A program made the position numbers and the translations under genes. The notes beneath the pieces are model-generated. The model was not told the DNA's origin. It searched no databases and saw only the letters and a list, made by a program, of their open reading frames with translations. Shown piece by piece: positions 1-64,000 of a stretch of 64,000 nucleotides of DNA (its first letter is position 1; each line of letters opens with the position of its first letter). Source of the stretch: Opitutales bacterium (GTDB taxonomy: Bacteria > Verrucomicrobiota > Verrucomicrobiia > Opitutales > PNEW01). Where the stretch lies: positions 96,001 through 160,000 of the forward strand of contig CBDANS010000006.1 of assembly GCA_965197745.1 (NCBI GenBank), read 5' to 3'.

Positions 1-245
1 TATTATACTCCTTGTTGCCGCTTTTTTTGCGATTATCGTTTCACGTGTGCGTCGATACAGAGAACTGGACGAAAACGAAGGAGGAACTGGAATATGACAT
101 TAGGGGGGTGGATCATTTTAATTATCTCCGTAGGCACCGTTGTCTCACTCTTTACCTGGTGTATTTACAAAGTGTTTACTATCCCCGGAGAAACCGAACA
201 TATGCATGGTTTCGAACAGGAAACACCGGACGAAAAAGAAGACGA

Positions 246-926
246 CTAATTATCAAAAATCCGGAAAAACGCCACGGCATCGGATAAATCTGTAAGCACG
301 GCCGTCGGATTATGAGCGGCAAGATCCTCGACATTTGTCCACCCTGTTGCCACTCCAATAGTATTTGCCCTCAATGCCTTGCCGCACGCTATATCGTGTG
401 AGGTATCACCGATGACAAATATCTGGTCGGATGGGAATGTGTAACGGCAAATATCATGGGCGCGCTCCAATGCTTTGGGTCCCAAATCATTTCGGTCGTA
501 GCTCTCTTCTCCATAAGCGCCAAACTCAAAATAATGCCAGAGATTAAAGTGCTCCAGTTTTGCTTGCGCGTTTCGTTCAAAATTTCCGGTGAGCAATCCC
601 TGAACCAGATCATCCCGCTGATGCGCAATTTCTAAAACTTCAGGAATCCCCGGGCATACCATCCCTTCGCCCTTCGGTAATTCAACAGGTAGTTGTTGAA
701 AATAGAGTTCACTCAGTCCCTGCAAATTCTCTTTAGTATGCTCCAACTCGTATTTACTGAAAAATTGCCTGAGGATATTAAGATCCGTTCGCCCGCTAAA
801 ATCTATATCGTCAAGAGACGCTTCGATTGAGAATATACTGTTTATAGCGTATTCCAAGGCCCGCCTGCTGGCCCCACCGGATTTTAGCAATGTTCCGTCT
901 ATGTCCCAGAGCAGAAGTTTTTTCAT
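246..926 (-). CDS. HAD-superfamily hydrolase (phosphoglycolate phosphatase-like)
   Basis: Motif I WDIDGTL, motif II LLTGN, motif IV VIGDTSHDI; 226 aa. Confidence 0.9.
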   Translation of the reverse strand: MKKLLLWDIDGTLLKSGGASRRALEYAINSIFSIEASLDDIDFSGRTDLNILRQFFSKYELEHTKENLQGLSELYFQQLPVELPKGEGMVCPGIPEVLEIAHQRDDLVQGLLTGNFERNAQAKLEHFNLWHYFEFGAYGEESYDRNDLGPKALERAHDICRYTFPSDQIFVIGDTSHDIACGKALRANTIGVATGWTNVEDLAAHNPTAVLTDLSDAVAFFRIFDN

Positions 927-930
927 CCTC

Positions 931-2247
931 TTAATTCATCACCTCGACGATGGATCCTTCGACGAAATCTGCGCTGATTTTCTCGAGGCGCACGCGGGCC
1001 AGGCAATTCGTCAAGTCCACCGATGATTCGCTTACTACCCGGATATAATTACCGGTATAGCCCGGCCAGACACCCTGGCGTCGATCTTCGAAAAGGACCT
1101 CCATTGTTCTCCCTAAATACGACTCGTAAAAATCATGCCTTCGTTTCGCGCTTAGCCGACGCAGACTGGCACCCCGACGGTTACGCTCAGGGACAGGAAC
1201 AGTATCAGGTCGCCGCGTTGCCATTGTTCCCTCACGTTCCGAGTAGGGAAAAACGTGGCAATAGGCAAAAGGATTATCGAGGAACACTCGACAGGTTTCC
1301 TCAAACGCTTTCTCTCCTTCTCCTGGAAAACCAACGAGAATGTCAGTCCCCACACAGAGATCGGGAATGCGATTGGCGGCGTTATTAATAAATTTTATGA
1401 AATCCGAAACGGTATACTTACGACGCATCAACTTGAGAATAGAATCGGACCCGGATTGCAGGGGTATGTGTAAATAGGGCAGAAGAGAATGTTCGGGATC
1501 GGCCATACGTTCGAATAGCGCGGTGGGGACAGTCGTCGGTTCAATGCTGCTGATACGAATACGTAAGAGACCACCAATGGCATCGAGGTGATCGACAATC
1601 CTTACGATATCGAAATCCTGATTATCATAGGTGCCGATATTAACCCCGGTGAGGACCAGCTCCCGCACCCCGCGTTCGACCAGGTTGTGGGCTTCCTCCA
1701 TGAGATTGTTGAAGTCTCGGGATCGCGCCCTACCGCGCGCAAATGGAATGATACAGAACGAACACATGAAATCACATCCATCCTGTATTTTAAGATTGGC
1801 TCTTTTCTCGAATGGCTGGTCACCCACAAAACTTATAGAAAAATCATCCCTATCGATGCGGTCTCGGACAATGACCGGTCGTTCGTTTTTTCCATCGCCA
1901 ACGTAATCTAGGACACTCAATTTATCCTGGTTGCCGATGATTAGATCGACACCGGGTATTTCTGCTATGGCTTTGGCGCCCATCTGCGAATAACAACCCA
2001 CCACCGCGGTAAAAGCACGAGGGTTGGCACGAATAAACTGCCGGATTGCCTGTCTGCATTTCGCGTCTGCCTCGCGCGTTACGGTGCAGGTATTAATTAC
2101 GGCAAGGTCAGCAGTATCACCGAAAGACACATAGCGGTAGCCTGCCGCTTCCAGCTTCTCGCGAATGATCTGCGACTCCGACTGGTTAAGGCGGCACCCA
2201 AGAGTATGAACGGTCGCCCGCTTTTGTCTCGCTTTATTAGATACCAT
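931..2247 (-). CDS. mtaB: tRNA t6A37 methylthiotransferase (radical SAM)
   Basis: N-terminal TLGCRLNQSES and INTCTVT (UPF0004 domain), radical SAM motif CDFMCSFC, IRISSIEP, C-terminal GYTGNY typical of MtaB. Confidence 0.88.
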   Translation of the reverse strand: MVSNKARQKRATVHTLGCRLNQSESQIIREKLEAAGYRYVSFGDTADLAVINTCTVTREADAKCRQAIRQFIRANPRAFTAVVGCYSQMGAKAIAEIPGVDLIIGNQDKLSVLDYVGDGKNERPVIVRDRIDRDDFSISFVGDQPFEKRANLKIQDGCDFMCSFCIIPFARGRARSRDFNNLMEEAHNLVERGVRELVLTGVNIGTYDNQDFDIVRIVDHLDAIGGLLRIRISSIEPTTVPTALFERMADPEHSLLPYLHIPLQSGSDSILKLMRRKYTVSDFIKFINNAANRIPDLCVGTDILVGFPGEGEKAFEETCRVFLDNPFAYCHVFPYSEREGTMATRRPDTVPVPERNRRGASLRRLSAKRRHDFYESYLGRTMEVLFEDRRQGVWPGYTGNYIRVVSESSVDLTNCLARVRLEKISADFVEGSIVEVMN

Positions 2248-2399
2248 TTGCTGCCAACAATTATGAGAATATTAAATAGAGGAAAATAAGCTAATTCTCT
2301 ATTTTTGAAAGATAATTTCTGGACACTTTAAATTATTACACTGCTCTTTTCGATAGACTTTCATAATTTATAATAGTAAATGGTCATCATTATATTATT

Positions 2400-3281
2400 A
2401 TGAGCTGGAATTTTGAACAAGTTGCGGGGCCTTTCAGTTTTACGGAAGGACCCGCCTGGGATGGGGAAGCGGTTTTGTTTTCTGAATGCCCGAAAAGTCG
2501 CGTCATGCGTTACTTTCCGGCCAGTGGTGAGTGCACAGAATTTCGCACCGAAACGAACGAAGCCAACGGACTTATGTTTGACAATGACGGGCAGCTTTAT
2601 GCCTGTGAGGGCGACCCGGAAGGTGAGATCCATCGCATGGTGCGCTATAATAAAGATGGGACAACGACGATCGTCGCCGATAATTTTGAAGGGAAAAAAT
2701 TAAACAGTCCCAACGACTTGGCTTTTGATAAAAAGGGGCGGCTATGGTTTACGGATCCCCGTTATGGTGATGTCATTGACAATATGGAACTCGACCACCA
2801 GTCCGTTTACCGTGTTGAACAATCGCCGGACGCCACCTGGAAACTTACACGTGTTACCTATGATACGACAAAGCCCAACGGTCTATTGATTTCACCAGAT
2901 CAAAGGCACCTGTATGTCGCGCAAAGCGAACACGGCGAAGGTAAGGAGAGGGAATTGCGTGATTATCCCATTAATGATGACGGCAGTGTTGATGAGTACA
3001 CTGTGCTTCACGACTTTTATCCGCATCGGGGCATCGATGGCATGTGTCTGGACACCGATGGAAACATTATCGCCACGGCCGGGTTTGAAGAGAGCGGACC
3101 GGGTCCAATGATTTATGTATTTGCTCCTGACGGGCAGGTATTGGAAACGCATCCTGTCCCCAAAGACAATCCCACTAACTGCACTTTTGGAGACGCGGAT
3201 CTGAAGACCCTTTACGTTACCGCCAGCGGCTGCCTCTTTCGCGCCCGGACGGAACGCACCGGGTATCTCATATACCCGTAA
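2400..3281 (+). CDS. SMP-30/gluconolactonase/LRE family protein
   Basis: FTEGPAW, LNSPND, PNGLLISPD, IDGMCLD, PTNCTFG motifs. Confidence 0.92.
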   Translation: MSWNFEQVAGPFSFTEGPAWDGEAVLFSECPKSRVMRYFPASGECTEFRTETNEANGLMFDNDGQLYACEGDPEGEIHRMVRYNKDGTTTIVADNFEGKKLNSPNDLAFDKKGRLWFTDPRYGDVIDNMELDHQSVYRVEQSPDATWKLTRVTYDTTKPNGLLISPDQRHLYVAQSEHGEGKERELRDYPINDDGSVDEYTVLHDFYPHRGIDGMCLDTDGNIIATAGFEESGPGPMIYVFAPDGQVLETHPVPKDNPTNCTFGDADLKTLYVTASGCLFRARTERTGYLIYP

Positions 3282-3292
3282 ATAACCTGCCT

Positions 3293-4162
3293 TTAATGGG
3301 CATAGCGCTCACTGGCATCTCTATGCGCGGTCTTCATTTCCAGTTCGTATAAAAGCGCGAGCAGTTTTTCGCGATCATGTGTGAACTCCGATAATACACT
3401 ACTCTCCTGATCGTAATCCAAGGTCGTCATCTGTAGGTTACAGCGTAGATCATCTGCTTTTTCGTAAACCTGGTTCTGGAATCGCTGCGGATTTAATTTT
3501 CCACAGTTTTCAATCACTCTTTCCAGATTCCCGTAAGCATTGAGCCATTTTGCCGCTGTTTTCGGCCCGACTCCCTGGAGTCCCTGTATATTATCAGAAG
3601 TGTCACCGATAAGGGCAAGATAGTCGGGAATTTGATCGGGCCTTACTCCAAATTTTTTTTTCACGCCCTCGGCATCGAGGCGTCGCCAGCCCAGCTTCGG
3701 ATTCGCGGTGGGAGGAGGAAGCAGTTGTGTGACGCCGTCGGCAACACATTGTGCCAGGTCCTTATCCGCACTGACAATAAACACTTCATCACCATTCTTT
3801 GCCAGATCGCGAGCGTTCACCCCAATAAGGTCATCCGCTTCGACCCCTTTTTTCTCTACTCCACCGCAACCCATTGCCAGGGTTAACGCCTTGATATAGG
3901 GTATCTGCACACTAAGTGATTCCGGACATTCATCCCGGTGGGCCTTGTATTCGGGTTGCAGTGCCTCGCGTCGTTCGTCGCCACCGAGATCGAAAAATAC
4001 CACCATTTGATCAGGTCTTTCATCATCGATAAGTCGCCAGAGGGTACGCATCCATCCGTGAATCGCATTGGTCGGAAAACCATCTGATCGAATCAGATCC
4101 GGCATGCCATAAAATGAGCGAAATGCCAGGTTATAACCGTCAACAAGAAGCCATTTCGCCAT
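3293..4162 (-). CDS. Stand-alone 5'-3' exonuclease/flap endonuclease (Pol I N-terminal-like)
   Basis: LVDGYNLAFRSF, YKAHR, EADDLI, SADKDL, GDTSDNIQG..GVGPKTA (H3TH motif); no polymerase domain. Confidence 0.92.
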   Translation of the reverse strand: MAKWLLVDGYNLAFRSFYGMPDLIRSDGFPTNAIHGWMRTLWRLIDDERPDQMVVFFDLGGDERREALQPEYKAHRDECPESLSVQIPYIKALTLAMGCGGVEKKGVEADDLIGVNARDLAKNGDEVFIVSADKDLAQCVADGVTQLLPPPTANPKLGWRRLDAEGVKKKFGVRPDQIPDYLALIGDTSDNIQGLQGVGPKTAAKWLNAYGNLERVIENCGKLNPQRFQNQVYEKADDLRCNLQMTTLDYDQESSVLSEFTHDREKLLALLYELEMKTAHRDASERYAH

Positions 4163-4271
4163 TTATGTCCTTACCTGAATTTTAAACGGATTAAACGTGA
4201 ATAAAACACTATTAATTTAAAAGTTCATATTTTCTGAATCCAGATGGGGATGGTGTTGCGTCAAATACTAA

Positions 4272-4748
4272 GTGTCAAAAATTAATTGTATTAACCCTCA
4301 ATGCACCACTCAAATGTTAAAATATATAACAGTATTATTATTAGGACTCCTTGTTTTCAATCTATTAACAGGATTCCATAAAACAAGGGAAGAAAGAGCA
4401 AACAGAGCAATCGATGAAATTTCCACCAGGTTGGACCTCACTGAGAATCAAATTAGCCAGTTAACTCTCATCAACGACCAATTCACTAAGGTAAGGAAAG
4501 AATTGGAAAAAGAGCGACAATCATACAGGGAGGAATTTGTTGAGATGTTGGCCTCAGATGAATTTAATGGGGATAAACTCAATGCGCTTATTAAAGATAT
4601 GCAAAGACAAGTAGACGATATTGTGCCTCAGCTTCTCGAATCTGTTGCTGATCTGCATCGTAGCTTAGATCCTGAACAACGGAAAGCGCTTGTTCACGAA
4701 ATAGAAGAGCACGTACTCATACTCCAATCATGGAAAAGACAATCGTAG
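4272..4748 (+). CDS. Spy/CpxP-like periplasmic helical protein
   Basis: Hydrophobic signal-like N-terminus (likely start ATG 4314), LDLTENQ and LDPEQR LTxxQ-like motifs. Confidence 0.7.
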   Translation: MSKINCINPQCTTQMLKYITVLLLGLLVFNLLTGFHKTREERANRAIDEISTRLDLTENQISQLTLINDQFTKVRKELEKERQSYREEFVEMLASDEFNGDKLNALIKDMQRQVDDIVPQLLESVADLHRSLDPEQRKALVHEIEEHVLILQSWKRQS

Positions 4749-4962
4749 TTGCTTTTACCATTAGCTTCACCCCGTTTGATTTTATAATGCCGAGATGATA
4801 GTGAAAAATGGGACCGTTAATAGCCCTTGCTTAAAAGCGCAACGCGTACCCGATTTTTTGTAAAAACTGAATTAATTTGAGTTGATTAATCAGAAGCGAG
4901 CTATCAGGTTTTAATCTGAATCAAGTATAAGTTAACTGAGACAGGCAAAAAGGAGATTACTG

Positions 4963-5463
4963 ATGAACAGGTTTAATCTATTTCATTTTCTAAATACAGC
5001 CCTTATAGCGGCTTTATTAATCACGGGCTTGAACATTAAAAATGTAACATCCGCTGAGGAGGATACATGGCAAGATAAAATTTTTCAAAAACCAAAAAAT
5101 TGGATAGTGAGGGCCAACCTGCCAAGTATGGGTGAAATAAAAGAAGTAGAAGCTGAGATCACTTTATTTAAAGTAGATAGAGTATCCATTCCCCAAAATT
5201 TAACCTTCAGCAAATCGGGTAAAGATAAAATTGACAGTCATTCAATTTCTTTCAGGAAAATACAATATGTTGGAAAAATGTTATTGTCAGTTGAAATTAA
5301 AAAAGTCGACGTCCTCCAGCGAAATAAAAATGTTTCTTTCATCTTACTGAAAAAGAATAAAAAAACCGGCGGATATGATGAAATTCCCGGTGCCAAAGTC
5401 AGTTTTCATGATCCTAAAGAAGGCGATGTTGGCGAAACCGTATTTCAACATAAGAATCAATAA
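4963..5463 (+). CDS. Hypothetical secreted protein
   Basis: SD AGGAG upstream, signal-peptide-like N-terminus, 166 aa; no family recognised. Confidence 0.7.
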   Translation: MNRFNLFHFLNTALIAALLITGLNIKNVTSAEEDTWQDKIFQKPKNWIVRANLPSMGEIKEVEAEITLFKVDRVSIPQNLTFSKSGKDKIDSHSISFRKIQYVGKMLLSVEIKKVDVLQRNKNVSFILLKKNKKTGGYDEIPGAKVSFHDPKEGDVGETVFQHKNQ

Positions 5464-5555
5464 AAGGTAGGGATTCTTTATTGCTTTATATTACTTTATG
5501 GCGCTTCATACGCGTGGAATAATTCACGCAGTCACGCTCATCGACGTTAATAGTC

Positions 5556-6296
5556 TCAGGGTTTTTGGCAGTCTACGATGATTGTTCTTCCTAATAAAAG
5601 ACGCGCGCTGTTCATCTCCATGACAAAGCGCTCGTTCAAATCATCAATGGTCTGATATTTTCTCCTTTCTTTTCGAAAGGCCAGAAAGCCAATAAATTTT
5701 ATGGGCAGCCATAATAATATGAACCCGATCATCGATGTAGTCTGCTTTTTATCAATCGATACATTAATTTTATCAAACCCCATCTCGCTTAGGGCATGAG
5801 CAAGATAAAAATATGAAACCGGGTTAATATGCCCTCTGGTACTATACTTCCTGCTATCGCGCACATGCAAGGGTCCAAATAAATTCCAAAACCCAAAATA
5901 GAAAAATCTTAACCGCGATTTAATATTCAGAATATTGGGTGTAGATAAAACCAGTAAACCTCCGGATTTTAGAACTCTAAAAATCTCTCTTAGCGTTTCA
6001 CGATAATGTTCAAGGTGCTCGATCACCTCCGTGCAGGTAATTAAATCGAAGAAATTATCTTCATAAGGAAGCGCCTGCTTGTTTAAATCTACGATATCAA
6101 CAGACTGCCCGGGTATATGGATTAATTCATCAGTGTAATCACAGGCATGGGATCTAACCGTAAATTCCGCGCAAACTTGAGTGATGAGTTCTCCATGGCC
6201 ACTTCCGATATCGAGATAGTTTCCGCTTAATGCCGGGTTGTACTCTTTAATTTTATTTACCGTTACCTTAAGCGTCTGTTGCAAGCTCAGTCCCAT
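5556..6296 (-). CDS. Class I SAM-dependent methyltransferase
   Basis: LDIGSGHG, LPYEDNFFDLITCTEVIEHL, RVLKSGG motifs. Confidence 0.9.
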   Translation of the reverse strand: MGLSLQQTLKVTVNKIKEYNPALSGNYLDIGSGHGELITQVCAEFTVRSHACDYTDELIHIPGQSVDIVDLNKQALPYEDNFFDLITCTEVIEHLEHYRETLREIFRVLKSGGLLVLSTPNILNIKSRLRFFYFGFWNLFGPLHVRDSRKYSTRGHINPVSYFYLAHALSEMGFDKINVSIDKKQTTSMIGFILLWLPIKFIGFLAFRKERRKYQTIDDLNERFVMEMNSARLLLGRTIIVDCQKP

Positions 6297-6303
6297 CGTT
6301 GTT

Positions 6304-6972
6304 TTATCTTTTATCGGTATAGCCCGAATTTACTCTTAAAAATATATTACTGAAACTCCGCATGACAGCGGTATCCCATTTTTGAGATATTAATTCCACG
6401 GGGGTGTTTTTCTTTTTAAATGCGATGATTACCGTTATCATAACAAAAATTGCGTAGGCAACCGAGTTCTGCCAGGCATGCAGATACCACTGTCCATCCC
6501 ACGTCCAATTCCATGCTTCACTGAAGGGGAGCAGGTAAGGTATCGGCCATTGATATTCGTCAGGGCCTCGACCGCCCAGCACGTCGCATAGCATGTGAAG
6601 ATGAAAAGTAAGTGTGACAAAGAGAAAGCTTATTATTTTCTTATCAGCGAATAGGAGCGTAATAATAAGGAAGACTATGTATGCGCCAAGATTGTGTCCG
6701 ACAATATGGTGAAACTTGCAGAAAATATCGGAGGACGGATCAAAATAATCGATGATATATCCCAGTCCGTCGAGATCGGGGGCCACCCCGCTCATCGTGA
6801 TCAAAAACCGATCGCGCGGAGAAAATTTTCCTGCATTAGCGCATGACCAACTTATCAAGAGATGTGTTCCCGGCGGCACGGTAGACAGGGTAAAATGATC
6901 AGGGGACAATTCACAACTAATTACTTTCAATTTGAAACCGGTCACGGGATATCGCGACACCGGGTGAAACAC
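6304..6972 (-). CDS. Membrane-bound metal-dependent hydrolase (YdjM-like)
   Basis: TH near likely true start (~6880), APDLDG, HHIVGHN, HLHMLCD motifs with TM segments. Confidence 0.8.
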   Translation of the reverse strand: MFHPVSRYPVTGFKLKVISCELSPDHFTLSTVPPGTHLLISWSCANAGKFSPRDRFLITMSGVAPDLDGLGYIIDYFDPSSDIFCKFHHIVGHNLGAYIVFLIITLLFADKKIISFLFVTLTFHLHMLCDVLGGRGPDEYQWPIPYLLPFSEAWNWTWDGQWYLHAWQNSVAYAIFVMITVIIAFKKKNTPVELISQKWDTAVMRSFSNIFLRVNSGYTDKR

Positions 6973-7184
6973 GAAAGAGGAAATCCTCCATACAGTGACC
7001 TGTAACTTTCTGGATGAGATTGAGTGTTATTAAACTATTTCGTAATAATTATGGGTTGGTCTGACTCCTCCTCATTTAGAGGTGACAAGCCTCGGATTTC
7101 TCAGCTTTCTCATAGACGAAATCAGCTAATTCTGATTATACTTAAAAATATTCTGGTACTAAAACCCATTAAAACGGGTAAATC

Positions 7185-8033
7185 ATGCTCACCGATCATC
7201 AACTCACCCACTTCAATACATTCGGTTTCGTTCGCCTTCCGGGACTTTTCAGTCAGGAAGAAATAAAAAATTTTAACGATGAATTTCAGTTAAAGTTAGA
7301 ATCTACACTGCGCTTCACTTCAGACCGGGACGAACCCGCTAAATTCAGCAGCTGGTCTAACCTGGGAGCTGAGACGCCCCATTTATCAAGGTTGGTTGAA
7401 GATCCGAGGCTTTTGAATATTGCCAGGCAATTACTGGGTGAAGATTGTGTCTTAAGGTGCTGCAATTCCGGCAGTTACGTCAATGAAACTCCCTGGCATC
7501 CCGATAGCAGCATGTTTCATGAGCACACCGTTAAGTTTCCCATCTACCTGCAATCCCTCGACGAAACCAACGGGGCTTTACGCCTTATCCCCGGTTCGCA
7601 TAAGAAAGCTTTCCATGATGTAGTAACCCGATTCGGTCCGGGGGGAATTGATAATGATGAAGCGCGTAAAATTGATGAAATGAAAGAGACCCCCGCTCAT
7701 GTCTGTAAAACAGAACCCGGTGATGTCTATGCCTTTGAATGTCATATATGGCACGCTTCATGGGGGGGCGGCATGGACCGTCGGATGATTTCACCCATTT
7801 ATAGCAAGAATCCTAAAACCCCTGAAGAAGAAGAAGCGGTCCGGGAGCAAGTGAAATTAAATTTCGCGGTGCGAGAAGACTTAGCTAAAAATACTTATGC
7901 TGAACGCCAGCCGGAATATCCCCTTGAATGGTTGGCAAATCCTGAAAATAATCCACTGCGTCAACGCTGGATCGACTGGCTTCACAAGTGGAAATACATC
8001 GAATCCTTCCAGGACACACCAGCGAAAAATTAA
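7185..8033 (+). CDS. Phytanoyl-CoA dioxygenase (PhyH)-family Fe/2OG enzyme
   Basis: LTDHQLTHFNTFGFV, WHPD, NGALRLIPGSH, IWHAS. Confidence 0.88.
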   Translation: MLTDHQLTHFNTFGFVRLPGLFSQEEIKNFNDEFQLKLESTLRFTSDRDEPAKFSSWSNLGAETPHLSRLVEDPRLLNIARQLLGEDCVLRCCNSGSYVNETPWHPDSSMFHEHTVKFPIYLQSLDETNGALRLIPGSHKKAFHDVVTRFGPGGIDNDEARKIDEMKETPAHVCKTEPGDVYAFECHIWHASWGGGMDRRMISPIYSKNPKTPEEEEAVREQVKLNFAVREDLAKNTYAERQPEYPLEWLANPENNPLRQRWIDWLHKWKYIESFQDTPAKN

Positions 8034-8108
8034 ATTGCTCTCTCTCATGTTTTCGGTAGCTCATGTTGCCTTTAGTAGGAGCATTATCGGTATTCACCGT
8101 TCCCCGTT

Positions 8109-10004
8109 ATGAAATTAATTTACGCTCTGCTCATTCTCTCTTGTCCTCTCGTTTTCAACCATGCGCAGGAGCCGATCGACATCGGTTCGCGTTTAGAGTT
8201 GTTTGTCGATGATTATATCATCGACACGTTGTCCGGTGAAGCCCGGATAATTTTACACCAGCCCACTCCAAGGGAAGTAGCTATCGTCCACGATGAACCC
8301 TGGGAAGGCAACGCCAGCCATTATCACAGTGTTTTTCAGGATGGCGATCGCTATCGTTTGTACTACCTGGGAAACCAGTATACCACCACCGAAGGAAAGC
8401 TCACCTCACCACACCCGCTAATCTATTGTTACGCCGAAAGTGATGACGGTATTCACTGGCGTAAACCCGATCTGGGCCTCATTGAATTTAACGGGTCAAA
8501 GAAAAACAATATTATGTGGGCTAACAATCAGCCCGACCGTGAAGTGCAACCCGGTACAGCGGTAATTTTATCCATCAACGCAAGCGGCGACGATCTCAAA
8601 TACCAATGGTATATAGGCAAACCTGGTGACACTGCAAACCCCATTGCAGGAGCAACCGGCAGTACTTTGACTACCGGCGCTCTCACTGTGAGTACAAACT
8701 TTTGGGTCATGATAACAACGAAAGCAGGAGTAAGTGTTAACAGTGATACTTCGATTATCACCGTTGCGGCCCCTTCCGATCTTCAGGACCATGAAGCTTT
8801 GGGCGATGGGACCGGAGAAGACAGTCAGCATCTTGACGGAGCCGTATTTGGTCCGATTTTACTCAATATTGTCGATGCAGGACATTCCGCAGTGTTTAAA
8901 GATACAAATCCAGAAGCTCCTTCGGACGCGCGTTACAAAGCGATCCGCGTATCCGGTGATTTCAAAGGATTAATGGCTTTCAAATCAGCTGACGGCATTC
9001 ATTGGACGGCTATGAGTGACAAAAAGATCATTACTAAGAGTGATCTCTCAAAATTTGACAGTCCAGGAGTAGGTACTTTTTTTGATTCGCAAAACCTGGC
9101 CTTTTGGGATTCTACCTATGGATTTTACCGTCTCTACTTTCGCTACTGGCCGGATGGCCGCCGCGACATTATGACGATGACCTCGAAAGACTTTTTGAAC
9201 TGGGTCGATCCGGTTCCTCTCGAATACCCTGGCGCGCGACCCGAGCATCTTTACACCAACCAGATTAAACCTTACTACCGGGCCCCTCATATTCTCATCG
9301 GCTTTCCTACACGCTATATCGACCGCGGGTGGACGGATTCTACACGTGCACTGCCGGAATTTTACAAGCGTCGTCAACGAGCCGGTCCTGTTGTCGATAT
9401 CGCTGAGGATGAGCTTGAACCACGTTTCGGCAGCTCAGTCACCGAATCACTGTTCATGGCCAGCCGGGACGGAAAGACTTTCAAACGATGGAATGAAGCG
9501 TTTCTGCGACCGGGCATCGAGCGAAAGCACAGTTGGGCTTATGGCAATCAGTACATTGCCTGGCATCTGGTTGAAACTAAGTCGAGATTTGAAGACGCCC
9601 CAAACGATTTGTCGCTCTACGCCACTGAAGGTTATTGGACTGGCACCAGCAGTCAGCTCCGCCGCTATACCTTGCGCCTCGATGGATTTGTTTCTGTCAG
9701 TGCCTCACTTAGCGGCGGTGAACTGCTCACCAAGCCTCTTGTATTCGATGGGGAAGAGATGGTCATAAACTTTTCGAGCTCGGCAGCCGGTGGCGTCCAG
9801 GTCGAAATCCAGGAGGTATCAGGCCAGCCGATAGAAGGGTTTACCCTGGCGGATTGTTCCCCTGTATTCGGCGACTCAATCGAGCGCAGGGTAAACTGGT
9901 CGGGTGCTTCCAGTCTTGCCGGGCTGGCAGGGGAACCCGTCCGGCTGCGCTTTGTCTGTAAAGACGCGGACCTCTATTCCTTTCGCTTTCGTTCCACCCC
10001 GTAA
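8109..10004 (+). CDS. Secreted beta-propeller glycoside-hydrolase-like protein with an inserted Ig-like module
   Basis: Signal peptide, RLELFVDD, Asp-box-like repeats (SDDGIHW, SADGIHW, SKDFLNW, SRDGKTF), LRLDGFVS; the segment at ~8523-8864 matches the Ig domain of the downstream array. Confidence 0.78.
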   Translation: MKLIYALLILSCPLVFNHAQEPIDIGSRLELFVDDYIIDTLSGEARIILHQPTPREVAIVHDEPWEGNASHYHSVFQDGDRYRLYYLGNQYTTTEGKLTSPHPLIYCYAESDDGIHWRKPDLGLIEFNGSKKNNIMWANNQPDREVQPGTAVILSINASGDDLKYQWYIGKPGDTANPIAGATGSTLTTGALTVSTNFWVMITTKAGVSVNSDTSIITVAAPSDLQDHEALGDGTGEDSQHLDGAVFGPILLNIVDAGHSAVFKDTNPEAPSDARYKAIRVSGDFKGLMAFKSADGIHWTAMSDKKIITKSDLSKFDSPGVGTFFDSQNLAFWDSTYGFYRLYFRYWPDGRRDIMTMTSKDFLNWVDPVPLEYPGARPEHLYTNQIKPYYRAPHILIGFPTRYIDRGWTDSTRALPEFYKRRQRAGPVVDIAEDELEPRFGSSVTESLFMASRDGKTFKRWNEAFLRPGIERKHSWAYGNQYIAWHLVETKSRFEDAPNDLSLYATEGYWTGTSSQLRRYTLRLDGFVSVSASLSGGELLTKPLVFDGEEMVINFSSSAAGGVQVEIQEVSGQPIEGFTLADCSPVFGDSIERRVNWSGASSLAGLAGEPVRLRFVCKDADLYSFRFRSTP

Positions 10005-10097
10005 TTTAATAAGTATTCAGCTTGTAATAGCATTATCTGATACTTAGAAAACTGGCCGCCATTGTAAGTAAACCATATGACCAATCAAAGGGGTAAA

Positions 10098-12341
10098 ATG
10101 TACTCAAGAAATATTGTTTCGGTTTTATTAATAACTCTGACAATTCCCGTATTTGTCTCAGCGCTTCCTCAAGACCTTGAAACTTTTTTCGATTTCGAAA
10201 ATGAATCAGCGACGGGGACGGAATTCACCCTGGGCGTAGCCCCGTTTACCATCCGGGTTATTGGGTTTACCCTGGAAACTGTTGATAACCCGGCCCTCGC
10301 TCATTCTGGAACCAAAGCTTTAGTCCTTGCAGCGGGTCAGGAAGGGAAAATTATTTTAGAAAGGGGCGCCAATTTACTCCAGTTTTATGCTGGTGAATCA
10401 TCCGGTGGCGGCCGTTTGGAACTCAGAGATAGAAGTGCTCTGGTTTTAAGTCCTGATGGGACAATTGATGGGCTGCCAGCTAACATCAGCCCGGGCGCTA
10501 ATCCCCCGCTTCAAAGTTTTGTCGCCTTCACTGGAGATATTAATGATCCAAACGACCTAAACTTTACGAGCGGTGTCATCGAAATAAAAATCATCAATGT
10601 AAATGAACGGGCGGTTATAGACGATCTTGGGTTCACCTACACGGTTGGTCCTCCCAACAATACCATTTTTGAAGATTTCAATAATGTAGGCACCCATTTA
10701 AAACCGGAATTTAATAGCCCTAATTCGAGGGTAAATTTCACTCTCGGAACCTCCCCTTACACCGCGACGTTTACCGGGGGCATTGCCTCCAATTCGGGCG
10801 GCGGTTTTTTTAATCATTCTATTCCCAGCGGTGGTTCTGACGTTGCAGGTGTCTGGAGAGTTGAAGATGCCTCTTTTTCAGGGGCGACGGGTGTCGGTAT
10901 TGTTACTTTCGAGACACCGGTCGCTAAATTAGAATTCTACGCTGCGGTCTTCCTCGAGGAAGATGGGGAAATTCAAATTTTCGATACTAATGATAACCTC
11001 CTCACATCAACCAAAGATTTACCGCTTAATATAAGTCACTTTTTTGAGTCACCCTTTACTTATTTATCTTTTAATGCCGCGGAGTTAGGGGCTCCTGAAG
11101 GAATTGGGAAAATGCATTATCTCAACTTGGAAGAAGTCTCTTTTCAAGGGAACGTGCTGCATAATGTCATTGATGATATTGGGTTTACTCCGGTCGGTGC
11201 TCCCGGTAGCGGTTCCGAGGGCCCCCCCCCGGTAGCCGGTCCCTCTATTACCACCCAGCCCGTGAGCCAGGAAGTGCAGTCGGGTTCAGCCATTGCCTTA
11301 TCGGTTGTCGCCAGCGGTGATGATCTTACCTACCAGTGGTATACCGGCAACAGCGGTGACACCGCCAGTCCCCTCGCCGGGGCTGCCGCCAGCACCTACA
11401 CCACCGGTGCGCTCACCGCGAGCACCAACTTCTGGGTGCAGGTAAGCAATGCCGGAGGTAGCACTGACAGCGATACCGCGGTCATCACCGTGACAGCGCC
11501 TTCCATTCCCCTCGTCCTTGACGGCTCGGGTGATATCGCCGGGGAAGACATTCAGCATGCCAACGGCAACGTCTTCGACCAGATTTTACTCACCGGAGAG
11601 TTCGTCCAACTCCAGGCCAAACCGGGACAGATCACCCGTGTTTCTTTCATGGACGAAAACGAGGACATTGTGCAGGTCGAGTTCTCAGGCAACGGGACCT
11701 TTACCGTAACCCTCGATCCGGCCACCTTTCTGCCCCCGGCCATACCTCCACGCTACAACCAAGCCGTCGAGTACGTGACGGGCAAACCCAGCGTGGTTAT
11801 CGACGGAGCTGATGCCAATACCTTCTTCAGCATCTTTACAGTGGGCAAGATCAACGCCTTTAACCAGGCACTGTTCCCCGAAGGACAGGTCTATGACGCC
11901 CAGGCCGATGTGGCCCTCGTGGAAGTAGTCAACTCCACGGGACTGGGAGGGGTGCAGCTATCGAATGCCGTGTTCAGTGGAAGCACGGGCAAGGTCGGCT
12001 TCGATGCGCGCGGCGTGCCGATCGCGGTACGCTTAACGGTGGGCGACATCGATGCCAACGGCGATGCGGTGCCGCACCTCCTGTTCGGAGACGGGTCCTT
12101 CACGGTAGCGGCGGGCAACCCCGGGATGCGTATTACCGGAGGAGACCTGATGCAGACGAACGGTGCCGCAGTCGTGGTCGCGGAGAGTGGTTCAACAACC
12201 CCCGGGTTCGAGACCCTGATCACCCAGAACAACTTCAAGTCTGACGAAACGCCTCAACCGACACTGAGCATCGATGCCACCTTCGCCAACGAGGACGGTG
12301 ACGAGATCACCGTGGATATTGATGAGATCACGATCGAGTGA
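10098..12341 (+). CDS. Secreted Ig-domain surface protein, array copy 1
   Basis: Signal peptide, two DF...IDD(L/I)GFT modules, Pro-rich linker, Ig domain (PSITTQP...LTYQWY...FWVQVSN), conserved C-terminal domain; alternative start 10077. Confidence 0.85.
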   Translation: MYSRNIVSVLLITLTIPVFVSALPQDLETFFDFENESATGTEFTLGVAPFTIRVIGFTLETVDNPALAHSGTKALVLAAGQEGKIILERGANLLQFYAGESSGGGRLELRDRSALVLSPDGTIDGLPANISPGANPPLQSFVAFTGDINDPNDLNFTSGVIEIKIINVNERAVIDDLGFTYTVGPPNNTIFEDFNNVGTHLKPEFNSPNSRVNFTLGTSPYTATFTGGIASNSGGGFFNHSIPSGGSDVAGVWRVEDASFSGATGVGIVTFETPVAKLEFYAAVFLEEDGEIQIFDTNDNLLTSTKDLPLNISHFFESPFTYLSFNAAELGAPEGIGKMHYLNLEEVSFQGNVLHNVIDDIGFTPVGAPGSGSEGPPPVAGPSITTQPVSQEVQSGSAIALSVVASGDDLTYQWYTGNSGDTASPLAGAAASTYTTGALTASTNFWVQVSNAGGSTDSDTAVITVTAPSIPLVLDGSGDIAGEDIQHANGNVFDQILLTGEFVQLQAKPGQITRVSFMDENEDIVQVEFSGNGTFTVTLDPATFLPPAIPPRYNQAVEYVTGKPSVVIDGADANTFFSIFTVGKINAFNQALFPEGQVYDAQADVALVEVVNSTGLGGVQLSNAVFSGSTGKVGFDARGVPIAVRLTVGDIDANGDAVPHLLFGDGSFTVAAGNPGMRITGGDLMQTNGAAVVVAESGSTTPGFETLITQNNFKSDETPQPTLSIDATFANEDGDEITVDIDEITIE

Positions 12342-12355
12342 TTGGTGATCTATCG

Positions 12356-12503
12356 ATCAGTGTTAGCCGCCGTCGTCCCGCGGGTGCGGGACTATGGCGT
12401 GACATGAGTGTTAAGTTTTAGGTGGAACGCACTGTCCCTAGTGCGTTTAGAACTTTTATTATTGATAAACTACTAAGCGCGCTGGGACAGCCCGCTCCAC
12501 CTT
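12356..12503. repeat. REP-like palindromic cluster (also 15144-15309, 20329-20580)
   Basis: Shared blocks atcagtgttagccgccgtcgtcccgcg(g/a)gt(g/a)cgggactatggcgtg and ggtgga(a/g)cg...gctgggacagcccgctccacct downstream of array genes. Confidence 0.8.
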
Positions 12504-12579
12504 TCATTGATAAATCAAGCAGCTATCGGTGACATCTTCCATTCAATGGAAATGACGATCACCCCTATTGGCCGACAGT

Positions 12580-12740
12580 AACCGTTCACTGTTTATTGTT
12601 CACCGTCCCCTCTCCACTGTTCACTCTCCACTCCCCACTGTTCACTGTTTACTGTTCACTGTTCACTCTCCACTTTCCCCTCCCCACCGTTCACTGTTCA
12701 CTTTCCCCTCTCCCCCCTTCACTGTTCACTTTCCCCTCAC
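12580..12740. repeat. Degenerate heptamer tandem repeat (TGTTCAC)n; related copy at 17880-17940
   Basis: Repeated ctgttca/ctctcca units read directly. Confidence 0.85.
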
Positions 12741-12926
12741 TCAGTATCGGGATTATTTTAATAGTTGACGGAACATTTTTCCTGTTTTGGTATTCTAAAT
12801 ATCATACGGCCTGTGCTGATTTTAGACTAAAACCTCATCCAGGATAAAAGTCTATACACGCAATTAAATAAAAGTTGGCTAATGGAGCTCTAAATAAAAC
12901 ACGTTCCAAAATAATGGGGGGATCAA

Positions 12927-15136
12927 ATGTTCAAAAAAAAACTCGTTTCACTATCCTTAATTTCACTGATGTTACCTGTCATGCTCTCAGCTCTTCCTCA
13001 AGATCTGGAGGTATTCACAGATTTCGAGAACATCAGTGGTGAAGGGGAATTTTTCATTGGGGAGGACCCCAACAGGGTCAAGATAGTCGGATTCACGGTT
13101 GAAACGCTGGAAGATCCGGCACTCTTACACTCCGGAACAAAAGTGATAACTCTCGGGCCTGGTCAGGAGGGGGTAATTGTATCGGAAAGAGGACTTGATG
13201 AAATCCAATTCTATGCGGCTGAGAATACGGGAGCAGGTAAAATCGAGTACCGAGGAAACTCCATTCTAGCTGATGGAACTATAGGAATCGTTCTCGCCCT
13301 CAATGGCGTAATCGATGGTTTGCCCAATAATATCAGCCCCGGCGCAAATCCCCCCTTACAAGGCGGTATTGCAGATAGTGGTGTTTTTTTCGATAACGAC
13401 GACTTTGACTTTATCGATGGCATCAGAGAAATAAAGATCAAGGATGTTACAGGTAAATTATCCATCGACGATCTGGGCTTCACGCTTACGTCCAGACCGT
13501 CCAATAACACGGTTTATACTTATTTTGATGAATTCAGTGTAGGTGTTGGACAGTTCGAACCCATTGTTATTGGGACATCACCCTATACTGCTTCTTTTGA
13601 TGGTGGTATAATTATGTCCGGAGCATCAGAAAACCCCACTCATTCGGGAGAACTGTCCTATGGGATTCCAGTTAATGGCGATTCATTCGAAGTCGTCTTT
13701 GAAACCCCCGCTTATGAAATAGACACTTATGCAGGTGCACTTTTATTATCAAGCGCTTCAGAATCTGATGGCTCGATTGAAGTCTATGATACGGATGATA
13801 ACCTGATTGCTACTTTTACGGATTTTACGGCTTCTGGTGGTCTACGCTTTGAATTCAAACCCCCTTTTTAACGATCAATGCAGTTGAATTGGGAGCCCCG
13901 GGCGGTATCAGCAGACTGGTTGTTAAAGACAATCCAAATTTAAATGAAGCGAGAAGCCGGACAGTCATAGACACTTTTGGTTTTACCCCTATCGGTGCTC
14001 CCGGCAGTGGTGGTGAACCACCTCCGGCACAAGGCCCTTCCATTACCAACCAGCCCGCCAGCCAGGAAGTGCAGTCCGGCGCTTCGGCGAGTTTGTCTGT
14101 CGCTGCCAGCGGCGACGATCTCACTTACCAGTGGTATACCGGTAACAGCGGTGACACCGCAGCTCCCGTCGCCGGCGCCACCGGAAGCACGCTAACTACG
14201 GGTGCTCTCACCGCGAGCACGAACTTCTGGGCACAGGTAACCAACACCGGGGGTTCCGCTGACAGCGATACCGCGGTCATCACCGTGTCAGCACCTTCCG
14301 TGCCCCTCGTTCTTGACGGCTCGGGCGATATCGCCGGGGAAGACATTCAGCATGCCAACGGTAACGTCTTCGACCAGATATTACTCACCGGAGAGTCCGT
14401 CCAACTCCAGGCCAAACCGGGACAGATCACCCGCGTTTCCTTCATGGACGAAAACGAAGACATTGTACAGGTAGAGTTCTCAGGCAACGGGACCTTTACC
14501 GTAACCCTCGACCCGGCCACCTTCCTGCCCCCGGCCATTCCCCCACGCTACAACCAGCAAGTTGAGTACGTGACGGGCAAACCGAGCGTGGTCATCGACG
14601 GAGCCGACGCCAATACCTTCTTCAGCATTTTCACGGTGGGCAAGATCAACGCCTTTAACCAGGCACTGTTCCCCGAAGGACAGGTCTATGACGCCCAGGC
14701 CGACGTGGCCCTCGTGGAAGTAGTCAACTCCACGGGACTGGGAGGAGTCCAGCTGTCGAACGCTGTGTTTAGCGGAAGCACGGGCAAGGTCGGCTTTGAT
14801 GCGCGCGGTGTGCCGATCGCTGTACGCTTAACGGTGGGCGACATCGACGCCGATGGTGATGCGGTGCCACACATCCTGTTCGGAGAAGGGTCCTTCACGG
14901 TAGCGGCGGGCAACCCCGGGATGAGGATCACCGGTGGCGACCTCTTGCAGACGAACGGTGCTGCAATCGTCGTCGCTGAGAGTGGTTCAACAACGACCGG
15001 GTTTGAGACCCTGATCACCCAGAACAACTTCAAGTCCGACGAAACACCTCAGCCGACACAGAGTATCGATGCCACTTTCGCCAACGAGGACGGTGACGAG
15101 ATTACCGTGGCTATTGATGAGATCACGATCGAGTGA
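12927..15136 (+). pseudogene. Secreted Ig-domain surface protein, array copy 2, frameshifted
   Basis: ORFs 12927..13871 and 13889..15136 together are colinear with copy 3; tract C5T5 at 13860-13869 versus C5T6 in copy 3 creates TAA. Confidence 0.88.
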
Positions 15137-15559
15137 TCTATCGATCAGTGTTAGCCGCCGTCGTCCCGCGGGTGCGGGACTATGGCGTGCCATGGGTGTT
15201 AGGTGGAACGCGGTGCCTGTGTCGGCCATAGCTTCAGCGACGGCTGATCCCTACCGCGTTTAAGTTCAGTTATAAAAAAGAAGCGTGCTGGGACAGCCCG
15301 CTCCACCTAAAATAATTTAAGGAGATAGACGAGGACGACGATTTAATGTTTATATTATAGTTAAATATAAACTATAAAGCAGCCCAGGGACCACCCTGGT
15401 TCACTATTATTGGACGAAAGTACCTGTTCACGGTTCACTAATCCCAAAAGGAGCTAAGAATTGTTAAATATCACTTGAATTGTGTTCATTAGACAATTAA
15501 TTAATAGTTAACTAATGGAGCTCTAAATAAAACACGTTCCAAAATAATGGGGGGATCAA

Positions 15560-17785
15560 ATGTTCAAAAAAAAACTCGTTTCACTATCCTTAATTTCACT
15601 GATGTTACCTGTCATGCTCTCAGCTCTTCCTCAAGATCTGGAGGTATTCACAGATTTCGAGAACATCAGTGGAGAAGGTGATTTTTACATTGGGGAATTT
15701 CCAGATAGAATCAGGTTAATTGGATTCACGGTTGAAACGCTGGAAGATCCAGCGCTCTTGCATTCCGGATCAAAGGCGATAACCCTCGGGCCGGGTCAGG
15801 AGGGGATAATTGTATCGGAAAGAGGACTTGATGAAATCCAATTTTATGCGGGCGAGAATACGGGAGCAGGCAAGATCGAGTATCGAGGAAATTACGAAGT
15901 AGCATCAGGTTCGGGTTTTGGGACCTCTATAGGACTCATTCTCGCCGACAATGGCGTAGTCGATGGTCTGCCTAATAATATCAGCCCCGGCGCAAATCCC
16001 CCCTTACAGGGTGGTATTTCAGACAGTGGTGTTTTCTTCGATAACGACGACTTTGACTTTATCGATGGCATCAGAGAAATAAAGATCAAGGATGTTACAG
16101 GTAAATTATCCATCGACGATTTAGGGTTCACTACAACGTCCAGACCGTCCAATAACACGGTCTATACTTATTTTGATGAATTCAGTGTAGGGACAGGACA
16201 GTTCGAACCCATTGTTATTGGGACATCACCCTATACAGCTACTTTGGAAGGCGGTATTATTATGTCCAGAGCGGCAGAAAACCCGGCTCATTCGGGAGAG
16301 CTGTCCTTTGGGCTTCAGGTAAATGGCGAATCATTCGAAATTGTCTTTGAAACCCCCGCTTATGAAATAGACACTTACGCAGGCGCGCTTTTATTATCGA
16401 GCGCATCAGAATCTGATGGCTCGATTGAAGTCTATGATACGGGTGATAACCTGATTGCTACTTTTACGGATTTCACAGCTTCTGGTGGCCTGAACTTTAC
16501 TCTCAAACCCCCTTTTTTAACGATCAATGCAGTTGAATTGGGAGCCCCGGGCGGTATCAGCAGACTGGTTGTTAAAGACAATCCTAATTTAAATGAAGCG
16601 AGAAGCCGGACAGTCATAGACACTTTTGGTTTTACCCCTGTCGGTGCGCCCGGCAGTGGTGGTGAACCACCTCCGGCACAAGGTCCATCCATAACTACCC
16701 AGCCCGCCAGCCAGGAAGTGCAGTCCGGCGCTTCGGCGAGTTTGTCTGTCGCTGCCAGCGGCGACGATCTCACTTACCAGTGGTATACCGGTAACAGCGG
16801 TGACACCGCAGCTCCCGTCGCCGGCGCCACCGGAAGCACGCTAACTACGGGTGCTCTCACCGCGAGCACGAACTTCTGGGCACAGGTAACCAACACCGGG
16901 GGTTCCGCTGACAGCGATACCGCGGTCATCACCGTGTCAGCACCTTCCGTGCCCCTCGTTCTTGACGGCTCGGGCGATATCGCCGGGGAAGACATTCAGC
17001 ATGCCAACGGTAACGTCTTCGACCAGATTTTACTCACCGGAGAGTTCGTCCAACTCCAGGCCAAACCGGGACAGATCACCCGCGTTTCCTTCATGGACGA
17101 AAACGAAGACATTGTACAGGTAGAGTTCTCAGGTAACGGTACCTTTACCGTATCCCTCGACCCGGCCACTTTCCTGCCCCCGGCCGTCCCCCCACGCTAC
17201 AACCAGGCCGTCGAATATGTGACGGGTAAGCCGAGCGTGGTCATCGACGGAGCCGACGCCAATACCTTCTTCAGCATTTTCACGGTGGGCAGGATCAACG
17301 CCTTTAACCAGGCGCTGTTCCCCGAAGGACAGGTCTATGACGCCCAGGCCGACGTGGCCCTCGTGGAAGTAGTCAACTCCACAGGATTGGGAGGGGTACA
17401 GTTATCGAATACCGTGTTCAGTGGAAGCACGGGCAAGGTCGGCTTCGATGCGCGTGGAGTACCGATCGCTGTACGCTTAACGGTGGGCGACATCGACGCC
17501 GATGGTGATGCGGTGCCACACATCCTGTTCGGAGAAGGGTCCTTCACGGTAGCGGCGGGCAACCCCGGGATGAGGATCACCGGTGGCGACCTCTTGCAGA
17601 CGAACGGTGCTGCAATCGTCGTCGCTGAGAGTGGTTCAACAACGACCGGGTTTGAGACCCTGATCACCCAGAACAACTTCAAGTCCGACGAAACACCTCA
17701 GCCGACACAGAGTATCGATGCCACTTTCGCCAACGAGGACGGTGACGAGATTACCGTGGCTATTGATGAGATCACGATCGAGTGA
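15560..17785 (+). CDS. Secreted Ig-domain surface protein, array copy 3
   Basis: 741 aa; same architecture; 5' leader and start identical to copy 2. Confidence 0.88.
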   Translation: MFKKKLVSLSLISLMLPVMLSALPQDLEVFTDFENISGEGDFYIGEFPDRIRLIGFTVETLEDPALLHSGSKAITLGPGQEGIIVSERGLDEIQFYAGENTGAGKIEYRGNYEVASGSGFGTSIGLILADNGVVDGLPNNISPGANPPLQGGISDSGVFFDNDDFDFIDGIREIKIKDVTGKLSIDDLGFTTTSRPSNNTVYTYFDEFSVGTGQFEPIVIGTSPYTATLEGGIIMSRAAENPAHSGELSFGLQVNGESFEIVFETPAYEIDTYAGALLLSSASESDGSIEVYDTGDNLIATFTDFTASGGLNFTLKPPFLTINAVELGAPGGISRLVVKDNPNLNEARSRTVIDTFGFTPVGAPGSGGEPPPAQGPSITTQPASQEVQSGASASLSVAASGDDLTYQWYTGNSGDTAAPVAGATGSTLTTGALTASTNFWAQVTNTGGSADSDTAVITVSAPSVPLVLDGSGDIAGEDIQHANGNVFDQILLTGEFVQLQAKPGQITRVSFMDENEDIVQVEFSGNGTFTVSLDPATFLPPAVPPRYNQAVEYVTGKPSVVIDGADANTFFSIFTVGRINAFNQALFPEGQVYDAQADVALVEVVNSTGLGGVQLSNTVFSGSTGKVGFDARGVPIAVRLTVGDIDADGDAVPHILFGEGSFTVAAGNPGMRITGGDLLQTNGAAIVVAESGSTTTGFETLITQNNFKSDETPQPTQSIDATFANEDGDEITVAIDEITIE

Positions 17786-18050
17786 TCTATCGATCAGTGT
17801 TAGGTTCTAAGTTTTAAGTGTTAAGCAATTAGGTGGACCTCGTGGGTGCCTGTCAGCCGTTGGGCTATGACTGACAGGCACCGTTCACTTTCCCTCCACT
17901 TTTCACTGTTCACTGCTCACTGTTCACTTCCCCCTCTCCCTATATAGGGATTATATTAAGAGTTGACGGAACATATTCGCTGATTTGGTATTCTAAATAT
18001 TAGGCAACCCACGCAGATAATTGAGTAAAACCCCTATAGGATAATAGTCT

Positions 18051-20285
18051 ATGCACGCATTTAAATCACGATTTATCATAATTCTACTCGTATCTTTTCC
18101 GCTTATCCTTCAGGCCATACCTGAAAATCTCGACACTTTTTACGATTTTGAAGAAGCTGATGGTAAAGGGACAATATTTCTCGGTCAACCACCCAATAGT
18201 ATAACGTTAGTTGGTTTCACCCTCCAGTCCGTAGGGAATCCCGCGCTCTATCACTCAGGGTCAAAGGCCATAATGTTGGGGGCAGGACAGGAAGGGACCA
18301 TCATCTTTGAAAGAGGTGTTCAAACACTCCAATTCTATGCAGCTGACACTGGTGGTGGTGGTAGAATCGAACTGAGAGACAGAAATAAGATCGAGTTATC
18401 TCCACAAGGTGTTGTCGAGGGTTTGCCAACCAATATCAGTCCCGGGGCGAATCCGCCGTTGCAAAGTTTCGTCGCTTTCAGCGGGGATATAAATGATTTG
18501 TCAGATCTGAATTTTACGGGCGGGATCAGGGAAATCAAAATTGTGAATGTGTCCGGGCAATTTTCTCTCGACGATCTCGGTTTCTCCTATGTGGTTGGAC
18601 CTCCCAATAATTTCGTCTTCGAGGACTTTCAGGTATTTACACAAAATCCCGTATTCGCTAACCGGGTAAACTTTGATTTAGGGCAATCACCCTTCTCCGC
18701 CAACTTTTCCGGTGGCATTGCCTCGGGCAATGGTGGTTTTAATGCATTTAATCACACTTTACCCGACTTAGCGGGTACTCAAGACCAGGATCCTTATGGG
18801 GCATGGAGAGTAGAGGATATATCTTTTGGGGGGTCTGGTTTAGGTGTTATTACTTTTGAGACACCGGCCGCCAAGGTGGAATTCTATGCCGCTGTCTTTA
18901 TTGAAGGAGACGGTGAAATACAGGTTTTTGACACCAACGATAAGCTGCTCACCTCGACAACGAATATCCCACTGAGTATCAGTCATGAATATCTCATCCC
19001 CTTCACATTTTTTTCATTTATTGCTGCAGATTTAGGCGCTCCCGAAGGGATTGGAAAAATTAACTACACCAATGGTCCAGCGACTACGACACAAGGAAAT
19101 GTTCTTCATAATGTCATTGACGACTTTGGCTTTACTTCGGTCGGTGCTCCCGGTAGCGGCGGCGAACCGCCCCCGATAACCGGTCCCTCTATTACCACCC
19201 AGCCCGCGAGCCAGGAAGTGCAGTCGGGTTCGGCTATTGCTTTATCGGTTGTCGCCAGCGGTGATGATCTTACTTACCAGTGGTACACCGGCAACAGCGG
19301 TGACACCACCAGTCCCCTCGCCGGGGCCACCGGCAGCACCTACACCACCGGTGCGCTCACTGCGAATACCAACTTCTGGGTGCAGGTAAGCAATGCCGGA
19401 GGTAGCACTGACAGCGACACCGCCGTCATCACCGTAACCGCCCCCCCGGTGCCACTCGTCCTCGACGGTTCGGGTGATATCGCCGGTGAGGATATCCAGC
19501 ATCCCAATGGGAATGTCTTCGACCAGATCCTCTTAACCGGAGAGTTTGTCCAACTCCAGGCCAAACCGGGACAGATCACCCGCGTTTCCTTCATGGACGA
19601 AACTGAGGACATTGTACAGGTAGAGTTCTCCGGTTCAGGGACCTTTACCGTTACCCTCGACCCGACGACCTTCCTGCCCCCGGCCATTCCCCCGCGCTAC
19701 AACCAGGCAGTAGAGTACGTGACAGGCAAGCCGAGCGTGGTCATCGAAGGAGCGGACGCCAACACCTTCTTCAGCATCTTCACGGTGGGCAAGATCAACG
19801 CCGTGAACCAGGCCCTCTTCCCCGAAGGACAGGAATATGACGCCGAAGCCGACGTCGCCCTGGTGGAAGTGATCAACTCCACGGGAATAGGTGGGATGCA
19901 GTTGTCGAATACTATCTTTTCGGCAAGTACGGGAAAGACTGGCGTGGACGCCCGCGGAGTGCCCATAGCGGTACGCTTAACGGTAGGCGACATCGATGCC
20001 GATGGTGATGCGGTTCCGCATATACTCTTTGCGGATGGATCCTTCACGGTGCCGGCGGGCAACCCCGGAATGCGTATCACCGGAGGTGATTTAGCCCAGA
20101 CCAATGATGCCGCGGTAGTTATCGCCGAGAGTGGATCGACGATCCCCGGGTTTGAGACCTTGATCACTCAGAACAATTTCAAGTCCGACATCACGCCTCA
20201 ACCGACGCAGAGCATTAATGCCACATTCGCCAACGAGGACGGTGACGAGATTACCGTGGCTATTGAAGAGATCACGATCGAGTGA
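18051..20285 (+). CDS. Secreted Ig-domain surface protein, array copy 4
   Basis: 744 aa; N-terminal modules closest to copy 1; same C-terminal domain ending EITIE. Confidence 0.88.
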   Translation: MHAFKSRFIIILLVSFPLILQAIPENLDTFYDFEEADGKGTIFLGQPPNSITLVGFTLQSVGNPALYHSGSKAIMLGAGQEGTIIFERGVQTLQFYAADTGGGGRIELRDRNKIELSPQGVVEGLPTNISPGANPPLQSFVAFSGDINDLSDLNFTGGIREIKIVNVSGQFSLDDLGFSYVVGPPNNFVFEDFQVFTQNPVFANRVNFDLGQSPFSANFSGGIASGNGGFNAFNHTLPDLAGTQDQDPYGAWRVEDISFGGSGLGVITFETPAAKVEFYAAVFIEGDGEIQVFDTNDKLLTSTTNIPLSISHEYLIPFTFFSFIAADLGAPEGIGKINYTNGPATTTQGNVLHNVIDDFGFTSVGAPGSGGEPPPITGPSITTQPASQEVQSGSAIALSVVASGDDLTYQWYTGNSGDTTSPLAGATGSTYTTGALTANTNFWVQVSNAGGSTDSDTAVITVTAPPVPLVLDGSGDIAGEDIQHPNGNVFDQILLTGEFVQLQAKPGQITRVSFMDETEDIVQVEFSGSGTFTVTLDPTTFLPPAIPPRYNQAVEYVTGKPSVVIEGADANTFFSIFTVGKINAVNQALFPEGQEYDAEADVALVEVINSTGIGGMQLSNTIFSASTGKTGVDARGVPIAVRLTVGDIDADGDAVPHILFADGSFTVPAGNPGMRITGGDLAQTNDAAVVIAESGSTIPGFETLITQNNFKSDITPQPTQSINATFANEDGDEITVAIEEITIE

Positions 20286-20582
20286 TTGGTGATCTATCGA
20301 TCAGTGTTAGGTATTAAGTTTTAAGTTTTAGGTGGAGCGGGACCTGAGACGAGCTCAGTCGAATCGTGTCCCAGCACGCTTCTTTTCTTCTTATAACAAT
20401 CTAAACGAGCTTCAAGCAGCTGTCGGTGAGATCAGTGTTAGCCGCCGTCGTCCCGCGAGTACGGGACTATGGCGTGCCATGGGTGTTAAGTTTTAAGTGT
20501 TAGGTGGAGCGGGCTGTCCCAGCACGCTTCTTTTCTTCTTTTAATAATCTTAACGCGCTGGCAGGTACCCCGCCCCACCATA

Positions 20583-20960
20583 TTGTCATTGCGAGGGAGG
20601 CTATCAGCTGACCGCGGCTACCGAGCGCAGCGACATCTTCCAATCCAGGGGAAGGTCTGTTGCGTGATGAAAGTCCCTTGATGTTAGAGTTTACATTCCG
20701 TCGAGCAATTGTCGATTTTCAATCAGCTTCCCTTTAGCGGCTAGCATTAAGCTACCGACATTCCCCTTGAATGTGAGATGTCCAACCTTCTTACATCGGA
20801 TATCGTAACTCGTAAATCGTATATCGATGCTATTGATATCCGGTATGTGATATCCGAGGTTAGATATTCGAAATATTGAGCTTACTTCAAACATCATATA
20901 TCGTATATCGATGCTGACGAGACCGAAGTCTATGCTCGACATCTTCCATTCCAGGGAAAT
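20583..20960. repeat. Degenerate GTCATTGCGAG-type element followed by a (GATATC)-rich short tandem repeat
   Basis: Starts ttgtcattgcgagg, contains gcgacatcttccaatccagg; gatatc-type units at ~20795-20915. Confidence 0.7.
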
Positions 20961-21066
20961 ACCCGGGCATGTATTGACAGCCTCCTGGATGGGTTGATAT
21001 CGTGTCGCGATTGCGCACGGAGTGCGCCCGTCCAGAAATATTCGGCAATATTAAATTGTATCAATC

Positions 21067-23883
21067 ATGACCTATAATAAAAAATGGCATCTTGTTCAAA
21101 TTTCACTTAGCGCGCTAGTAGCGATGTTCCTGATTGGCAGTCCCCTATACTCCATGGGCAAAAAGGAGAAAGAAGCCGAAGCCATGGAAGGGCAAGCGGT
21201 TTGGATCCACAACGGATTTGAGGATTTTTCAAAAGGACAATTCGATAATGCGGGGAGCAATCTTTATGTGAATGCCAACGGTGTTATTGAGATGATTAAT
21301 AACCTCGATGTAAATAGTGACGGTTATGTAGACCTCGTCCTGGCAAATTCACACGATAGAATTGAACGCGGTCCCACCTGGGCGTATTCAACCGGTCAGG
21401 GGCCGGGTGAAAATTGGAAGCGACACGAGATGTCCGCGGATAGCGGATGGATGAGCCGGGTCATCGATGTGGATGGTGACGGACACAACGACCTGGTGAC
21501 CGTGAACTCTCAGAACGGAGTCTCTTCGGAATTGGACTCATACATTTATTGGGGAGGTCCTGAGGGACTGGAAGCGAGCAGAACGGACCTCCCGACGATT
21601 GGAGCTTTCGATGTCGCGCCACTTGATATTAACAGCGATGGAAAACTCGACTTACTCTTCCCCTCCGCGTGGGTAGACGGACACAATCCGGCAATACCAC
21701 GATTAGCTCACGTCTATATTCAAGGAGAAGACCGAGCATTTAAAGATGAGGGAAAGCGCTATGGAATGATCGCGACAGGGGCCTTAGGCATCGCGACCGG
21801 GGATTTGAACAACGATGAGTATGCGGATATTGTTTTGGCCAGTTACCGTGTAGGTCAAAGTAATTTAAATACGGAGTCTTTAATTTTCTGGGGAACAGAG
21901 GAGGGAGTTAATGCCTACGATCCTTTCACTTTACCTACTTACGGAGCACGCCAGGTTATACTTGAGGACCTGAACCAGGACGGGAGCAACGACCTGATGT
22001 TCTGCGGTAGCGCTCAAGTTCGCGTCTATTGGAATAAAGGAGGAAACATTGATAGTGAGAACCCCGTCATTATTGAGGGGAAAGGTCAATCTGCAGAATT
22101 CAGCAGTAGCGTTATTCGCGCTGATATTGCCGATGTAGATGCTAATGGCTTTCCGGACCTGCTTATTGCCACCTCAGATGGCGTGCAGATCCGCTCGGGA
22201 GATAACATGGAGGAGATGAAAACATTGATTGAAGTAAAAAACTCTCGGTGGGTAACGGCCGCTGATCTCGATGGGGATAGTTTACCTGAACTGATCATCA
22301 GTAAGCACTCTGACGGGAATGAATACGATATCCAGTCACCTGTCTACTGGAATGGACCGGACGGGTATTCTGACGATCGAACGAGTTGGGTGCAAACGAT
22401 AGGGGTCATAGGTAACACCGCCGGGGACCTGGATGGAGACGGGAAGCCGGAAGTGATCTTCAATAACGTCATCGACGGGCATGTGAGTAGCATACCCTCT
22501 TATGTGTATCTCGGTAACGAAAAGGCAGATTACAATGAGGATAATCGACTCGAATTTCAAACTGTACATAGCATGATAGCTCTCGTTGCCGATTTGAATA
22601 GCGATGGGTATCCCGAAGTTGTTTTTACCACTCCGGATGGATTTCGCATATTCAGCGGTGGAGCGAAAGGACCGTTATAGAATGAATATAGCGATTTTAA
22701 TAATGATTTTGAATTAGGTGAACTGCAGGCAGTCGATTTTAATCGGGATGGCTATCTTGATATTCTTGCGGTTGCCTTTGGTTCCAGTCTTGGTGAGAAT
22801 GACAGCGATAATACTTCTTCCCTATTTTATGGTTCACCCAGCGGATTTTCCATGGAGAGAACCGATTCAGATTCACTATACAATAGAGGGGACCGGGGTG
22901 TCGTCGGTGATGTCAATAACGATGGCTATATTGATATCGTATTTCACGATAAACGGAACTTCATACGCATTTATCTCGGAAACGCTGAAGGGTTTTCCCA
23001 GGACCGGAAATGGGAAATACCCTGTCACGGCCTGGAAGATTCAGCAGCTTTAAATATGGCAGATATTAACAGTGACGGATGGCTGGATATAATTGTCGGC
23101 ATCCTTGGCCACCGCAGACGTCATAAAGACACATTGCGTATTCATTATGGAAGTCCGGAAGGCTATCAGGATGATAACATTCAGGAATTGTTGTCTGGAT
23201 ACAGCGCAATATTTACAGGAGTCGCGGACTACAATAACGACGGCAACCTCGATATCCTGGTCACCGCCTATGCTGACCCGACTTCGAGAACACCGCCGGC
23301 ACAGTTGTTTTACGGGGACGGTAAAAGGATTGATTTTGACCATCCTGTCAATCTTCCCGGTTATGCCGCCGGCGCGGTGACCCAGGCAGATTTGAATCGT
23401 GACGGATGGATAGATATCGCCCTGGCCTGTCATCGCAACGATATTGGACACCAGGTCGATTCATTGATTTACTGGAATAGCCCCGACGGGTTTGACAGGA
23501 ATGAAGTATCCCGTTTCCCCGGTCTCGGCCCCCACGGGATGACAGGTTTCGATCGGGGAAATGCATTCACCCGGAAGCCTGAAGAGAACTATGTATCCCC
23601 ACCCTATGCGTTGGGGGATCGAAAAGCGCGCCGCATCCATTGGGACAGTAAAGAGACAGAACTTCTGAAAATAAAATTCCAGCTTCGATGGAGCGAATCG
23701 GAAGCAGGTCTTGATGATGCTGCCTGGATGGGCCCGACCGGGACCGCGTCTTATTATGAAACCTCCAGTGAAACGATTGAGGGAATACCGAATGACGCCC
23801 GGTGGTTGCAATACAAAGCAACACTTATTTCAACTTATGGGTGTGGTTCACCTAAACTGAATGAAGTTCGGATCGACCTCTGA
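21067..23883 (+). pseudogene. Secreted FG-GAP/VCBS repeat protein interrupted by in-frame TAG (22678-22680)
   Basis: Many DxNxDGxxD repeats; the same frame continues after TAG (NEYSDF...VDFNRDGYLDIL) into ORF 22852..23883. Confidence 0.85.
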
Positions 23884-23988
23884 TCCAAGGTTGATTTTTT
23901 TTGATTCTTCATCGTAGGATAGTTCGAGCAGTTCAATATTTATATTGCGATTATTTTATAAAATTCCTCAATTACGGCCAGGAGAACG

Positions 23989-25107
23989 ATGAATTTTTGG
24001 ACAGAGATTAATGAGATAAAATTTGCCGAAAACGAACTTTGGCGCATTGGTCTCCTTTTTTTAGTCCTCCTGCTCGCGCTTATTATTGGGCGTATTACTA
24101 AAAGCATTCTGACAAAATATGCGCTGGTGTTCGAAAATCAGGAAAGACTGATGGGAGCGGCCGCGCTCAATGCTTTAGCGCGCACGGTAATTCTACTCTC
24201 GGCGGCAATTGGTGTTTCTATCGGTGTTAAATTGTTAGTCCTCAGCGAAGGGCTGGAAGATATTTTAGTTACGATAACAGACCTGTTGCTTGTTATCTCC
24301 GTCGGGACTGCTGTTTATTGGCTGGTGGATGTTCCCCACGCATGGCTGACTTACATGACCAAAAAAAGTCAAAGCAAGCTGGATGATATGCTTGTCCCTA
24401 TAGTACGCAAAAGCCTGCGCATTACTATAGTCCTGGTGGTCTTAGTCCAGGTGGCACAAATCCTGAGTGATAAACCTGTAACATCTATTATTGCGGGTTT
24501 AGGCATTGGAAGTTTGGCCATTGCCTTAGCTGCGCAGGATTCTATTAAAAACTTTTTCGGATCGCTTATTATTTTCACCGATAAACCGTTCGAACTGGGT
24601 GACAGGATTAAAGTGGATGGTCATGACGGACCCGTCGAAGATGTGGGGTTGCGCTCGACTAAAATCAGAAACCTGCAAGGTCATTTAGTTACTATCCCCA
24701 ACGGGGAACTGGCGAATAAATCAATTCAGAATATTGGTAAGCGTCCTTTTATCCGTCGTATTGCCAATATCACCATCACCTATGATACATCCTCGGAAAA
24801 AGTGGATCGCGCGCTGGAAATACTTAAAGAATTACTCAAAGACCACGAAGGGATGAAAGAAGATTTTCCGGCCCGTGTTTTCTTTAATGAATTTAACGAT
24901 GCCTCTTTAAATATCCTTGTCATTTACTGGTATCATCCCCCCGATTACTTTGACTATCTTGCTTTTACCGAGAAATTTAACAAAGAGGTATTTCGTCGCT
25001 TTAATGATGAGGGTATCGAATTTGCCTTTCCCACGCAGACCCTATATCTCGCCGGCGATCCTGCACGGCCGCTCAACGTGGGCGTGCAACAGGATGACGC
25101 GAATTAA
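23989..25107 (+). CDS. Small-conductance mechanosensitive channel (MscS family)
   Basis: AGLGIGSLAIALAAQD, DKPFELGDRI, IPNG, GIEFAFPTQTL. Confidence 0.93.
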   Translation: MNFWTEINEIKFAENELWRIGLLFLVLLLALIIGRITKSILTKYALVFENQERLMGAAALNALARTVILLSAAIGVSIGVKLLVLSEGLEDILVTITDLLLVISVGTAVYWLVDVPHAWLTYMTKKSQSKLDDMLVPIVRKSLRITIVLVVLVQVAQILSDKPVTSIIAGLGIGSLAIALAAQDSIKNFFGSLIIFTDKPFELGDRIKVDGHDGPVEDVGLRSTKIRNLQGHLVTIPNGELANKSIQNIGKRPFIRRIANITITYDTSSEKVDRALEILKELLKDHEGMKEDFPARVFFNEFNDASLNILVIYWYHPPDYFDYLAFTEKFNKEVFRRFNDEGIEFAFPTQTLYLAGDPARPLNVGVQQDDAN

Positions 25108-25197
25108 ATGGAGAGTATTTCCCCTTCCGTCTTTAATAAAAGTGTCACTTCCTACCAGGACTACGCTCTTTTCTGGATCTTTGCCCCTGCGGTAATT

Positions 25198-25734
25198 TTA
25201 TCGGTCAGCGGTCTCCTCGCGGAAAATCTTAAAACCGCGCGCTTCATAGTTCTGTAATGCTCTTGGGTGATCAAGGGAGTCAGTGTGTAACCAGACTCGC
25301 GATGCACCCTCCCACGCCCAGGCAGATTTTACAGCGTGTGATAACAGGACCCCACCATATCCCTTGCCTATAAATTGCGGCGTAAGGCCAAATGCCAGGA
25401 TTTCCACGTCCGATTGGTTCTGACAGAGTTCATAGTAACCGGCTACCGAACCTTTGCAGTAGGCCATCCATGTTCTATGATTTTCACTTTCAACTAAAGT
25501 TTTCCACTGACTGTCAGACCACGAGAGCTTGCTTTTCCATTCCCAGTCTTCACCAACGAACAGGTAAAGAAATTTATTAATTTGAAACTGCGCAACATCA
25601 CATTCACCGACAATTAATTCCTGCGATTCACTTTTTTCCCTCAGCCATGAGGATGACAGCATTTCCAGGTAATACGTCGTTACCTTTTCCTTTCCGCCAT
25701 TCACATTTCTGATATCATAATGATTAGGTAACAT
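25198..25734 (-). CDS. GNAT family N-acetyltransferase
   Basis: FGLTPQFIGKGYG, RVWLHT.SLDHP.ALQNY. Confidence 0.9.
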   Translation of the reverse strand: MLPNHYDIRNVNGGKEKVTTYYLEMLSSSWLREKSESQELIVGECDVAQFQINKFLYLFVGEDWEWKSKLSWSDSQWKTLVESENHRTWMAYCKGSVAGYYELCQNQSDVEILAFGLTPQFIGKGYGGVLLSHAVKSAWAWEGASRVWLHTDSLDHPRALQNYEARGFKIFREETADR

Positions 25735-25848
25735 ACTGATCAGTCACTCTTCAGCACAACACAATTTATAGGATAACATAGGGAGAAAAGTCACACTAGT
25801 CATAAAATCCCTGGAAAGTGAGCGATTTTAAAGTATTGAACGCACCCA

Positions 25849-26116
25849 TTGTCATTGCGAAGGAGGCGTAGCCGACTGTGGCTACCGAAGGGTTTAACCC
25901 GACATCTTCCACTCCAGGCGAATAGACATTGTGCGTACGAATGCCAGTCTCCGATTAGATCTTTATAATGAGGGTTTGTTTCTTCAATTAAGGCAATTAT
26001 TCAGCTGAGAATAAACACTTACATCCAAGGAACTAGATCGCGCAACCGACATTCCCCTGGAATGGAAGATGTCGCTTCGCTCTGTAGCCGCGTCGCGTTG
26101 CTCCTCGCAATGACAA
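25849..26116. mobile_element. MITE/REP-like element with TTGTCATTGCGA...TCGCAATGACAA terminal inverted repeats
   Basis: Terminal inverted repeats and internal similarity to copies at 27729, 33601, 61342. Confidence 0.8.
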
Positions 26117-26217
26117 AAAAGGAAATTAACCAACAACCACTGAAAAGGAAAGGGTTGTATTTTTTTACCTCCTACGTGGGAGATTAAATCAATTATACTA
26201 GTGCAGAATATTCAAAT

Positions 26218-26439
26218 TTACTGAATGAATTTCTAAACGCGCATGCCATGATGGACATCAACCACGTAGACGACACCGTCTTCACCGAGTGCGTCATTTT
26301 CAGGCAGCTGCGGCCAACCGTGCACCACTTTATAACTTTCATGATGCGCACCCATGACCGCTGCTATGGGGAATAGATTTAAAGCAAATGCCTTTAAATA
26401 ATATCCGAGGTTATAATGATCCAGGCTGCATGTTTTCAT
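26218..26439 (-). pseudogene. Remnant of an NHL-repeat protein (large internal deletion plus TAG)
   Basis: YKVVHGWPQLP (N-terminal type motif) joined directly to EDGVVYVVD..GMRV*KF, matching the RVQKF end of NHL repeats. Confidence 0.6.
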
Positions 26440-26574
26440 TATAATCCTTTTCTTATACTAAATGGACTAAAGCAAGGTCTGACTCCTGATGACTATGCCT
26501 TTGTCCTGCTGAAGTTTTACTCTCTTTTAAATTTATTGTGCATGTGAGCCATAATTATATAGAAAACCATCACT

Positions 26575-26976
26575 ATGGATATGCTCAATAGTCTTGCTGA
26601 CTCACTGACCCATAAATGGACAGGAATTTATATTCGCGTTTTGGCTGTCATCCTGGCCTACGGTGCCATAATGCACGTCGGGAATATACTTGGGTGGACG
26701 GGTAAACCCTGGATGGACACTCCCCTGCACTGGCGGACGATGGATATAGTGCTGCTTCTTTTTAATATAGTAGTGGGTGTTGGATTGTGGATAAAAGCTC
26801 CGTGGGCTGTGGTTGTATTTCTAATTGGGATCATCGTTCTGCAGATAGTTCCCTACACATTATTCCGCTCGCATTTTGCAGAATCACCCGATCAGGTAAA
26901 AACCCTGAATGGCCTTGTTATAACATGGGTGCTCTTATTGGGAACACTTTTTGTTCTATTTTCGTTGAAGAAGTAA
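26575..26976 (+). CDS. Hypothetical 4-TM membrane protein
   Basis: 133 aa with four hydrophobic segments. Confidence 0.75.
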   Translation: MDMLNSLADSLTHKWTGIYIRVLAVILAYGAIMHVGNILGWTGKPWMDTPLHWRTMDIVLLLFNIVVGVGLWIKAPWAVVVFLIGIIVLQIVPYTLFRSHFAESPDQVKTLNGLVITWVLLLGTLFVLFSLKK

Positions 26977-26994
26977 TGACGGCTTTTTAACGCT

Positions 26995-27651
26995 TTGGGT
27001 TACGCTATGCTGCGCCGACGCTCCATTCGACTCATCCTCATCGGGTCAGTAGGAATCTTTCTCTTCCTTTCGCTTGTTCTCTACCGAATTGCCCAACTCC
27101 CCGAGCCGGCTCCCGAAACGATGCAGGTGTCCGGAATGCAGATCATCCGTGATGAGCTGGAGAAAATGCGGGAGTCTTCGTTTGGAAGATCACCACGAGG
27201 CACGATACTCTGTGACAGGGTGGAGAATTTCCTCGAAGAGGGACGCATCATTTTCAGCTCCCAACTCGGAGGTCCACGCGGTGTGTGGCACCAGAGTATC
27301 CTCGGGAAAGAAAAGATTTATGTCAGGATTCTCGAAAACAACAACGACTACTTTATTCACCAGTTGCCCTACCAGATGATGGAGGCAATTTTTCATGAAG
27401 CCGTGCATTCCGCCCATGGCAGGTTTCACCGCAACAGTATCGAGGAAGAATGCGATGCCTTTGTCGCGGGCATGACTGTCGAGGCACTGATTAAGGGTAA
27501 ATCGGTGCCCGACGTGTTTATGATCGATGGCAAAACTTTGGGGGACTACCTTCTTGCCGCGTATTCGGATCTTCCAAGAAATCCTGACTATCGCCCCATC
27601 GGCATTACCCTGGAGGAAATCTACCGGCGTTCGAACATCGAGCGTCCGTAG
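26995..27651 (+). CDS. Membrane-anchored hypothetical protein with HExxH motif
   Basis: N-terminal TM helix, FHEAVH followed by EEECDA (zincin-like). Confidence 0.65.
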   Translation: MGYAMLRRRSIRLILIGSVGIFLFLSLVLYRIAQLPEPAPETMQVSGMQIIRDELEKMRESSFGRSPRGTILCDRVENFLEEGRIIFSSQLGGPRGVWHQSILGKEKIYVRILENNNDYFIHQLPYQMMEAIFHEAVHSAHGRFHRNSIEEECDAFVAGMTVEALIKGKSVPDVFMIDGKTLGDYLLAAYSDLPRNPDYRPIGITLEEIYRRSNIERP

Positions 27652-27728
27652 TGTGTGCGAATACGCGTGAATGCGGATTGGTCCTAACGGATATTATAAG
27701 TAATACTCATTTTCGCAATTCTCCTGTC

Positions 27729-27969
27729 GTCATTGCGAGGAGCAACGCGACGCGGCTACCGAGCGAAGCGACATCTTCCATTCCAAGGGAGTGTCTATTG
27801 CGTAATGTAGGTCCCTGGATGTAAGGGACTACTCTCAGCTAAACGAATGCCTTTACTGATGAGATGAATCCTAATTGGAAAGATCCGAGCTGAGACTGGC
27901 ATTAGTAAGCACAATGTCTATTTGCCTGGATTGCTTCGTCACCCGCGACTGCGGGATCCTCGCAATGAC
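27729..27969. mobile_element. MITE/REP-like element (GTCATTGCGAGG...CCTCGCAATGAC)
   Basis: 12-bp perfect terminal inverted repeat; opposite orientation to the 25849 copy. Confidence 0.82.
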
Positions 27970-28139
27970 AAATGAGAAAATTAACTCAATTACTATTAAA
28001 TTTCACCAATGTAGTAAGATAGCATGTGATCACTGTTCACTGATTGCTTTCTAGCCATCCTGCATCCCGCATCCTGCATCCTTAATCATACACCCAATCT
28101 GCAATCGGCATTCCAAAATCGTAAATTGATTACCCTACC

Positions 28140-29474
28140 CTATCGCACCAGTCTTCGAAAAGGTTCCTTCTTCAGATCGACCACCAGGTAGCGGTCAAGA
28201 TTACCCTCATCCAAACCTTTTTTGATCATTTCAAACGATTCTGCTGCGGCCCGACAGGTTTGTTCTATATCCTCTTCTGTATGCGCGAGCGTCGCATTGA
28301 CAGCATGGCGTGTATGTATCCCTCGCCTCGACATTTCCTGGATATATAAAGTGCTGGCTTCAGGGATAAGCTTCTCAGGAATATCTAACTTGACGGAAGG
28401 ACATACATAATGACCGACACAGCTTCCCGACAGACCTGATGAAGCAATCGCGTCATTCATCGATGCACGGTATCTTTCCCCGATTTCCTCAAATCTTTTT
28501 TCTGAGTCACGCCGTTTCAGTTCTCTAATTGTTGTGAGAGCCGCGGCCAGGCCGACATTGTCACTCCAGTAGGAACTGGAGATAAACATCCGTGATGCCG
28601 GTTCCATCACCTCACGCGATCCAACCACCGCGCCCAGGGGATAGCCGTTCGTCATACACTTGGCCAGGACCGTCATGTCCGGGGTGACACCGATGTATGC
28701 CTGTACACCGCCAACGCGTATGCGCCAGCCACTCGAGACCTCATCGAAAACAAGAAACGCATCATATTGATGCGCGAGCGCCTTCACACTTTCCAGGTAA
28801 CCATCGGGAGGAACTTCTGATCGCATGGGTTCCATCATCACCGCGGCGACTTCTCCTTCGTGTTGCTTCAACAGGTCTTCCAGCATATTCAAATCGCCGT
28901 AGGAAAAAGGAACTGCGGTTCCCGCGAGAGCTCTCGGCACCCCTATGGGGTCGATCCCCGCGAAGGGAAACTCTCCACTTTCCGGATCCACCAGGTAGTT
29001 GGCGGATTGATACCAGTCGTGCCAGCCGTGGTAACCGCAAAACAGAATGATGTCCTTGCCTGTGGTTCCCCTGACAATACGGGCGGCCAGTGCACAGGCC
29101 TCACCGCCCGCTTTGGCATAGCGAACCATCTCTGCGCTGGGAATGGTCTTAACCAGTTCTTCGGCCAGCTCTACCTCTAATGCGCTGTTGATCGTATAGA
29201 TACTGCCTTTATCAATCTGTTCTTTAACCGCCTGGTTCACCACCTCGTCGGCATGGCCTAGAATAATGGCGCTCACCGCATTCACCCAATCGATATAGAC
29301 GTTGCCGTCTATGTCTACGAACCTGGAGCCTTTTGCGTGGGCCGCGTATATAGGACTGACCCCATCGGCGAATTGGCTGGCGCGGCGCCCGAAGAGTTGT
29401 GTATGTCCCGGAATGAGTTCTCCGGCTCTCTTATACAGTTCTTTTGAACCACTTATATCAGGGAATTCTGACAT
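28140..29474 (-). CDS. Class III PLP aminotransferase (glutamate-1-semialdehyde aminomutase-like)
   Basis: DIDGNVYIDW, CGYHGWHDW, FDEVSSGWR, AKCMTNGYP. Confidence 0.9.
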   Translation of the reverse strand: MSEFPDISGSKELYKRAGELIPGHTQLFGRRASQFADGVSPIYAAHAKGSRFVDIDGNVYIDWVNAVSAIILGHADEVVNQAVKEQIDKGSIYTINSALEVELAEELVKTIPSAEMVRYAKAGGEACALAARIVRGTTGKDIILFCGYHGWHDWYQSANYLVDPESGEFPFAGIDPIGVPRALAGTAVPFSYGDLNMLEDLLKQHEGEVAAVMMEPMRSEVPPDGYLESVKALAHQYDAFLVFDEVSSGWRIRVGGVQAYIGVTPDMTVLAKCMTNGYPLGAVVGSREVMEPASRMFISSSYWSDNVGLAAALTTIRELKRRDSEKRFEEIGERYRASMNDAIASSGLSGSCVGHYVCPSVKLDIPEKLIPEASTLYIQEMSRRGIHTRHAVNATLAHTEEDIEQTCRAAAESFEMIKKGLDEGNLDRYLVVDLKKEPFRRLVR

Positions 29475-29654
29475 GAGAATTTACGAGAAAAGGTCGGGCT
29501 GTGTATTTATAGATTGACAGAGTAAGCGGTGCAAATGGCTTAGTAATGTTGGTGATAGTGTTACAGTTCTCAGGTAAAAGTTTTGCAATTAAAATTTTAC
29601 CAAAATATGACTCATGCAGATTAAACTAATATTTTTCGGAGGAGATATAATAAA

Positions 29655-30650
29655 TTGGAATCAATAAATATCTTATTCACCGACAAGCAACAAGCTGAAT
29701 TACGCAGCGAGCCCCTGCCCTCCCTGCCCGATGACTCTCTATTGGTGAAAACCAGTATGAGCCTGATCAGCACCGGCACCGAATCGATCTGCTACCGCGG
29801 CGTGCTGGAAGAAGGTTCGCACTGGGCTAACTGGGTGAAATACCCTTTTCATCCGGGCTATAGTAATGTCGGCACCGTTGAGCAAGTAGGAGCGAAGGTA
29901 GATGGCTACGCGGTGGGCGACCGGGTCTTCAGCACCGCCAACCATCGGCAATACTCTATTACCAAACCCCCTGTAACCAAAATCCCTGACACGATCAGCA
30001 ATGAATCAGCGATCTGGTCGAAACTCTGCACCATCGCTCAAACGGGGGTGCGGCGGGCACAATTGACTATGGGAGACAAAGTGGTGATCATCGGCATGGG
30101 GCCGTTGGGGCAACTGCTTACCCAATATACACGGGTAATGGGCGCTGAAGAAGTGCTTGCTATCGACACCATAGCCAGTCGCCTGGAGGTGGCCACGGCG
30201 CACGGGGCCACCCGGATCTTTAACGGTAGCGCCGCCGATGCCATCCCTTTTGTCCAGGATTTTACAGATGGACAACTGGGCGACGTGGTATTCGATGCCA
30301 CGGGCCATTACGCGGTCTTCCCACTGGCCCTCAAACTGGTTCGCCAATTTGGCACCATGATGCTCATCGGCGACTCACCACAGCCGGGTAAACAGGCTCT
30401 CACCGGTGATATTGTGACCCGTCAGATCAGTGTGCGCGGCTCGCATAACGAGCAATTACCGGACAAGAGCAAATGGCATATTTTGCGCCAGATTGAGCTG
30501 CTCTATAAATATCTCACACGGGGTCAGATGCGTGTCGATGATCTGATCACCCACCGCCATCCGCCTCAGAACGCGCCCAGGGTTTATGCCGATCTCCTGG
30601 AAAATCGGTCCGACACCATCGGCGTGGCCTTTGATTGGAGTTTATTATAA
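29655..30650 (+). CDS. Zinc-binding alcohol dehydrogenase-like (MDR) oxidoreductase
   Basis: SLISTGTE, PGYSNVG, GMGPLG Rossmann motif; TTG start with GGAGGAG SD. Confidence 0.88.
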   Translation: MESINILFTDKQQAELRSEPLPSLPDDSLLVKTSMSLISTGTESICYRGVLEEGSHWANWVKYPFHPGYSNVGTVEQVGAKVDGYAVGDRVFSTANHRQYSITKPPVTKIPDTISNESAIWSKLCTIAQTGVRRAQLTMGDKVVIIGMGPLGQLLTQYTRVMGAEEVLAIDTIASRLEVATAHGATRIFNGSAADAIPFVQDFTDGQLGDVVFDATGHYAVFPLALKLVRQFGTMMLIGDSPQPGKQALTGDIVTRQISVRGSHNEQLPDKSKWHILRQIELLYKYLTRGQMRVDDLITHRHPPQNAPRVYADLLENRSDTIGVAFDWSLL

Positions 30651-30715
30651 ATGAGAAGCAACCGATAACCTGTAATTCAAACGATGAATTAACGTCCGGA
30701 AAGGAACCCAGTCTT

Positions 30716-31495
30716 ATGCCTGTTAAACAATCCGTCTGCACCCCCATGGTCCCCCAGGAAGTGATGTCCCTGGAGGAAATTATTGAACAGATTGCCAACA
30801 TCGGTTACCCCGCTATCGAAATCTGGGGCCGGGATGACAACTTCGAGTCTATCTGTAATTCAGCCGAACAAAATAATCTTCGCGTGGCCAGCATGATTGG
30901 GCACGCTTCGCTACCGGATGGTCTCAACAACCCGGCCAACCACGATCGAATTGAGGCCGAGTTAAAGGAATCGATCGATCTCGCCGCCGATAAGAGGATA
31001 CCCGGTTTGATTTGTTTCAGCGGCAATCACCTCCCCGGTATGGATGACGCCGAGGCCATTGCTAACACGGTGACGGGTCTGCGTCGATCGGCCCCCTATG
31101 CTGAAGCCAAGGGCATAAATTTGAATTTGGAGCTGCTCAATTCCAAAGTGGACCATCCCGGCTATCAGTGTGATCACACCACCTGGGGTATGGCGGTCGT
31201 CGAGCAGGTAAACAGCCCGCAAGTCAAACTGCTCTACGACATTTACCATATGCAGATTATGGAAGGTGACATTATTCGAACTATGGTCGATAATTTATCA
31301 GCGATCGGGCATATCCATACCGCCGGTAATCCGGGGCGGAATGACCTCGATGATGACCAGGAATTAAATTACCAGGGTATCTGTCGCGCCCTCTCCGCTG
31401 CAGGATACGAGGGCTACGTCGGTCACGAATTCCGACCAAAAGGGGACTTGGTTGCAGCCTTGCGCCAGGCATATGAACAGTGCACCGTCGAGTGA
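30716..31495 (+). CDS. Hydroxypyruvate isomerase family TIM-barrel protein
   Basis: ELLNSKVDHPGY, LLYDIYHMQIMEGD, HTAGNPGR, VGHEF. Confidence 0.9.
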   Translation: MPVKQSVCTPMVPQEVMSLEEIIEQIANIGYPAIEIWGRDDNFESICNSAEQNNLRVASMIGHASLPDGLNNPANHDRIEAELKESIDLAADKRIPGLICFSGNHLPGMDDAEAIANTVTGLRRSAPYAEAKGINLNLELLNSKVDHPGYQCDHTTWGMAVVEQVNSPQVKLLYDIYHMQIMEGDIIRTMVDNLSAIGHIHTAGNPGRNDLDDDQELNYQGICRALSAAGYEGYVGHEFRPKGDLVAALRQAYEQCTVE

Positions 31496-31603
31496 GATTC
31501 AAATAGATTTGTAGGGATTCAAAACGGGTAGCCGCTGTCGTTAGACTGATAAAAGATAATTCGCTTCAAATCAAATGATTGATGAGAAGAGAGATAATTG
31601 AGT

Positions 31604-32149
31604 ATGCGTATTCTTGAAGTTCGACGTCATTCAATGCGCAATAAGCCAGGTGAGCACCTTTCCCGTGAAGGCATTGAACTCGCGCAATTCATCGGATCAA
31701 AATCTGGTCCGTTTGATTTGGTTGTTACCAGTCCAATCCATCGTGCGATCGAGACAGCAGTTGCAATGGGATTTGCCGTTAATGAAACTTGTCAGGTTCT
31801 TTCCGAGCTATCTTCTGATATATTCCATAATTCGGGATGGCCAGCTCCTTTCGATCAACTTCGGGGACTTGCGTATCAGCATCGCAATGTTGAGTCCTTC
31901 GCAATTACGCAAGCACATGCCTGGCGGGATATTGTCTGTAAAATAAATGATGATGAGCAGGTTCTTATTGTCACCCATGGTCTTTTTGTAGAGTTGGGAG
32001 CGATAGCCTGATTACCACATGCCAATCACTCAGAATGGAGCAGTCCAATTGGATACTGTGAAGGCTTTCGTTTTACATTCGAGAATGAGGAATTTCAGGC
32101 TGGTGAGATACTACGTGTTCCACCAGATCAATACTTAGTAATAAACTGA
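31604..32149 (+). pseudogene. Histidine phosphatase (phosphoglycerate mutase-like) with in-frame TGA at 32009-32011
   Basis: RRHS, TSP..RA.ETA, LIVTHG motifs; frame continues LPHANHSEW..GYCEGFRF to TGA 32149. Confidence 0.78.
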
Positions 32150-32175
32150 TGTGACATGAGGATATGGTTTAGATC

Positions 32176-32248
32176 GTCTAACAAGTCGCTAGAGACCGAC
32201 TACATCCGCCGCTAAAGTGCCAGATGTGGCGGCTCACAATTGTTGCCG
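32176..32248 (+). other. Degenerate attC-like site
   Basis: GTCTAAC inverse core followed by aagtcgctagagaccgac...gcggctca...GTT; exact complement GTTAGAC at 31540-31546 upstream of the gene. Confidence 0.5.
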
Positions 32249-32956
32249 CTATTTTTCCGGTGAAAAATTATTGGTGAACATAGTGAACCAGTCAGGAAGA
32301 GAATCAATTAAGGGACCCATTATTTCTTTTGCCTGATCAAGAAAGGATTGGGGATCACCATACACTTCGCCTTCTTCCTCGCTGACAAGATCACTTACCC
32401 CCCGTAAAATCAGACAGGGAATACTATTTAATTTGCATACATGGGCGATAGCCCCTGATTCCCAATCGCCGGCTATCGCGGAATATTTATTCTTCAAATG
32501 ATTGATCTGTTCAGGGTCCAGATCACTATCTCCGGAAATCAGTAGTGAGCGTTTGACCTTTAACGGCGTTTTTTTCGCAATCCACGACAAATCAATATCC
32601 GTAGTATACTTCCTGATTGCTTCGTCCGAATCAGAGATTCTTTCGTAGATATCATAAATAATCGTTTTTTCAACGAGTATGATTTCTCCCCTTTCTATCC
32701 GCCCATCAAATCCCCCACAGGTCCCAATGTTTATGAGTAAATCAGGATTAAATTTATTAATAACATATTGGGCGGAACCTGCGGCATTTACTTTTCCGGA
32801 GCCACCATGGAGTAGAATAAATTCATCACCCTCTTTCGGGGAGTTAAGATTAATTTTAAAATACTCTCCGTATGGAGTCTTTTCCAAAGGATGATCTTTA
32901 TAGCGATTTTTAACAAACCCCCATTCGGCTTTAGCAGACACGACAACGACATTCAT
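32249..32956 (-). CDS. MTA/SAH nucleosidase-like (PNP/UDP family)
   Basis: GGSGKVNAA, INIGTCGG, DWESGAIA, LRGVSD. Confidence 0.85.
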   Translation of the reverse strand: MNVVVVSAKAEWGFVKNRYKDHPLEKTPYGEYFKINLNSPKEGDEFILLHGGSGKVNAAGSAQYVINKFNPDLLINIGTCGGFDGRIERGEIILVEKTIIYDIYERISDSDEAIRKYTTDIDLSWIAKKTPLKVKRSLLISGDSDLDPEQINHLKNKYSAIAGDWESGAIAHVCKLNSIPCLILRGVSDLVSEEEGEVYGDPQSFLDQAKEIMGPLIDSLPDWFTMFTNNFSPEK

Positions 32957-33140
32957 GACTTATGATTGTAAACGAATATTAATGCACTATGCTCTTAACA
33001 CATAGCAACCCCCTCTTTTTTAAGACAAGTTTATTAACATTTGTCAGTTCCGAGTCCCATAGCCTCGTGACGCCATAATCCATACCAGGCCTGATCCTTT
33101 TTGACTTCATTGTTGGCTAATATAATATTAGGACTCATTA

Positions 33141-33485
33141 ATGAACGAGGAAGTCGAAGCATACATGGCTGCTGTTCCGGGAAACCGTAAATCGAAGATT
33201 GAAGCGCTACACAAATTAATTACGCAATCGTTACCTGAAGTAATTATCGATATGAAATACAAGATGCCCACTTATCAAGTCGGAGAGGGATGGGTCGCAA
33301 TCGCAAACCAGAAGAACTATGTTTCTCTATACACCTGCGGCTATTACCATATCGAAAACTTTAAAGCCAGGCACCCGAAGATAAAAACAGGTAAGGGTTG
33401 CATCAATTTCAAGGACAACGACACATTCCCGCTTAAGGACATTGAGGCTGTGGTAAAGCATGCCATTAAACATCCCAAGGAGTAA
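33141..33485 (+). CDS. DUF1801/YdhG-like protein
   Basis: MKYKMPTY, IANQKNYVSLY, GKGCINFK. Confidence 0.85.
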   Translation: MNEEVEAYMAAVPGNRKSKIEALHKLITQSLPEVIIDMKYKMPTYQVGEGWVAIANQKNYVSLYTCGYYHIENFKARHPKIKTGKGCINFKDNDTFPLKDIEAVVKHAIKHPKE

Positions 33486-33600
33486 AGATATCAGGGATGA
33501 AACTTGATTCGTTGCCAATGTCCACATGGTCACCGACTCGGCGCAATTCAAGGAATGACTTCCACTCCTGACTCTTTTTATTAACCTTTGTATCTTCTTT

Positions 33601-33823
33601 TTGTCATTGCGAGGAGCAACGCGACGCGGCAATCCAGGCGAATAGTCGTTGTGTCTATAAATGCCAATCACATCTCAGATCTATCCAATGAGGATTCGTC
33701 CAGCTGAAAATAAGCCCTGAAATCCAGAGTCTATAGAACGCAATAGACATCCCCGTGGAATGGAAGATGTCGCTACGCTCGGTAAGCGCGTCTCCCGCAG
33801 TTGCGGGATCCTCGCAAGGACAA
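33601..33823. mobile_element. MITE/REP-like element
   Basis: ttgtcattgcgagg...cctcgcaaggacaa; internal sequence close to the 61342 copy. Confidence 0.82.
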
Positions 33824-34044
33824 GAGGAAGTTTACATGGCTATCCAAAATGGGACTCGATTACCATCACATGAAGGGAAATACGAGTGCGTCATGTGGTC
33901 GTGTAAATTTTTTTAATTGATAATACCTTATTTATTAACTTTCGTTGTTCTTAGTGAGGGGGAAGGTAAAATGATTAACGTCGGTGCCGAAGTTATGGTC
34001 CGCCTTCATTTAACAAAAATGCTTGATCACCTTCGAACGAAAGC

Positions 34045-36132
34045 ATGACCGAAGACCAACAATTTAAGGACGATTCCGGAAAGCGCGCCCTGGCGACTAT
34101 TGTCTTTACTGATGTGGTTAATTTCAGCGAACGCATGAATAAAGATGAAGACGGCACTTTGAAATTGTTATCAAAGGATTTAGCCTGGATGACCGATCTC
34201 ACCGAAAAACGGCAAGGTCGTGTCATTAAATCTACCGGTGATGGTTTGATGATATACTTTGACAGTGCGGTAGAGGCCGTTGCCTGGTCCCTTGATATTC
34301 AAAACATCAAATCCCGGCAGCTCAGTGAGAATCAGCCGGGAGAACATTTACAGCATCGCATTGGCATCCATATAGGTGATGTATTCTTTAAGGATTCCGA
34401 CCTCATGGGCGATGGTGTCAACATTGCTTCCCGTCTTGAAGGGATTGCTCAACCCGGTGGCATTTGTATCTCACAAATCGTTTACGACACGGTGAAAAAC
34501 AAGCTGCCTCTAAATGCTAAATTTCTGGGTCTGCAGAAGTTGAAAAATCTCGATGAAAAAATACCGGTGCACCATATTGAGGTTGGGGATGATAAGGTAG
34601 CTTTGCCGGAAACCGAAACGGTAAAAGCCATGCAAATGAACCCAAAAAGAAAGTCACCTGGTAAGACTTTATATATTGGGGCCGTTGTCCTCGTTATCGT
34701 TTTAGCGTCGTTATTCTACTACGTTGAAATCAACCGAATAGAACAGGTCCCCGTGATTGTTGAATCACAAAGTAAATCTATCGCGGTCTTACCATTTCAG
34801 GATATGAGTCCGGAAAAAGACCAGGAGTATTTCAGCGATGGAATTTCTGAAGAAATCATAAATGTCCTGGCTAAGATAGATACCCTGCAAGTGGCTTCAC
34901 GAACCTCCTCATTTCAGTTCAAAGGGAAAAATGCCGATATACCGACAATCGGTAAGCAGCTCAACGTATCCACAGTGCTTGAGGGTAGCGTGCGTAAATC
35001 AGGAAGAACGATCAGAGTTACTGCACAGCTTATAAACGTTGCCGATGATTTACATCTCTGGTCCGAAACCTACGATCGGGAACTGAAGAACATCTTCGCC
35101 ATCCAGGATGAGATTGCCCTGGCAATAACGCAAGTGCTTCAGGTTAAGCTCATGGGTGATGAGGATATTCCTCACATCAAGCCCCACACGGAGAACGTTG
35201 ATGCCTACGATCATTACCTTTTGGGCCGTTACCATTGGTCGAAGCGGACCGAGAAAGGAATAATGACGGCAATCGAACACTATAAGCAGGCCATTACCCT
35301 GGATCCCGACTACGCTCTTGCTTACTCGGGTCTCGCGGATGCTTATCTTGTTCTCCCATCCTATGCCTCTGCTGTAAAAAGATACGATATAAGAGCTCAT
35401 GCTAAGGAGGCAGTAAAGATGGCACTGGCAATCGATCCGAACCTTGCCGAAGCCTATACATCTTTGGGATATACAAGGGAGGTATTCCACTTTGACTATG
35501 CTGGCGCCGAAAAGGAGTACCGATATTCGATCGAGCTCAACTCAAAATATGCGCCGGCGCATTACCGTTATTCGCACCTTCTTATGTGCACGGGCCGCTT
35601 ACGAGAAGCCCTGGCAAAGGGAAAAAAAGCATTGGAACTGGAGCCTTTTTCAATCCTCTACAACAATCATCTTGGGACTCTGTATAATTATGCGCGGTAG
35701 TATGACACAGCCATTCAACATTTTGAAAAAACTCTGACTCTGGACGTGAACAACCCGTTTGGATGGGCAAACATAGGACTTGCATTACTAGACAAAGAAA
35801 AGTTTGAGGATGCTTCACAGGCATTGAATCGCTGGGCCGAACTCACCGGTAATGATTATAAAGTGGTGAAGCTTTATGTTTCGCTCGTAGAAAAACGCGC
35901 CCGGACAGGCGAGCCCGTATCATATCCTCCAAAATTGGAATCTGTGTTCCCCTATTACTTCTACGCCTTTTTGGGCCACAAGGAACAGACCTTAACCCTG
36001 CTCGAACAGTTCCGCAAAGAAGAAAAGTATGGAGTTCTCCAAACATGTAAGTACGATCCCGTATTTGATTTTCTACAATCAGAGCCACGATTTATAGCGC
36101 TTATGCGAAAGGTGAGATTAGAGAAGGAGTAG
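34045..36132 (+). pseudogene. Class III adenylate/guanylate cyclase-TM-TolB-like-TPR protein with in-frame TAG (35698-35700)
   Basis: FTDVVNFS, GDG, GDGVNIASRLE, SIAVLPF, TPR repeats; YNYAR*YDTAIQ continues in frame into ORF 35746..36132. Confidence 0.87.
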
Positions 36133-36151
36133 CGATTTTCGAATTGTCTTC

Positions 36152-37162
36152 ATGTCCAAACAGCGTCGAAAACTCCACATCGCTTGCGCCCTCGATTCGG
36201 ATATCTTCCATCAGGTCGAGAACGCTGCGCCGGTGATTGATCGGGCGCGCTACGACTACGATGTTGTCCACACCCTGGAACGTCTCTATCAATCCGTAGA
36301 TCTCGTGCCCATCAACAGCAATCTGGATCGCGCCTACAAGGTGTTAAAACAAATCGAACCAGACGTGGTTTTCAACCTCGCCTATTGTGGTCTAAAGAAA
36401 GAACCGACTTTCGCCGAGTTTCTTGATCGCATCGGCCTCCCCTACACCGGCTCTGGGCAAAAAGGGATTGCCCTCGCCGACGACAAAATCAGGTCACGGA
36501 AGCTGCTGCGTGCGGCAGGTCTGCATGTTCCAAGGTTCGTGAAATTACCTATCGGTGCATTAAAAGCGAAGTTTGACCTAAGGCCACCGTTAATCGTCAA
36601 GCCAGCCCTACTGGGCGCCAGTTCGTCGGGGATCTACCTCGATAGTCTCGTCATGACTCAGGCGGCCGCGATGGCGCGCGCGCGACGCGTGTGGACTCGA
36701 TGCGGTGTTCCCGCAGTGTGTGACGAGTTTATTGTTGGCCGCGAACTGCGGATCGGTGTAGTCGAGGACCGCAACGCCAAGTTTCGTGTCGCGGGTATCA
36801 CTGAGATCCTTTTTCCAAAATCAAATCCCGGCTGGGGGTTCTGGAGTGAAGGTATACGAAATAACGCACGCAATCGTCACGCCAGGGGTGTCCATTACAG
36901 GGCTGCCCGATTGCCCAAAAAAGTAAAAGCCGAAATTCATTCAATCGCGGATAAAGCGATGCGTGTTCTCGATCTTCGTGGATACGCGACCCTCGACGTT
37001 CGCCTCGATGCGCGTGAACGTTGCATCATTATCGAAGTTAACGCCAACCCCGGCCTTTCCAGTAGTTTTCTCTCCTGGCGCATACCGAGCTTCACCGAAA
37101 ATATTCGTCAAATCGTAGGCGCCGCCCATAATATTCAAAAGGGGGCACTCCTTGAATCTTGA
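36152..37162 (+). CDS. D-Ala-D-Ala ligase-like ATP-grasp protein
   Basis: PYTGS, DKI, PLIVKP..GASSSGI, EFIVGRE, IEVNANPG. Confidence 0.85.
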   Translation: MSKQRRKLHIACALDSDIFHQVENAAPVIDRARYDYDVVHTLERLYQSVDLVPINSNLDRAYKVLKQIEPDVVFNLAYCGLKKEPTFAEFLDRIGLPYTGSGQKGIALADDKIRSRKLLRAAGLHVPRFVKLPIGALKAKFDLRPPLIVKPALLGASSSGIYLDSLVMTQAAAMARARRVWTRCGVPAVCDEFIVGRELRIGVVEDRNAKFRVAGITEILFPKSNPGWGFWSEGIRNNARNRHARGVHYRAARLPKKVKAEIHSIADKAMRVLDLRGYATLDVRLDARERCIIIEVNANPGLSSSFLSWRIPSFTENIRQIVGAAHNIQKGALLES

Positions 37163-37263
37163 TATACTTATTTATGTACGCATTGAGAAGTGCATGAGGT
37201 GGTGCGAAATTGTTGAATTAACTTAACGCACAATTCGAGGAATAACCTTTTTCTCACTACATG

Positions 37264-37992
37264 CTACTGATTTAATGCCAGTAAAACCTCCACCACATCG
37301 AAAGGTTCAGCGCGTTTCCGATAGTCGACGTTTATAAACGCGTATTGAATAATACGATCTTGATCAATGACGTAGGTAGCGACCAAGGGTAGTTCGAGTT
37401 TGCGGCTGTCGTTCTTTTCCTTAAGATCTATTCCACCTGTAAGCGCGCTTAATGCTTCGTCCACGCTGTAAGAGATCCCGAATTTTTTGGCGATCCTGTT
37501 ATTTCGGTCTGTCAACACTTCAAATCCGAGATCGTTTTTTTCAATCATCGACAAACTGTTATCAGGTTTTTCAGGTGAAATTGCGAAAAGATTAGCCCCG
37601 GCTGCATGGATCTCCGGTAGCGCTCTCTGGTAAGCACGCAGCGATATATTGCAGTAGGGACACCACTCACCCATATAAAATAAAATTACGACTGGACCTT
37701 CATTCAGGGCTTCATTGATGTTCACGATTTCACCCAAAGCATTAGGCAAACTTAAGTTCGGCGCGCGATCACCTTTGTTGCGTGACCTATCTTCAATACC
37801 GGTTTCAAGTAAGGTGACAAAACTTTCCTCTAAAGCTTCATGAGCGATCTGATCGATGCTCATTTTATTTTTTGCGCTGAGAGCTTCCAGTTGTTTGGTC
37901 AATTCGAGCGGTTGGATCTTATTAGCTAGAGTGACACCCGCACTGCTAATTAGTAAAATGGTAAGTAAGTATATAGCGATTCTTTTATTCAT
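37264..37992 (-). CDS. AhpC/TSA peroxiredoxin-like protein, exported
   Basis: Signal peptide, GEWCPYCN, AISPEKPD, DYRKRAEP. Confidence 0.88.
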   Translation of the reverse strand: MNKRIAIYLLTILLISSAGVTLANKIQPLELTKQLEALSAKNKMSIDQIAHEALEESFVTLLETGIEDRSRNKGDRAPNLSLPNALGEIVNINEALNEGPVVILFYMGEWCPYCNISLRAYQRALPEIHAAGANLFAISPEKPDNSLSMIEKNDLGFEVLTDRNNRIAKKFGISYSVDEALSALTGGIDLKEKNDSRKLELPLVATYVIDQDRIIQYAFINVDYRKRAEPFDVVEVLLALNQ

Positions 37993-38532
37993 CGATTAAA
38001 TATCTGTATGTATTGTTTACAGTCTCGTGTATTTTAAATCAAGTTATGGCCCTGTTATAATTTCGGTGTTGGTATTCCTTGTCAACAATCCTCGAACGTA
38101 TTCAATTGGTCGGAATACCCCACCGGTTTGCTATAATAATTATGAACGCGCAATTAAGACATTTATTCCAAGAAGCAACAGTTCCTCTTCGTCTGAAAAG
38201 TCAAAAGAGGTCATTCGACATATTTAATGTTTCAAACCGGTTTGACTTTCAACGTCAGTAATTCACACAAAGACTAAATTACAATACGGTTTACCGTTAG
38301 ATCATTATCAACGGACTTGATTACCAGTAAGCGAAGATAAATATAAGTGCGTCAAGTGGCTGTATTTTTTAAATTGATAAACTCTTTTTTATCTCATTTC
38401 TTTGACCGTAATGAGGGAAAAGATTGGAGTTAAAAGGGGGCAATCCTTATATCTTGAGGGGCAAATGGAAGTGATCAGTAATGAAACGCAAGGTGGGCGC
38501 TATGAGCATCGTTTAAATAAGAGGCGTGTTGA

Positions 38533-39582
38533 ATGATGGAGACCCTACCCTTCAACATCCCGGTTATCGATATCTCTGAGGAGACGGAGCGTCACGTAAT
38601 CGTGGACCGGGGCACGGCTGAAAGCTACAAAGGGCACCCCACTACGCTCCTCATGCCGGACAAAAAGACGATCTTTTGTGTCTACCCATTGGGGCACGGG
38701 GGCCCGTCCGCGGTGCTTCGGCGCAGCGACGACGGCGGGTTGTCATGGTCTGACCCCTTACCCGTCCCGGAGAACTGGAAGACCGCGAACAATTGCCCCG
38801 CCCTCTACCGCTTTGTCGGGCCGGACGGTGTGGAGCGGCTCTTTGTTTTTGAGGGCAATGGCAAGATGCGGCAGTCCCTGTCGCTGGATCGCGGTCAGAT
38901 CTGGACATCGTTCGAAGAAAATGGGTTGGAGACAACCATGCCCTTTACCACGATTATAGAGGTCGCTCAAAACCGGTTGTTGGGCGGCTGGAATCGGGAT
39001 GGTGCAACCTTCATGAGCGTCTCAGAAGACGGAGGGCTGACATGGGGACCGGAGCGGGTCCTGCTCACGAGCGGCGGGAGGTTCCCTGAATCAAAGCCCT
39101 GCGAACCGGCATTTGTGCGCTCACCGGACGGGAAGGAAATTGCCTGTGTCTTGCGAGTCAACGGCAATATGAAATGCCGCTCGCTCGCCATGTTCAGTGA
39201 CGATGAAGGAGAATCGTGGACTCCACCCGTGGAGCTCGATCGGACGATCACGGGCGACCGCCACCAACCGCGCTACGCCCCGGACGGTCGTCTCGTCATT
39301 GCCTTTAGAGACCGGACGGCGAAGAGCCCAACCTGGGGGCACTTTGTGGCTTGGGTGGGCACGTATCAGGACTTGCGCAACTGCCTGGCAGGACAGTACC
39401 GTATAAAACTGCTGCACAGTTATGACGAAGAGAAAGCGCACGACTGTGGGTACCCGGGGTTGGAGCTTTTGCCGGACGACACCCTGGTGGCCACGACCTA
39501 TATCAAGTACCGGCCCGGACCGGAAAAGCAGTCGGTGGTGAGTGTCCGCTTCAAGCTTCAGGAGCTTGATGCCAAATGCTAA
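38533..39582 (+). CDS. Sialidase-like/BNR-repeat protein
   Basis: Asp-boxes SDDGGLSW, SEDGGLTW, SDDEGESW; GHPTT, DCGYPG. Confidence 0.87.
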   Translation: MMETLPFNIPVIDISEETERHVIVDRGTAESYKGHPTTLLMPDKKTIFCVYPLGHGGPSAVLRRSDDGGLSWSDPLPVPENWKTANNCPALYRFVGPDGVERLFVFEGNGKMRQSLSLDRGQIWTSFEENGLETTMPFTTIIEVAQNRLLGGWNRDGATFMSVSEDGGLTWGPERVLLTSGGRFPESKPCEPAFVRSPDGKEIACVLRVNGNMKCRSLAMFSDDEGESWTPPVELDRTITGDRHQPRYAPDGRLVIAFRDRTAKSPTWGHFVAWVGTYQDLRNCLAGQYRIKLLHSYDEEKAHDCGYPGLELLPDDTLVATTYIKYRPGPEKQSVVSVRFKLQELDAKC

Positions 39583-39636
39583 CCTGTGGATGAGGTCGTC
39601 AAAATATGAAGATCCCTTTAGGGTTGCGAGGACAAC

Positions 39637-40461
39637 TCAACTTTGCATCGCTTCAGGGTCCAACCATTGCTTTTCCACGGGACGATAATCGGGCCACACC
39701 TGTGGATAGCGGTCACCGGAAGTCGTGCAGTAGGCATCACCATGAATAAAAGCAATGCTGAAGGCGCGTCGGGGGCGGTCCGTGGTGTTCACAAGCGACG
39801 AATGCAGCAGTTTTGTTTTTAAGAGGATGACTTCGCCCTTGTCCATTTCCATATAAACCCGCTTTTCTTCCGGGGCGTATTTTTGAATGTCTTCTTCTTT
39901 GCGGACCGTGTGGATAGGGCATTCATTGTGAGAATAAGGAATCACTGTCAGGCAGCCGTTTTCTCGTGTTTGTGGGTCCAGTGCGGTATAGACCGAAATT
40001 TCTTCTCGGATGCTCAGGTTCCAATTTCGGCCATCCTGATGCCACTCAAGAGGCACCCCGCCATCAGCCGGCTTGTTAAAAAACATGGATCTGAACACAC
40101 CGACTTTTTCACCAATCTTCTTTCGCGTGATGTCCATGAATAGTGGATGCTGAATATATTTCAGGAACAACGGATCCATCTCCAGCTCCTGGATTTTCCG
40201 GTACTTCAGCGAACTGCCCTTGTGTTCTGCGGTAAAATCCGTCATCTGCTCCGACCCGTTCGCGGAAGGACAAAGCTGCATGCCCATCCCTTCATAGCGA
40301 ATGTTGCCAAGCATAATCTCATCGATGCGTTTACAAAGTCGGTCGATTTCCGCGTGTGACAGCACCACGCCCAGCCGAACATAACCTGTCTCCTCCAGTT
40401 CCTGCCATTCAGCTTCGCTTACCTTATTTTTCTGTCTGAGCTTGGTACTCACCGTTGTCAT
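39637..40461 (-). CDS. PhyH-family dioxygenase
   Basis: WHQD, ENGCLTVIPYSH, LLHSSLVN..RRA. Confidence 0.88.
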   Translation of the reverse strand: MTTVSTKLRQKNKVSEAEWQELEETGYVRLGVVLSHAEIDRLCKRIDEIMLGNIRYEGMGMQLCPSANGSEQMTDFTAEHKGSSLKYRKIQELEMDPLFLKYIQHPLFMDITRKKIGEKVGVFRSMFFNKPADGGVPLEWHQDGRNWNLSIREEISVYTALDPQTRENGCLTVIPYSHNECPIHTVRKEEDIQKYAPEEKRVYMEMDKGEVILLKTKLLHSSLVNTTDRPRRAFSIAFIHGDAYCTTSGDRYPQVWPDYRPVEKQWLDPEAMQS

Positions 40462-40545
40462 GAAGTCCCCGCCTATAAAAGTATGGCAGTAATTAAAATG
40501 TGATAGCTTCCACTCCCCACCTGGGAAATATATGAAGCTGTTTTA

Positions 40546-40917
40546 TTAAACAAAAGCATAAATAAGAAATGCGCCAAATGCTACTGCTGAGACACCACCC
40601 ACACGACCAAATGGCTTTGTAAAAGATAAAGCCCATGACATTAACCGATTAAAATTGCGGCGCCCTATTACCGCTAGAGATAAAGCGGCAACAATAGAGA
40701 GCCACCCGAGAATCTCAATTACAAGCGGAAATCTGGATACGTTGGATTGATATATCAGTAAAACACCAATAACCAGCCTTACTACCACAGCCAGGATATG
40801 CAGTTCCAGTTTGCCCAAATGATTTCGCAGATAGCCGAATATAATTTCCGGATTTATGATAATGACTATTCCGGCCAACAACGTCAGAGCTCCAAATATT
40901 ATTATCAATATACTCAT
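40546..40917 (-). CDS. Hypothetical 4-TM membrane protein
   Basis: 123 aa, hydrophobic, SD AGGA upstream. Confidence 0.75.
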   Translation of the reverse strand: MSILIIIFGALTLLAGIVIIINPEIIFGYLRNHLGKLELHILAVVVRLVIGVLLIYQSNVSRFPLVIEILGWLSIVAALSLAVIGRRNFNRLMSWALSFTKPFGRVGGVSAVAFGAFLIYAFV

Positions 40918-41006
40918 TTTCTATTTCCTGAATGCCGAAAAGATAAAGAATCGCATCGAACCCTATACTATTTTTTTAAAGTGACAGGTAAAAAAGTTAA
41001 TTTCAC

Positions 41007-41110
41007 GGACGCGACGGAGCGCGTCCCTCCATTTTTTTTTTCGGAGGGCCACGTAATGCCTGTCGGCCATAGCCGCGCGTTTGCGCGGCGACGGCTGATC
41101 GTGGCTGCGG
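41007..41110. repeat. REP-like double-hairpin repeat (also 42465-42530, 42683-42750, 46598-46700, 47630-47729)
   Basis: ggacgcgac..gcgcgtccctcc...ggagggccacg[...]cgtggcc seen five times (one copy is a half). Confidence 0.88.
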
Positions 41111-41298
41111 TATTTTATAATTAAAAATTAAAAGTTTAAATTTAATAAAAATAGGTAAGGATATACCACTAAATCAGAGAATCCTCCAAAAATGGAAGCA
41201 ATCTTTAAGCGTTAATTTAAATTCTACCAATCGATCTCTGTTCAACCTGGAAAGCAAGTGGCCTGAAAGCATTAATATAATCCAAAAGGGGAATTCTC

Positions 41299-42291
41299 AT
41301 GAAAGCGATCGTCTACACACAATACGGACCCCCTGATGTTCTTCAGCTCAAAGAGGTAGAAAAACCTACTCCCAGGGACAATGAAGTACTCATCAAAATA
41401 TATTCGACAACGGTAACTTCAGGGGACTGGAGACTTCGACGCTCAAGTTTCACAGACGCTCCCACCTTCTGGCTTCCTGCGCGAATATGGCTGGGTTTTA
41501 GAAAACCAAAAAGAACTATACTGGGGTCTGAGCTAGCCGGGGAAATTGAATCCGTCGGCAAAAATGTAAAACTATTCAGGAAAGGTGACCAGGTATTTGC
41601 ATTCCATGTTTTTGGCACTTACGCCGAGTACATATGTCTGCCTGAGGAAGGAGCGGTTGCCATAAAACCGGCCAATATGACCTACGATGAAGCCTCCGCC
41701 ATTCCTTTTGGGGCATCAACCGCGTTGTTTTTCCTTAGAGATAAAGGAAATATTCAGAGCGGACAAAAAGTTCTTATCTATGGAGCTTCTGGAAGCGTCG
41801 GTACTGCTGCGGTACAGCTTGCCAAGTACTTTGGAGCAGAAGTCACTGCGGTTTGCAGTACCACGAATTTAGAAATGGTGAAATCTCTGGGAGCTGATGA
41901 AGTAATTGACTACACTAAAGAGGATTTTACCAAAACCGGTCAGACTTATGATATTATTTTTGACACAGTGGGTAAGACTTCGTTTTCACTTTGCAAAAGC
42001 TCGCTAAAAGAAAACGGACTCTATCTTTTAACTGTCTTTGAGCTGCCACAGCTGGTTCAAATGTTGTGGACTTCAATGACAGGCAGTAAGAAAGTTATAT
42101 GTGCGATAGGGGGTCAGCACAAAGATGATTTAATATTTTTCAAAGAGCTTATTGAGGCAGGTAGGATAAAATCAACTATTGATAGACGCTATCCTTTGGA
42201 ACACACGGCCGAGGCCCACAGGTATGTCGAAAAAGGACACAAAAAGGGAAATGTAGTAATAACTTTAGGCGGCGACGATATTGTTGAATAA
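41299..42291 (+). CDS. NAD(P)-dependent MDR oxidoreductase (quinone oxidoreductase-like)
   Basis: [39 protein letters not shown]. Confidence 0.92.
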
Positions 42292-42337
42292 GCTTAACGC
42301 ACAATTCAAGGAATGACCCAATTTGGACTTATCCTGA

Positions 42338-42650
42338 TCTTCGTCTTGGTCTTCGTCTTGGTCTTCGTCATCGTCTTCGTCAATATTTAATTGGATTAAG
42401 GTATAGATGATTTTCGACAATATTTAATGCATCAAAATATTAATTGATTGCTCGATCCGATAACGGACGCGACAACGCGCGTCCCTCCCAATTTACTTTT
42501 TTTCTGGAGGGCCACGCTCCGTCGTGGCCGCGCATTGGTATTAAGATAATTTCCTAGCTTCGTCTTGTTCTTCGTCCTCGTCTCAAATTAAATATAAGAT
42601 TAATCTGTACGTATTCATGGACGAAGAGGCAGACGAGGACGAAGACGAAG
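42338..42650. repeat. Hexamer tandem repeats (CTTCGT)n and the complementary (GACGAR)n
   Basis: tcttcgtcttggtcttcgtc... at 42338-42381 and 42557-42583; gacgaagaggcagacgaggacgaagacgaag at ~42620-42650. Confidence 0.75.
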
Positions 42651-42880
42651 ATTTATCCAATGATTAAATAATCCTTCGAAATGGAGGGCCACGTAATGCC
42701 TGTCGGCCATAGCCGCGCGTTTGCGCGGCGACGGCTGATCGTGGCCGCGGTATGGTATTGAAGCAGAAAAGGGGATAAGCTTCGCATGCTTGTGTTTTTT
42801 ATTTCCACGTTAGAATGCGAAGCCTGACCCCCTTTTACTTTTCTCTTTCCATTTAAAGTTATCCATGTCCTGGACCTGAA

Positions 42881-43228
42881 TTATTTTTGCGATTTATTAG
42901 AATCAGTTCGATTCCATTGACTGTTCCCTTTCACTCTTAAACTCCCACTGTCAACACCACTATCCACAGGATCATGTTGGTGATCTTTAATATCACTTTT
43001 CTTAATCCTGCGGTATGCGCACAGGGCAAACAGGACATGTAGGGCGATAATTAATATCGCTCTCCTGATACCTACGGCATATATAGATATCGATGTAACA
43101 ATAAAGAGTAAGAGCAAGAATCCTACCCCTTTCCATAGGGTTCGTTCATTCACGCCGGATCCTGTTTTTGCATTGGAAAAATGTGTTGAGAGAATGTGTG
43201 CTTCATATTGTAGCAAGTGAGATGCCAA
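42881..43228 (-). CDS. Small hypothetical membrane protein
   Basis: Two hydrophobic segments; start uncertain. Confidence 0.4.
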   Translation of the reverse strand: MASHLLQYEAHILSTHFSNAKTGSGVNERTLWKGVGFLLLLFIVTSISIYAVGIRRAILIIALHVLFALCAYRRIKKSDIKDHQHDPVDSGVDSGSLRVKGNSQWNRTDSNKSQK

Positions 43229-43487
43229 AAGATTCGCTCAGTATTCAGCATGCTAATCAACAGTCATTTATGTAAACCTTGAATATTATATTCTCTGAAA
43301 ACTAAAGATAGATCAGACATACAATGCACATTGAATTACAAACCATGCATATTTAGTGTTCACTGATTCATATACTGATACTTTGAATATAATATCAGCT
43401 AATTAGCCCATTGAAGCCTGACCCCCTTTTCCTTTTCTAGATCTATTAAAAATTGACATCAGCTATTGGGGAAGTTTGAATCTTAAA

Positions 43488-43595
43488 ATGCTTCGGTAGA
43501 GTGCACCCAGGTCCGCACGGAAAGGGCAATGCCCATCTACTAAAATTAAGGTGATCAATAATTGGTTCAGCCTAATTGCGGAATATGGCTGAAAA
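43488..43595 (+). ncRNA. Putative structured 5' leader RNA, copy A
   Basis: Pairings GTAGA/TCTAC, GGGC/GCCC, TTCAGCC/GGCTGAA; TCCGCA (43512-17) complementary to loop TGCGGA (43577-82); TTGACA at 43453. Confidence 0.65.
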
Positions 43596-43610
43596 TATGA
43601 ACGCTAACCG

Positions 43611-44261
43611 ATGCATGAGCCCAAGCCGAATCTCTCGAATCTAAAAAAACAAGCGAAGCTTATTTTTCGACAGCATAAGGAGAGATACTATCCTGTATGC
43701 GCACGGATAAGAAAAGCGCTTCCGCGATTTTTAGATAGCAGTGATAAGGAAATACTGGACTCTTCTTTCGCATTGCATGATGCCCAGGAAATAATCGCAC
43801 GCGAATACGGATTCAATAAATGGGAAGTGCTGAAAAATAACAAAATAACCATGAATAAATCAAATTCTCAAAATAATCATAATAAATATCTATGTGAAGC
43901 ATATCCTCAGTTGTTCGTAAGTGATGTCACACGCACAGCGAACTTTTATAAAGAAAACCTTGGGTTTGAAATCCAGTATTTATATGGAAAACCTCCCTTT
44001 TATGGAATGGTGAAAAGGGATAATATAGGATTGAACATCAGGTATGTTTGCAATCCCCCCATGGATCAAAATGAAAAGGAAAAAGAACAATTAATAAGTG
44101 CCAACATTCCTGTAAATGGAGTGAAATCGCTATTTCTTGAATTCAAGGAAAAGGAAGTTGATATTTTTCAGTCGTTAAAGTCACAACCTTGGGGCTGTGT
44201 AGATTTTATCATCAAAGACCCTGACGGAAATTTATTATTATTTTCAAATCATCCTGATTAA
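43611..44261 (+). CDS. LKKQAK-type N-terminal helical domain fused to a VOC/glyoxalase domain
   Basis: PNLSNLKKQAK...DAQEIIAREYGF..W, then LFVSDV..FY..LGF...QPWG..F..KDPDGN. Confidence 0.87.
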   Translation: MHEPKPNLSNLKKQAKLIFRQHKERYYPVCARIRKALPRFLDSSDKEILDSSFALHDAQEIIAREYGFNKWEVLKNNKITMNKSNSQNNHNKYLCEAYPQLFVSDVTRTANFYKENLGFEIQYLYGKPPFYGMVKRDNIGLNIRYVCNPPMDQNEKEKEQLISANIPVNGVKSLFLEFKEKEVDIFQSLKSQPWGCVDFIIKDPDGNLLLFSNHPD

Positions 44262-44340
44262 AAGACCTCACCATTCACTTGAGACGTACTGAGGCCAAAC
44301 GAAGCAGAAAAGGGTCTTAGTGCGATTTATTGTGGGTGCC

Positions 44341-45441
44341 TCATTCTTTAATATCCAGGATCCCGGCAACGGACGTTCGGATCTGAACCAGATGTTCCCG
44401 TACCCATTCAGGATTAAACCGCTCCGTCCCCATCCGGAGGGGACAACTGGCCATGGCCCCACTTATCCAGCCGATTTCCTGTGGCGCATCGCGGATCAGT
44501 AGTATGTCGTTTCCCGTCATACCGTCCGGTACCGGCCTCACTTCAGCGTAGGCATCTAGGAAGGTGCGCCAAAGCATCTTGGACCGATCCAGGTCATCCT
44601 TTATCCGTAAAATGCGACGGACCTGGGAAAGTTCGAACCCCCTTGAAATGAACCTGGCATTTCCAAAATCAAAGAACACGACAGTACCGTCAGACCGCCG
44701 CCGAATGTTCGACGGCACGAGATCATCATGACACCAGCCCATATCTTGTTCATCCCTGCCAACAAGTAGTTCACTCAATCGTCTTTTCAGTTTACGGCGG
44801 AGGTCTTGCAGTTCAGCGTAGTCTTCTTTGTAGGCAAGTCGCCTGGCAAAAGGAAGGTAATCATGCTCTTCACGAAGCACGGGATAATCCGTATCGATCA
44901 GGTCTCCTGCTGTATGTAGTTGCGCCACTGCGACGCCCAATTGACAAGATGCTTCCTCACTTACAGTAAAGCTTGTCACCGGTACTTCTTCAAACAGCAA
45001 TGCGGCACGGGATCCTTCGGGCGCGATCACTTCTGATGCGTATGACCCGTCATTTCGGTAGACCGCTGGGACGACACTTGCGCCATGAAGCGCGAGATCT
45101 GCGACGAAAAGAGCCTCGGCTTCAGCCTGATCGATGGATACTGGAGGACGGTAGATCTTCAGGTAGTAGGTGGGTCCAGCTGTGTTTACATGATAAACAT
45201 CCGAGTCACCGCGATAGTGAAAGGTGCAGCCAAGAGCTTCGGTGATATCGTACTCTGAATCAACACGCTGTAGAAGCACCTCTTCATCAAGAACTGAAGA
45301 CTGCGCTGGAAACACAGTGCGGTCATCAAGCTGGCCACTGTTTGAGATGTCGAGACCGTATCTTACGTGTCTCCCTTCAAGAACGCGTGACTTCTCAACG
45401 TCCTGCCTTGTCTCTTCTTTCTTCTTATTTTCTTTCTTCAT
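44341..45441 (-). CDS. APH/homoserine kinase type II-like phosphotransferase
   Basis: YYLKIY, A.LH, CHDDLVPSN, FFDFG. Confidence 0.85.
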   Translation of the reverse strand: MKKENKKKEETRQDVEKSRVLEGRHVRYGLDISNSGQLDDRTVFPAQSSVLDEEVLLQRVDSEYDITEALGCTFHYRGDSDVYHVNTAGPTYYLKIYRPPVSIDQAEAEALFVADLALHGASVVPAVYRNDGSYASEVIAPEGSRAALLFEEVPVTSFTVSEEASCQLGVAVAQLHTAGDLIDTDYPVLREEHDYLPFARRLAYKEDYAELQDLRRKLKRRLSELLVGRDEQDMGWCHDDLVPSNIRRRSDGTVVFFDFGNARFISRGFELSQVRRILRIKDDLDRSKMLWRTFLDAYAEVRPVPDGMTGNDILLIRDAPQEIGWISGAMASCPLRMGTERFNPEWVREHLVQIRTSVAGILDIKE

Positions 45442-45451
45442 TTAGTATCCT

Positions 45452-46276
45452 TTACAATTCTGCCCGCATAAAGCGTTCCCACAGTTCCTCTGCGATCCGA
45501 GAGGAATTCGTTCTTATGCCCTATCGCTGAAAGTAATCGCACAGGTTTCTAATGTCGCGCGTCAGCAACATGCAGGCACTGGAATCGACGCGGGGGTCAA
45601 CAGCCTGCGGAAAATCGATGATACGCAGTTCTCCATTATGATAGAGAATATTGTAAGCAGACAGGTCGGCATGTATCCTGTTGCAACGAAGCAGCAGTTC
45701 CACGTTGTCCATTGCCACATCATAGAGATGCAGCGCTTCTGCTTTCGAGAGAGTCACATTGCTCAACATTTGTCCCGGTCGAACACCCGTGCCTATGTAC
45801 TCCATCAGGATGATATCACCGGAATGCGCGTACGGCCTGGGCACGTTTGCGCCTTCTTCATAAAGCAATTCCATTGTTAACCACTCTCGCGCGATCCACA
45901 TGCTGTGGGCTGATCGTCTCCCGGTCCGTGATCGCCTCTTCATCGCGCGTGACAATCGCAGGTCATGAACGTTGTGGTGATCCTGATACTCCATGGCGCT
46001 GTTAAACGCTCTGAACTTTTGCGCCAGATAGACTTTGGCCGCGAGAAGATCAACTCCTACGGAAGTCCTCGCTTTACAGAGATAAACGGTTGCCTCCTTA
46101 CCGTCGTTAACCACACCGATGACCTCCGCAACCATGCCATCGAAAGACGTCAGAATAGCGTCCTTCTCACGGTCTGCTAGAAATTTTCTCTTGAATCCAC
46201 CCTCTGAGAGTGAATCACTGTCTCTTCTTCTATCATGCCGATGATTCGGCATGTTTTTCTGTTCTGATCGTGTCAT
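45452..46276 (-). pseudogene. RIO-family Ser/Thr kinase with in-frame TAG (45521-45523) near the C-terminus
   Basis: GKEATVY, AAKVY, MEYIG, IHADLSAYNIL, IIDFPQAVD; after TAG reads GIRT..IAEELWERFMRAEL to TAA 10 nt before the next gene. Confidence 0.8.
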
Positions 46277-46323
46277 GCTGTATTTCCATAGTAGGTAAAA
46301 TTTAAAATTGGACCCGTGGCATG

Positions 46324-46398
46324 AAAAAAAGCCATGGGTCTGTGTCACGCCCATGGCTTGGATCAGAAAAAGAAAAAGCCGTTCCAGGCGGAACGGCT
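46324..46398 (-). terminator. Two tandem intrinsic terminator-like hairpins in the RIO kinase leader
   Basis: Minus strand: agccgttcc-gcct-ggaacggct-ttttcttttt and aagccatggg...cccatggctt-ttttt. Confidence 0.75.
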
Positions 46399-46428
46399 AA
46401 ACTGCTCTTGATAGCACCCTGGTGCTAC

Positions 46429-46488
46429 CTAGTGCCGAAACCTACCGGGGAGTGACAACGCGAAGAATTGTCTCTTTGCTGCATTCAT
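46429..46488 (-). CDS. Putative 19-aa leader peptide MNAAKRQFFALSLPGRFRH
   Basis: SD GGAGAG, ATG 46488, TAG 46429-46431, directly upstream of the hairpins. Confidence 0.5.
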   Translation of the reverse strand: MNAAKRQFFALSLPGRFRH

Positions 46489-46750
46489 GATTATCTCTCC
46501 TTTATTGGTGTAGGTTTCGGGTTCCTGGTTAATGTTCATAATGCTTTATGTGATCGATGTATCGATGTCAATAAAGATCCCTTGCGACAATCTTCACGGA
46601 CGTGACGACGCGCGTCCCTCCATTTTTTTTTCGGGGGGCCATGTAATGTCTGTCGGCCATAGCCGCGCGTTTGCGGGGCGACGGCTGATCGTGGCCGCGA
46701 AAGAGTATAGAAACATAAAGGGGCTACGACAGGTTTACACCTGAGATGAG

Positions 46751-47508
46751 CTAATTATCTTCGACAGGTTTAAATTCAAAGAAAAAAGGTTGGTAAGCAC
46801 GTGCTGTAACCGGTTTACCGCGTTTCATTGGTGGTTGAAATTTCCAGTCTTTGATCGCGGTGAGTGCGGCAATCGCAAAATAGTCATTCGATGAAGATTT
46901 AAGCCCCGGGGCTCTGACGTTACCCTTGGAATCAATAAAAAATTCAACCAGTACCTGCCCGCTTGCTTCCACATCCCACATTTCTTTCGGAAAAACAGGT
47001 GAACTCGATTTAATTACTTTTGGTTCAAAATCCAATTCGTTAATATCTTTAACCGTAAAATATTGTCTATTTATCGTTTTATTACCGATCATCGCTTCAT
47101 CAATGATTGATGCATTGAATATACACCTCCACCTCTCTCCAAATTGTAAGATACTTTAACAAATACTCGACTCGAGTAAGCCACTCCATCGACAATTCTT
47201 GGAGCAAATTTCCATTGCTTAATCGCTCTAATCGAGGAACGGGCAAAAGCAAGGTGAGAGGTTGCAAATTCTACAAAATCATACTGTTGTCCCGTGTCAT
47301 CGACGATAAATACGATAATCGCAAATCCTTCAGTAATACCTGTATGGGCAACACTCGGTGGTAAATAAGGATTAACTGCTTTAAGCACCTGCAGGTCTCG
47401 ATTATTATTATCAGTCTTTTCGCTTTGACCCAACACGGGGAGATGAAAGCAAAAAATTATCAAAATAAAAATGAGGTGGGAGGGGAATAATCTGTAATAG
47501 GATTTCAC
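46751..47508 (-). CDS. Tandem TonB C-terminal domain protein, split into two ORFs (47089..47508, 46751..47092)
   Basis: Both parts have P..P...G...F..D..G and A+..WKF.P...G motifs; ATGA overlap; possible frameshift. Confidence 0.7.
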
Positions 47509-47837
47509 GGATAAAATACAGGGTTAAAACATAATCTAAGTTAATATCTTTAAATACACAACCCATGGCACGTTATAGTTCCACGATTGCAGAGCGACCG
47601 CGGCTGACCCCTTTTGGGCAATCATTACCGGACGCGACGAAGCGCGTCCCTCCATTTTTTTTCGGAGGGCCACGTAATGCCTGTCGGCCATAGCCGCGCG
47701 TTTGCGGGGCGACGGCTGATCGTGGCCGCTGATTTACAATTTTATAAATGGACAATAACAAAAGAAAGCAGCCACGATGTCACCTATTAGCTCATAGCTC
47801 TTGCTTAATCATGATGGACGCATAACAATAAAAATTT

Positions 47838-48161
47838 ATGCCTGCATTACGCAATCGATTAGAAAACGAATTAAGAAAACTGGAGGGGGTTGACGTTGCA
47901 TTGTATAAAGATACGAATCTGATGTGTGTCTATTATGGAGGCAAAGAATTTGCGCATTTTCAAGACGACAACGATTTGGATATACGATTATCTCAGAAAT
48001 TTATAAAACGAGAAAGCCTTACTCCTATTCATGATTCCAAATATCATCCGAATCGTTCAAGGAAATCCAGGTGGATGGAAATACGGTTTAAGAATGCAAA
48101 GCAAGTGGATGACTTGATTCGACTTATTAAGCGACTGATAAAAGAAGAATTAGCGCTATAA
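47838..48161 (+). CDS. Small luciferase-like (DUF5519-type) protein
   Basis: GKEFAHF...LDIRL motif, 107 aa. Confidence 0.65.
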   Translation: MPALRNRLENELRKLEGVDVALYKDTNLMCVYYGGKEFAHFQDDNDLDIRLSQKFIKRESLTPIHDSKYHPNRSRKSRWMEIRFKNAKQVDDLIRLIKRLIKEELAL

Positions 48162-48192
48162 GTAAAACACTCAGGAATTATGGGGGAAAAAA

Positions 48193-49632
48193 ATGTCCAA
48201 AAAAAATATCATGCTGATCATTTCGGACCAGCAACGCACGGACACCATCGGCTGTCTCAGTCTCACCCCTTGCCGCACTCCCCATATAGATGCATTAATT
48301 GATCGCGGGGTTATTTTCGAGAAGACCATCACCCCCACCCCCGTCTGCACCCCGGCGCGGGCTTCCATCTTTACCGGTCTCTACGCCCATCAAGCGAGGG
48401 GAACCTTTGCCAAAGATCACATCGGTCCTCTCCGCGATGACCAGATGACTTCCGATGCGACAGACATGCTGCTCAGCGATTACTCCTGTCGAGAAAAACC
48501 GTTGCTCACTGACGCACTTAAAGCAGCAGGTTATTACTGTTGCTATGCGGGCAAATGGCATCTCGGCAACGATATTTTTGATAACTGGTTTGAACACCAC
48601 CACGGCGAGACAGACCAGCAGTATATTGATTGGGCCAGCGAGCAGGGGTATCCGGACGCCTGGTCTTTAAGCGATTGGTCGGTTCGCAGTCACCGTGATC
48701 CACCGATGTCTATTCCCCTGGCAAAAGAAAATAAAATTCCTCCCGAGATTACTAACGACGCGTGGATCGCTGACCTTGCCATCGATATGATTGAACAGCG
48801 CCCGAAAGATAAACCCTTCATGGCTGTCTGCAGTATGATCGGACCTCACCCGCCATTCAAGATACCGGAACCGTATTTCAGCATGTATGACGACCAGGAG
48901 GTTCCCGAGCCCCCCAATTTCCACCTCACTGAAGGAAAACCAAAATGCAAGAAAGAGAGTTTCTATCACAAACTGTGGGAGGACCATGGCTCGGATTGGT
49001 CGGCGTGGGAAAAATCCGTGACGACTTACTGGGGATTTGTCACCCATATCGACGACCAGGTCGGACGTCTTGTCCAATGCCTCAAGGACGAGGACGTTTT
49101 TGAGGACACCCTCATTATTTTCTGTAGCGACCATGGCGAAATGCTGGGCCAGCATGGTCTGTGGCACAAAATGCAGGCATATGAGGAGTCGCTTCGCGTG
49201 CCGCTGGTTTTCAGCGCGCCATGGATCAAATGCGATAACCGTTCAACCGCGCTTAACTCGCTGATCGATATTGCCCCGACAATTCTTGGCGCTGCCGGCT
49301 GTTCGATTCCGGATACTTACGAGGGCGAGGACTTATCGGCGCTATTCAACGGGCAGTGTGACCGGACCGCTCGAAGCGTCCTCTTCAGCGAGCACAAACC
49401 GGATGGAGATTATCACCTCGAGACTGATTGGAGAATGGTGACGGACAATAAGATTAAGTACATCTGGAATCGGGGTGAGTGCGAAGAGCTTTACGATCTG
49501 GAATCAGATCCCTGGGAAAAGGTTAATCTAGCTGACAACGATCGGAATAACGAACAATTGGCCTTCTATCGAACCCAACTCGGTGAGTGGATGGAGAAAA
49601 CGAAAGACCCCCTGCACGAGAGTTTTAAATGA
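48193..49632 (+). CDS. Formylglycine-dependent sulfatase
   Basis: NI..IISDQQR, CTPARASIFTG, GKWH, SDHG, ELYDLESDPWE. Confidence 0.94.
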   Translation: MSKKNIMLIISDQQRTDTIGCLSLTPCRTPHIDALIDRGVIFEKTITPTPVCTPARASIFTGLYAHQARGTFAKDHIGPLRDDQMTSDATDMLLSDYSCREKPLLTDALKAAGYYCCYAGKWHLGNDIFDNWFEHHHGETDQQYIDWASEQGYPDAWSLSDWSVRSHRDPPMSIPLAKENKIPPEITNDAWIADLAIDMIEQRPKDKPFMAVCSMIGPHPPFKIPEPYFSMYDDQEVPEPPNFHLTEGKPKCKKESFYHKLWEDHGSDWSAWEKSVTTYWGFVTHIDDQVGRLVQCLKDEDVFEDTLIIFCSDHGEMLGQHGLWHKMQAYEESLRVPLVFSAPWIKCDNRSTALNSLIDIAPTILGAAGCSIPDTYEGEDLSALFNGQCDRTARSVLFSEHKPDGDYHLETDWRMVTDNKIKYIWNRGECEELYDLESDPWEKVNLADNDRNNEQLAFYRTQLGEWMEKTKDPLHESFK

Positions 49633-49830
49633 CCCGTTTTTGATTTTCATTGTGAGGTCCCGGATTTTTTAGCTTCGCCGCAACATTTATACTTAAATGT
49701 CGATGTGGAATGACTTATGTCGCCATTAGACAACTGATAGATTTTGAGTTTGAACTGATATTTGATAAATAAATACCAGTTAATTTACTCACTATCTATA
49801 ATACTGAATCTCTACACGCTCACCACAGGT

Positions 49831-50196
49831 ATGAAGAGCATAATTATAATCGAAGATGACCAAAGCTACCGTTCCATGTTATGCGGAGCGCTGGAAGATG
49901 AGGGATATAAAGTATCTACAGCTGAAAATGGCCTAATAGCGATAGATGTTCTCAAGACATTAACGCCTGATCTTATAATTACCGATGTCATAATGCAAGG
50001 AATGGATGGTTTTGAAGTAATCACACAAGTAAAGAATCAGAATCCTGATATTAAAATTATTGCCATTAGCGGAGGTGGAATGGCTGGACCTAAAACATAT
50101 TTAGAAATCGCTGAAGATTTAGGTGCAGATTACACGATTACAAAACCGTCAACGTTAAAAGAATTTCTAAGTGCAGTGAACAAACTGCTTAAATAA
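49831..50196 (+). CDS. Single-domain response regulator (receiver)
   Basis: IIEDD, TDVIM..MDG, AISGGG, KP. Confidence 0.9.
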   Translation: MKSIIIIEDDQSYRSMLCGALEDEGYKVSTAENGLIAIDVLKTLTPDLIITDVIMQGMDGFEVITQVKNQNPDIKIIAISGGGMAGPKTYLEIAEDLGADYTITKPSTLKEFLSAVNKLLK

Positions 50197-50308
50197 AATG
50201 GAAGAGGTTAATACCGAAATAGCATGAAGCGAATATGTAAGTGAATGAGAAAACGAAAGACCCTTGCACGAGCGTTTTAAATGACCCGATTCTGAATTTC
50301 TTATAAAG

Positions 50309-51109
50309 TCATGTGACTTTAACTTTCCTCCACCATTCTCCTTCAGCCCCTTCAGGAATGTATGGCGGTATTGACATTATTAATCGGTTCTCATCTACAA
50401 ATTTAATGTGAAATGACTCGTGCTTGCGTGTTTCGTAACCAGGAACCTGAGACAAGAATGGCCAGTTGTCAAAAGTAGATGGAGTCTCAAGCCGCGCTCC
50501 AACGTTCACACCGAATTCATTAAATAATTTATAAATCTCTGTATCACTAAAACTGACACCTTGTGATGGTGCTCTTGGGCGTTCAGTACCCGCTCTCATT
50601 ACACCGTAGTGCCCTTGAGTCACAAGAGACATCCATCGTCCGTGTTTATCTTCAGATTCCCAAGCACCAGCCAGGGGTGTATCACCAGCTCCGCTGAGCT
50701 TTCGCCAGTTTTCCTCAACAATCTTGCCATCAGGAAACGCTCGCTTGCATAAACAATGATTATCCTGAAAATTTACAGTATATGAAAGCGAGATTCCTTC
50801 GATGCGTGGATCACTGGCCATTTCAATATTATGCTCTGCCAACCATCCTTCCTCTAACTCAGTCCACGAACAGCTCCCTCCTATTGCGTAAAAGTGTGGA
50901 TACATTTCGACCGCTTCGGCCTCAGTGGGAGGCCAAGTTGCTGGCGGTTGACACTTTCCCTGGGTAAGAAGTTCAATAAAATGATCCCCTGTGTACACGG
51001 AGAAACCTGCCGCAGATCTGATAGCAACTGTTGTATCCCGTAATGGCACGAAATCCACATCTTCATCATCAGTGAGCATCTGCCAAAAACCATTCCATGG
51101 TTGTTTCAT
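50309..51109 (-). CDS. Hypothetical protein with two similar halves
   Basis: PWNGFWQ and PLAGAWE begin two ~130-aa related units. Confidence 0.7.
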   Translation of the reverse strand: MKQPWNGFWQMLTDDEDVDFVPLRDTTVAIRSAAGFSVYTGDHFIELLTQGKCQPPATWPPTEAEAVEMYPHFYAIGGSCSWTELEEGWLAEHNIEMASDPRIEGISLSYTVNFQDNHCLCKRAFPDGKIVEENWRKLSGAGDTPLAGAWESEDKHGRWMSLVTQGHYGVMRAGTERPRAPSQGVSFSDTEIYKLFNEFGVNVGARLETPSTFDNWPFLSQVPGYETRKHESFHIKFVDENRLIMSIPPYIPEGAEGEWWRKVKVT

Positions 51110-51217
51110 ATCTTTGGATCCTATTTATGTTTCTCTACCTAAAATACTCAATTTATGAATATGTGAAAAGTCGAGAAATGTCACTGTAAGTTGATATGCC
51201 GCGCAGAAGAACTGGAA

Positions 51218-51278
51218 GGGGTCAGGCTTTGCAAACTGGCATTTTTTAATTATATGCCAGTTTGCAGAACCTGACCCC
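51218..51278. repeat. Palindromic repeat (second copy 54953-55019; related 42771-42832)
   Basis: ggggtcagg..tgcaaactggca...tgccagtttgca..cctgacccc. Confidence 0.8.
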
Positions 51279-51284
51279 ATTTTT

Positions 51285-52700
51285 TCACTCGGCATACCCA
51301 TGATAGTTTGCGATCGCCAGGCCGGCGGCAATGCCGGTGAAGGTATCGAATTCAATCAGCTTTCGAGGGAATATTTGCTGCAACAGTTCTTGAACGGGTG
51401 GAAGCTTCGAAGAGCCACCGGTGCAGATCACTGCGTCGATTCCATCAACGCTGCAACCTGACGATAAGAGCAGTTCCTCAATCGCATCACTGATCCTCGC
51501 CAACATCTCTTCCATGTATTGGCGCAACTCCTGTCGGGTGATGGTCACTCGGAGCTCGAGCTCGGGCACCCGGATGACGGATTCATGATCCTTGGTGAGC
51601 CCGATCTTGGCCTCCTCTATGGCCTGAAAGACCCTGTAGGATTGGTTCATAGAGATCAATAGCAGCAATCGACTTAGTTTCTGCTTCGTCTTCCCTTTTT
51701 CACGCATACCATGGGTGATCAATTCTCTGAGTTCACCCCGGTTGAGTTCGTGTGTATGCTGCCAGATGAGCAGCCGTTCGGCGAATTCCCCGAATCGAAA
51801 CGCTACCTTCTTTTCATCGCCGACACTCTTGCTTGTAATCAATGTTCGCTCGCCCAGTTCCGGGAATATGGCTCTCCGGTATATCAGCTTATCGATATCA
51901 TCCCCGCCCAGTTCGAGTCCCAGCGTGCCCAGAATCTTGAATGCCTTCGTGGTTGTCTTCAAAAGGCAAAGGTCAAGCGTGCCCCCGCCAAAGTCGAAGG
52001 TCAGATAGGATCTGTCGGGGCGCGTTTCGCCCCGATGCAGGAAGCTCAGAGAGGCTGCGACCGGCTCCGGATAAAAGGAAGCTTTCGAGAATCCTGCGAA
52101 ATCACACGCTTCTCCCATTCGGCTTAACGCGACCTCATTCGCTGTTGCCGAATCCCCGCGATAATTAACCGGTCGACCCACATGCGGCGTAAGCAGCGGG
52201 CCGCCCGCATGGGTCTCGATCCCCTTGCGGATCTCTTCCAGAATTGGGGTCGCGAGTGCCACCACGCGCAGGGTCCTGTCGAATACGTTGATGGCATTCA
52301 GCGAAGCATCCCCAAGCCATGTCTTGATACTTCGAAAAAGCCGGCTCGGGAGATGTGAATCGGTAAATGCGTGCACCTTAACCCAGTCCTCAAAGTAACC
52401 TGCCATGGTATCTATGCTCAAAAGAAATTCACCCACCTCTTCCTTCTCTAATTGAATCCTCCTTCCTCTGTTGTCCTCGAGATAGGATTCTATCGCATGC
52501 TGTCCGACACGGGGGAAAAAGTCGCGGTTGAGATACAATGCGCTCGGCAGTACTGCGGGAACGGCGGCAGCGGCGTCCAGGCCGAGCATCCGAAGTTTTT
52601 TTCCGTCAAATAGCGCAACCGATGAATTCGTCGTACCAAAATCAACGCCCACTGCTATTCTGCTCGAGCTGCGGTGAAGATGGGAAGGGCTTAAGGGCAT
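51285..52700 (-). CDS. Hsp70-family protein (YegD-like)
   Basis: GVDFGTTNS, EPVAA, DFGGGTLD, TGGSS; lacks the DnaK substrate-binding domain. Confidence 0.88.
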   Translation of the reverse strand: MPLSPSHLHRSSSRIAVGVDFGTTNSSVALFDGKKLRMLGLDAAAAVPAVLPSALYLNRDFFPRVGQHAIESYLEDNRGRRIQLEKEEVGEFLLSIDTMAGYFEDWVKVHAFTDSHLPSRLFRSIKTWLGDASLNAINVFDRTLRVVALATPILEEIRKGIETHAGGPLLTPHVGRPVNYRGDSATANEVALSRMGEACDFAGFSKASFYPEPVAASLSFLHRGETRPDRSYLTFDFGGGTLDLCLLKTTTKAFKILGTLGLELGGDDIDKLIYRRAIFPELGERTLITSKSVGDEKKVAFRFGEFAERLLIWQHTHELNRGELRELITHGMREKGKTKQKLSRLLLLISMNQSYRVFQAIEEAKIGLTKDHESVIRVPELELRVTITRQELRQYMEEMLARISDAIEELLLSSGCSVDGIDAVICTGGSSKLPPVQELLQQIFPRKLIEFDTFTGIAAGLAIANYHGYAE

Positions 52701-52932
52701 GCGGGTAAAAGATTAGGTGGCGCCAACTGTCCTGAAAACAGAGGGATTAACCTATACAAGCTTTTGGCCGCTATTGTTCAAGAATAAAATTACATAAATA
52801 TTTTACAACCAACCTCTTATAAATTAATACTAACATCGAAAAACAATCATGTCAAGTTCTGACTTGGCCCTATTTGTCGCATGCACACAGTGAAAAATGA
52901 AAAGAGAATCAAAACGCGGTCTGATCAATCAC

Positions 52933-52960
52933 TTGACAAAGAACGGTATCGGGTTAACTT
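52933..52960 (+). promoter_or_regulatory. Sigma70-like promoter shared with 57176-57203
   Basis: TTGACAaagaacgg(t/c)atc(g/c)ggtTAAC(t/c)T near-identical at both loci. Confidence 0.65.
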
Positions 52961-52969
52961 TTTTCATAG

Positions 52970-53078
52970 ACGCTCGGAGGGAGCGGCCAGTCCACGGAAA
53001 GAGTTAACCTCACCTCTCTCGAATCCATACAGTCAATTGGACCTATGGACCAGCTTGTCAGGTGGACAACAAGCGCAA
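52970..53078 (+). ncRNA. Putative structured 5' leader RNA, copy B
   Basis: GTCCAC (52990-95) complementary to loop GTGGAC (53062-67) in hairpin GCTTGT/ACAAGC; GAG/CTC and TCCATA/TATGGA stems. Confidence 0.7.
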
Positions 53079-53097
53079 ATTGGAAAGTAGGTTATAT

Positions 53098-54936
53098 ATG
53101 AAGCAGTCGATTGCTGCAAAAGCAAATCTGGACCAGCTGAAGAAGCAGGCCAAAACGCTGATCAAAGCGTTTAATTCGAATGACACCGAGGCGGCCGCAC
53201 GCCTCGCGGCGACACATCCCCGCTTAACCGGCCTGGATGTAACGGAAGTTCTGAAACAGAAGCTCGCCCTTAATGACGCACAATGGGTTATCGCCCGTGA
53301 GCATGGATTCAAAGATTGGACGGAACTCAAACATGAAAAACTCCGAGCTGAGTACTTTGAAGCCGCTCATCGTGGTGATACCGCACTACTCCGGAAACAG
53401 ATTAAATGCTGGCCGGATTTGATCCAAAAAAAGATGGAAAACGGGCTCAGTGCTCTTCATCTATCCATTGTCTCCGGCCATGCCGACGCTGTTCGGTTCT
53501 TACTCGAATGCGGAGCAAATCCAACAAACGGGTATGGGTATGGTCAAGGAACGCGTTCAACAACTCCGCTGCAACTGGCTAGAGATGCTGAACATGCAGA
53601 AGTAATTACTGTTATTGAAGACTAGCTGAAACACAGGGTTGAGGCCACGACGTTGGAGACACCGTTGATTACGGCCGTTGAAAATAAAGACTTCGAAACC
53701 GTCAGGAAGTTGCTGACCGAGCATCCTGAGAGTGTCAATGAAATCAACGAACGAGGTGGAACTGCTCTCATCCGGGCTTCGCATCTTAACGATCTGGAAT
53801 GTGTGCAACTGTTGCTCGATAAAGGAGCGGACGCCGCGTATCTTTCACCCAATCCGGTGGCCGCCGATTTTTTGCGCAACGGCCACGCCGCTATCCATCG
53901 GGTGGTCCATCACCGATGTCAGGATCAGGAGAAAAGTAGGACGATTCTACGCATGCATCTCGATCATGGAGCGCCCTATGACCATGAAATCGCTGTATGG
54001 ATGGGCGACCTCGACACCGTCATTGAAAAGACCGGGAATAACAATAAGCGAAAGGATGAAGCGCTCATTGCCGCGGCGTAAGTGGGTGAACTGCCCATCA
54101 TTCGCTGGCTCCTGGATCACGGAGTGGATCCCAACACTCCGCGGGACATCGATATTGGCGATTCGATCTTTCACGAGGAAGCAGCAGCTGTCTGGGAAGC
54201 AGCGGCCCAAGGTCACATTGAAGTGGTTCGCGAACTGCTTGCTCGCGGAGCAAAGCCTAACGAGGTCCTCTACGCAAGCGGCTGGCCGGTAACAATCGCA
54301 GATACATACGGGCATACCGACGTCAAAGAGCTGCTTATCGCGCACGGGGCGCCGCCTCCGATTGATTGGTATGAAGATTCGTTGGAGGATATAAAGAACA
54401 AGCTACCCATGCAGATGGAAAAACTCCATGAAGATTGGGCCATGCCTATCGCTGGCCGCACCGGCCGCGTTGATCTGGTCGAATACCTGCTGAGTCTTGA
54501 TCCCCGGATCGATGACGAGATGTGGACAAAGTGTCTGCAATATACCTTGTACGCTATATCTCCGAATAGTCCACAAATACTCAGTTTGCTTATCGACCAC
54601 AGGGCGAATCCAAACGCAATTAACGAACAGGGCGAGTCCGTTCTGCATTACTTATGTATGCACCATTCTCGCGAGAATCCAGCCAAAGTTGAGAACGCCC
54701 GTATGTTGGTCGAAAAAGGCGCTAAAATCAACGTCCTCGATCATGTTAAGAAGTCGACACCACTCGGCTACGCCACCCGTGAAGGCGAATACGATTTGGC
54801 CAGGGTATTCCTTGAACTGGGTGCCGATCCTAACCTCGGTGGTGAAGATTGGGCGCACCCGTTACGCTGGGCAGAGAAAAAAGGCCATAAGAAGATCGCT
54901 GAACTATTAAAGGCACACGGTGCCATTATTGAGTAA
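53098..54936 (+). pseudogene. LKKQAK-type N-terminal domain plus ankyrin repeats, with in-frame TAG (53623-25) and TAA (54079-81)
   Basis: Three consecutive ORFs in one frame; ANLDQLKKQAK...DAQWVIAREHGF..W; ankyrin motifs SALH, TPL, LL..GA.PN. Confidence 0.85.
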
Positions 54937-55040
54937 TCATAAGGGTGATCTGAAAAGGGTCGGGCGATGCAAACTGGCATATATTTAAAAAATACCAGTT
55001 TGCAGAACCCGACCCTTTTTGATTTCTTCGAGTAAAAGAT

Positions 55041-55436
55041 ATGAAAAATCTCAAAGCAATTATGCCGTTCTTCGTCGTTGAGAACGTTTCAGAAACTATT
55101 GAATTCTATACCGGCAAGCTGGGATTCAACATATCTTTTCAACAGACACTTGATGGAGATGATACACCATCATTTTGCATTCTTAATCGTGATGAGATCT
55201 CAATTATATTTAAGCGTATCGGAATGGGGATTACAGCTACACCCAACTCGATGAACCACGAGTGGGCCAGGTGGGATGCCTACATTGTAACTGAAGATCC
55301 GGACGCACTTTTCGAAGAATTAAAGGATAAAGGAGTGAATTTTCATCGTGAATTGGAAAACACCGAAGATGGGTTAAGGGCTTTTGAAGTTCGAGACAAC
55401 AACGGATATGTATTATGTTTCGCGCGATTGCTCTAG
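55041..55436 (+). CDS. VOC/glyoxalase/bleomycin-resistance family protein
   Basis: FY..KLGF, WDAYI...DPDAL, GLRAFEVRDNNGYVLCF. Confidence 0.88.
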   Translation: MKNLKAIMPFFVVENVSETIEFYTGKLGFNISFQQTLDGDDTPSFCILNRDEISIIFKRIGMGITATPNSMNHEWARWDAYIVTEDPDALFEELKDKGVNFHRELENTEDGLRAFEVRDNNGYVLCFARLL

Positions 55437-55689
55437 TATGAATATCTCGGTTAATTACCGCGTTACCTGTTTGATGTATGACATTATAAGAATCGAGAAA
55501 TCGAAACGGGTCTACGCGAGATAATCTGAATAACGCGTTTATAAAATCTATTGCTCCGATCGTTTAATAGCGCATTATTCAAAATCGGTTGTGCACCTAC
55601 TCACAATACTTTATTGGTACGCGAGACTGGTTGGAGATCATTCGAAAAGTAAGAATTGTTGAAATGACTTCAAAAAACCCACCCTATTA

Positions 55690-56709
55690 ATGAGCTTGCG
55701 AGTGAGTATAGATGAGGTGCTCGCATATCGTTACCGAGCTAACCATCTCGATAAACGACTAAAAGCTGGTTCAGAACCTTTCGCTGCACGTGCGGGGTTG
55801 CAAGACAGTGGACCTCGTGCTGGTGTAATATCCCTGCATGCCCGTGTTAATGGTGTCACAGCCTCTTTATGGGAACAGCCAGACATGGCTCAGGTATGGG
55901 GTCCACGTGGTGCGATCTACATTGTGCCGCGCAATGATATAGCCGTCTTCACACTTGGTCAGCTGCCTCGGGATTCTGGTTCTCTAAAGTTGATAGAAAA
56001 AGCGGTTGCTTCGATTAAAAAAATATTAGCTGGCCGCACCCTACGAAAATCTGAGGTGCTTTCCAGATTTCGTTCTCTGAATCTTGGTGTAGACTTTTTA
56101 CCAGCCGGAAAAACTGGATCTATCCTTCCTCGCTGGGATGCTCGTGATACTCTTATACGCGCTGTCGATGCACCTGACGCAGATATTGAAGAGTGTAGAA
56201 TCGAATTGGCCCGCCGGTTTTTTCATTATTTAGGTCCATCCACATTGAAGGGTCTCAAGCAGTGGGCAGGTATTTCGCGAGAGGATGCCCAGATGACATT
56301 CTCATCTTTATCCAACGAACTGTTGAACATAGAAGTTGACGGGCACAAAGCGTGGTGTCTTGAGTCGGATGTGGACGATCTCAACAAACCACGTGCTAAA
56401 AGAGGGGTTAGATTACTTCCTGCGGATGATCCGTATTTAAATTACCGGACTGCAAAAGAATTTCTTGTGCCTGAACATAAATTTCAATTGCAGCTTTGGC
56501 CGAAAGCTCCTCCTCCTGGAGCTTTGCTTGTCGATGGTATTATCTCGGGCATATGGAGAAGGAATCAATGGCATTTTGTCTTTAAACCGTGGAGAAAAAA
56601 AATTTCTAATAACGTAGCTGACGCCGTAACCGAAGAAATATCTCGATTTCCACTTCAGGGAGATCCGACTAAGGCGAGAGTGGAGTGGTTATCACCATTG
56701 AAGAGGTGA
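55690..56709 (+). CDS. AlkZ/YcaQ-like winged-helix DNA glycosylase family protein
   Basis: GLQDS, SLHARV, GPRGA, R.F...GPST...W.G, VRLLP..DPYL, LVDG...G.W. Confidence 0.75.
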   Translation: MSLRVSIDEVLAYRYRANHLDKRLKAGSEPFAARAGLQDSGPRAGVISLHARVNGVTASLWEQPDMAQVWGPRGAIYIVPRNDIAVFTLGQLPRDSGSLKLIEKAVASIKKILAGRTLRKSEVLSRFRSLNLGVDFLPAGKTGSILPRWDARDTLIRAVDAPDADIEECRIELARRFFHYLGPSTLKGLKQWAGISREDAQMTFSSLSNELLNIEVDGHKAWCLESDVDDLNKPRAKRGVRLLPADDPYLNYRTAKEFLVPEHKFQLQLWPKAPPPGALLVDGIISGIWRRNQWHFVFKPWRKKISNNVADAVTEEISRFPLQGDPTKARVEWLSPLKR

Positions 56710-56772
56710 ATTGTTTAAAATATATTATAGAAAATAACCCTAATCCAATATTGTTAGAAGAAGGAGTTGATT

Positions 56773-57141
56773 ATGAAAATCACTGAATTCGCATTTGTAG
56801 GACATCCAGTAGAGAGTATGAAGCGTGCGCAGAAATTTTACGAAGAAGTGCTCCGACTTCCACCACCAAAAGTCCTCGGTAAAGGATGGTTTGAATACGA
56901 AATAGGCCCCTACACTCTCGCTATCACTACTGCGTGGTCTGATAATAAACCACCTGAACGACCAAGTTGTGGACTTGCTCTTGAAGTCGAAGACTTTGAC
57001 GAAGCTATCTAGCATATTAAGGACTGCGGTGTTAGCTTTGATATTGAACCTGCCGAGTACGAGTATTGTTATAGTGCGGTCATTACGGATCCCGATGGCA
57101 ATCAGTTCGGTATTCATAAGAGAAAACCAGGTAAATGTTAA
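56773..57141 (+). pseudogene. VOC-family protein with in-frame TAG (57010-57012)
   Basis: RA.KFYEEVL, ALEVEDFDEAI*HIK...ITDPDGNQFGIHKRK to TAA 57141; AAGGAG SD. Confidence 0.85.
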
Positions 57142-57212
57142 ATCATCGCGATATAATAGGAGTCCGTTCAATAACTTGACAAAGAACGGCATCCGGTTAA
57201 CCTTTATGATAG

Positions 57213-57314
57213 TTGCTCAGAGGGAGCCTCCCAGTCCGCGGTAAGGGTTTAACCCACCTTTAGAAGAAGTCTATCAACCTTCTTTCTGCCTGCAACTGCG
57301 GACACCAGGCGCAA
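57213..57314 (+). ncRNA. Putative structured 5' leader RNA, copy C
   Basis: GTCCGC (57234-39) complementary to loop GCGGAC (57298-303) in hairpin GCCTG/CAGGC; GGGT/ACCC and AGAAGAAG/CTTCTTTCT stems. Confidence 0.7.
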
Positions 57315-57332
57315 TAATAGAGAGGAGGTCGT

Positions 57333-58523
57333 ATGACCAGGAAGTTACCAGAGAAAGCCAATCTTGAGCATCTCAAGAAACAGGCAAAGCAGTTATTAAA
57401 AGACCACAAAGCAGGTGAGCAACAGGCCTGCAATCGTATCAGGGAATATCATCTCCGACTGTCCAAATTACCGGAAAAGGACATCCCCGGTGCTGAATTC
57501 TCCTTGCAAGATGCACAACTCACGGTCGCGCGCGAGTACGGTTTTTCCAGTTGGCCAAAAATGGTTTCCGCGATTAAATCGACTGATAAGCGGAAGCTAA
57601 TATTTAATGCTTCTAATCGTGGAGATCTCGATGAAGTCAAAAGACTGATTAAATCTTACAGCTTCGCGAAAGGGGAACTGGACGAAGCTTTATGTCGTGC
57701 CACATGTAATATGCGGGGTGATAAGGAGTCAGATTTTCGCGCTTGCGCGGATTACCTCATTGACCGTGGTGCAGACGTCAATGCTGAGAGTGAGGATAAC
57801 TACGGCCGTATTATTCTCGGATCGTGTGAATTCCTAAATCCTGTAGGACTGAAATACTTAATTGATCATGGGGCTATAGTGAATGTGCCTGAGCGCATAA
57901 CCAAGTACCCTGCTAATAATACGCCATTGAATATGGTGCTGGGTACATATTCTCGTAAACCAGCTGAGAAACACCGATGTCTCGACCTGCTCATAGAAGC
58001 CGGGGCCCACTACGAGGATGGCCCGGTTATGGATATCCACATGGGACGCGATGATAATCTTAAAGAACGACTGAATATGAATTCTCATTTGCTGCATGCT
58101 CAATTCGATCTCAATTACGGTAATTATCTAACGCTTTTCGGAGTGAGCTTATTACATATCGCAGCTGAGTATATTGAGAAAGCGTGTGTCGATGTCCTCC
58201 TTGATCATGGAGCGGATATAGATGAGAAAGCAATAATCGGAAAGAATGGCGTGGGTGGACAAACACCTATTTACCATGTAATCGGGGGCAACCAGGGTAA
58301 ATGCTACCCGTTGTTTGAACACCTGATGGAGAAGGGACCTGATCTAACCGTGAAAGCCTATATTCAAGGGAATGTCGTTATTAACCATGAAAAGGATCTT
58401 GCTTACGACGAGGTGCTGGAGCTGTCCCCTTTAGGCTATGCCCTGAGGTACGAGCACGAACCTACATGGCGTGAAGCATCTCGGGAAGCAGCGAAACTAC
58501 GTGAACTCGGCGCGCCGATGTAA
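57333..58523 (+). CDS. LKKQAK-type N-terminal domain plus ankyrin repeats
   Basis: LPEKANLEHLKKQAK...LQDAQLTVAREYGFSSW; LLHIAAE, LLDHGADID, GQTPI. Confidence 0.88.
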   Translation: MTRKLPEKANLEHLKKQAKQLLKDHKAGEQQACNRIREYHLRLSKLPEKDIPGAEFSLQDAQLTVAREYGFSSWPKMVSAIKSTDKRKLIFNASNRGDLDEVKRLIKSYSFAKGELDEALCRATCNMRGDKESDFRACADYLIDRGADVNAESEDNYGRIILGSCEFLNPVGLKYLIDHGAIVNVPERITKYPANNTPLNMVLGTYSRKPAEKHRCLDLLIEAGAHYEDGPVMDIHMGRDDNLKERLNMNSHLLHAQFDLNYGNYLTLFGVSLLHIAAEYIEKACVDVLLDHGADIDEKAIIGKNGVGGQTPIYHVIGGNQGKCYPLFEHLMEKGPDLTVKAYIQGNVVINHEKDLAYDEVLELSPLGYALRYEHEPTWREASREAAKLRELGAPM

Positions 58524-58617
58524 TCTTTTCGATAAGTTTAATTCTAATTCTAAGATTTATATTCACCTGACACCTTTTAATCTTGTCACTCTGTTACCGC
58601 CATGAGAAAGAACGAAA

Positions 58618-59769
58618 ATGAACACCGACCAGTCACCGACTAAGTCTTACCGCGCCACTGCCTTTGCCGACTCAAAGCCCGAGCTGGCGACGCCGGGAGC
58701 TACGCCGGAGCGGCTTGCCTACCTGGAGGAGCATGGTTTCGTCATCATCACCGACTTTGTCGACAACCCATGGATCCCCATTCTCCGCGATGCAGGGCGC
58801 CGCGTTACCGAGGCATGCTTGCCCGAGCATGGGTACAGCAAGATCGACTGTTCAAAAGGCTACGTGCACCGGACGGAACATCATGAGCCGTGGGCAATCC
58901 GGGGCATCATACATCCTGCCTTCGGAGAGCCCTGCTTTGCCGACTTCCTGGGCTCTGAAGATTTCCTCAGGTTCGCCCATTCCTGGTGTGACGGGCTCGA
59001 ACCGGCTGATATGGTAATGATTAACACCCTGCTGTGGTGTAATCCCCGTCAGCACGAGAATGGTCCCAGCTGGCACCGGGACGGGACGTGGTGGGGCGAC
59101 GGAAGACCCTATTTTTCGCAGGAGGCGGACCGGGGGGACACCCCTGAGGATTACTCCGAGGAAGTCGAAAAAGTCCGCTGGGAAGAAATCCGCGCCAATA
59201 ATAAAAAATCGATCACGGAGCGCAACAGCGTCACCATCTTCCTGGCGCTGGCCGACGACGAGTGCCACGAGCTGATACCGGGCAGCCACAATCGCTGGCG
59301 CACCCCGTTCGAGCACGACGTGCTCCTGCCGAAAACGATGAAAGACCAGGGGGTGCCATACACGCCCAGCTGGGACGGTGTCTCGCCGCTGCCCAGCCAG
59401 GTTGCTATCCGGCTCAAAGCGGGGGAAGCGTTCATCCGCATCGGGACGACGATCCACACCGGGCACACGGTGCCTGATCGCGAGCGCAACTCCTTGTTAG
59501 TCGGCTGGTCGAAGTGGTCGGGTCCGTCCAGTGTGAAGCCGGCGGTGGCAGATGCGCGCCACGCCTGGCAACTGGATCCAGCCGTGCGTGAAGCGCTGCC
59601 GCACGCGTGGATGAAGACAGCATGGGACCGCTGGGCGGAGACCCAGCAGCTGGGGAATACGCTTGAGGACCGGTATGCAGAGTATGACGTTGAGCGCATC
59701 AAAGCCGGCGAGGTGGTGGGTTGGCGCAGTGAGCTGGAGCAACAAGCCGCGGCAGCTGGCGAAACCTGA
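58618..59769 (+). CDS. PhyH-like dioxygenase
   Basis: LEEHGFVII, WHRD, LIPGSH, IHTG; GC-richer than flanks. Confidence 0.78.
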   Translation: MNTDQSPTKSYRATAFADSKPELATPGATPERLAYLEEHGFVIITDFVDNPWIPILRDAGRRVTEACLPEHGYSKIDCSKGYVHRTEHHEPWAIRGIIHPAFGEPCFADFLGSEDFLRFAHSWCDGLEPADMVMINTLLWCNPRQHENGPSWHRDGTWWGDGRPYFSQEADRGDTPEDYSEEVEKVRWEEIRANNKKSITERNSVTIFLALADDECHELIPGSHNRWRTPFEHDVLLPKTMKDQGVPYTPSWDGVSPLPSQVAIRLKAGEAFIRIGTTIHTGHTVPDRERNSLLVGWSKWSGPSSVKPAVADARHAWQLDPAVREALPHAWMKTAWDRWAETQQLGNTLEDRYAEYDVERIKAGEVVGWRSELEQQAAAAGET

Positions 59770-60002
59770 GTGCCTGACTCTTTTGATCTCTTTATTCAGA
59801 GATAATTAATTCAGGACCTGCGAGTGGTTTGTATGTGGCCACACGAATTACTGTTCTTCTGAGATTCTCATTGATCTACCCAATCTGGATGATAACCGAT
59901 TTCCCAAAGATGATTATCAGGGTCGGCGAAAAAACCCGAGTAGCCGGCACAAAAACGAGAGCCAATTAATGCGCAATTAGTCTATAATAATTTATTTTTG
60001 AA

Positions 60003-61295
60003 ATGATGAATAAAGAAAGACTGATAAATAACAAGCGGGTGATTGTATTAGGTGCCGGGTTTGGTGGTTTAGAATTCTGCAAAAAATTTTCCTTTGAAGA
60101 TTCTGAGATCATTGTCATTGACAGGCAAAATCACCACCTTTTTCAACCGTTACTTTACCAGGTAGCGTCTGCGGGACTATCTGTTCCTGAGATTGCCCAA
60201 CCTGTTCGACAGATCCTTTCAGGGAGAAAGGACATATCAATTATCCTGGATGAAGTTGTAGAAATTGATTTAAATAACAGGAAGATTTGGCTTCAGGAGC
60301 GCGATAAAGAGCTTGATTACGATTACCTCATTATCGCGCTTGGTGCCAATACGACTTACTTTGGACATGACCACTGGGCGGCATTTGCGCCAGGGTTAAA
60401 GACGCTTGATGATGCGACGCGCATTCGTCACAGTGTGCTTCTAGCTTTTGAGAAGGCGGAATGCGCCAGTACGGATGCAATCCGTAATCGATTAATGACG
60501 ATTGTTGTCATTGGTGGAGGGCCGACAGGAGTGGAGCTGGCCGGTGCTTTCGCGGAACTCGTGCGCCATGTCCTCAGAAAGGACTTTCGCTATATCAATC
60601 CGGTGAAAGCAAAAATTATTCTTATAGAAGCGGCTCCCCGTATTTTATTAAATTTTCCCGAGAGACTTGCCACGAGAGGTAGAGAACAGCTTGAATCGCT
60701 TGGTGTTGAGATACGAACAGGAGCTAGAGTAATTGACATTGAAAAAGGAAAGGTGATTTTGGAAAACGAAGTCATCGAAGCTGAAAATATCATCTGGAGT
60801 GCTGGTGTTTGTGCCAACCCTATCACAAGTAATCTCAATGTTGAAAAAGATAACTCAGGGCAAATTAAGGTAAATGCTGATTTAAGTCTGCCTGGGTTTC
60901 CTGAAGTTTTTGCGGTGGGCGATATTGCGGCATTGGTAGATGCCAATGGCAGGCCTGTCCCGGGAGTTTCACCGGCTGCAATGCAAATGGCCAGACATGT
61001 GGCGAAAACGTTAAAGATTGAGCTGAAAGCGTCGGCAGGGCGTAGTCCATTGCGCGCGTCTTTTGCCTATCGGGATAAAGGCTCAATGGCAACAATAGGG
61101 CGTTCTGCAGCAGTGGCGAAGATAGGTCGTTTAGAGATTAGCGGACTATTGGCCTGGCTTTCCTGGCTAATTGTACACCTGATCTTTTTAATTGGATTTC
61201 GCAATAAATTAGCCGTTTTATTGCAGTGGTTTTATTCCTATGTTAATTATAAACGAGGTGCTCGTATTATCACCGGGTTAGATAAGAATAAATAA
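60003..61295 (+). CDS. ndh: Type II NADH dehydrogenase-like FAD/NAD(P) oxidoreductase
   Basis: GAGFGG, HHLFQPLLYQVA, GGGPTGVELAG, YRDKGSMATIGR. Confidence 0.9.
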   Translation: MMNKERLINNKRVIVLGAGFGGLEFCKKFSFEDSEIIVIDRQNHHLFQPLLYQVASAGLSVPEIAQPVRQILSGRKDISIILDEVVEIDLNNRKIWLQERDKELDYDYLIIALGANTTYFGHDHWAAFAPGLKTLDDATRIRHSVLLAFEKAECASTDAIRNRLMTIVVIGGGPTGVELAGAFAELVRHVLRKDFRYINPVKAKIILIEAAPRILLNFPERLATRGREQLESLGVEIRTGARVIDIEKGKVILENEVIEAENIIWSAGVCANPITSNLNVEKDNSGQIKVNADLSLPGFPEVFAVGDIAALVDANGRPVPGVSPAAMQMARHVAKTLKIELKASAGRSPLRASFAYRDKGSMATIGRSAAVAKIGRLEISGLLAWLSWLIVHLIFLIGFRNKLAVLLQWFYSYVNYKRGARIITGLDKNK

Positions 61296-61341
61296 TTAGT
61301 GGAATGCCCCCTTTTTACTTCTTTCTTTTTTACTCCCTTTC

Positions 61342-61564
61342 TTGTCATTGCGAGGAGCGGCGCAACGAAGCAATCCAGGCGAAAATTCATTGTGTCTACA
61401 AATGCCAATCACATCTCAGATCTTTCCTATGATGGTTCGTCTAGCTGAACGTAAACAATGACATTTAAGGCATGGTGTTCACAATAGACATCCCCCTGGA
61501 ATGGAAGATGTCTCTGCGCTAGGTAGCTTCGAATCCCGCGTCTGCGGGATCCTCGCAATGACAA
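61342..61564. mobile_element. MITE/REP-like element; partial right half repeated at 62360-62460
   Basis: ttgtcattgcgagg...cctcgcaatgacaa 14-bp terminal inverted repeat. Confidence 0.82.
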
Positions 61565-61699
61565 TAGGGCGAACCGCCGTCGTTCTGCTATCACAGAATA
61601 ATGGCCGCTGCCCCCTTTTCATCTTTCTCTGTCAAAGGAGCAGAAGTGCTGCTTGAATAAACGACCATTACATAAAATTTATTCTATTGTTATACAGCA

Positions 61700-62254
61700 T
61701 CAGTTGGAGTGTTCATCCCCATGTTGATTACCAGCTGGTATCGAATGTTGAATTCTGTTCGCATCAGACGACGTAGACACCAGCATAACTCCTATTACAA
61801 TGAGGGTGGCGCCAATCAGAAGACGTGTGATAAGGACCTCTTTCCATTCTGAAAATAACCACATGGCCAGCAGGGCCGTGATCAGACTGGCGGTAGCAGT
61901 TAAGGGACCAATTATTGAAATTGGAGTTTCAAACTTAACCATCGCTAATGACATTAGAGCTGTTGCGCTTGCCCATGACAAGCCGACACAAAATGCCAGC
62001 GTCGCAGACCCGGCGCTTATCGATTTTTCTTTGATTAGAACCAATAACAGGAACGCCACGAAAATCGCCCCTGCCCCGGCAAATAAGATTAAATGGTTCA
62101 GGCTTATCCCTTGCCGAGCGCTGGCTTTTAAGAATATCCCCCCGATACCAAATATAATAGCGGGTAGAAACCCACCGATGATTATCCCCATGTAATTTAA
62201 ATTCATATCTGTCCTCTCCATTTTTTTAGAACCCTGTATACTGATTAGATGCAT
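61700..62254 (-). CDS. EamA/DMT-like small membrane transporter
   Basis: Five hydrophobic segments, F.EW...R...G..LI..G; start likely 62221 or later. Confidence 0.7.
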   Translation of the reverse strand: MHLISIQGSKKMERTDMNLNYMGIIIGGFLPAIIFGIGGIFLKASARQGISLNHLILFAGAGAIFVAFLLLVLIKEKSISAGSATLAFCVGLSWASATALMSLAMVKFETPISIIGPLTATASLITALLAMWLFSEWKEVLITRLLIGATLIVIGVMLVSTSSDANRIQHSIPAGNQHGDEHSN

Positions 62255-62621
62255 TAACTGCAGCAGACCTTTTGCAAGATAGTAACGCTGGCTATTTTAA
62301 CACAAGGCAATTAGACCAAGAGGTGTCCAGGCATACCCCAGCCCATCAAAACGCTCTCAATTAAGGCATGGTGTTCGCAATAGACATCCCCCTGGATTGG
62401 AAGATGTCGTTGCGCTCGGCAGTCGCGTCTCCCGCAGTTGCGGGATCCTCGCAATGACAATAGGGTGAGACGGTATAAACTCATCACCATTTACTTGGCG
62501 ATCTCCGCGTCTCTGCGGTGAATTTTGAATTTGAATTTCAAGGTCGCGCATAAAAATAGCCATCTACCTGTTGCCATTGAGTCTTTCAATGAGCAATTCA
62601 ATCTGTATATTGATCATAGTT

Positions 62622-62813
62622 ATGCAGCTTTCGTGGCAGAAAAGAGCGTTGATCTTAACGGTCCTTTGGATACTCTGGTTCTTAAGGTTTGTTCCTGAAA
62701 ATATCGGAGCGTTCGCGACCTTTGGATTACTTCCACCGCTGATAATATGGGGAATGATCTGGATAATCAGGGGGCTTAAGAAGGAAAGACGAGAGACTGA
62801 CAATAAAGAATAA
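62622..62813 (+). CDS. Small 2-TM hypothetical protein
   Basis: MQLSWQKRAL..., two hydrophobic stretches and a charged tail. Confidence 0.5.
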   Translation: MQLSWQKRALILTVLWILWFLRFVPENIGAFATFGLLPPLIIWGMIWIIRGLKKERRETDNKE

Positions 62814-62869
62814 TAGCTTAATTGCTAATACCCTAGTCGCCTACCCCCTGCATCATAATTTCCTAACGG

Positions 62870-63925
62870 TTGACACAACCTGCCCCCTCTTTTCTTCACT
62901 TAAAAATCTGTCAGCTAAACTTATGTTCCGTGAATAGACTGAAACTACATTCTGTTGATCATATCTCCGATGACTACATAGTTGAATTAATTCTGCGGGT
63001 ATATAGGAAAGAGCCCAAGCAGGTTCAGCGTATCAGTGAGGGTGCATTCGGCCTGATTTACAAGGTCTTGATTTCAGAAGAAGAAGGTTTTGTTGTCGTT
63101 AAGCTTTTTAAGTATTCAGATATAGGACAGTGTGAGAAGGAATGTCTTGAAGCACTAAAAATCCATTTGGGTAATCGTGTTAAGGTGCCGTCCGTAATCC
63201 ATTATGAACCGTATAACACTGAATTCAGTATTGAAGAAACTATTATCATGGAGTTTATCCCGGGAATAGAGGGGCGAAAATTAACAAATGATGAATTATT
63301 GAACCAGAAGCAGATTCCAATATTTCGAAACAATATGCTTTCAGTGTTGAAATTGCTTTCTCAGGTAACTCATCCCGAGGGGTTCGGGTCACTTAAAGGT
63401 CCTTTCTATAAACAATGGTGGGACTATTATGGTCAAAAGGTTGCAGGAATTCATAGAGGTATTGAAATGCAGTTAGAGAAAGATCAATGTACATTGTCTG
63501 AAAAAGTGATCGCAGTTGCTGAGCGATCGATTGGCTTAGGATCTAAAGTTTTTGCCACACATCGGCCTCAACCTGCACTGATACATGGAGACTTCTGTCC
63601 AGGTAATATTCTTGTAGATCCACAATCTTTGGAAGTCATCGGAGTTATTGATCCAATTCATTCGGAATGGGGAGATCATGAACTGGATAGTATACATCTG
63701 ATTAAAAGTAATGGGCATTTATATAAACTGTACGAAGGCTTTAAGGAAGATTATTGTCAGACTCATACTTTGTCCGTTGATGATGATGGATTGCGCCTTC
63801 GTTATTGGTATTATAATTTTTGGGCGTGGCTATCTTATTATGTCTTAATTGACCTGGACGACGGGCCGTGGTACGATCACTGCGCAAAAACTTTAAATAT
63901 AGAGCTAAATCGTCATTTTGATTAA
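62870..63925 (+). CDS. APH/fructosamine-kinase-like phosphotransferase
   Basis: EGAFG..Y, VVKLF, MEFIPG, LIHGDFCPGNIL, VIDP...WGD.E.D; start uncertain. Confidence 0.85.
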   Translation: MTQPAPSFLHLKICQLNLCSVNRLKLHSVDHISDDYIVELILRVYRKEPKQVQRISEGAFGLIYKVLISEEEGFVVVKLFKYSDIGQCEKECLEALKIHLGNRVKVPSVIHYEPYNTEFSIEETIIMEFIPGIEGRKLTNDELLNQKQIPIFRNNMLSVLKLLSQVTHPEGFGSLKGPFYKQWWDYYGQKVAGIHRGIEMQLEKDQCTLSEKVIAVAERSIGLGSKVFATHRPQPALIHGDFCPGNILVDPQSLEVIGVIDPIHSEWGDHELDSIHLIKSNGHLYKLYEGFKEDYCQTHTLSVDDDGLRLRYWYYNFWAWLSYYVLIDLDDGPWYDHCAKTLNIELNRHFD

Positions 63926-64000
63926 TATATAATGGAAGGAGAACCCTTTTTATCTTACCCCTTCCCTTACCAGGCGTGGGCCCACTCCATTTCGATCCAT

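Follow-up and report, generated by a model that had tools for sequence, protein, structure and literature searches.

An uncatalogued, widespread family of structured 5′ leader RNAs tied to genes that encode one N-terminal protein domain

Introduction

Three genes in the 64,000-nucleotide stretch of Opitutales DNA analyzed here (the window) each follow a similar leader, and the question raised by this locus is what these leaders are and why they stand in front of these particular genes. A preliminary description had taken them to be copies of one motif. This was borne out, as the three are true homologues, each fronting a gene that encodes the "LKKQAK" N-terminal domain (N-dom), and the core sequences quoted for them were recovered at their positions when the sequence was reread. 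Two further copies are present in the same genome on another contig (G000:C7:1562820, + strand, and C7:93103, − strand), one of which carries a wholly different pseudoknot pair, GACUCAC/GUGAGUC. The RNA family to which they belong lies 5′ of N-dom genes, covers ~118-150 nt (about 130 in round figures) between the first helix and the AUG, and is best read as an uncatalogued, widespread family of structured 5′ leader RNAs that constitutes a new class of translational control leader.

Results

Architecture of the leaders

At the 5′ end of the leader is a 4-bp hairpin, P0, the loop of which provides the 5′ strand of the outer stem, P1. P1 arises when this loop pairs with a CCU strand farther 3′, which creates an H-type pseudoknot, as indicated by covariation. 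P1 in turn encloses PKa, the strand GUCCGCGG, which a 2-bp CC/GG helix closes, together with a conserved GRAA and the small hairpin P2. Beyond a variable linker, the 3′ domain consists of a pyrimidine-rich anti-Shine-Dalgarno (anti-SD) strand that pairs with the Shine-Dalgarno (SD) region to form P4, a helix of ~10 bp enclosing the last hairpin, P3. Covariation also indicates that the P3 loop (GCGGAC, PKb) pairs with PKa of the 5′ domain (pseudoknot PK). Variable insertions are confined to the linker and the P3/P4 internal loop. P0 and P4 were absent from the structure originally proposed, while the variable middle hairpin that it included is not conserved and corresponds to the linker, which varies in both length and sequence.

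All three window leaders and their genes lie on the + strand. Leader 3 (57213-57335; R1 59.9 bits, R2 100 bits) is nearest to the consensus, with P0 at 57215-57218/57224-57227, P1 at 57219-57223/57257-57261, P2 at 57245-57255, PKa at 57232-57239, PKb at 57298-57305, P3 at 57288-57292/57306-57310, the anti-SD strand P4a at 57277-57286, and the SD strand P4b at 57320-57329. Its ATG at 57333 opens gene 3 (57333-58523), which encodes 396 aa comprising N-dom and ankyrin repeats. Leader 2 (52970-53100; R1 56.4 bits, R2 70.1 bits) has P0 at 52972-52975/52981-52984, P1 at 52976-52980/53013-53017, P2 at 53001-53011, PKa at 52989-52995, PKb at 53062-53069, P3 at 53053-53057/53070-53074, P4a at 53042-53051, and P4b at 53082-53091. 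The ATG at 53098 starts gene 2 (53098-54936), N-dom followed by an ankyrin array in a single frame that is interrupted by two in-frame stops (TAG 53623-53625 and TAA 54079-54081). Leader 1 (43488-43613; R1 45 bits, R2 55 bits) is a divergent copy without a clear SD or P4, in which P0 lies at 43490-43493/43501-43504, P1 at 43496-43500/43536-43540, P2 at 43524-43534, PKa (TCCGCA) at 43512-43517, PKb (TGCGGA) at 43577-43582, and P3 at 43566-43572 (TTCAGCC) and 43587-43593 (GGCTGAA). The gene that it precedes, with its ATG at 43611 (gene 1, 43611-44261), encodes N-dom (residues 1-80, by alignment) and a glyoxalase/bleomycin-resistance fold (Pfam PF00903, E = 2.5e-10).

As had been pointed out, a TTGACA precedes each leader, and on reading the sequence it was found at 43453-43458 (a −35-like hexamer), 52933-52938, and 57176-57181, that is, 36 nt 5′ of the first model position for leader 1 and 37 nt for leaders 2 and 3. 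The hexamer of leader 1 is absent from the list produced by a consensus promoter scan because its −10 candidate, TTGAAT, is weak. Leaders 2 and 3 have their promoter spacer in common as well, so these two may be recent duplicates.

Covariation supports the structure

Covariation was assessed in 76 distinct leader sequences, 72 of them foreign, using two alignments: A7, made with MAFFT and not fitted to the structure, and A8, which was fitted to the model. Strong covariation across homologues was evident for every helix that had been named except the middle hairpin, the pseudoknot included. The outer stem P1 had 88% of cells paired in both alignments with changes on both sides in 5/5 pairs, the small hairpin P2 had 99% (A7) and 99.7% (A8) paired with such changes in 4/4, and the last hairpin P3 had 88% (A7) and 95% (A8) paired with 5/5. 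The complementarity of the last hairpin's loop to the 5′ core, with its compensatory change, had also been proposed, and PK, which is absent from both covariance models, was paired in 98% of cells on the unfitted alignment A7 and 92% on A8, with 6/7 and 7/8 pairs, respectively, changed on both sides. P0 was fully paired in 69 of the 76 sequences, compared with 24.8 ± 3.4 when partners were permuted, and P4 had 82-89% of cells paired, with both-side changes in 7-9 of its 10 pairs. Over the whole structure, 88-90% of cells were paired versus 77-78% in 500 shuffles, none of which reached the observed value, and only 37-50% were paired when partners were slid by 1-3 columns; 29/35 pairs (A7) and 32/36 (A8) had changed on both sides. 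RNAalifold, unaided, recovered P1, P2, and part of P3, and added the CC/GG closing pairs. Single-sequence folding energies of the three window leaders are ordinary (z of −0.96, +0.55, and −0.42), and the structural support therefore rests on sequence comparison rather than thermodynamics.

These data bear on whether there is an RNA element at all, as the similarity of the leaders might instead be the remnant of a recent duplication of a gene together with its upstream DNA, or reflect an operator acting at the DNA level. The promoter spacer common to leaders 2 and 3 would fit such an origin. However, compensatory changes affect all of the helices across phyla, even long-range pairs separated by 80-90 nt, and identity is low in the linker but high in paired and core positions, which leaves this explanation scarcely credible.

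The family is widespread and absent from Rfam

A first covariance model, built from the five own-genome leaders, was then run upstream of the 80 best N-dom relatives. The 5′-domain model matched upstream of 73 of these 80, so that the motif is present before most of the best relatives, and the full-length model matched at 70-110 bits in 72 of the 80 loci. The leader-bearing relatives span more than 10 phyla (taxa as named in the sequence records), namely Acidobacteriota, Planctomycetota, Verrucomicrobiota, the Lentisphaerota-like Victivallales, Latescibacterota, Gemmatimonadota, Chloroflexota, Dormibacterota, Poribacteria, Actinomycetota (Kribbella), and Pseudomonadota (Paraburkholderia, Caballeronia, Variovorax, and others).

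The suspicion that the motif belongs to no named Rfam family agrees with a search of Rfam 15 (4227 models), which gave no match at the gathering score anywhere in the window, leaders included. At E ≤ 10, the interval 43300-57500 yielded 15 rows, none overlapping a leader, and 20 foreign motif-bearing loci gave no match at E ≤ 1. A literature search found no name for the leader motif. With no catalogued RNA family matched, the leader has the appearance of a novel RNA for gene control. A 5′-UTR ribozyme that cleaves itself would share its general look, being small and pseudoknotted and having conserved unpaired nucleotides, but no Rfam ribozyme family (pistol, twister, hammerhead, hatchet, HDV-like) is matched and no conserved candidate cleavage site is evident. 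Moreover, what is conserved in the 3′ half is a helix that sequesters the SD, which argues for translation control rather than a ribozyme, and we regard the latter as very improbable.

The leader and N-dom occur together

In the organism's own 4.45-Mb assembly, the 5′-domain model finds exactly five places, and these correspond to the five tblastn matches of N-dom, so that all five N-dom genes have a leader. The earlier impression that the motif stands before no other gene consequently holds genome-wide. In five distant genomes, 12/12 RNA matches directly precede an N-dom match. Among 61 genomes of relatives, there were 12 non-own RNA matches, with N-dom immediately next in 10; of the other two, one is separated from N-dom by an insertion of 44 nt, and the other precedes a gene keeping only ~15 N-dom residues. 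In 301 genomes sampled evenly from the phylum, the RNA was present at 16/17 non-own N-dom loci, and since the 17th runs into a contig end, at 16/16 of those that could be assessed. The RNA and N-dom thus almost always occur together, in a tie that is close to one-to-one, and the leader is confined to the genes of its candidate binder, as in operators of the S15/L20 type. Together with the covariation across phyla, this upholds the proposal of a structured cis RNA tied to the domain family.

There are exceptions. Leader L095 (82 bits) fronts a gene in which almost nothing of N-dom is left, two of the three N-dom genes in one Kribbella genome have no RNA match at E ≤ 0.01, and seven near-identical loci of Latescibacterota/Gemmatimonadota have a different leader while keeping every conserved N-dom residue. 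These cases imply that the conserved residues of N-dom serve something besides, or other than, the leader RNA. A viral N-dom relative, L106, is not matched by the full-length model (10 bits, E = 0.43) and shows, by eye, only a 5′ domain resembling P0/P1/P2.

N-dom is a basic helical domain with many partners

N-dom is a helical domain of ~80 residues that opens the protein, and almost all of the 150 best representatives have it starting at residue 1. It is basic, with a median pI of 9.4 and a pI above 9 in 75% of 61 sequences. Its C-terminal partners include ankyrin, BFN nuclease, Lon substrate-binding, DUF1835, glyoxalase, Clp_N, ClpX zinc finger, FliG, FliM, T2SSE, receiver, HATPase_c, HTH, and LRR domains. 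Structure prediction gave a confident five-helix model (pLDDT 84), with which Foldseek found no match in the PDB at E ≤ 0.001, a search that a shared fold may escape; with VIA-align wide, no match had Z ≥ 5, and the top one, to a DUF1244 protein, scored 4.0, a weak match that is compatible with a shared fold. Pfam PF20066 (Glyoxalase_8) was considered as an identity for N-dom and rejected, as scores fell below its gathering cut-off of 23.7 bits. Three of the five own-genome N-doms score 10.5-15.7 bits (E = 0.016-0.64) over the first ~50 profile positions only, which suggests that the N-terminus of this profile contains a helical segment related to N-dom.

The leader masks the ribosome-binding site

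Across loci, with the exception of leader 1, the 3′ strand of P4 is the SD (GAAAGGAG / GGAGG), located 4-8 nt 5′ of the AUG. In 55 of the 76 leaders, the full-length MFE structure has 80% or more of the SD strand paired, and no terminator-like site was found in the three window leaders. The leader is, with high confidence, a genuine cis-regulatory RNA that acts on translation.

The segment comprising P4 and P3 has a mean folding energy of −18.4 kcal/mol and is stable alone, which makes it hard to see how translation would be switched on, and no conserved pairing alternative to P4 was found. An SD-masking hairpin of this kind, lacking any conserved alternative fold, could be a constitutive damper of translation, an RNA thermometer, or the target of a general factor such as an sRNA, a helicase, an RNase, or ribosomal protein S1. 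Nevertheless, a plain damper or thermometer has no need for a conserved 5′ domain, two pseudoknots, and near-invariant unpaired nucleotides, and any such input leaves the strict tie to one protein domain without explanation, making this group of explanations unlikely.

Discussion

The best explanation of these data, advanced tentatively and at somewhat less than an even chance, is an SD-masking leader family that controls translation initiation of N-dom genes, with N-dom as the preferred trigger. In the docked fold, the SD would be locked inside P4 and ribosomes barred, and a binder at the interface of the 5′ domain and PK would set how firmly the 3′ domain is held. The N-dom protein may be that binder, attaching to the 5′ domain of the leader on its own mRNA and on those of its paralogues and holding the SD-masked fold, with an outcome of autogenous translational repression, as exerted by S15 or L20 on mRNA pseudoknots. 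The leader and N-dom together would then act as a portable cassette that limits its own expression and that has been fused to a wide range of C-terminal domains. N-dom is our preferred candidate for the trigger, a choice that we would not put at even and that is nearly level with a small ligand. The basic character of N-dom and its place at the N-terminus are indirect hints of such binding. Counting against it are the fold searches, in which no known RNA-binding domain was matched (best Z 4.0), the stability of P4 and P3 alone, and the cases described above in which the RNA and N-dom do not go together.

The small-ligand reading, to which we assign a substantial but clearly minority probability, is that of a new riboswitch class, in which the 5′ domain with the docked P3 loop would form an aptamer that recognizes a small molecule or an ion. 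The ligand would fix PK and P4 (OFF) or somehow free P4 (ON), and the N-dom proteins would be its regulon. The leader does have a covarying 5′-UTR sensor domain and a platform, P4 around the PK-linked P3, that is coupled to it by a covarying tertiary pairing, as in the two-part layout of riboswitches. The core is aptamer-sized (~55 nt), multi-helix, and doubly pseudoknotted, its unpaired nucleotides (G.CCGCGGRAAGGG...CCCACC) are near-invariant over more than 10 phyla, a breadth that is equally typical of aptamers, and only the linker and the P3/P4 internal loop accept variable insertions. Variants such as L051 and L106, with a local hairpin instead of the PKa strand, are common in aptamer families. 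In addition, the best partner of the anti-SD within the 5′ domain is the GGAAAGGG segment in 50-56 of the 76 leaders, and in the Burkholderiales type, this pairing equals P4 in strength (−11.9 kcal/mol), as in classical anti-anti-SD logic. On average, however, it barely beats a shuffled 5′ domain (−7.5 vs −6.4 kcal/mol). No transporter, biosynthetic, or catabolic gene was found behind the motif at the loci examined, only N-dom genes with unrelated C-termini, and the gene neighborhoods in the window point to no common metabolite.

Repression by N-dom may also take a stricter form, which is possible but doubtful: an obligate RNA-protein module, in which the first ~80 residues, as they emerge, would bind the 5′ domain of their own mRNA and those of paralogues, locking PK and P4. 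If so, the leader and N-dom would constitute a stable RNP scaffold, or again a portable cassette limiting its own expression, that has been grafted onto more than 15 kinds of protein-binding and enzyme domains (among them ankyrin, LRR, Clp_N, ClpX zinc finger, Lon N-domain, FliG/FliM, receiver, nuclease, and glyoxalase) and spread across more than 10 phyla.

Comparison with known systems

Pseudoknotted autogenous operators are found in the rpsO leader, bound by ribosomal protein S15, and in the rpmI-rplT operator, bound by L20. Like the leader described here, both stand only before one protein's gene, with a pseudoknot that includes, or lies next to, the SD and start codon. N-dom, as the candidate binder, is likewise small (~80-90 residues), basic, and all-helical, and its control would also fall on translation initiation. 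S15 and L20 are RNA-binding proteins, their operators mimic rRNA, and their leaders are known from narrow taxa only, whereas for N-dom neither an RNA-binding role nor a fold match is known, the leader spans more than 10 phyla, and its partner is a domain fused to many unrelated C-termini.

Among riboswitches, the ZTP riboswitch (pfl motif, RF01750), which precedes purine and folate genes, is similar in having a 5′ subdomain and a 3′ hairpin separated by a variable linker and linked by a pseudoknot, with the expression platform directly after. It differs in its helices and conserved nucleotides, there is no sequence or model match between the two, and the leader precedes only N-dom genes. The SAM-II/SAM-V, preQ1-II/III, and NAD+-II pseudoknot riboswitches bury the SD in the aptamer, and they resemble the leader in that the SD or its partner lies within a covarying helix tied to a pseudoknotted sensor, with no terminator. 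None of their models matches, and, in contrast to these riboswitches, the SD helix of the leader is long (~10 bp), stable alone, and located ~40-90 nt from the sensor core.

The leader RNA accompanies every N-domain gene of the genome

The three leader cores quoted in the preliminary description lie in the window as written, within RNAs at 43488..43613, 52970..53100 and 57213..57335 on the forward strand (leaders 1, 2, and 3), and directly 3' of each core is an open reading frame whose first ~80 residues form the N-domain, recognizable in an alignment of the window ORFs by the motifs LKKQAK and DAQ..IAREYGF..W. In gene 1 (43611-44261) this domain is followed by a glyoxalase/bleomycin-resistance fold, and in gene 2 (from 53098) and gene 3 (57333-58523) by ankyrin repeats. 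A TTGACA does precede all three motifs, at a spacing of 36-37 nt; none of these three sites was listed on the + strand by a consensus promoter scan because the -10 candidates are weak, so that the leader promoter and transcription start are putative.

Searching the assembly (G000; 4.45 Mb, 45% G+C), of which the window is C6:96001-160000, by tblastn with the N-domain gave five loci, the three in the window and two on another contig (C7:1562964, + strand, and C7:92988, - strand), and the leader also lies ahead of both C7 genes. In one C7 leader, the pseudoknot (PK) is GACUCAC/GUGAGUC in place of GUCCGC/GCGGAC. R1, a covariance model of the 5' domain built from the five leaders, matched exactly these five loci in the whole genome, in agreement with the earlier impression that the motif stands before no other gene.

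Several further features of the window loci deserve mention. Gene 2 can be followed in one frame from 53098 to 54936 (~612 codons, the N-domain plus a long ankyrin array) with in-frame stops at 53623-53625 (TAG) and 54079-54081 (TAA), and its homologue in a related genome (L093) is unbroken for at least 501 residues, with 69.5% identity through both stop positions; gene 2 may be a decaying gene, contain an assembly error, or encode a 175-aa truncated product. Leaders 2 and 3 have in common a spacer between TTGACA and the RNA motif (52939-52962 and 57182-57205), AAGAACGG(T/C)ATC(G/C)GGTTAAC, which includes the palindrome GGTTAACC and could be a DNA operator or a mere mark of recent duplication. 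Between and after the N-domain genes (55041-56709 and 58618-59769) are a stand-alone glyoxalase/bleomycin-resistance-fold gene, an AlkZ-like DNA glycosylase, and a PhyH-like dioxygenase, a neighborhood that hints at defense against DNA-damaging compounds. Two long, near-perfect intergenic hairpins (51208-51283 and 54931-55039), which gave chance miRNA-like matches in a permissive Rfam scan, are probably terminators or repeat elements. Two near-identical terminator-like hairpins ~1 kb apart on the + strand (46598-46617 and 47630-47649; GGACG.GACGA.GCGCGTCC then CTCCATTTTT) may be a small repeated element.

Covariation supports a pseudoknotted fold

The proposal of a conserved pseudoknotted leader is upheld by covariation in both the helices and PK, in a MAFFT alignment of 77 leaders fitted to no structure (A7) as well as in a model-fitted alignment (A8). 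In A7, 88.1% of cells are paired, compared with 77.3 ± 0.4% after shuffling (0/500 shuffles reach the observed value; many rows are akin, and such shuffle-based counts overstate independence) and 37-50% when partners are slid, and both sides change in 29 of 35 pairs; the corresponding values for A8 are 90.2% and 32 of 36. By helix, the paired cells in A7 and A8 amount to 88% and 88% for P1, 99% and 99.7% for P2, 88% and 95% for P3 (the last hairpin), and 82% and 89% for P4, the anti-Shine-Dalgarno/Shine-Dalgarno (anti-SD/SD) helix around P3. For PK, the long-range pairing of a strand in the 5' domain (PKa) with the P3 loop (PKb), they are 98% and 92%, and since PK was never modeled, its counts are unbiased by fitting. 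PK is built from pairs as different as GGCCCGC/GCGGGCC, AUCCGC/GCGGAU, GGUUCGC/GCGAACC, GACCGCG/CGUGGUC, and GGCCUGC/GCAGGCC. Both the slid-partner controls and the number of different pair types speak for a real covariation signal.

The entire loop of P0, a 4-bp hairpin, is the 5' strand of P1, and the alignments show a conserved 5' domain that is doubly pseudoknotted. In fixed columns, P0 is only 75-77% paired because ~20 rows are shifted by one base; with a free register, all four pairs form in 69 of 76 sequences, compared with 24.8 ± 3.4 for permuted partners. RNAalifold on its own recovers P1, P2, and three P3 pairs, and it adds two CC/GG pairs that close a small loop around PKa, so that PK may be a loop-loop contact. 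No conservation was seen for the variable middle hairpin that had been described, the region being an inter-domain linker variable in length and sequence. Single-sequence folding of the three window leaders was unremarkable (z of -0.96, +0.55, and -0.42) and not informative, and their minimum free energy (MFE) folds miss the pseudoknots.

The RNA is widespread and nearly always tied to the N-domain

One genome per species was scanned for the N-domain, with 582 pattern matches, 527 of them confirmed as relatives, and the best 80 were retained with 600-nt flanks; these are the loci most similar to the query, and ankyrin fusions dominate among them. R1 matched 73 of the 80, in each case on the coding strand, at 17-54 bits and with the match ending ~25-145 nt ahead of the start codon, and a full-length model (R2) matched 72 at 70-110 bits, with only 13 bits for locus L051 (E-values from both models are rough). 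The remaining seven had no match even with filters off; they are near-identical to each other, come from Latescibacterota and 'Gemmatimonadetes' MAGs, and have a different leader in common.

By record titles, the carriers among the best 80 belong to Acidobacteriota, Planctomycetota, Verrucomicrobiota, Victivallales, Latescibacterota, Gemmatimonadota, Chloroflexota, Dormibacterota, Poribacteria, Actinomycetota (Kribbella), and Pseudomonadota (Paraburkholderia, Caballeronia, Variovorax, and alpha- and gamma-proteobacterial MAGs). Gene 3 has its closest relative, with 80% identity, in an Opitutales MAG.

The N-domain is fully conserved in the seven matchless loci (L029, L034, L036, L039, L040, L044, and L046), and their leader of ~150 nt (positions 400-600) has its SD (GAAAGGAG) within a CACU...AGUG hairpin; this leader may be distantly related to the family, beyond the reach of R1 and R2. 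A leader variant precedes glyoxalase-type N-domain genes at L051:526-597 and, on a viral contig, at L106:533-612, in which P0, P1, and P2 are present, a local hairpin takes the place of the PK strand, and P3 and P4 are absent. Viral contigs yielded one N-domain relative among 75 pattern matches, which has no match to the full-length model and contains the 5' domain at most.

The pairing of RNA and domain was near-obligate in the own genome, in related and distant genomes, and in a sample of the phylum, which bears out the proposed tie of the leader to this protein family, and the leader accounts for ~130 nt of conserved sequence upstream of N-domain genes. Among the 12 RNA matches outside G000 in its relatives, 10 run directly into an N-domain ORF, one (L103) is followed by such an ORF after a 44-nt insertion, and one (L095) lies ahead of an ankyrin gene in which just the first ~15 residues of the domain are left. 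Each of the 12 RNA matches in five distant genomes (an Acidicapsa, a Kribbella, a Caballeronia, a Planctomycetota MAG, and a Latescibacterota MAG) adjoins an N-domain match, and 2 of the 14 N-domain genes, both in Kribbella, lack the RNA at E<=0.01. In an even sample of 301 genomes of the phylum, R2 matched at the expected place (37-90 bits) in 16 of the 17 N-domain loci outside G000, the 17th being cut by a contig end. The distribution is patchy, with the RNA in 6 of 61 related genomes (G000 included), the N-domain in 11 of the 301, and up to 5-7 copies per genome, and is compatible with the horizontal spread of gene and leader as one unit.

The N-domain is a small basic domain with diverse partners

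No NCBIfam or Pfam model matched the N-domain above cut-off, and it weakly resembles PF20066 (Glyoxalase_8) over the first ~50 profile positions. No PDB sequence matched below E 0.02, the fold had no Foldseek neighbor at E<=0.001 (best VIA-align Z of 4.0), the ESM Atlas returned solely 'hypothetical protein' clusters, and a word-index search found only seven close relatives, for two of which the source gives the name 'uncharacterized glyoxalase superfamily protein PhnB'. Run against 1.84 billion representatives, a profile of 61 N-domains matched 9,945 clusters at E<=1e-3 and 5,122 at E<=1e-10; in the best 150, the match nearly always starts at residue 1-10 of proteins of 90-1,047 aa. The AlphaFold model has five helices (pLDDT 84.3, pTM 0.70), and with a median pI of 9.4 the domain is basic.

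What follows the N-domain toward the C-terminus is strikingly varied. Of 67 locus proteins (truncated at ~270 aa), 47 have ankyrin repeats, 2 a BFN nuclease, 14 no match, and one each a Lon substrate-binding domain, DUF1835, an AAA lid, and a glyoxalase. Among 97 representatives, 27 have ankyrin repeats, 7 Clp_N (two also with a ClpX zinc finger), 4 each Lon substrate-binding, BFN, and FliG_C, 2 each FliM and LRR, and one each FliG_N, T2SSE, receiver, HATPase_c, HTH_34, glyoxalase, and, in a BFN protein, a topoisomerase zinc ribbon, with 44 giving no match; the counts exceed 97 because three proteins carry two families. Some N-domain proteins contain pieces of housekeeping machines (ClpX zinc finger, Clp_N, Lon N-domain, FliG, FliM, and T2SSE). 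In many of the best representatives (P0008-P0157), profile matches fall in 2-3 separate stretches, and some proteins may carry the domain in tandem.

A proposed model for control of translation

The 3' strand of P4 is the SD in every locus, 4-8 nt ahead of an in-frame ATG (GTG once); leader 1 is atypical, with a P3 of 7 bp and neither a clear SD nor a clear P4. P4 and P3 are stable by themselves, with folding energies from -10.6 to -28.4 kcal/mol and a mean of -18.4. In 55 of 76 full-length MFE folds, 80% or more of the SD strand is paired, and the three window leaders have no terminator-like hairpin. The SD lies hidden in the P4 helix that encloses P3, and the natural interpretation is therefore control at the step of translation initiation. 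The docked fold would block ribosome loading, and an input at the 5' domain would set how firmly that fold is held.

Two candidate alternative pairings of the anti-SD were considered. Pairing of CUUCUU with the AAGAAG of LKKQAK was rejected, as duplexes with the early coding region were level with codon-shuffled controls (mean -7.2 vs -7.1 kcal/mol) and their sites scattered. Within the 5' domain, the best site for a candidate anti-anti-SD is GGAAAGGG in most leaders (mean -7.5 vs -6.4 kcal/mol shuffled). A pairing of the P1 5' strand with the anti-SD, noted by eye, was dropped, as no anti-SD matches P1 variants such as CGG/CCG. Neither of the two candidates stands out from controls as a way of switching translation on.

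As for the trigger, confinement of the RNA to the genes of one domain, whatever its fusion, is the signature of an autoregulatory operator, and for this reason we consider it plausible, if short of probable, that the N-domain protein, as a putative RNA binder, is an autogenous repressor. Also in favor are the small size, basic charge, and helical fold of the domain, its emergence from the ribosome ahead of the rest of the protein, and its lack of any other assigned role; against this, the leader survives without the N-domain in L095, and the domain is conserved in the seven near-identical loci where the leader is absent. It is also quite possible, though doubtful, that the 5' domain is a candidate aptamer for a small ligand, as aptamers typically show such size and complexity, near-invariant unpaired nucleotides, a distribution across phyla, and variants like L051 and L106 with a local hairpin for the PK strand, yet a metabolic or transport pathway gene is never found behind the motif. 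That the docked fold answers to some other input is unlikely, and that the leader is a ribozyme, highly improbable.

Significance and relation to known RNAs

Under either of the two main readings, autoregulation by the N-domain or ligand sensing, the leader deserves an Rfam entry, and a complex-fold leader so widespread and so strongly supported is rare among uncatalogued RNAs. Its carriers belong to soil and aquatic phyla poorly covered by earlier RNA-motif searches, and because culturable Paraburkholderia (P. phenazinium, L072, and P. bryophila, L058), Caballeronia (C. sordidicola, L025), Kribbella (Kribbella sp., L027), and Acidicapsa (A. dinghuensis, L020) also carry it, the model can be tested at the bench. 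If the leader is an operator for the N-domain, it would define a new RNA-binding domain and a modular cassette of gene and leader moving as a unit, which would be unusual and could serve as a self-limiting part for expression. As a riboswitch, it would instead represent a new ligand class and offer the first functional clue to an unannotated protein family of ~10,000 clusters at 50% identity.

The preliminary suggestion that the leader is not a named Rfam family agrees with Rfam 15, in which no family reached gathering score, none matched the leaders at E<=10, and none matched 20 foreign examples at E<=1. Full-text literature searches by gene context, motif core, and Pfam name found no description of the motif. 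The main text of a survey of 224 motifs (Weinberg et al. 2017, PMC5737381) nowhere mentions ankyrin, glyoxalase, or bleomycin, nor Acidobacteria, Planctomycetes, or Verrucomicrobia. A 2026 bioRxiv preprint (10.64898/2026.10.21.760802) clusters prokaryotic intergenic regions, and in the passages seen it mentions cluster #630,527, which stands before genes for a glyoxalase, a flavin monooxygenase, and NmrA-like proteins, with no sequence given; the cluster, whose gene set differs from the N-domain genes, may or may not overlap this family. Large automated catalogues may already hold the leader family unnamed. We would class the leader as a new RNA of a kind already known, the cis-regulatory structured leader.

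Follow-up and report, generated by a model that had tools for sequence, protein, structure and literature searches.

Autoregulatory protein-binding leaders are known from ribosomal-protein leaders, the threonyl-tRNA synthetase operator and the L7Ae/K-turn feedback. Pseudoknotted translational riboswitches of the ZTP/pfl, preQ1 and SAM-II types sequester the Shine-Dalgarno (SD) sequence, and ANTAR and CAT/PRD-type output domains act by antitermination on the leaders of other genes. Here we describe a window (the whole stretch of 64,000 nucleotides analysed, from an Opitutales bacterium) in which three genes share an N-terminal domain and are each preceded by a conserved leader RNA.

Like the autoregulatory leaders, this RNA is a structured 5′ UTR tied near-exclusively to one protein family, with an occluded ribosome-binding site. 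However, the common denominator is here a small portable domain with widely varied C-terminal partners, binding by this candidate domain is a proposal, there is no known primary RNA target for the leader to mimic, and conservation of the leader spans many phyla rather than a single one. With the ZTP/pfl, preQ1 and SAM-II riboswitches the leader shares a compact long-range or pseudoknotted fold in which unpaired bases are strongly conserved, a linker that varies, and a helix that occludes the SD; it differs from them in having neither a match in Rfam 15 nor a ligand candidate, and in that the regulated genes have a protein domain in common rather than a pathway. As in the ANTAR and CAT/PRD systems, a small helical domain is combined with many partners and has conserved leader RNAs as proposed targets, but this domain is N-terminal in the regulated gene itself, the RNA is predicted to act at translation initiation, and residues 1–80 do not match the ANTAR family of Pfam at E ≤ 0.01. 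Finally, the C-terminal parts of the three window genes are members of the superfamilies of bacterial ankyrin-repeat and VOC/bleomycin-binding-like proteins. These families explain neither the common N-terminal domain nor the leader, and the same head is also found on Clp_N, Lon-N, FliG, FliM, BFN, receiver, kinase and AAA+ modules.

The shared N-terminal domain

The three ORFs of the original prediction, starting at 43611, 53098 and 57333, are present, and two further copies of the domain on another contig bring the total in the genome to five:

43611..44261, forward strand: gene 1, VOC type, 216 aa; N-terminal domain at about 43611–43841, VOC/glyoxalase domain at about 43908–44237
53098..54936, forward strand: gene 2, ankyrin type; N-terminal domain at 53098–53337, then ankyrin repeats; frame interrupted
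57333..58523, forward strand: gene 3, ankyrin type, 396 aa; N-terminal domain at 57333–57575, then ankyrin repeats
Other contig: L002, VOC type, 218 aa
Other contig: L005, ankyrin type, 434 aa

The first ~78 residues of the three window products share 23 invariant alignment columns, including NL..LKKQAK and L.DAQ...ARE.GF..W, and the sequences diverge fully beyond them, as had been described. Residues 100–209 of the gene 1 product correspond to a VOC/Glyoxalase domain (PF00903, 41.2 bits for a Pfam cut-off of 20.6), with a weak likeness to bleomycin-binding proteins, below the NCBIfam cut-off. Ank_2 was detected by Pfam in the products of genes 2 and 3 (35.4 and 41.4 bits, respectively; cut-off 27.3). 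Gene 2 contains two in-frame stops (TAG at 53623–53625 and TAA at 54079–54081), and its ankyrin repeats run on beyond them, without a change of frame, up to 54936; these continuations score 42.6 and 123.2 bits with Pfam ankyrin models. The stops are covered by contigs of four runs from three studies, and no other letters are listed at these positions; gene 2 either encodes a 175-aa product or is a pseudogene of a ~610-aa protein. The end of the leader model falls on its start at 53098 and not on the GTG located upstream at 53062.

The likeness exceeds chance: a profile built from the five copies retrieved 7172 cluster representatives at E ≤ 1e-3 from 1.84 billion proteins, 2708 of them at E ≤ 1e-10. 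Database names of the carriers are 'hypothetical' or that of the partner domain and nothing more. Residues 1–80 of the window products match no Pfam family at E ≤ 0.01 and produced only sub-threshold chance matches in NCBIfam (17 bits for a cut-off of 70), in line with the earlier statement that the domain has no established function. The proposal of a module reused with swappable C-termini was likewise borne out by the suggested table of fusion partners, which extends far beyond VOC and ankyrin. Among the best 150 relatives, the partners fall into 16 Pfam groups, among them ankyrin, VOC, Clp_N, ClpX zinc finger, Lon-N, FliG, FliM, BFN, receiver, kinase and sigma-54 AAA modules; 74 relatives have no Pfam partner, and stand-alone forms also occur. 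Internal or tandem copies account for 52 of 251 domain instances.

Two AlphaFold models (pLDDT 86 and 84) predict a four-helix domain. The original prediction had called it basic and helical: the helical part agrees with the models, and the basic part holds only mildly, the net charge averaging +2.5 with a range from −10 to +10. Foldseek, also proposed as a check, matched the models to no solved structure at E < 1, and the best VIA Z was 3.6–3.7; neither comparison with solved structures hints at an RNA-binding fold.

The leader RNA and its fold

The leader on which the original prediction relied exists: a conserved structured RNA of ~135 nt, detected with the covariance model R1, lies directly 5′ of all five domain genes. 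The window features are as follows, the elements of leader 3 being taken from its row in alignment A6 and checked against the window sequence:

43453..43458, forward strand: TTGACA box 1, 21 nt 5′ of leader 1
43479..43613, forward strand: leader RNA 1 (R1 54.7 bits, E 2e-11), ending on the ATG of the VOC-type gene
52933..52938, forward strand: TTGACA box 2, 21 nt 5′ of leader 2
52959..53100, forward strand: leader RNA 2 (R1 82.6 bits, E 1.8e-18), ending on ATG 53098
57176..57181, forward strand: TTGACA box 3, 21 nt 5′ of leader 3
57202..57335, forward strand: leader RNA 3 (R1 106.2 bits), top match in the genome
57215–57218 with 57224–57227, forward strand: leader 3, P1
57220–57223 (P1-loop bases) with 57257–57260, forward strand: leader 3, PK1
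57234–57239 with 57298–57303, forward strand: leader 3, PK2
57245–57248 with 57252–57255, forward strand: leader 3, P2
57278–57287 (anti-SD strand) with 57319–57328 (SD strand), forward strand: leader 3, P4
57288–57292 with 57306–57310, forward strand: leader 3, P4b
57333–57335, forward strand: leader 3, start codon ATG

Leader 1 is the most diverged of the three window leaders. The 21-nt spacing to the TTGACA box is identical in all three, and a TTGAC box is also present 5′ of L002, L005 and many foreign loci. This conserved box is possibly a −35 element; a sigma-70 consensus scan called no full promoter at box 1.

In the leader, hairpins P1 and P2 are tied by two pseudoknot-type long-range helices. 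PK1 pairs the P1 loop with bases just 3′ of P2, and PK2 pairs a GUCCGC-type strand with the loop of the downstream hairpin P4/P4b. A pyrimidine-rich strand of P4/P4b is in turn paired with the SD or start region, so that the folded leader should keep translation off.

This fold is real and supported by covariation. RNAalifold, applied to a MAFFT alignment fitted to no structure, recovers PK2 and P2 with compensatory changes. Across 86 distinct rows, 84.4% of the cells are paired, versus 74.5% in shuffles (observed value reached in 0 of 500) and 38–53% in slid controls. Both-sided changes occur in all 7 pairs of PK2; P2 is 99.7% paired, and P4, which lies outside the covariance model, is 83.9% paired with both-sided changes in 6 of 10 pairs. 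PK1, likewise outside the covariance model, has a mean of 4.41 contiguous pairs, versus 2.84 ± 0.09 with partners swapped (maximum 3.14 in 1000 trials). Compensatory changes are found in P1, P2, PK1 and PK2 alike. Minimum-energy folding of leader 3 and L018 likewise predicts P4; the folding energies of single leader sequences are no better than those of shuffles (z −1.35 to +1.2). The leader combines two features of a translational riboswitch: a structured, sensor-like region with covariation, and an expression platform that occludes the SD or start region.

At gathering score, Rfam 15 gave no match in the 64-kb window or in 20 leader-bearing foreign loci, and a search with leader 2 at E ≤ 10 returned two snoRNA chance matches alone; no description of the leader was found in the literature searched. 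Leaders occur under ~10 phylum-level labels, including the cultivable Paraburkholderia, Kribbella and Acidicapsa. The leader thus looks like a widespread class of structured cis-regulatory RNA outside Rfam 15.

Co-occurrence of leader and domain

In the Opitutales genome itself, the five significant leader matches all lie directly 5′ of the five domain genes. A scan of metagenomes with the RNA pattern yielded 80 loci, 73 of which extend 250 nt or more downstream and could be evaluated; 71 of these encode the domain, starting 67–123 nt past the motif, and the 3′ half of the RNA is missing in the two others. Of 151 genomes sampled from the phylum, 6 carry both the domain and the leader and the other 145 carry neither. 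Sixteen of the 17 leaders in this sample adjoin a match to the domain and the 17th precedes a shortened domain. In 121 genomes of an acidobacterial class, 34 of 37 leaders adjoin a domain match, the remaining three being cut by a contig end, followed by a short domain variant, or a weak match of 99 nt. All four leaders in a Burkholderiaceae-level sample of 101 genomes are accompanied by the domain. This linkage is independent of the C-terminal partner, as it is seen with ankyrin, VOC, Lon-N and BFN. Counted from the RNA, it is near-exclusive, to a degree very unusual for a cis-regulatory RNA.

The co-occurrence had been called strict, which is true from the RNA side and not from the protein side, where the linkage is looser. 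Of the 46 domain genes in the acidobacterial sample, 11 have no leader, four of these being of the VOC subtype, and this absence was confirmed with the filters off. In G154 and in G155, which have two domain genes each, one gene is leaderless; the leader is also lacking in L053 and G319. Conversely, the leader of L105 stands before an ankyrin ORF without the domain.

Candidate readers of the leader

We tentatively favour, as the best single reading, autoregulation in which the N-terminal domain binds its own leader. The TTGACA box, the ~135-nt leader and the ~78-aa four-helix domain form a portable 5′ module with varied C-termini behind it. Accumulating domain proteins, acting as ligands of the leader, may attach to the knotted fold in their own mRNAs and in those of their paralogues and make it more stable; the stabilised fold would shut off translation, the direction of the effect presumably being repression. 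Every domain carrier would thereby be joined in one negative feedback loop, in addition to any putative primary cellular target of the domain. As linkage, the RNA does lie in the 5′ UTR of the gene or operon of its candidate binder, and since the regulated genes share the domain and no common pathway, a protein ligand fits better than a metabolite. That the head is a new RNA-binding fold recognising an operator with two pseudoknots in its own mRNA, as part of a self-limiting cassette fronting dozens of unrelated modules, with all head-bearing proteins counted jointly by one translational feedback loop, is conceivable but somewhat doubtful.

Several observations speak against autoregulation by the domain. 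The predicted models resemble no RNA-binding fold among solved structures and the calculated basicity is mild; leaderless domain genes exist, as do internal and tandem copies and the L105 arrangement, leader and domain are physically adjacent, and the single-sequence folding energies do not stand out from those of shuffles. Unpaired nucleotides that are nearly invariant across phyla characterise metabolite aptamers more often than protein operators, and their presence in the leader under ~10 phylum-level labels counts against a protein operator.

An alternative is a riboswitch for a small molecule or ion, with a knotted aptamer and P4 as expression platform; the domain would then act in the same physiology without binding RNA, for instance by recognising that ligand too or through a shared cellular partner. 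The complex fold, in which two long-range helices and an SD-occluding helix accompany unpaired stretches of high conservation, its retention under many phylum-level labels, a domain model unlike nucleic-acid-binding folds and the occurrence of the domain without the leader are all consistent with this explanation, which we nevertheless consider unlikely. Metabolite riboswitches usually control several gene families of one pathway, whereas this leader almost never heads other gene families (domain genes follow it in 71 of 73, 17 of 17 and 4 of 4 cases). The partners (ankyrin, Clp_N, FliG, Lon-N, BFN, VOC and others) have no metabolic theme in common, and among the best 150 relatives the regulated genes do not fall into one pathway or transport function related to a ligand. 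The lack of an Rfam family match also weighs against a riboswitch.

Adjacency on the DNA raises another question, as inheritance as a unit could produce much or most of the co-occurrence without any interaction. Box, leader and domain would then be the conserved 5′ end of an old family swapping its 3′ parts, the leader being a generic element of translational control. Leader and domain are indeed contiguous in nearly all cases, the leader has been lost in subfamilies and the domain behind one leader, and the carriers have a patchy, accessory-looking distribution (6 of 151, 25–28 of 121 and 4–5 of 101 genomes in the three samples). However, seven loci contain a split operon in which the leader is followed by a 336-aa gene without the domain (weak SnoaL-like match) and then by a stand-alone domain gene of ~90 aa, so that leader and domain are kept together even when they are not contiguous. 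Among ~130 leaders examined, direct recruitment to another gene family is seen only in this split operon and in L105, and shortened domains retain the leader. Linkage by descent alone is therefore improbable.

Least probable of all is that another trans-acting factor or a physical signal (a global RNA-binding protein, a small RNA or temperature) reads the leader in a stress-dependent programme common to the domain carriers: the SD-sequestering hairpin is predicted to be a stable local structure, GGA-rich conserved stretches occur within the leader and at the SD (alignment A6), and many partners are protein quality control modules (Clp_N, ClpX zinc finger, Lon-N), but two covarying pseudoknot helices exceed what a thermometer or a simple protein site requires, no candidate factor was identified, and the carrier lineages need not have one global regulator in common.

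The domain has thousands of members outside the models of Pfam and NCBIfam, and its near-exclusive pairing with the leader allows one testable hypothesis to cover both. If the domain is the ligand, its RNA-binding fold would be new and the design, with feedback on a portable tag, unusual; a protein tag, and not a pathway, would define the regulon if the head does recognise this operator. Should the ligand be a small molecule, the leader would represent a new class of riboswitch, and the domain would be the clue to its ligand. Either way, the pairing would give a functional handle on many proteins annotated as 'hypothetical' or 'ankyrin repeat'.

The N-terminal domain and the genes that carry it

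Three ORFs of the window encode proteins that begin with a common four-helix domain (hereafter the head):

43611-44261, head followed by a VOC/glyoxalase domain (Pfam)
53098-53625, head followed by ankyrin repeats (Pfam)
57333-58523, head followed by ankyrin repeats (Pfam)

The alignment of the three products contains 23 invariant columns over the first ~78 residues, which include both motifs quoted in the original prediction, and the sequences are unalike beyond this point, as had been predicted; Pfam also assigned the expected C-terminal modules (VOC, ankyrin and ankyrin). Three copies are indeed present in the window, but a search of the whole genome raised the total from three to five, the two further copies (L002, VOC type, 218 aa; L005, ankyrin type, 434 aa) being located together on another contig.

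The gene at 53098 contains an in-frame TAG (53623-53625) and an in-frame TAA (54079-54081), and its ankyrin repeats run in the same frame past both stops, to 54936. The contigs covering these two sites in four public runs from three studies carry no alternative letter at either of them. This gene is probably a recent pseudogene or encodes a truncated product of 175 aa; an alternative genetic code was rejected, since the two stop codons are different. Three genes lie between the frame of this gene and that of the second ankyrin-type gene:

55041-55436, VOC gene
55690-56709, AlkZ-like DNA glycosylase (PF06224, 90.8 bits)
56767-57142, small VOC gene, just upstream of the leader RNA of the gene at 57333

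The last one has an in-frame TAG (57010-57012) beyond which the VOC-like reading goes on, and the contigs of all four runs break within it, at 57007-57009, which suggests a population variant or a graph branch there. In the contig X1 of one run, 91 bases (window 54950-55042) that separate the ankyrin frame from the VOC gene starting at 55041 are missing; this gap is a deletion variant of another sample. The 43611 product shows, in its VOC part, a weak likeness to bleomycin-binding proteins and, judging from these gene assignments, the neighbourhood at 55041-57142 might deal with genotoxins. A G+C-rich hairpin occurs twice on the + strand in nearly identical form (46598-46627 and 47630-47659, 1 kb apart), with the same T-rich tail behind both copies, and resembles a repeated terminator-like element.

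A profile built from all five copies of the head, searched against 1.84 billion proteins, retrieved 7172 cluster representatives at E ≤ 1e-3 and 2708 at E ≤ 1e-10. In agreement with the claim that this N-terminus has no established function, residues 1-80 of the three products match no Pfam family, the head has no NCBIfam model, and the source annotations of head proteins read only 'hypothetical protein' or the name of the partner domain; the ESM Atlas returned only 'hypothetical protein' clusters, with scores (0.83-0.85) under the trust level. The fusion partners among the best 150 representatives are varied and extend beyond the ankyrin and VOC modules predicted.

Table. Partners of the head in the best 150 representatives (Pfam at E ≤ 1e-5, one group per protein)
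Ankyrin repeats: 38/150 (one also with Clp_N)
Clp_N: 8/150 (two also with a ClpX zinc finger)
FliG_C: 4/150
Bifunctional-nuclease (BFN) domain: 4/150 (one also with Clp_N)
FliG_N: 3/150
FliM: 3/150
Lon substrate-binding domain: 3/150
FapA_N: 2/150
Receiver domain: 2/150
HATPase_c: 2/150 (one with HisKA)
VOC/glyoxalase: 2/150
Sigma-54 AAA, T2SSE, winged helix, pentapeptide, archaeal-type ATPase: 1/150 each
No Pfam family: 74/150

Many of the 74 representatives without a Pfam family have a length that fits the head alone. The head starts within the first 25 residues in 199 of 251 instances (from 203 proteins) and is internal or in tandem in the other 52. Some proteins (P0001, P0006, P0018 and others) contain two or three tandem heads with ClpX-type zinc fingers between them, followed by Clp_N repeats, so that the head cannot be an N-terminal tag only in these proteins.

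AlphaFold predicts four helices (pLDDT 86 with 5 sequences and 84 with 66 sequences). The comparison of two such models with solved structures gave no Foldseek match at E < 1 (top VIA Z 3.6-3.7), a null result that is proof of neither a new fold nor a lack of relatives. The prediction for a complex of two heads scored 0.22 (mark 0.42), which speaks neither for nor against dimerisation. The head had been described as basic and helical: it is helical in these models, and only mildly basic in its consensus (mean net charge +2.5, range -10 to +10). The conserved residues show free variation among their synonymous codons, which rules out an RNA-level constraint behind the protein conservation and indicates that conservation acts at the protein level. 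The conserved Asn before the LKKQAK helix (column 14 of the alignment A7) has the codon AAT in 45/55 sequences, G+C-rich carriers included, unlike the other conserved residues of the head, whose synonymous codons are used freely. An origin from phages or mobile viruses was also rejected, a single relative having been found in the viral contig collection.

The leader RNA

A conserved stretch of ~135 nt, ending on the start codon, lies upstream of all five head genes (hereafter the leader). It also precedes relatives whose genomes carry the labels Verrucomicrobiota, Acidobacteriota, Planctomycetota, Latescibacterota, Gemmatimonadota, Chloroflexota (classes), Dormiibacterota, Poribacteria, Kribbella and Proteobacteria (among them Paraburkholderia, Caballeronia and Variovorax). 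Rfam 15 gave no match in the window or in 20 foreign loci, and none for the leader of the 53098 gene at a permissive E-value. Each window match to R1, our covariance model of the leader, has a TTGACA box exactly 21 nt upstream (three matches). A sigma-70 consensus scan detected no full promoter at the three leaders, with fewer sites than in shuffles (18 vs 25.4), and TTGACA is therefore reported as a conserved box only.

With 32 leaders aligned by MAFFT, unfitted to any structure, RNAalifold recovered the P2 hairpin and the long-range pseudoknot-type helix PK2 with compensatory changes. It also proposed that a conserved GG before P2 pairs with a CC after P2; this pairing was rejected, as it shows no compensatory change. 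We then aligned 88 R1 matches (A6) and computed helix statistics from the 86 distinct rows. Pairing in the six-helix structure extends to 84.4% of cells, compared with 74.5% for shuffled rows. Not one of the 500 shuffles attained the observed pairing on any measure, and slid controls reached 38-53%. The fit of A6 to P1, P2 and PK2 biases the counts of these three helices; PK1 and P4 lie outside the model.

Table. Helices of the leader in A6 (cells paired)
P1: 92.7%, in model (biased count)
P2: 99.7%, in model (biased count)
PK2: 91.4%, in model (biased count), both-sided changes in 7/7 pairs
P4: 83.9%, outside model, both-sided changes in 6/10 pairs
P4b: 51%, outside model, no statistical support

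The low value of P4b is attributed to a misregistered 3′ strand in A6, the model having no P4b; this helix is visible in single A6 rows and in the fold of the leader at locus L018. In PK1, the second pseudoknot-type helix, the 3′ part of the P1 loop pairs with the bases directly after P2, including the CC, which shows compensatory changes in this pairing. PK1 averages 4.41 contiguous pairs in 83 unique leaders, against 2.84 ± 0.09 with swapped partners (maximum 3.14 in 1000 trials), and many of its variants are fully compensated. In P4, a pyrimidine-rich strand pairs with the Shine-Dalgarno (SD) or start region, and this helix is present in the minimum-energy folds of L018 and of the leader of the 57333 gene. 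Single-sequence folding energies are no better than those of shuffles (z -1.35 to +1.2, from a nested model that is blind to pseudoknots), so that the case for the fold rests on covariation. The leader is conserved, covarying and doubly knotted, and one of its helices occludes the start region.

Association of the leader with the head

The leader is linked to one protein domain, whatever the partner of that domain. The strict co-occurrence claimed in the original prediction is nearly exclusive when counted from the RNA and looser when counted from the head, since 11 of the 46 head genes of one sample have no leader. The counts below come from genome samples in which relatives are not independent, and searches of more than 40 genomes were run under stricter filters.

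In the genome under study, the five significant R1 matches (E ≤ 2e-10) each directly precede one of the five head genes; a sixth match has an E-value of 0.098. Metagenomes scanned for a degenerate core pattern of 24 nt gave at least 120 matches, from which 80 loci were fetched, seven of them with less than 250 nt downstream. A head is encoded in 71/73 loci, on the same strand and starting 67-123 nt past the motif, and the RNA of the two exceptions is limited to its 5′ half. In a phylum sample of 151 genomes, leader and head both occur in the same six genomes and neither in the other 145. A head match adjoins 16 of the 17 leaders of this sample, and the head of the ankyrin protein behind the 17th is shortened. 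The class sample (121 genomes around an acidobacterial carrier, including one leader and one head gene from G261, flagged as unpublished) contains 37 leaders in 25 genomes. A head match adjoins 34 of them; the exceptions are a leader cut by a contig end, one with a shortened head and a weak 99-nt match without head. In a family-level sample (101 genomes around a Caballeronia carrier), 4/4 leaders precede a head match.

The shortened heads, in which the first helix is joined almost directly to the last two, occur in two unrelated genomes (L092 in G080:C8 and L104 in G273:C18), where the full leader is kept. At L105, in a Planctomycete, the leader is followed by an ankyrin ORF that has no head.

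Among the 80 best loci found by protein search, 71 have the leader immediately upstream (E ≤ 2e-10) and seven have it ~1 kb upstream. The other two are L064, with just a weak copy that has diverged, and L053 (VOC type), where turning the filters off also revealed no leader. In the class sample, the leader is present at 34/46 head genes; one gene is cut by the contig start and 11 are without leader, of which L097 gave a weak adjacent match (E 0.0012) when filters were off. Four of these 11 genes (L093-L096) are of the VOC subtype and, like the VOC-type L106 (the leaderless second head gene of G154), encode close relatives of the 43611 protein; the remaining ones are diverged ankyrin-like forms. 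In the genome under study, both VOC-type genes have a leader, the 43611 copy being the weakest (54.7 bits). Leader presence is independent of the partner: leader-bearing genes encode ankyrin, Lon-N (L050), BFN (L055 and L073) and VOC (this genome) proteins. At E ≤ 1e-12, the 80 locus proteins comprise 50 ankyrin, 2 BFN, 1 Lon-N and 1 VOC proteins and 26 without family.

The seven distant leaders correspond to a split operon:

L042:1315-2773, leader, 336-aa ORF without head, stand-alone head gene of ~90 aa (likewise at L028, L030, L036, L043, L044 and L049)

The ATG of the leader opens the 336-aa ORF, which has a weak SnoaL-like match under the Pfam cut-off. In this arrangement, leader and head remain within a single operon although another gene separates them, and the head is retained without any partner.

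Possible role of the leader

We tentatively favour feedback by the head itself, whose binding would be the signal read by the leader, because the head is the sole thing common to the regulated genes, because the leader was not seen directly on other gene families (~130 leaders) and because the split operon keeps leader and head together. Binding of the head would stabilise the P1/P2/PK1/PK2 core and leave the anti-SD strand to pair with the SD, turning translation off; more speculatively, a conserved purine run before P2 could pair with the anti-SD strand in an ON state. The leader would work like a translational leader switch. Leader and head display the linkage of autoregulatory leaders, protein binding being putative. 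Against such feedback, the head has no recognised RNA-binding fold and a modest positive charge, and the leader is absent from many head genes and from internal head copies; the adjacency of the two also favours co-inheritance by itself.

A small-molecule riboswitch with a ligand related to the head is a less likely explanation that deserves consideration: the leader has the structural features of riboswitches but fails their 'one pathway' feature. Linkage by descent, without any interaction, seems improbable given the gene restriction and the split operon that speak for feedback. Slightly less probable still is a leader read by another trans factor or a physical signal.

Feedback by the head would agree with the proposal that this domain binds the leader. 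The original observation is confirmed and larger than described, and its interpretation is partly supported. Full-text searches of the literature outside subscription journals listed nothing on either leader or domain. Together the two form a module of RNA and domain without a match among curated families, its RNA part being a cis-regulatory leader, possibly with an autoregulatory role.
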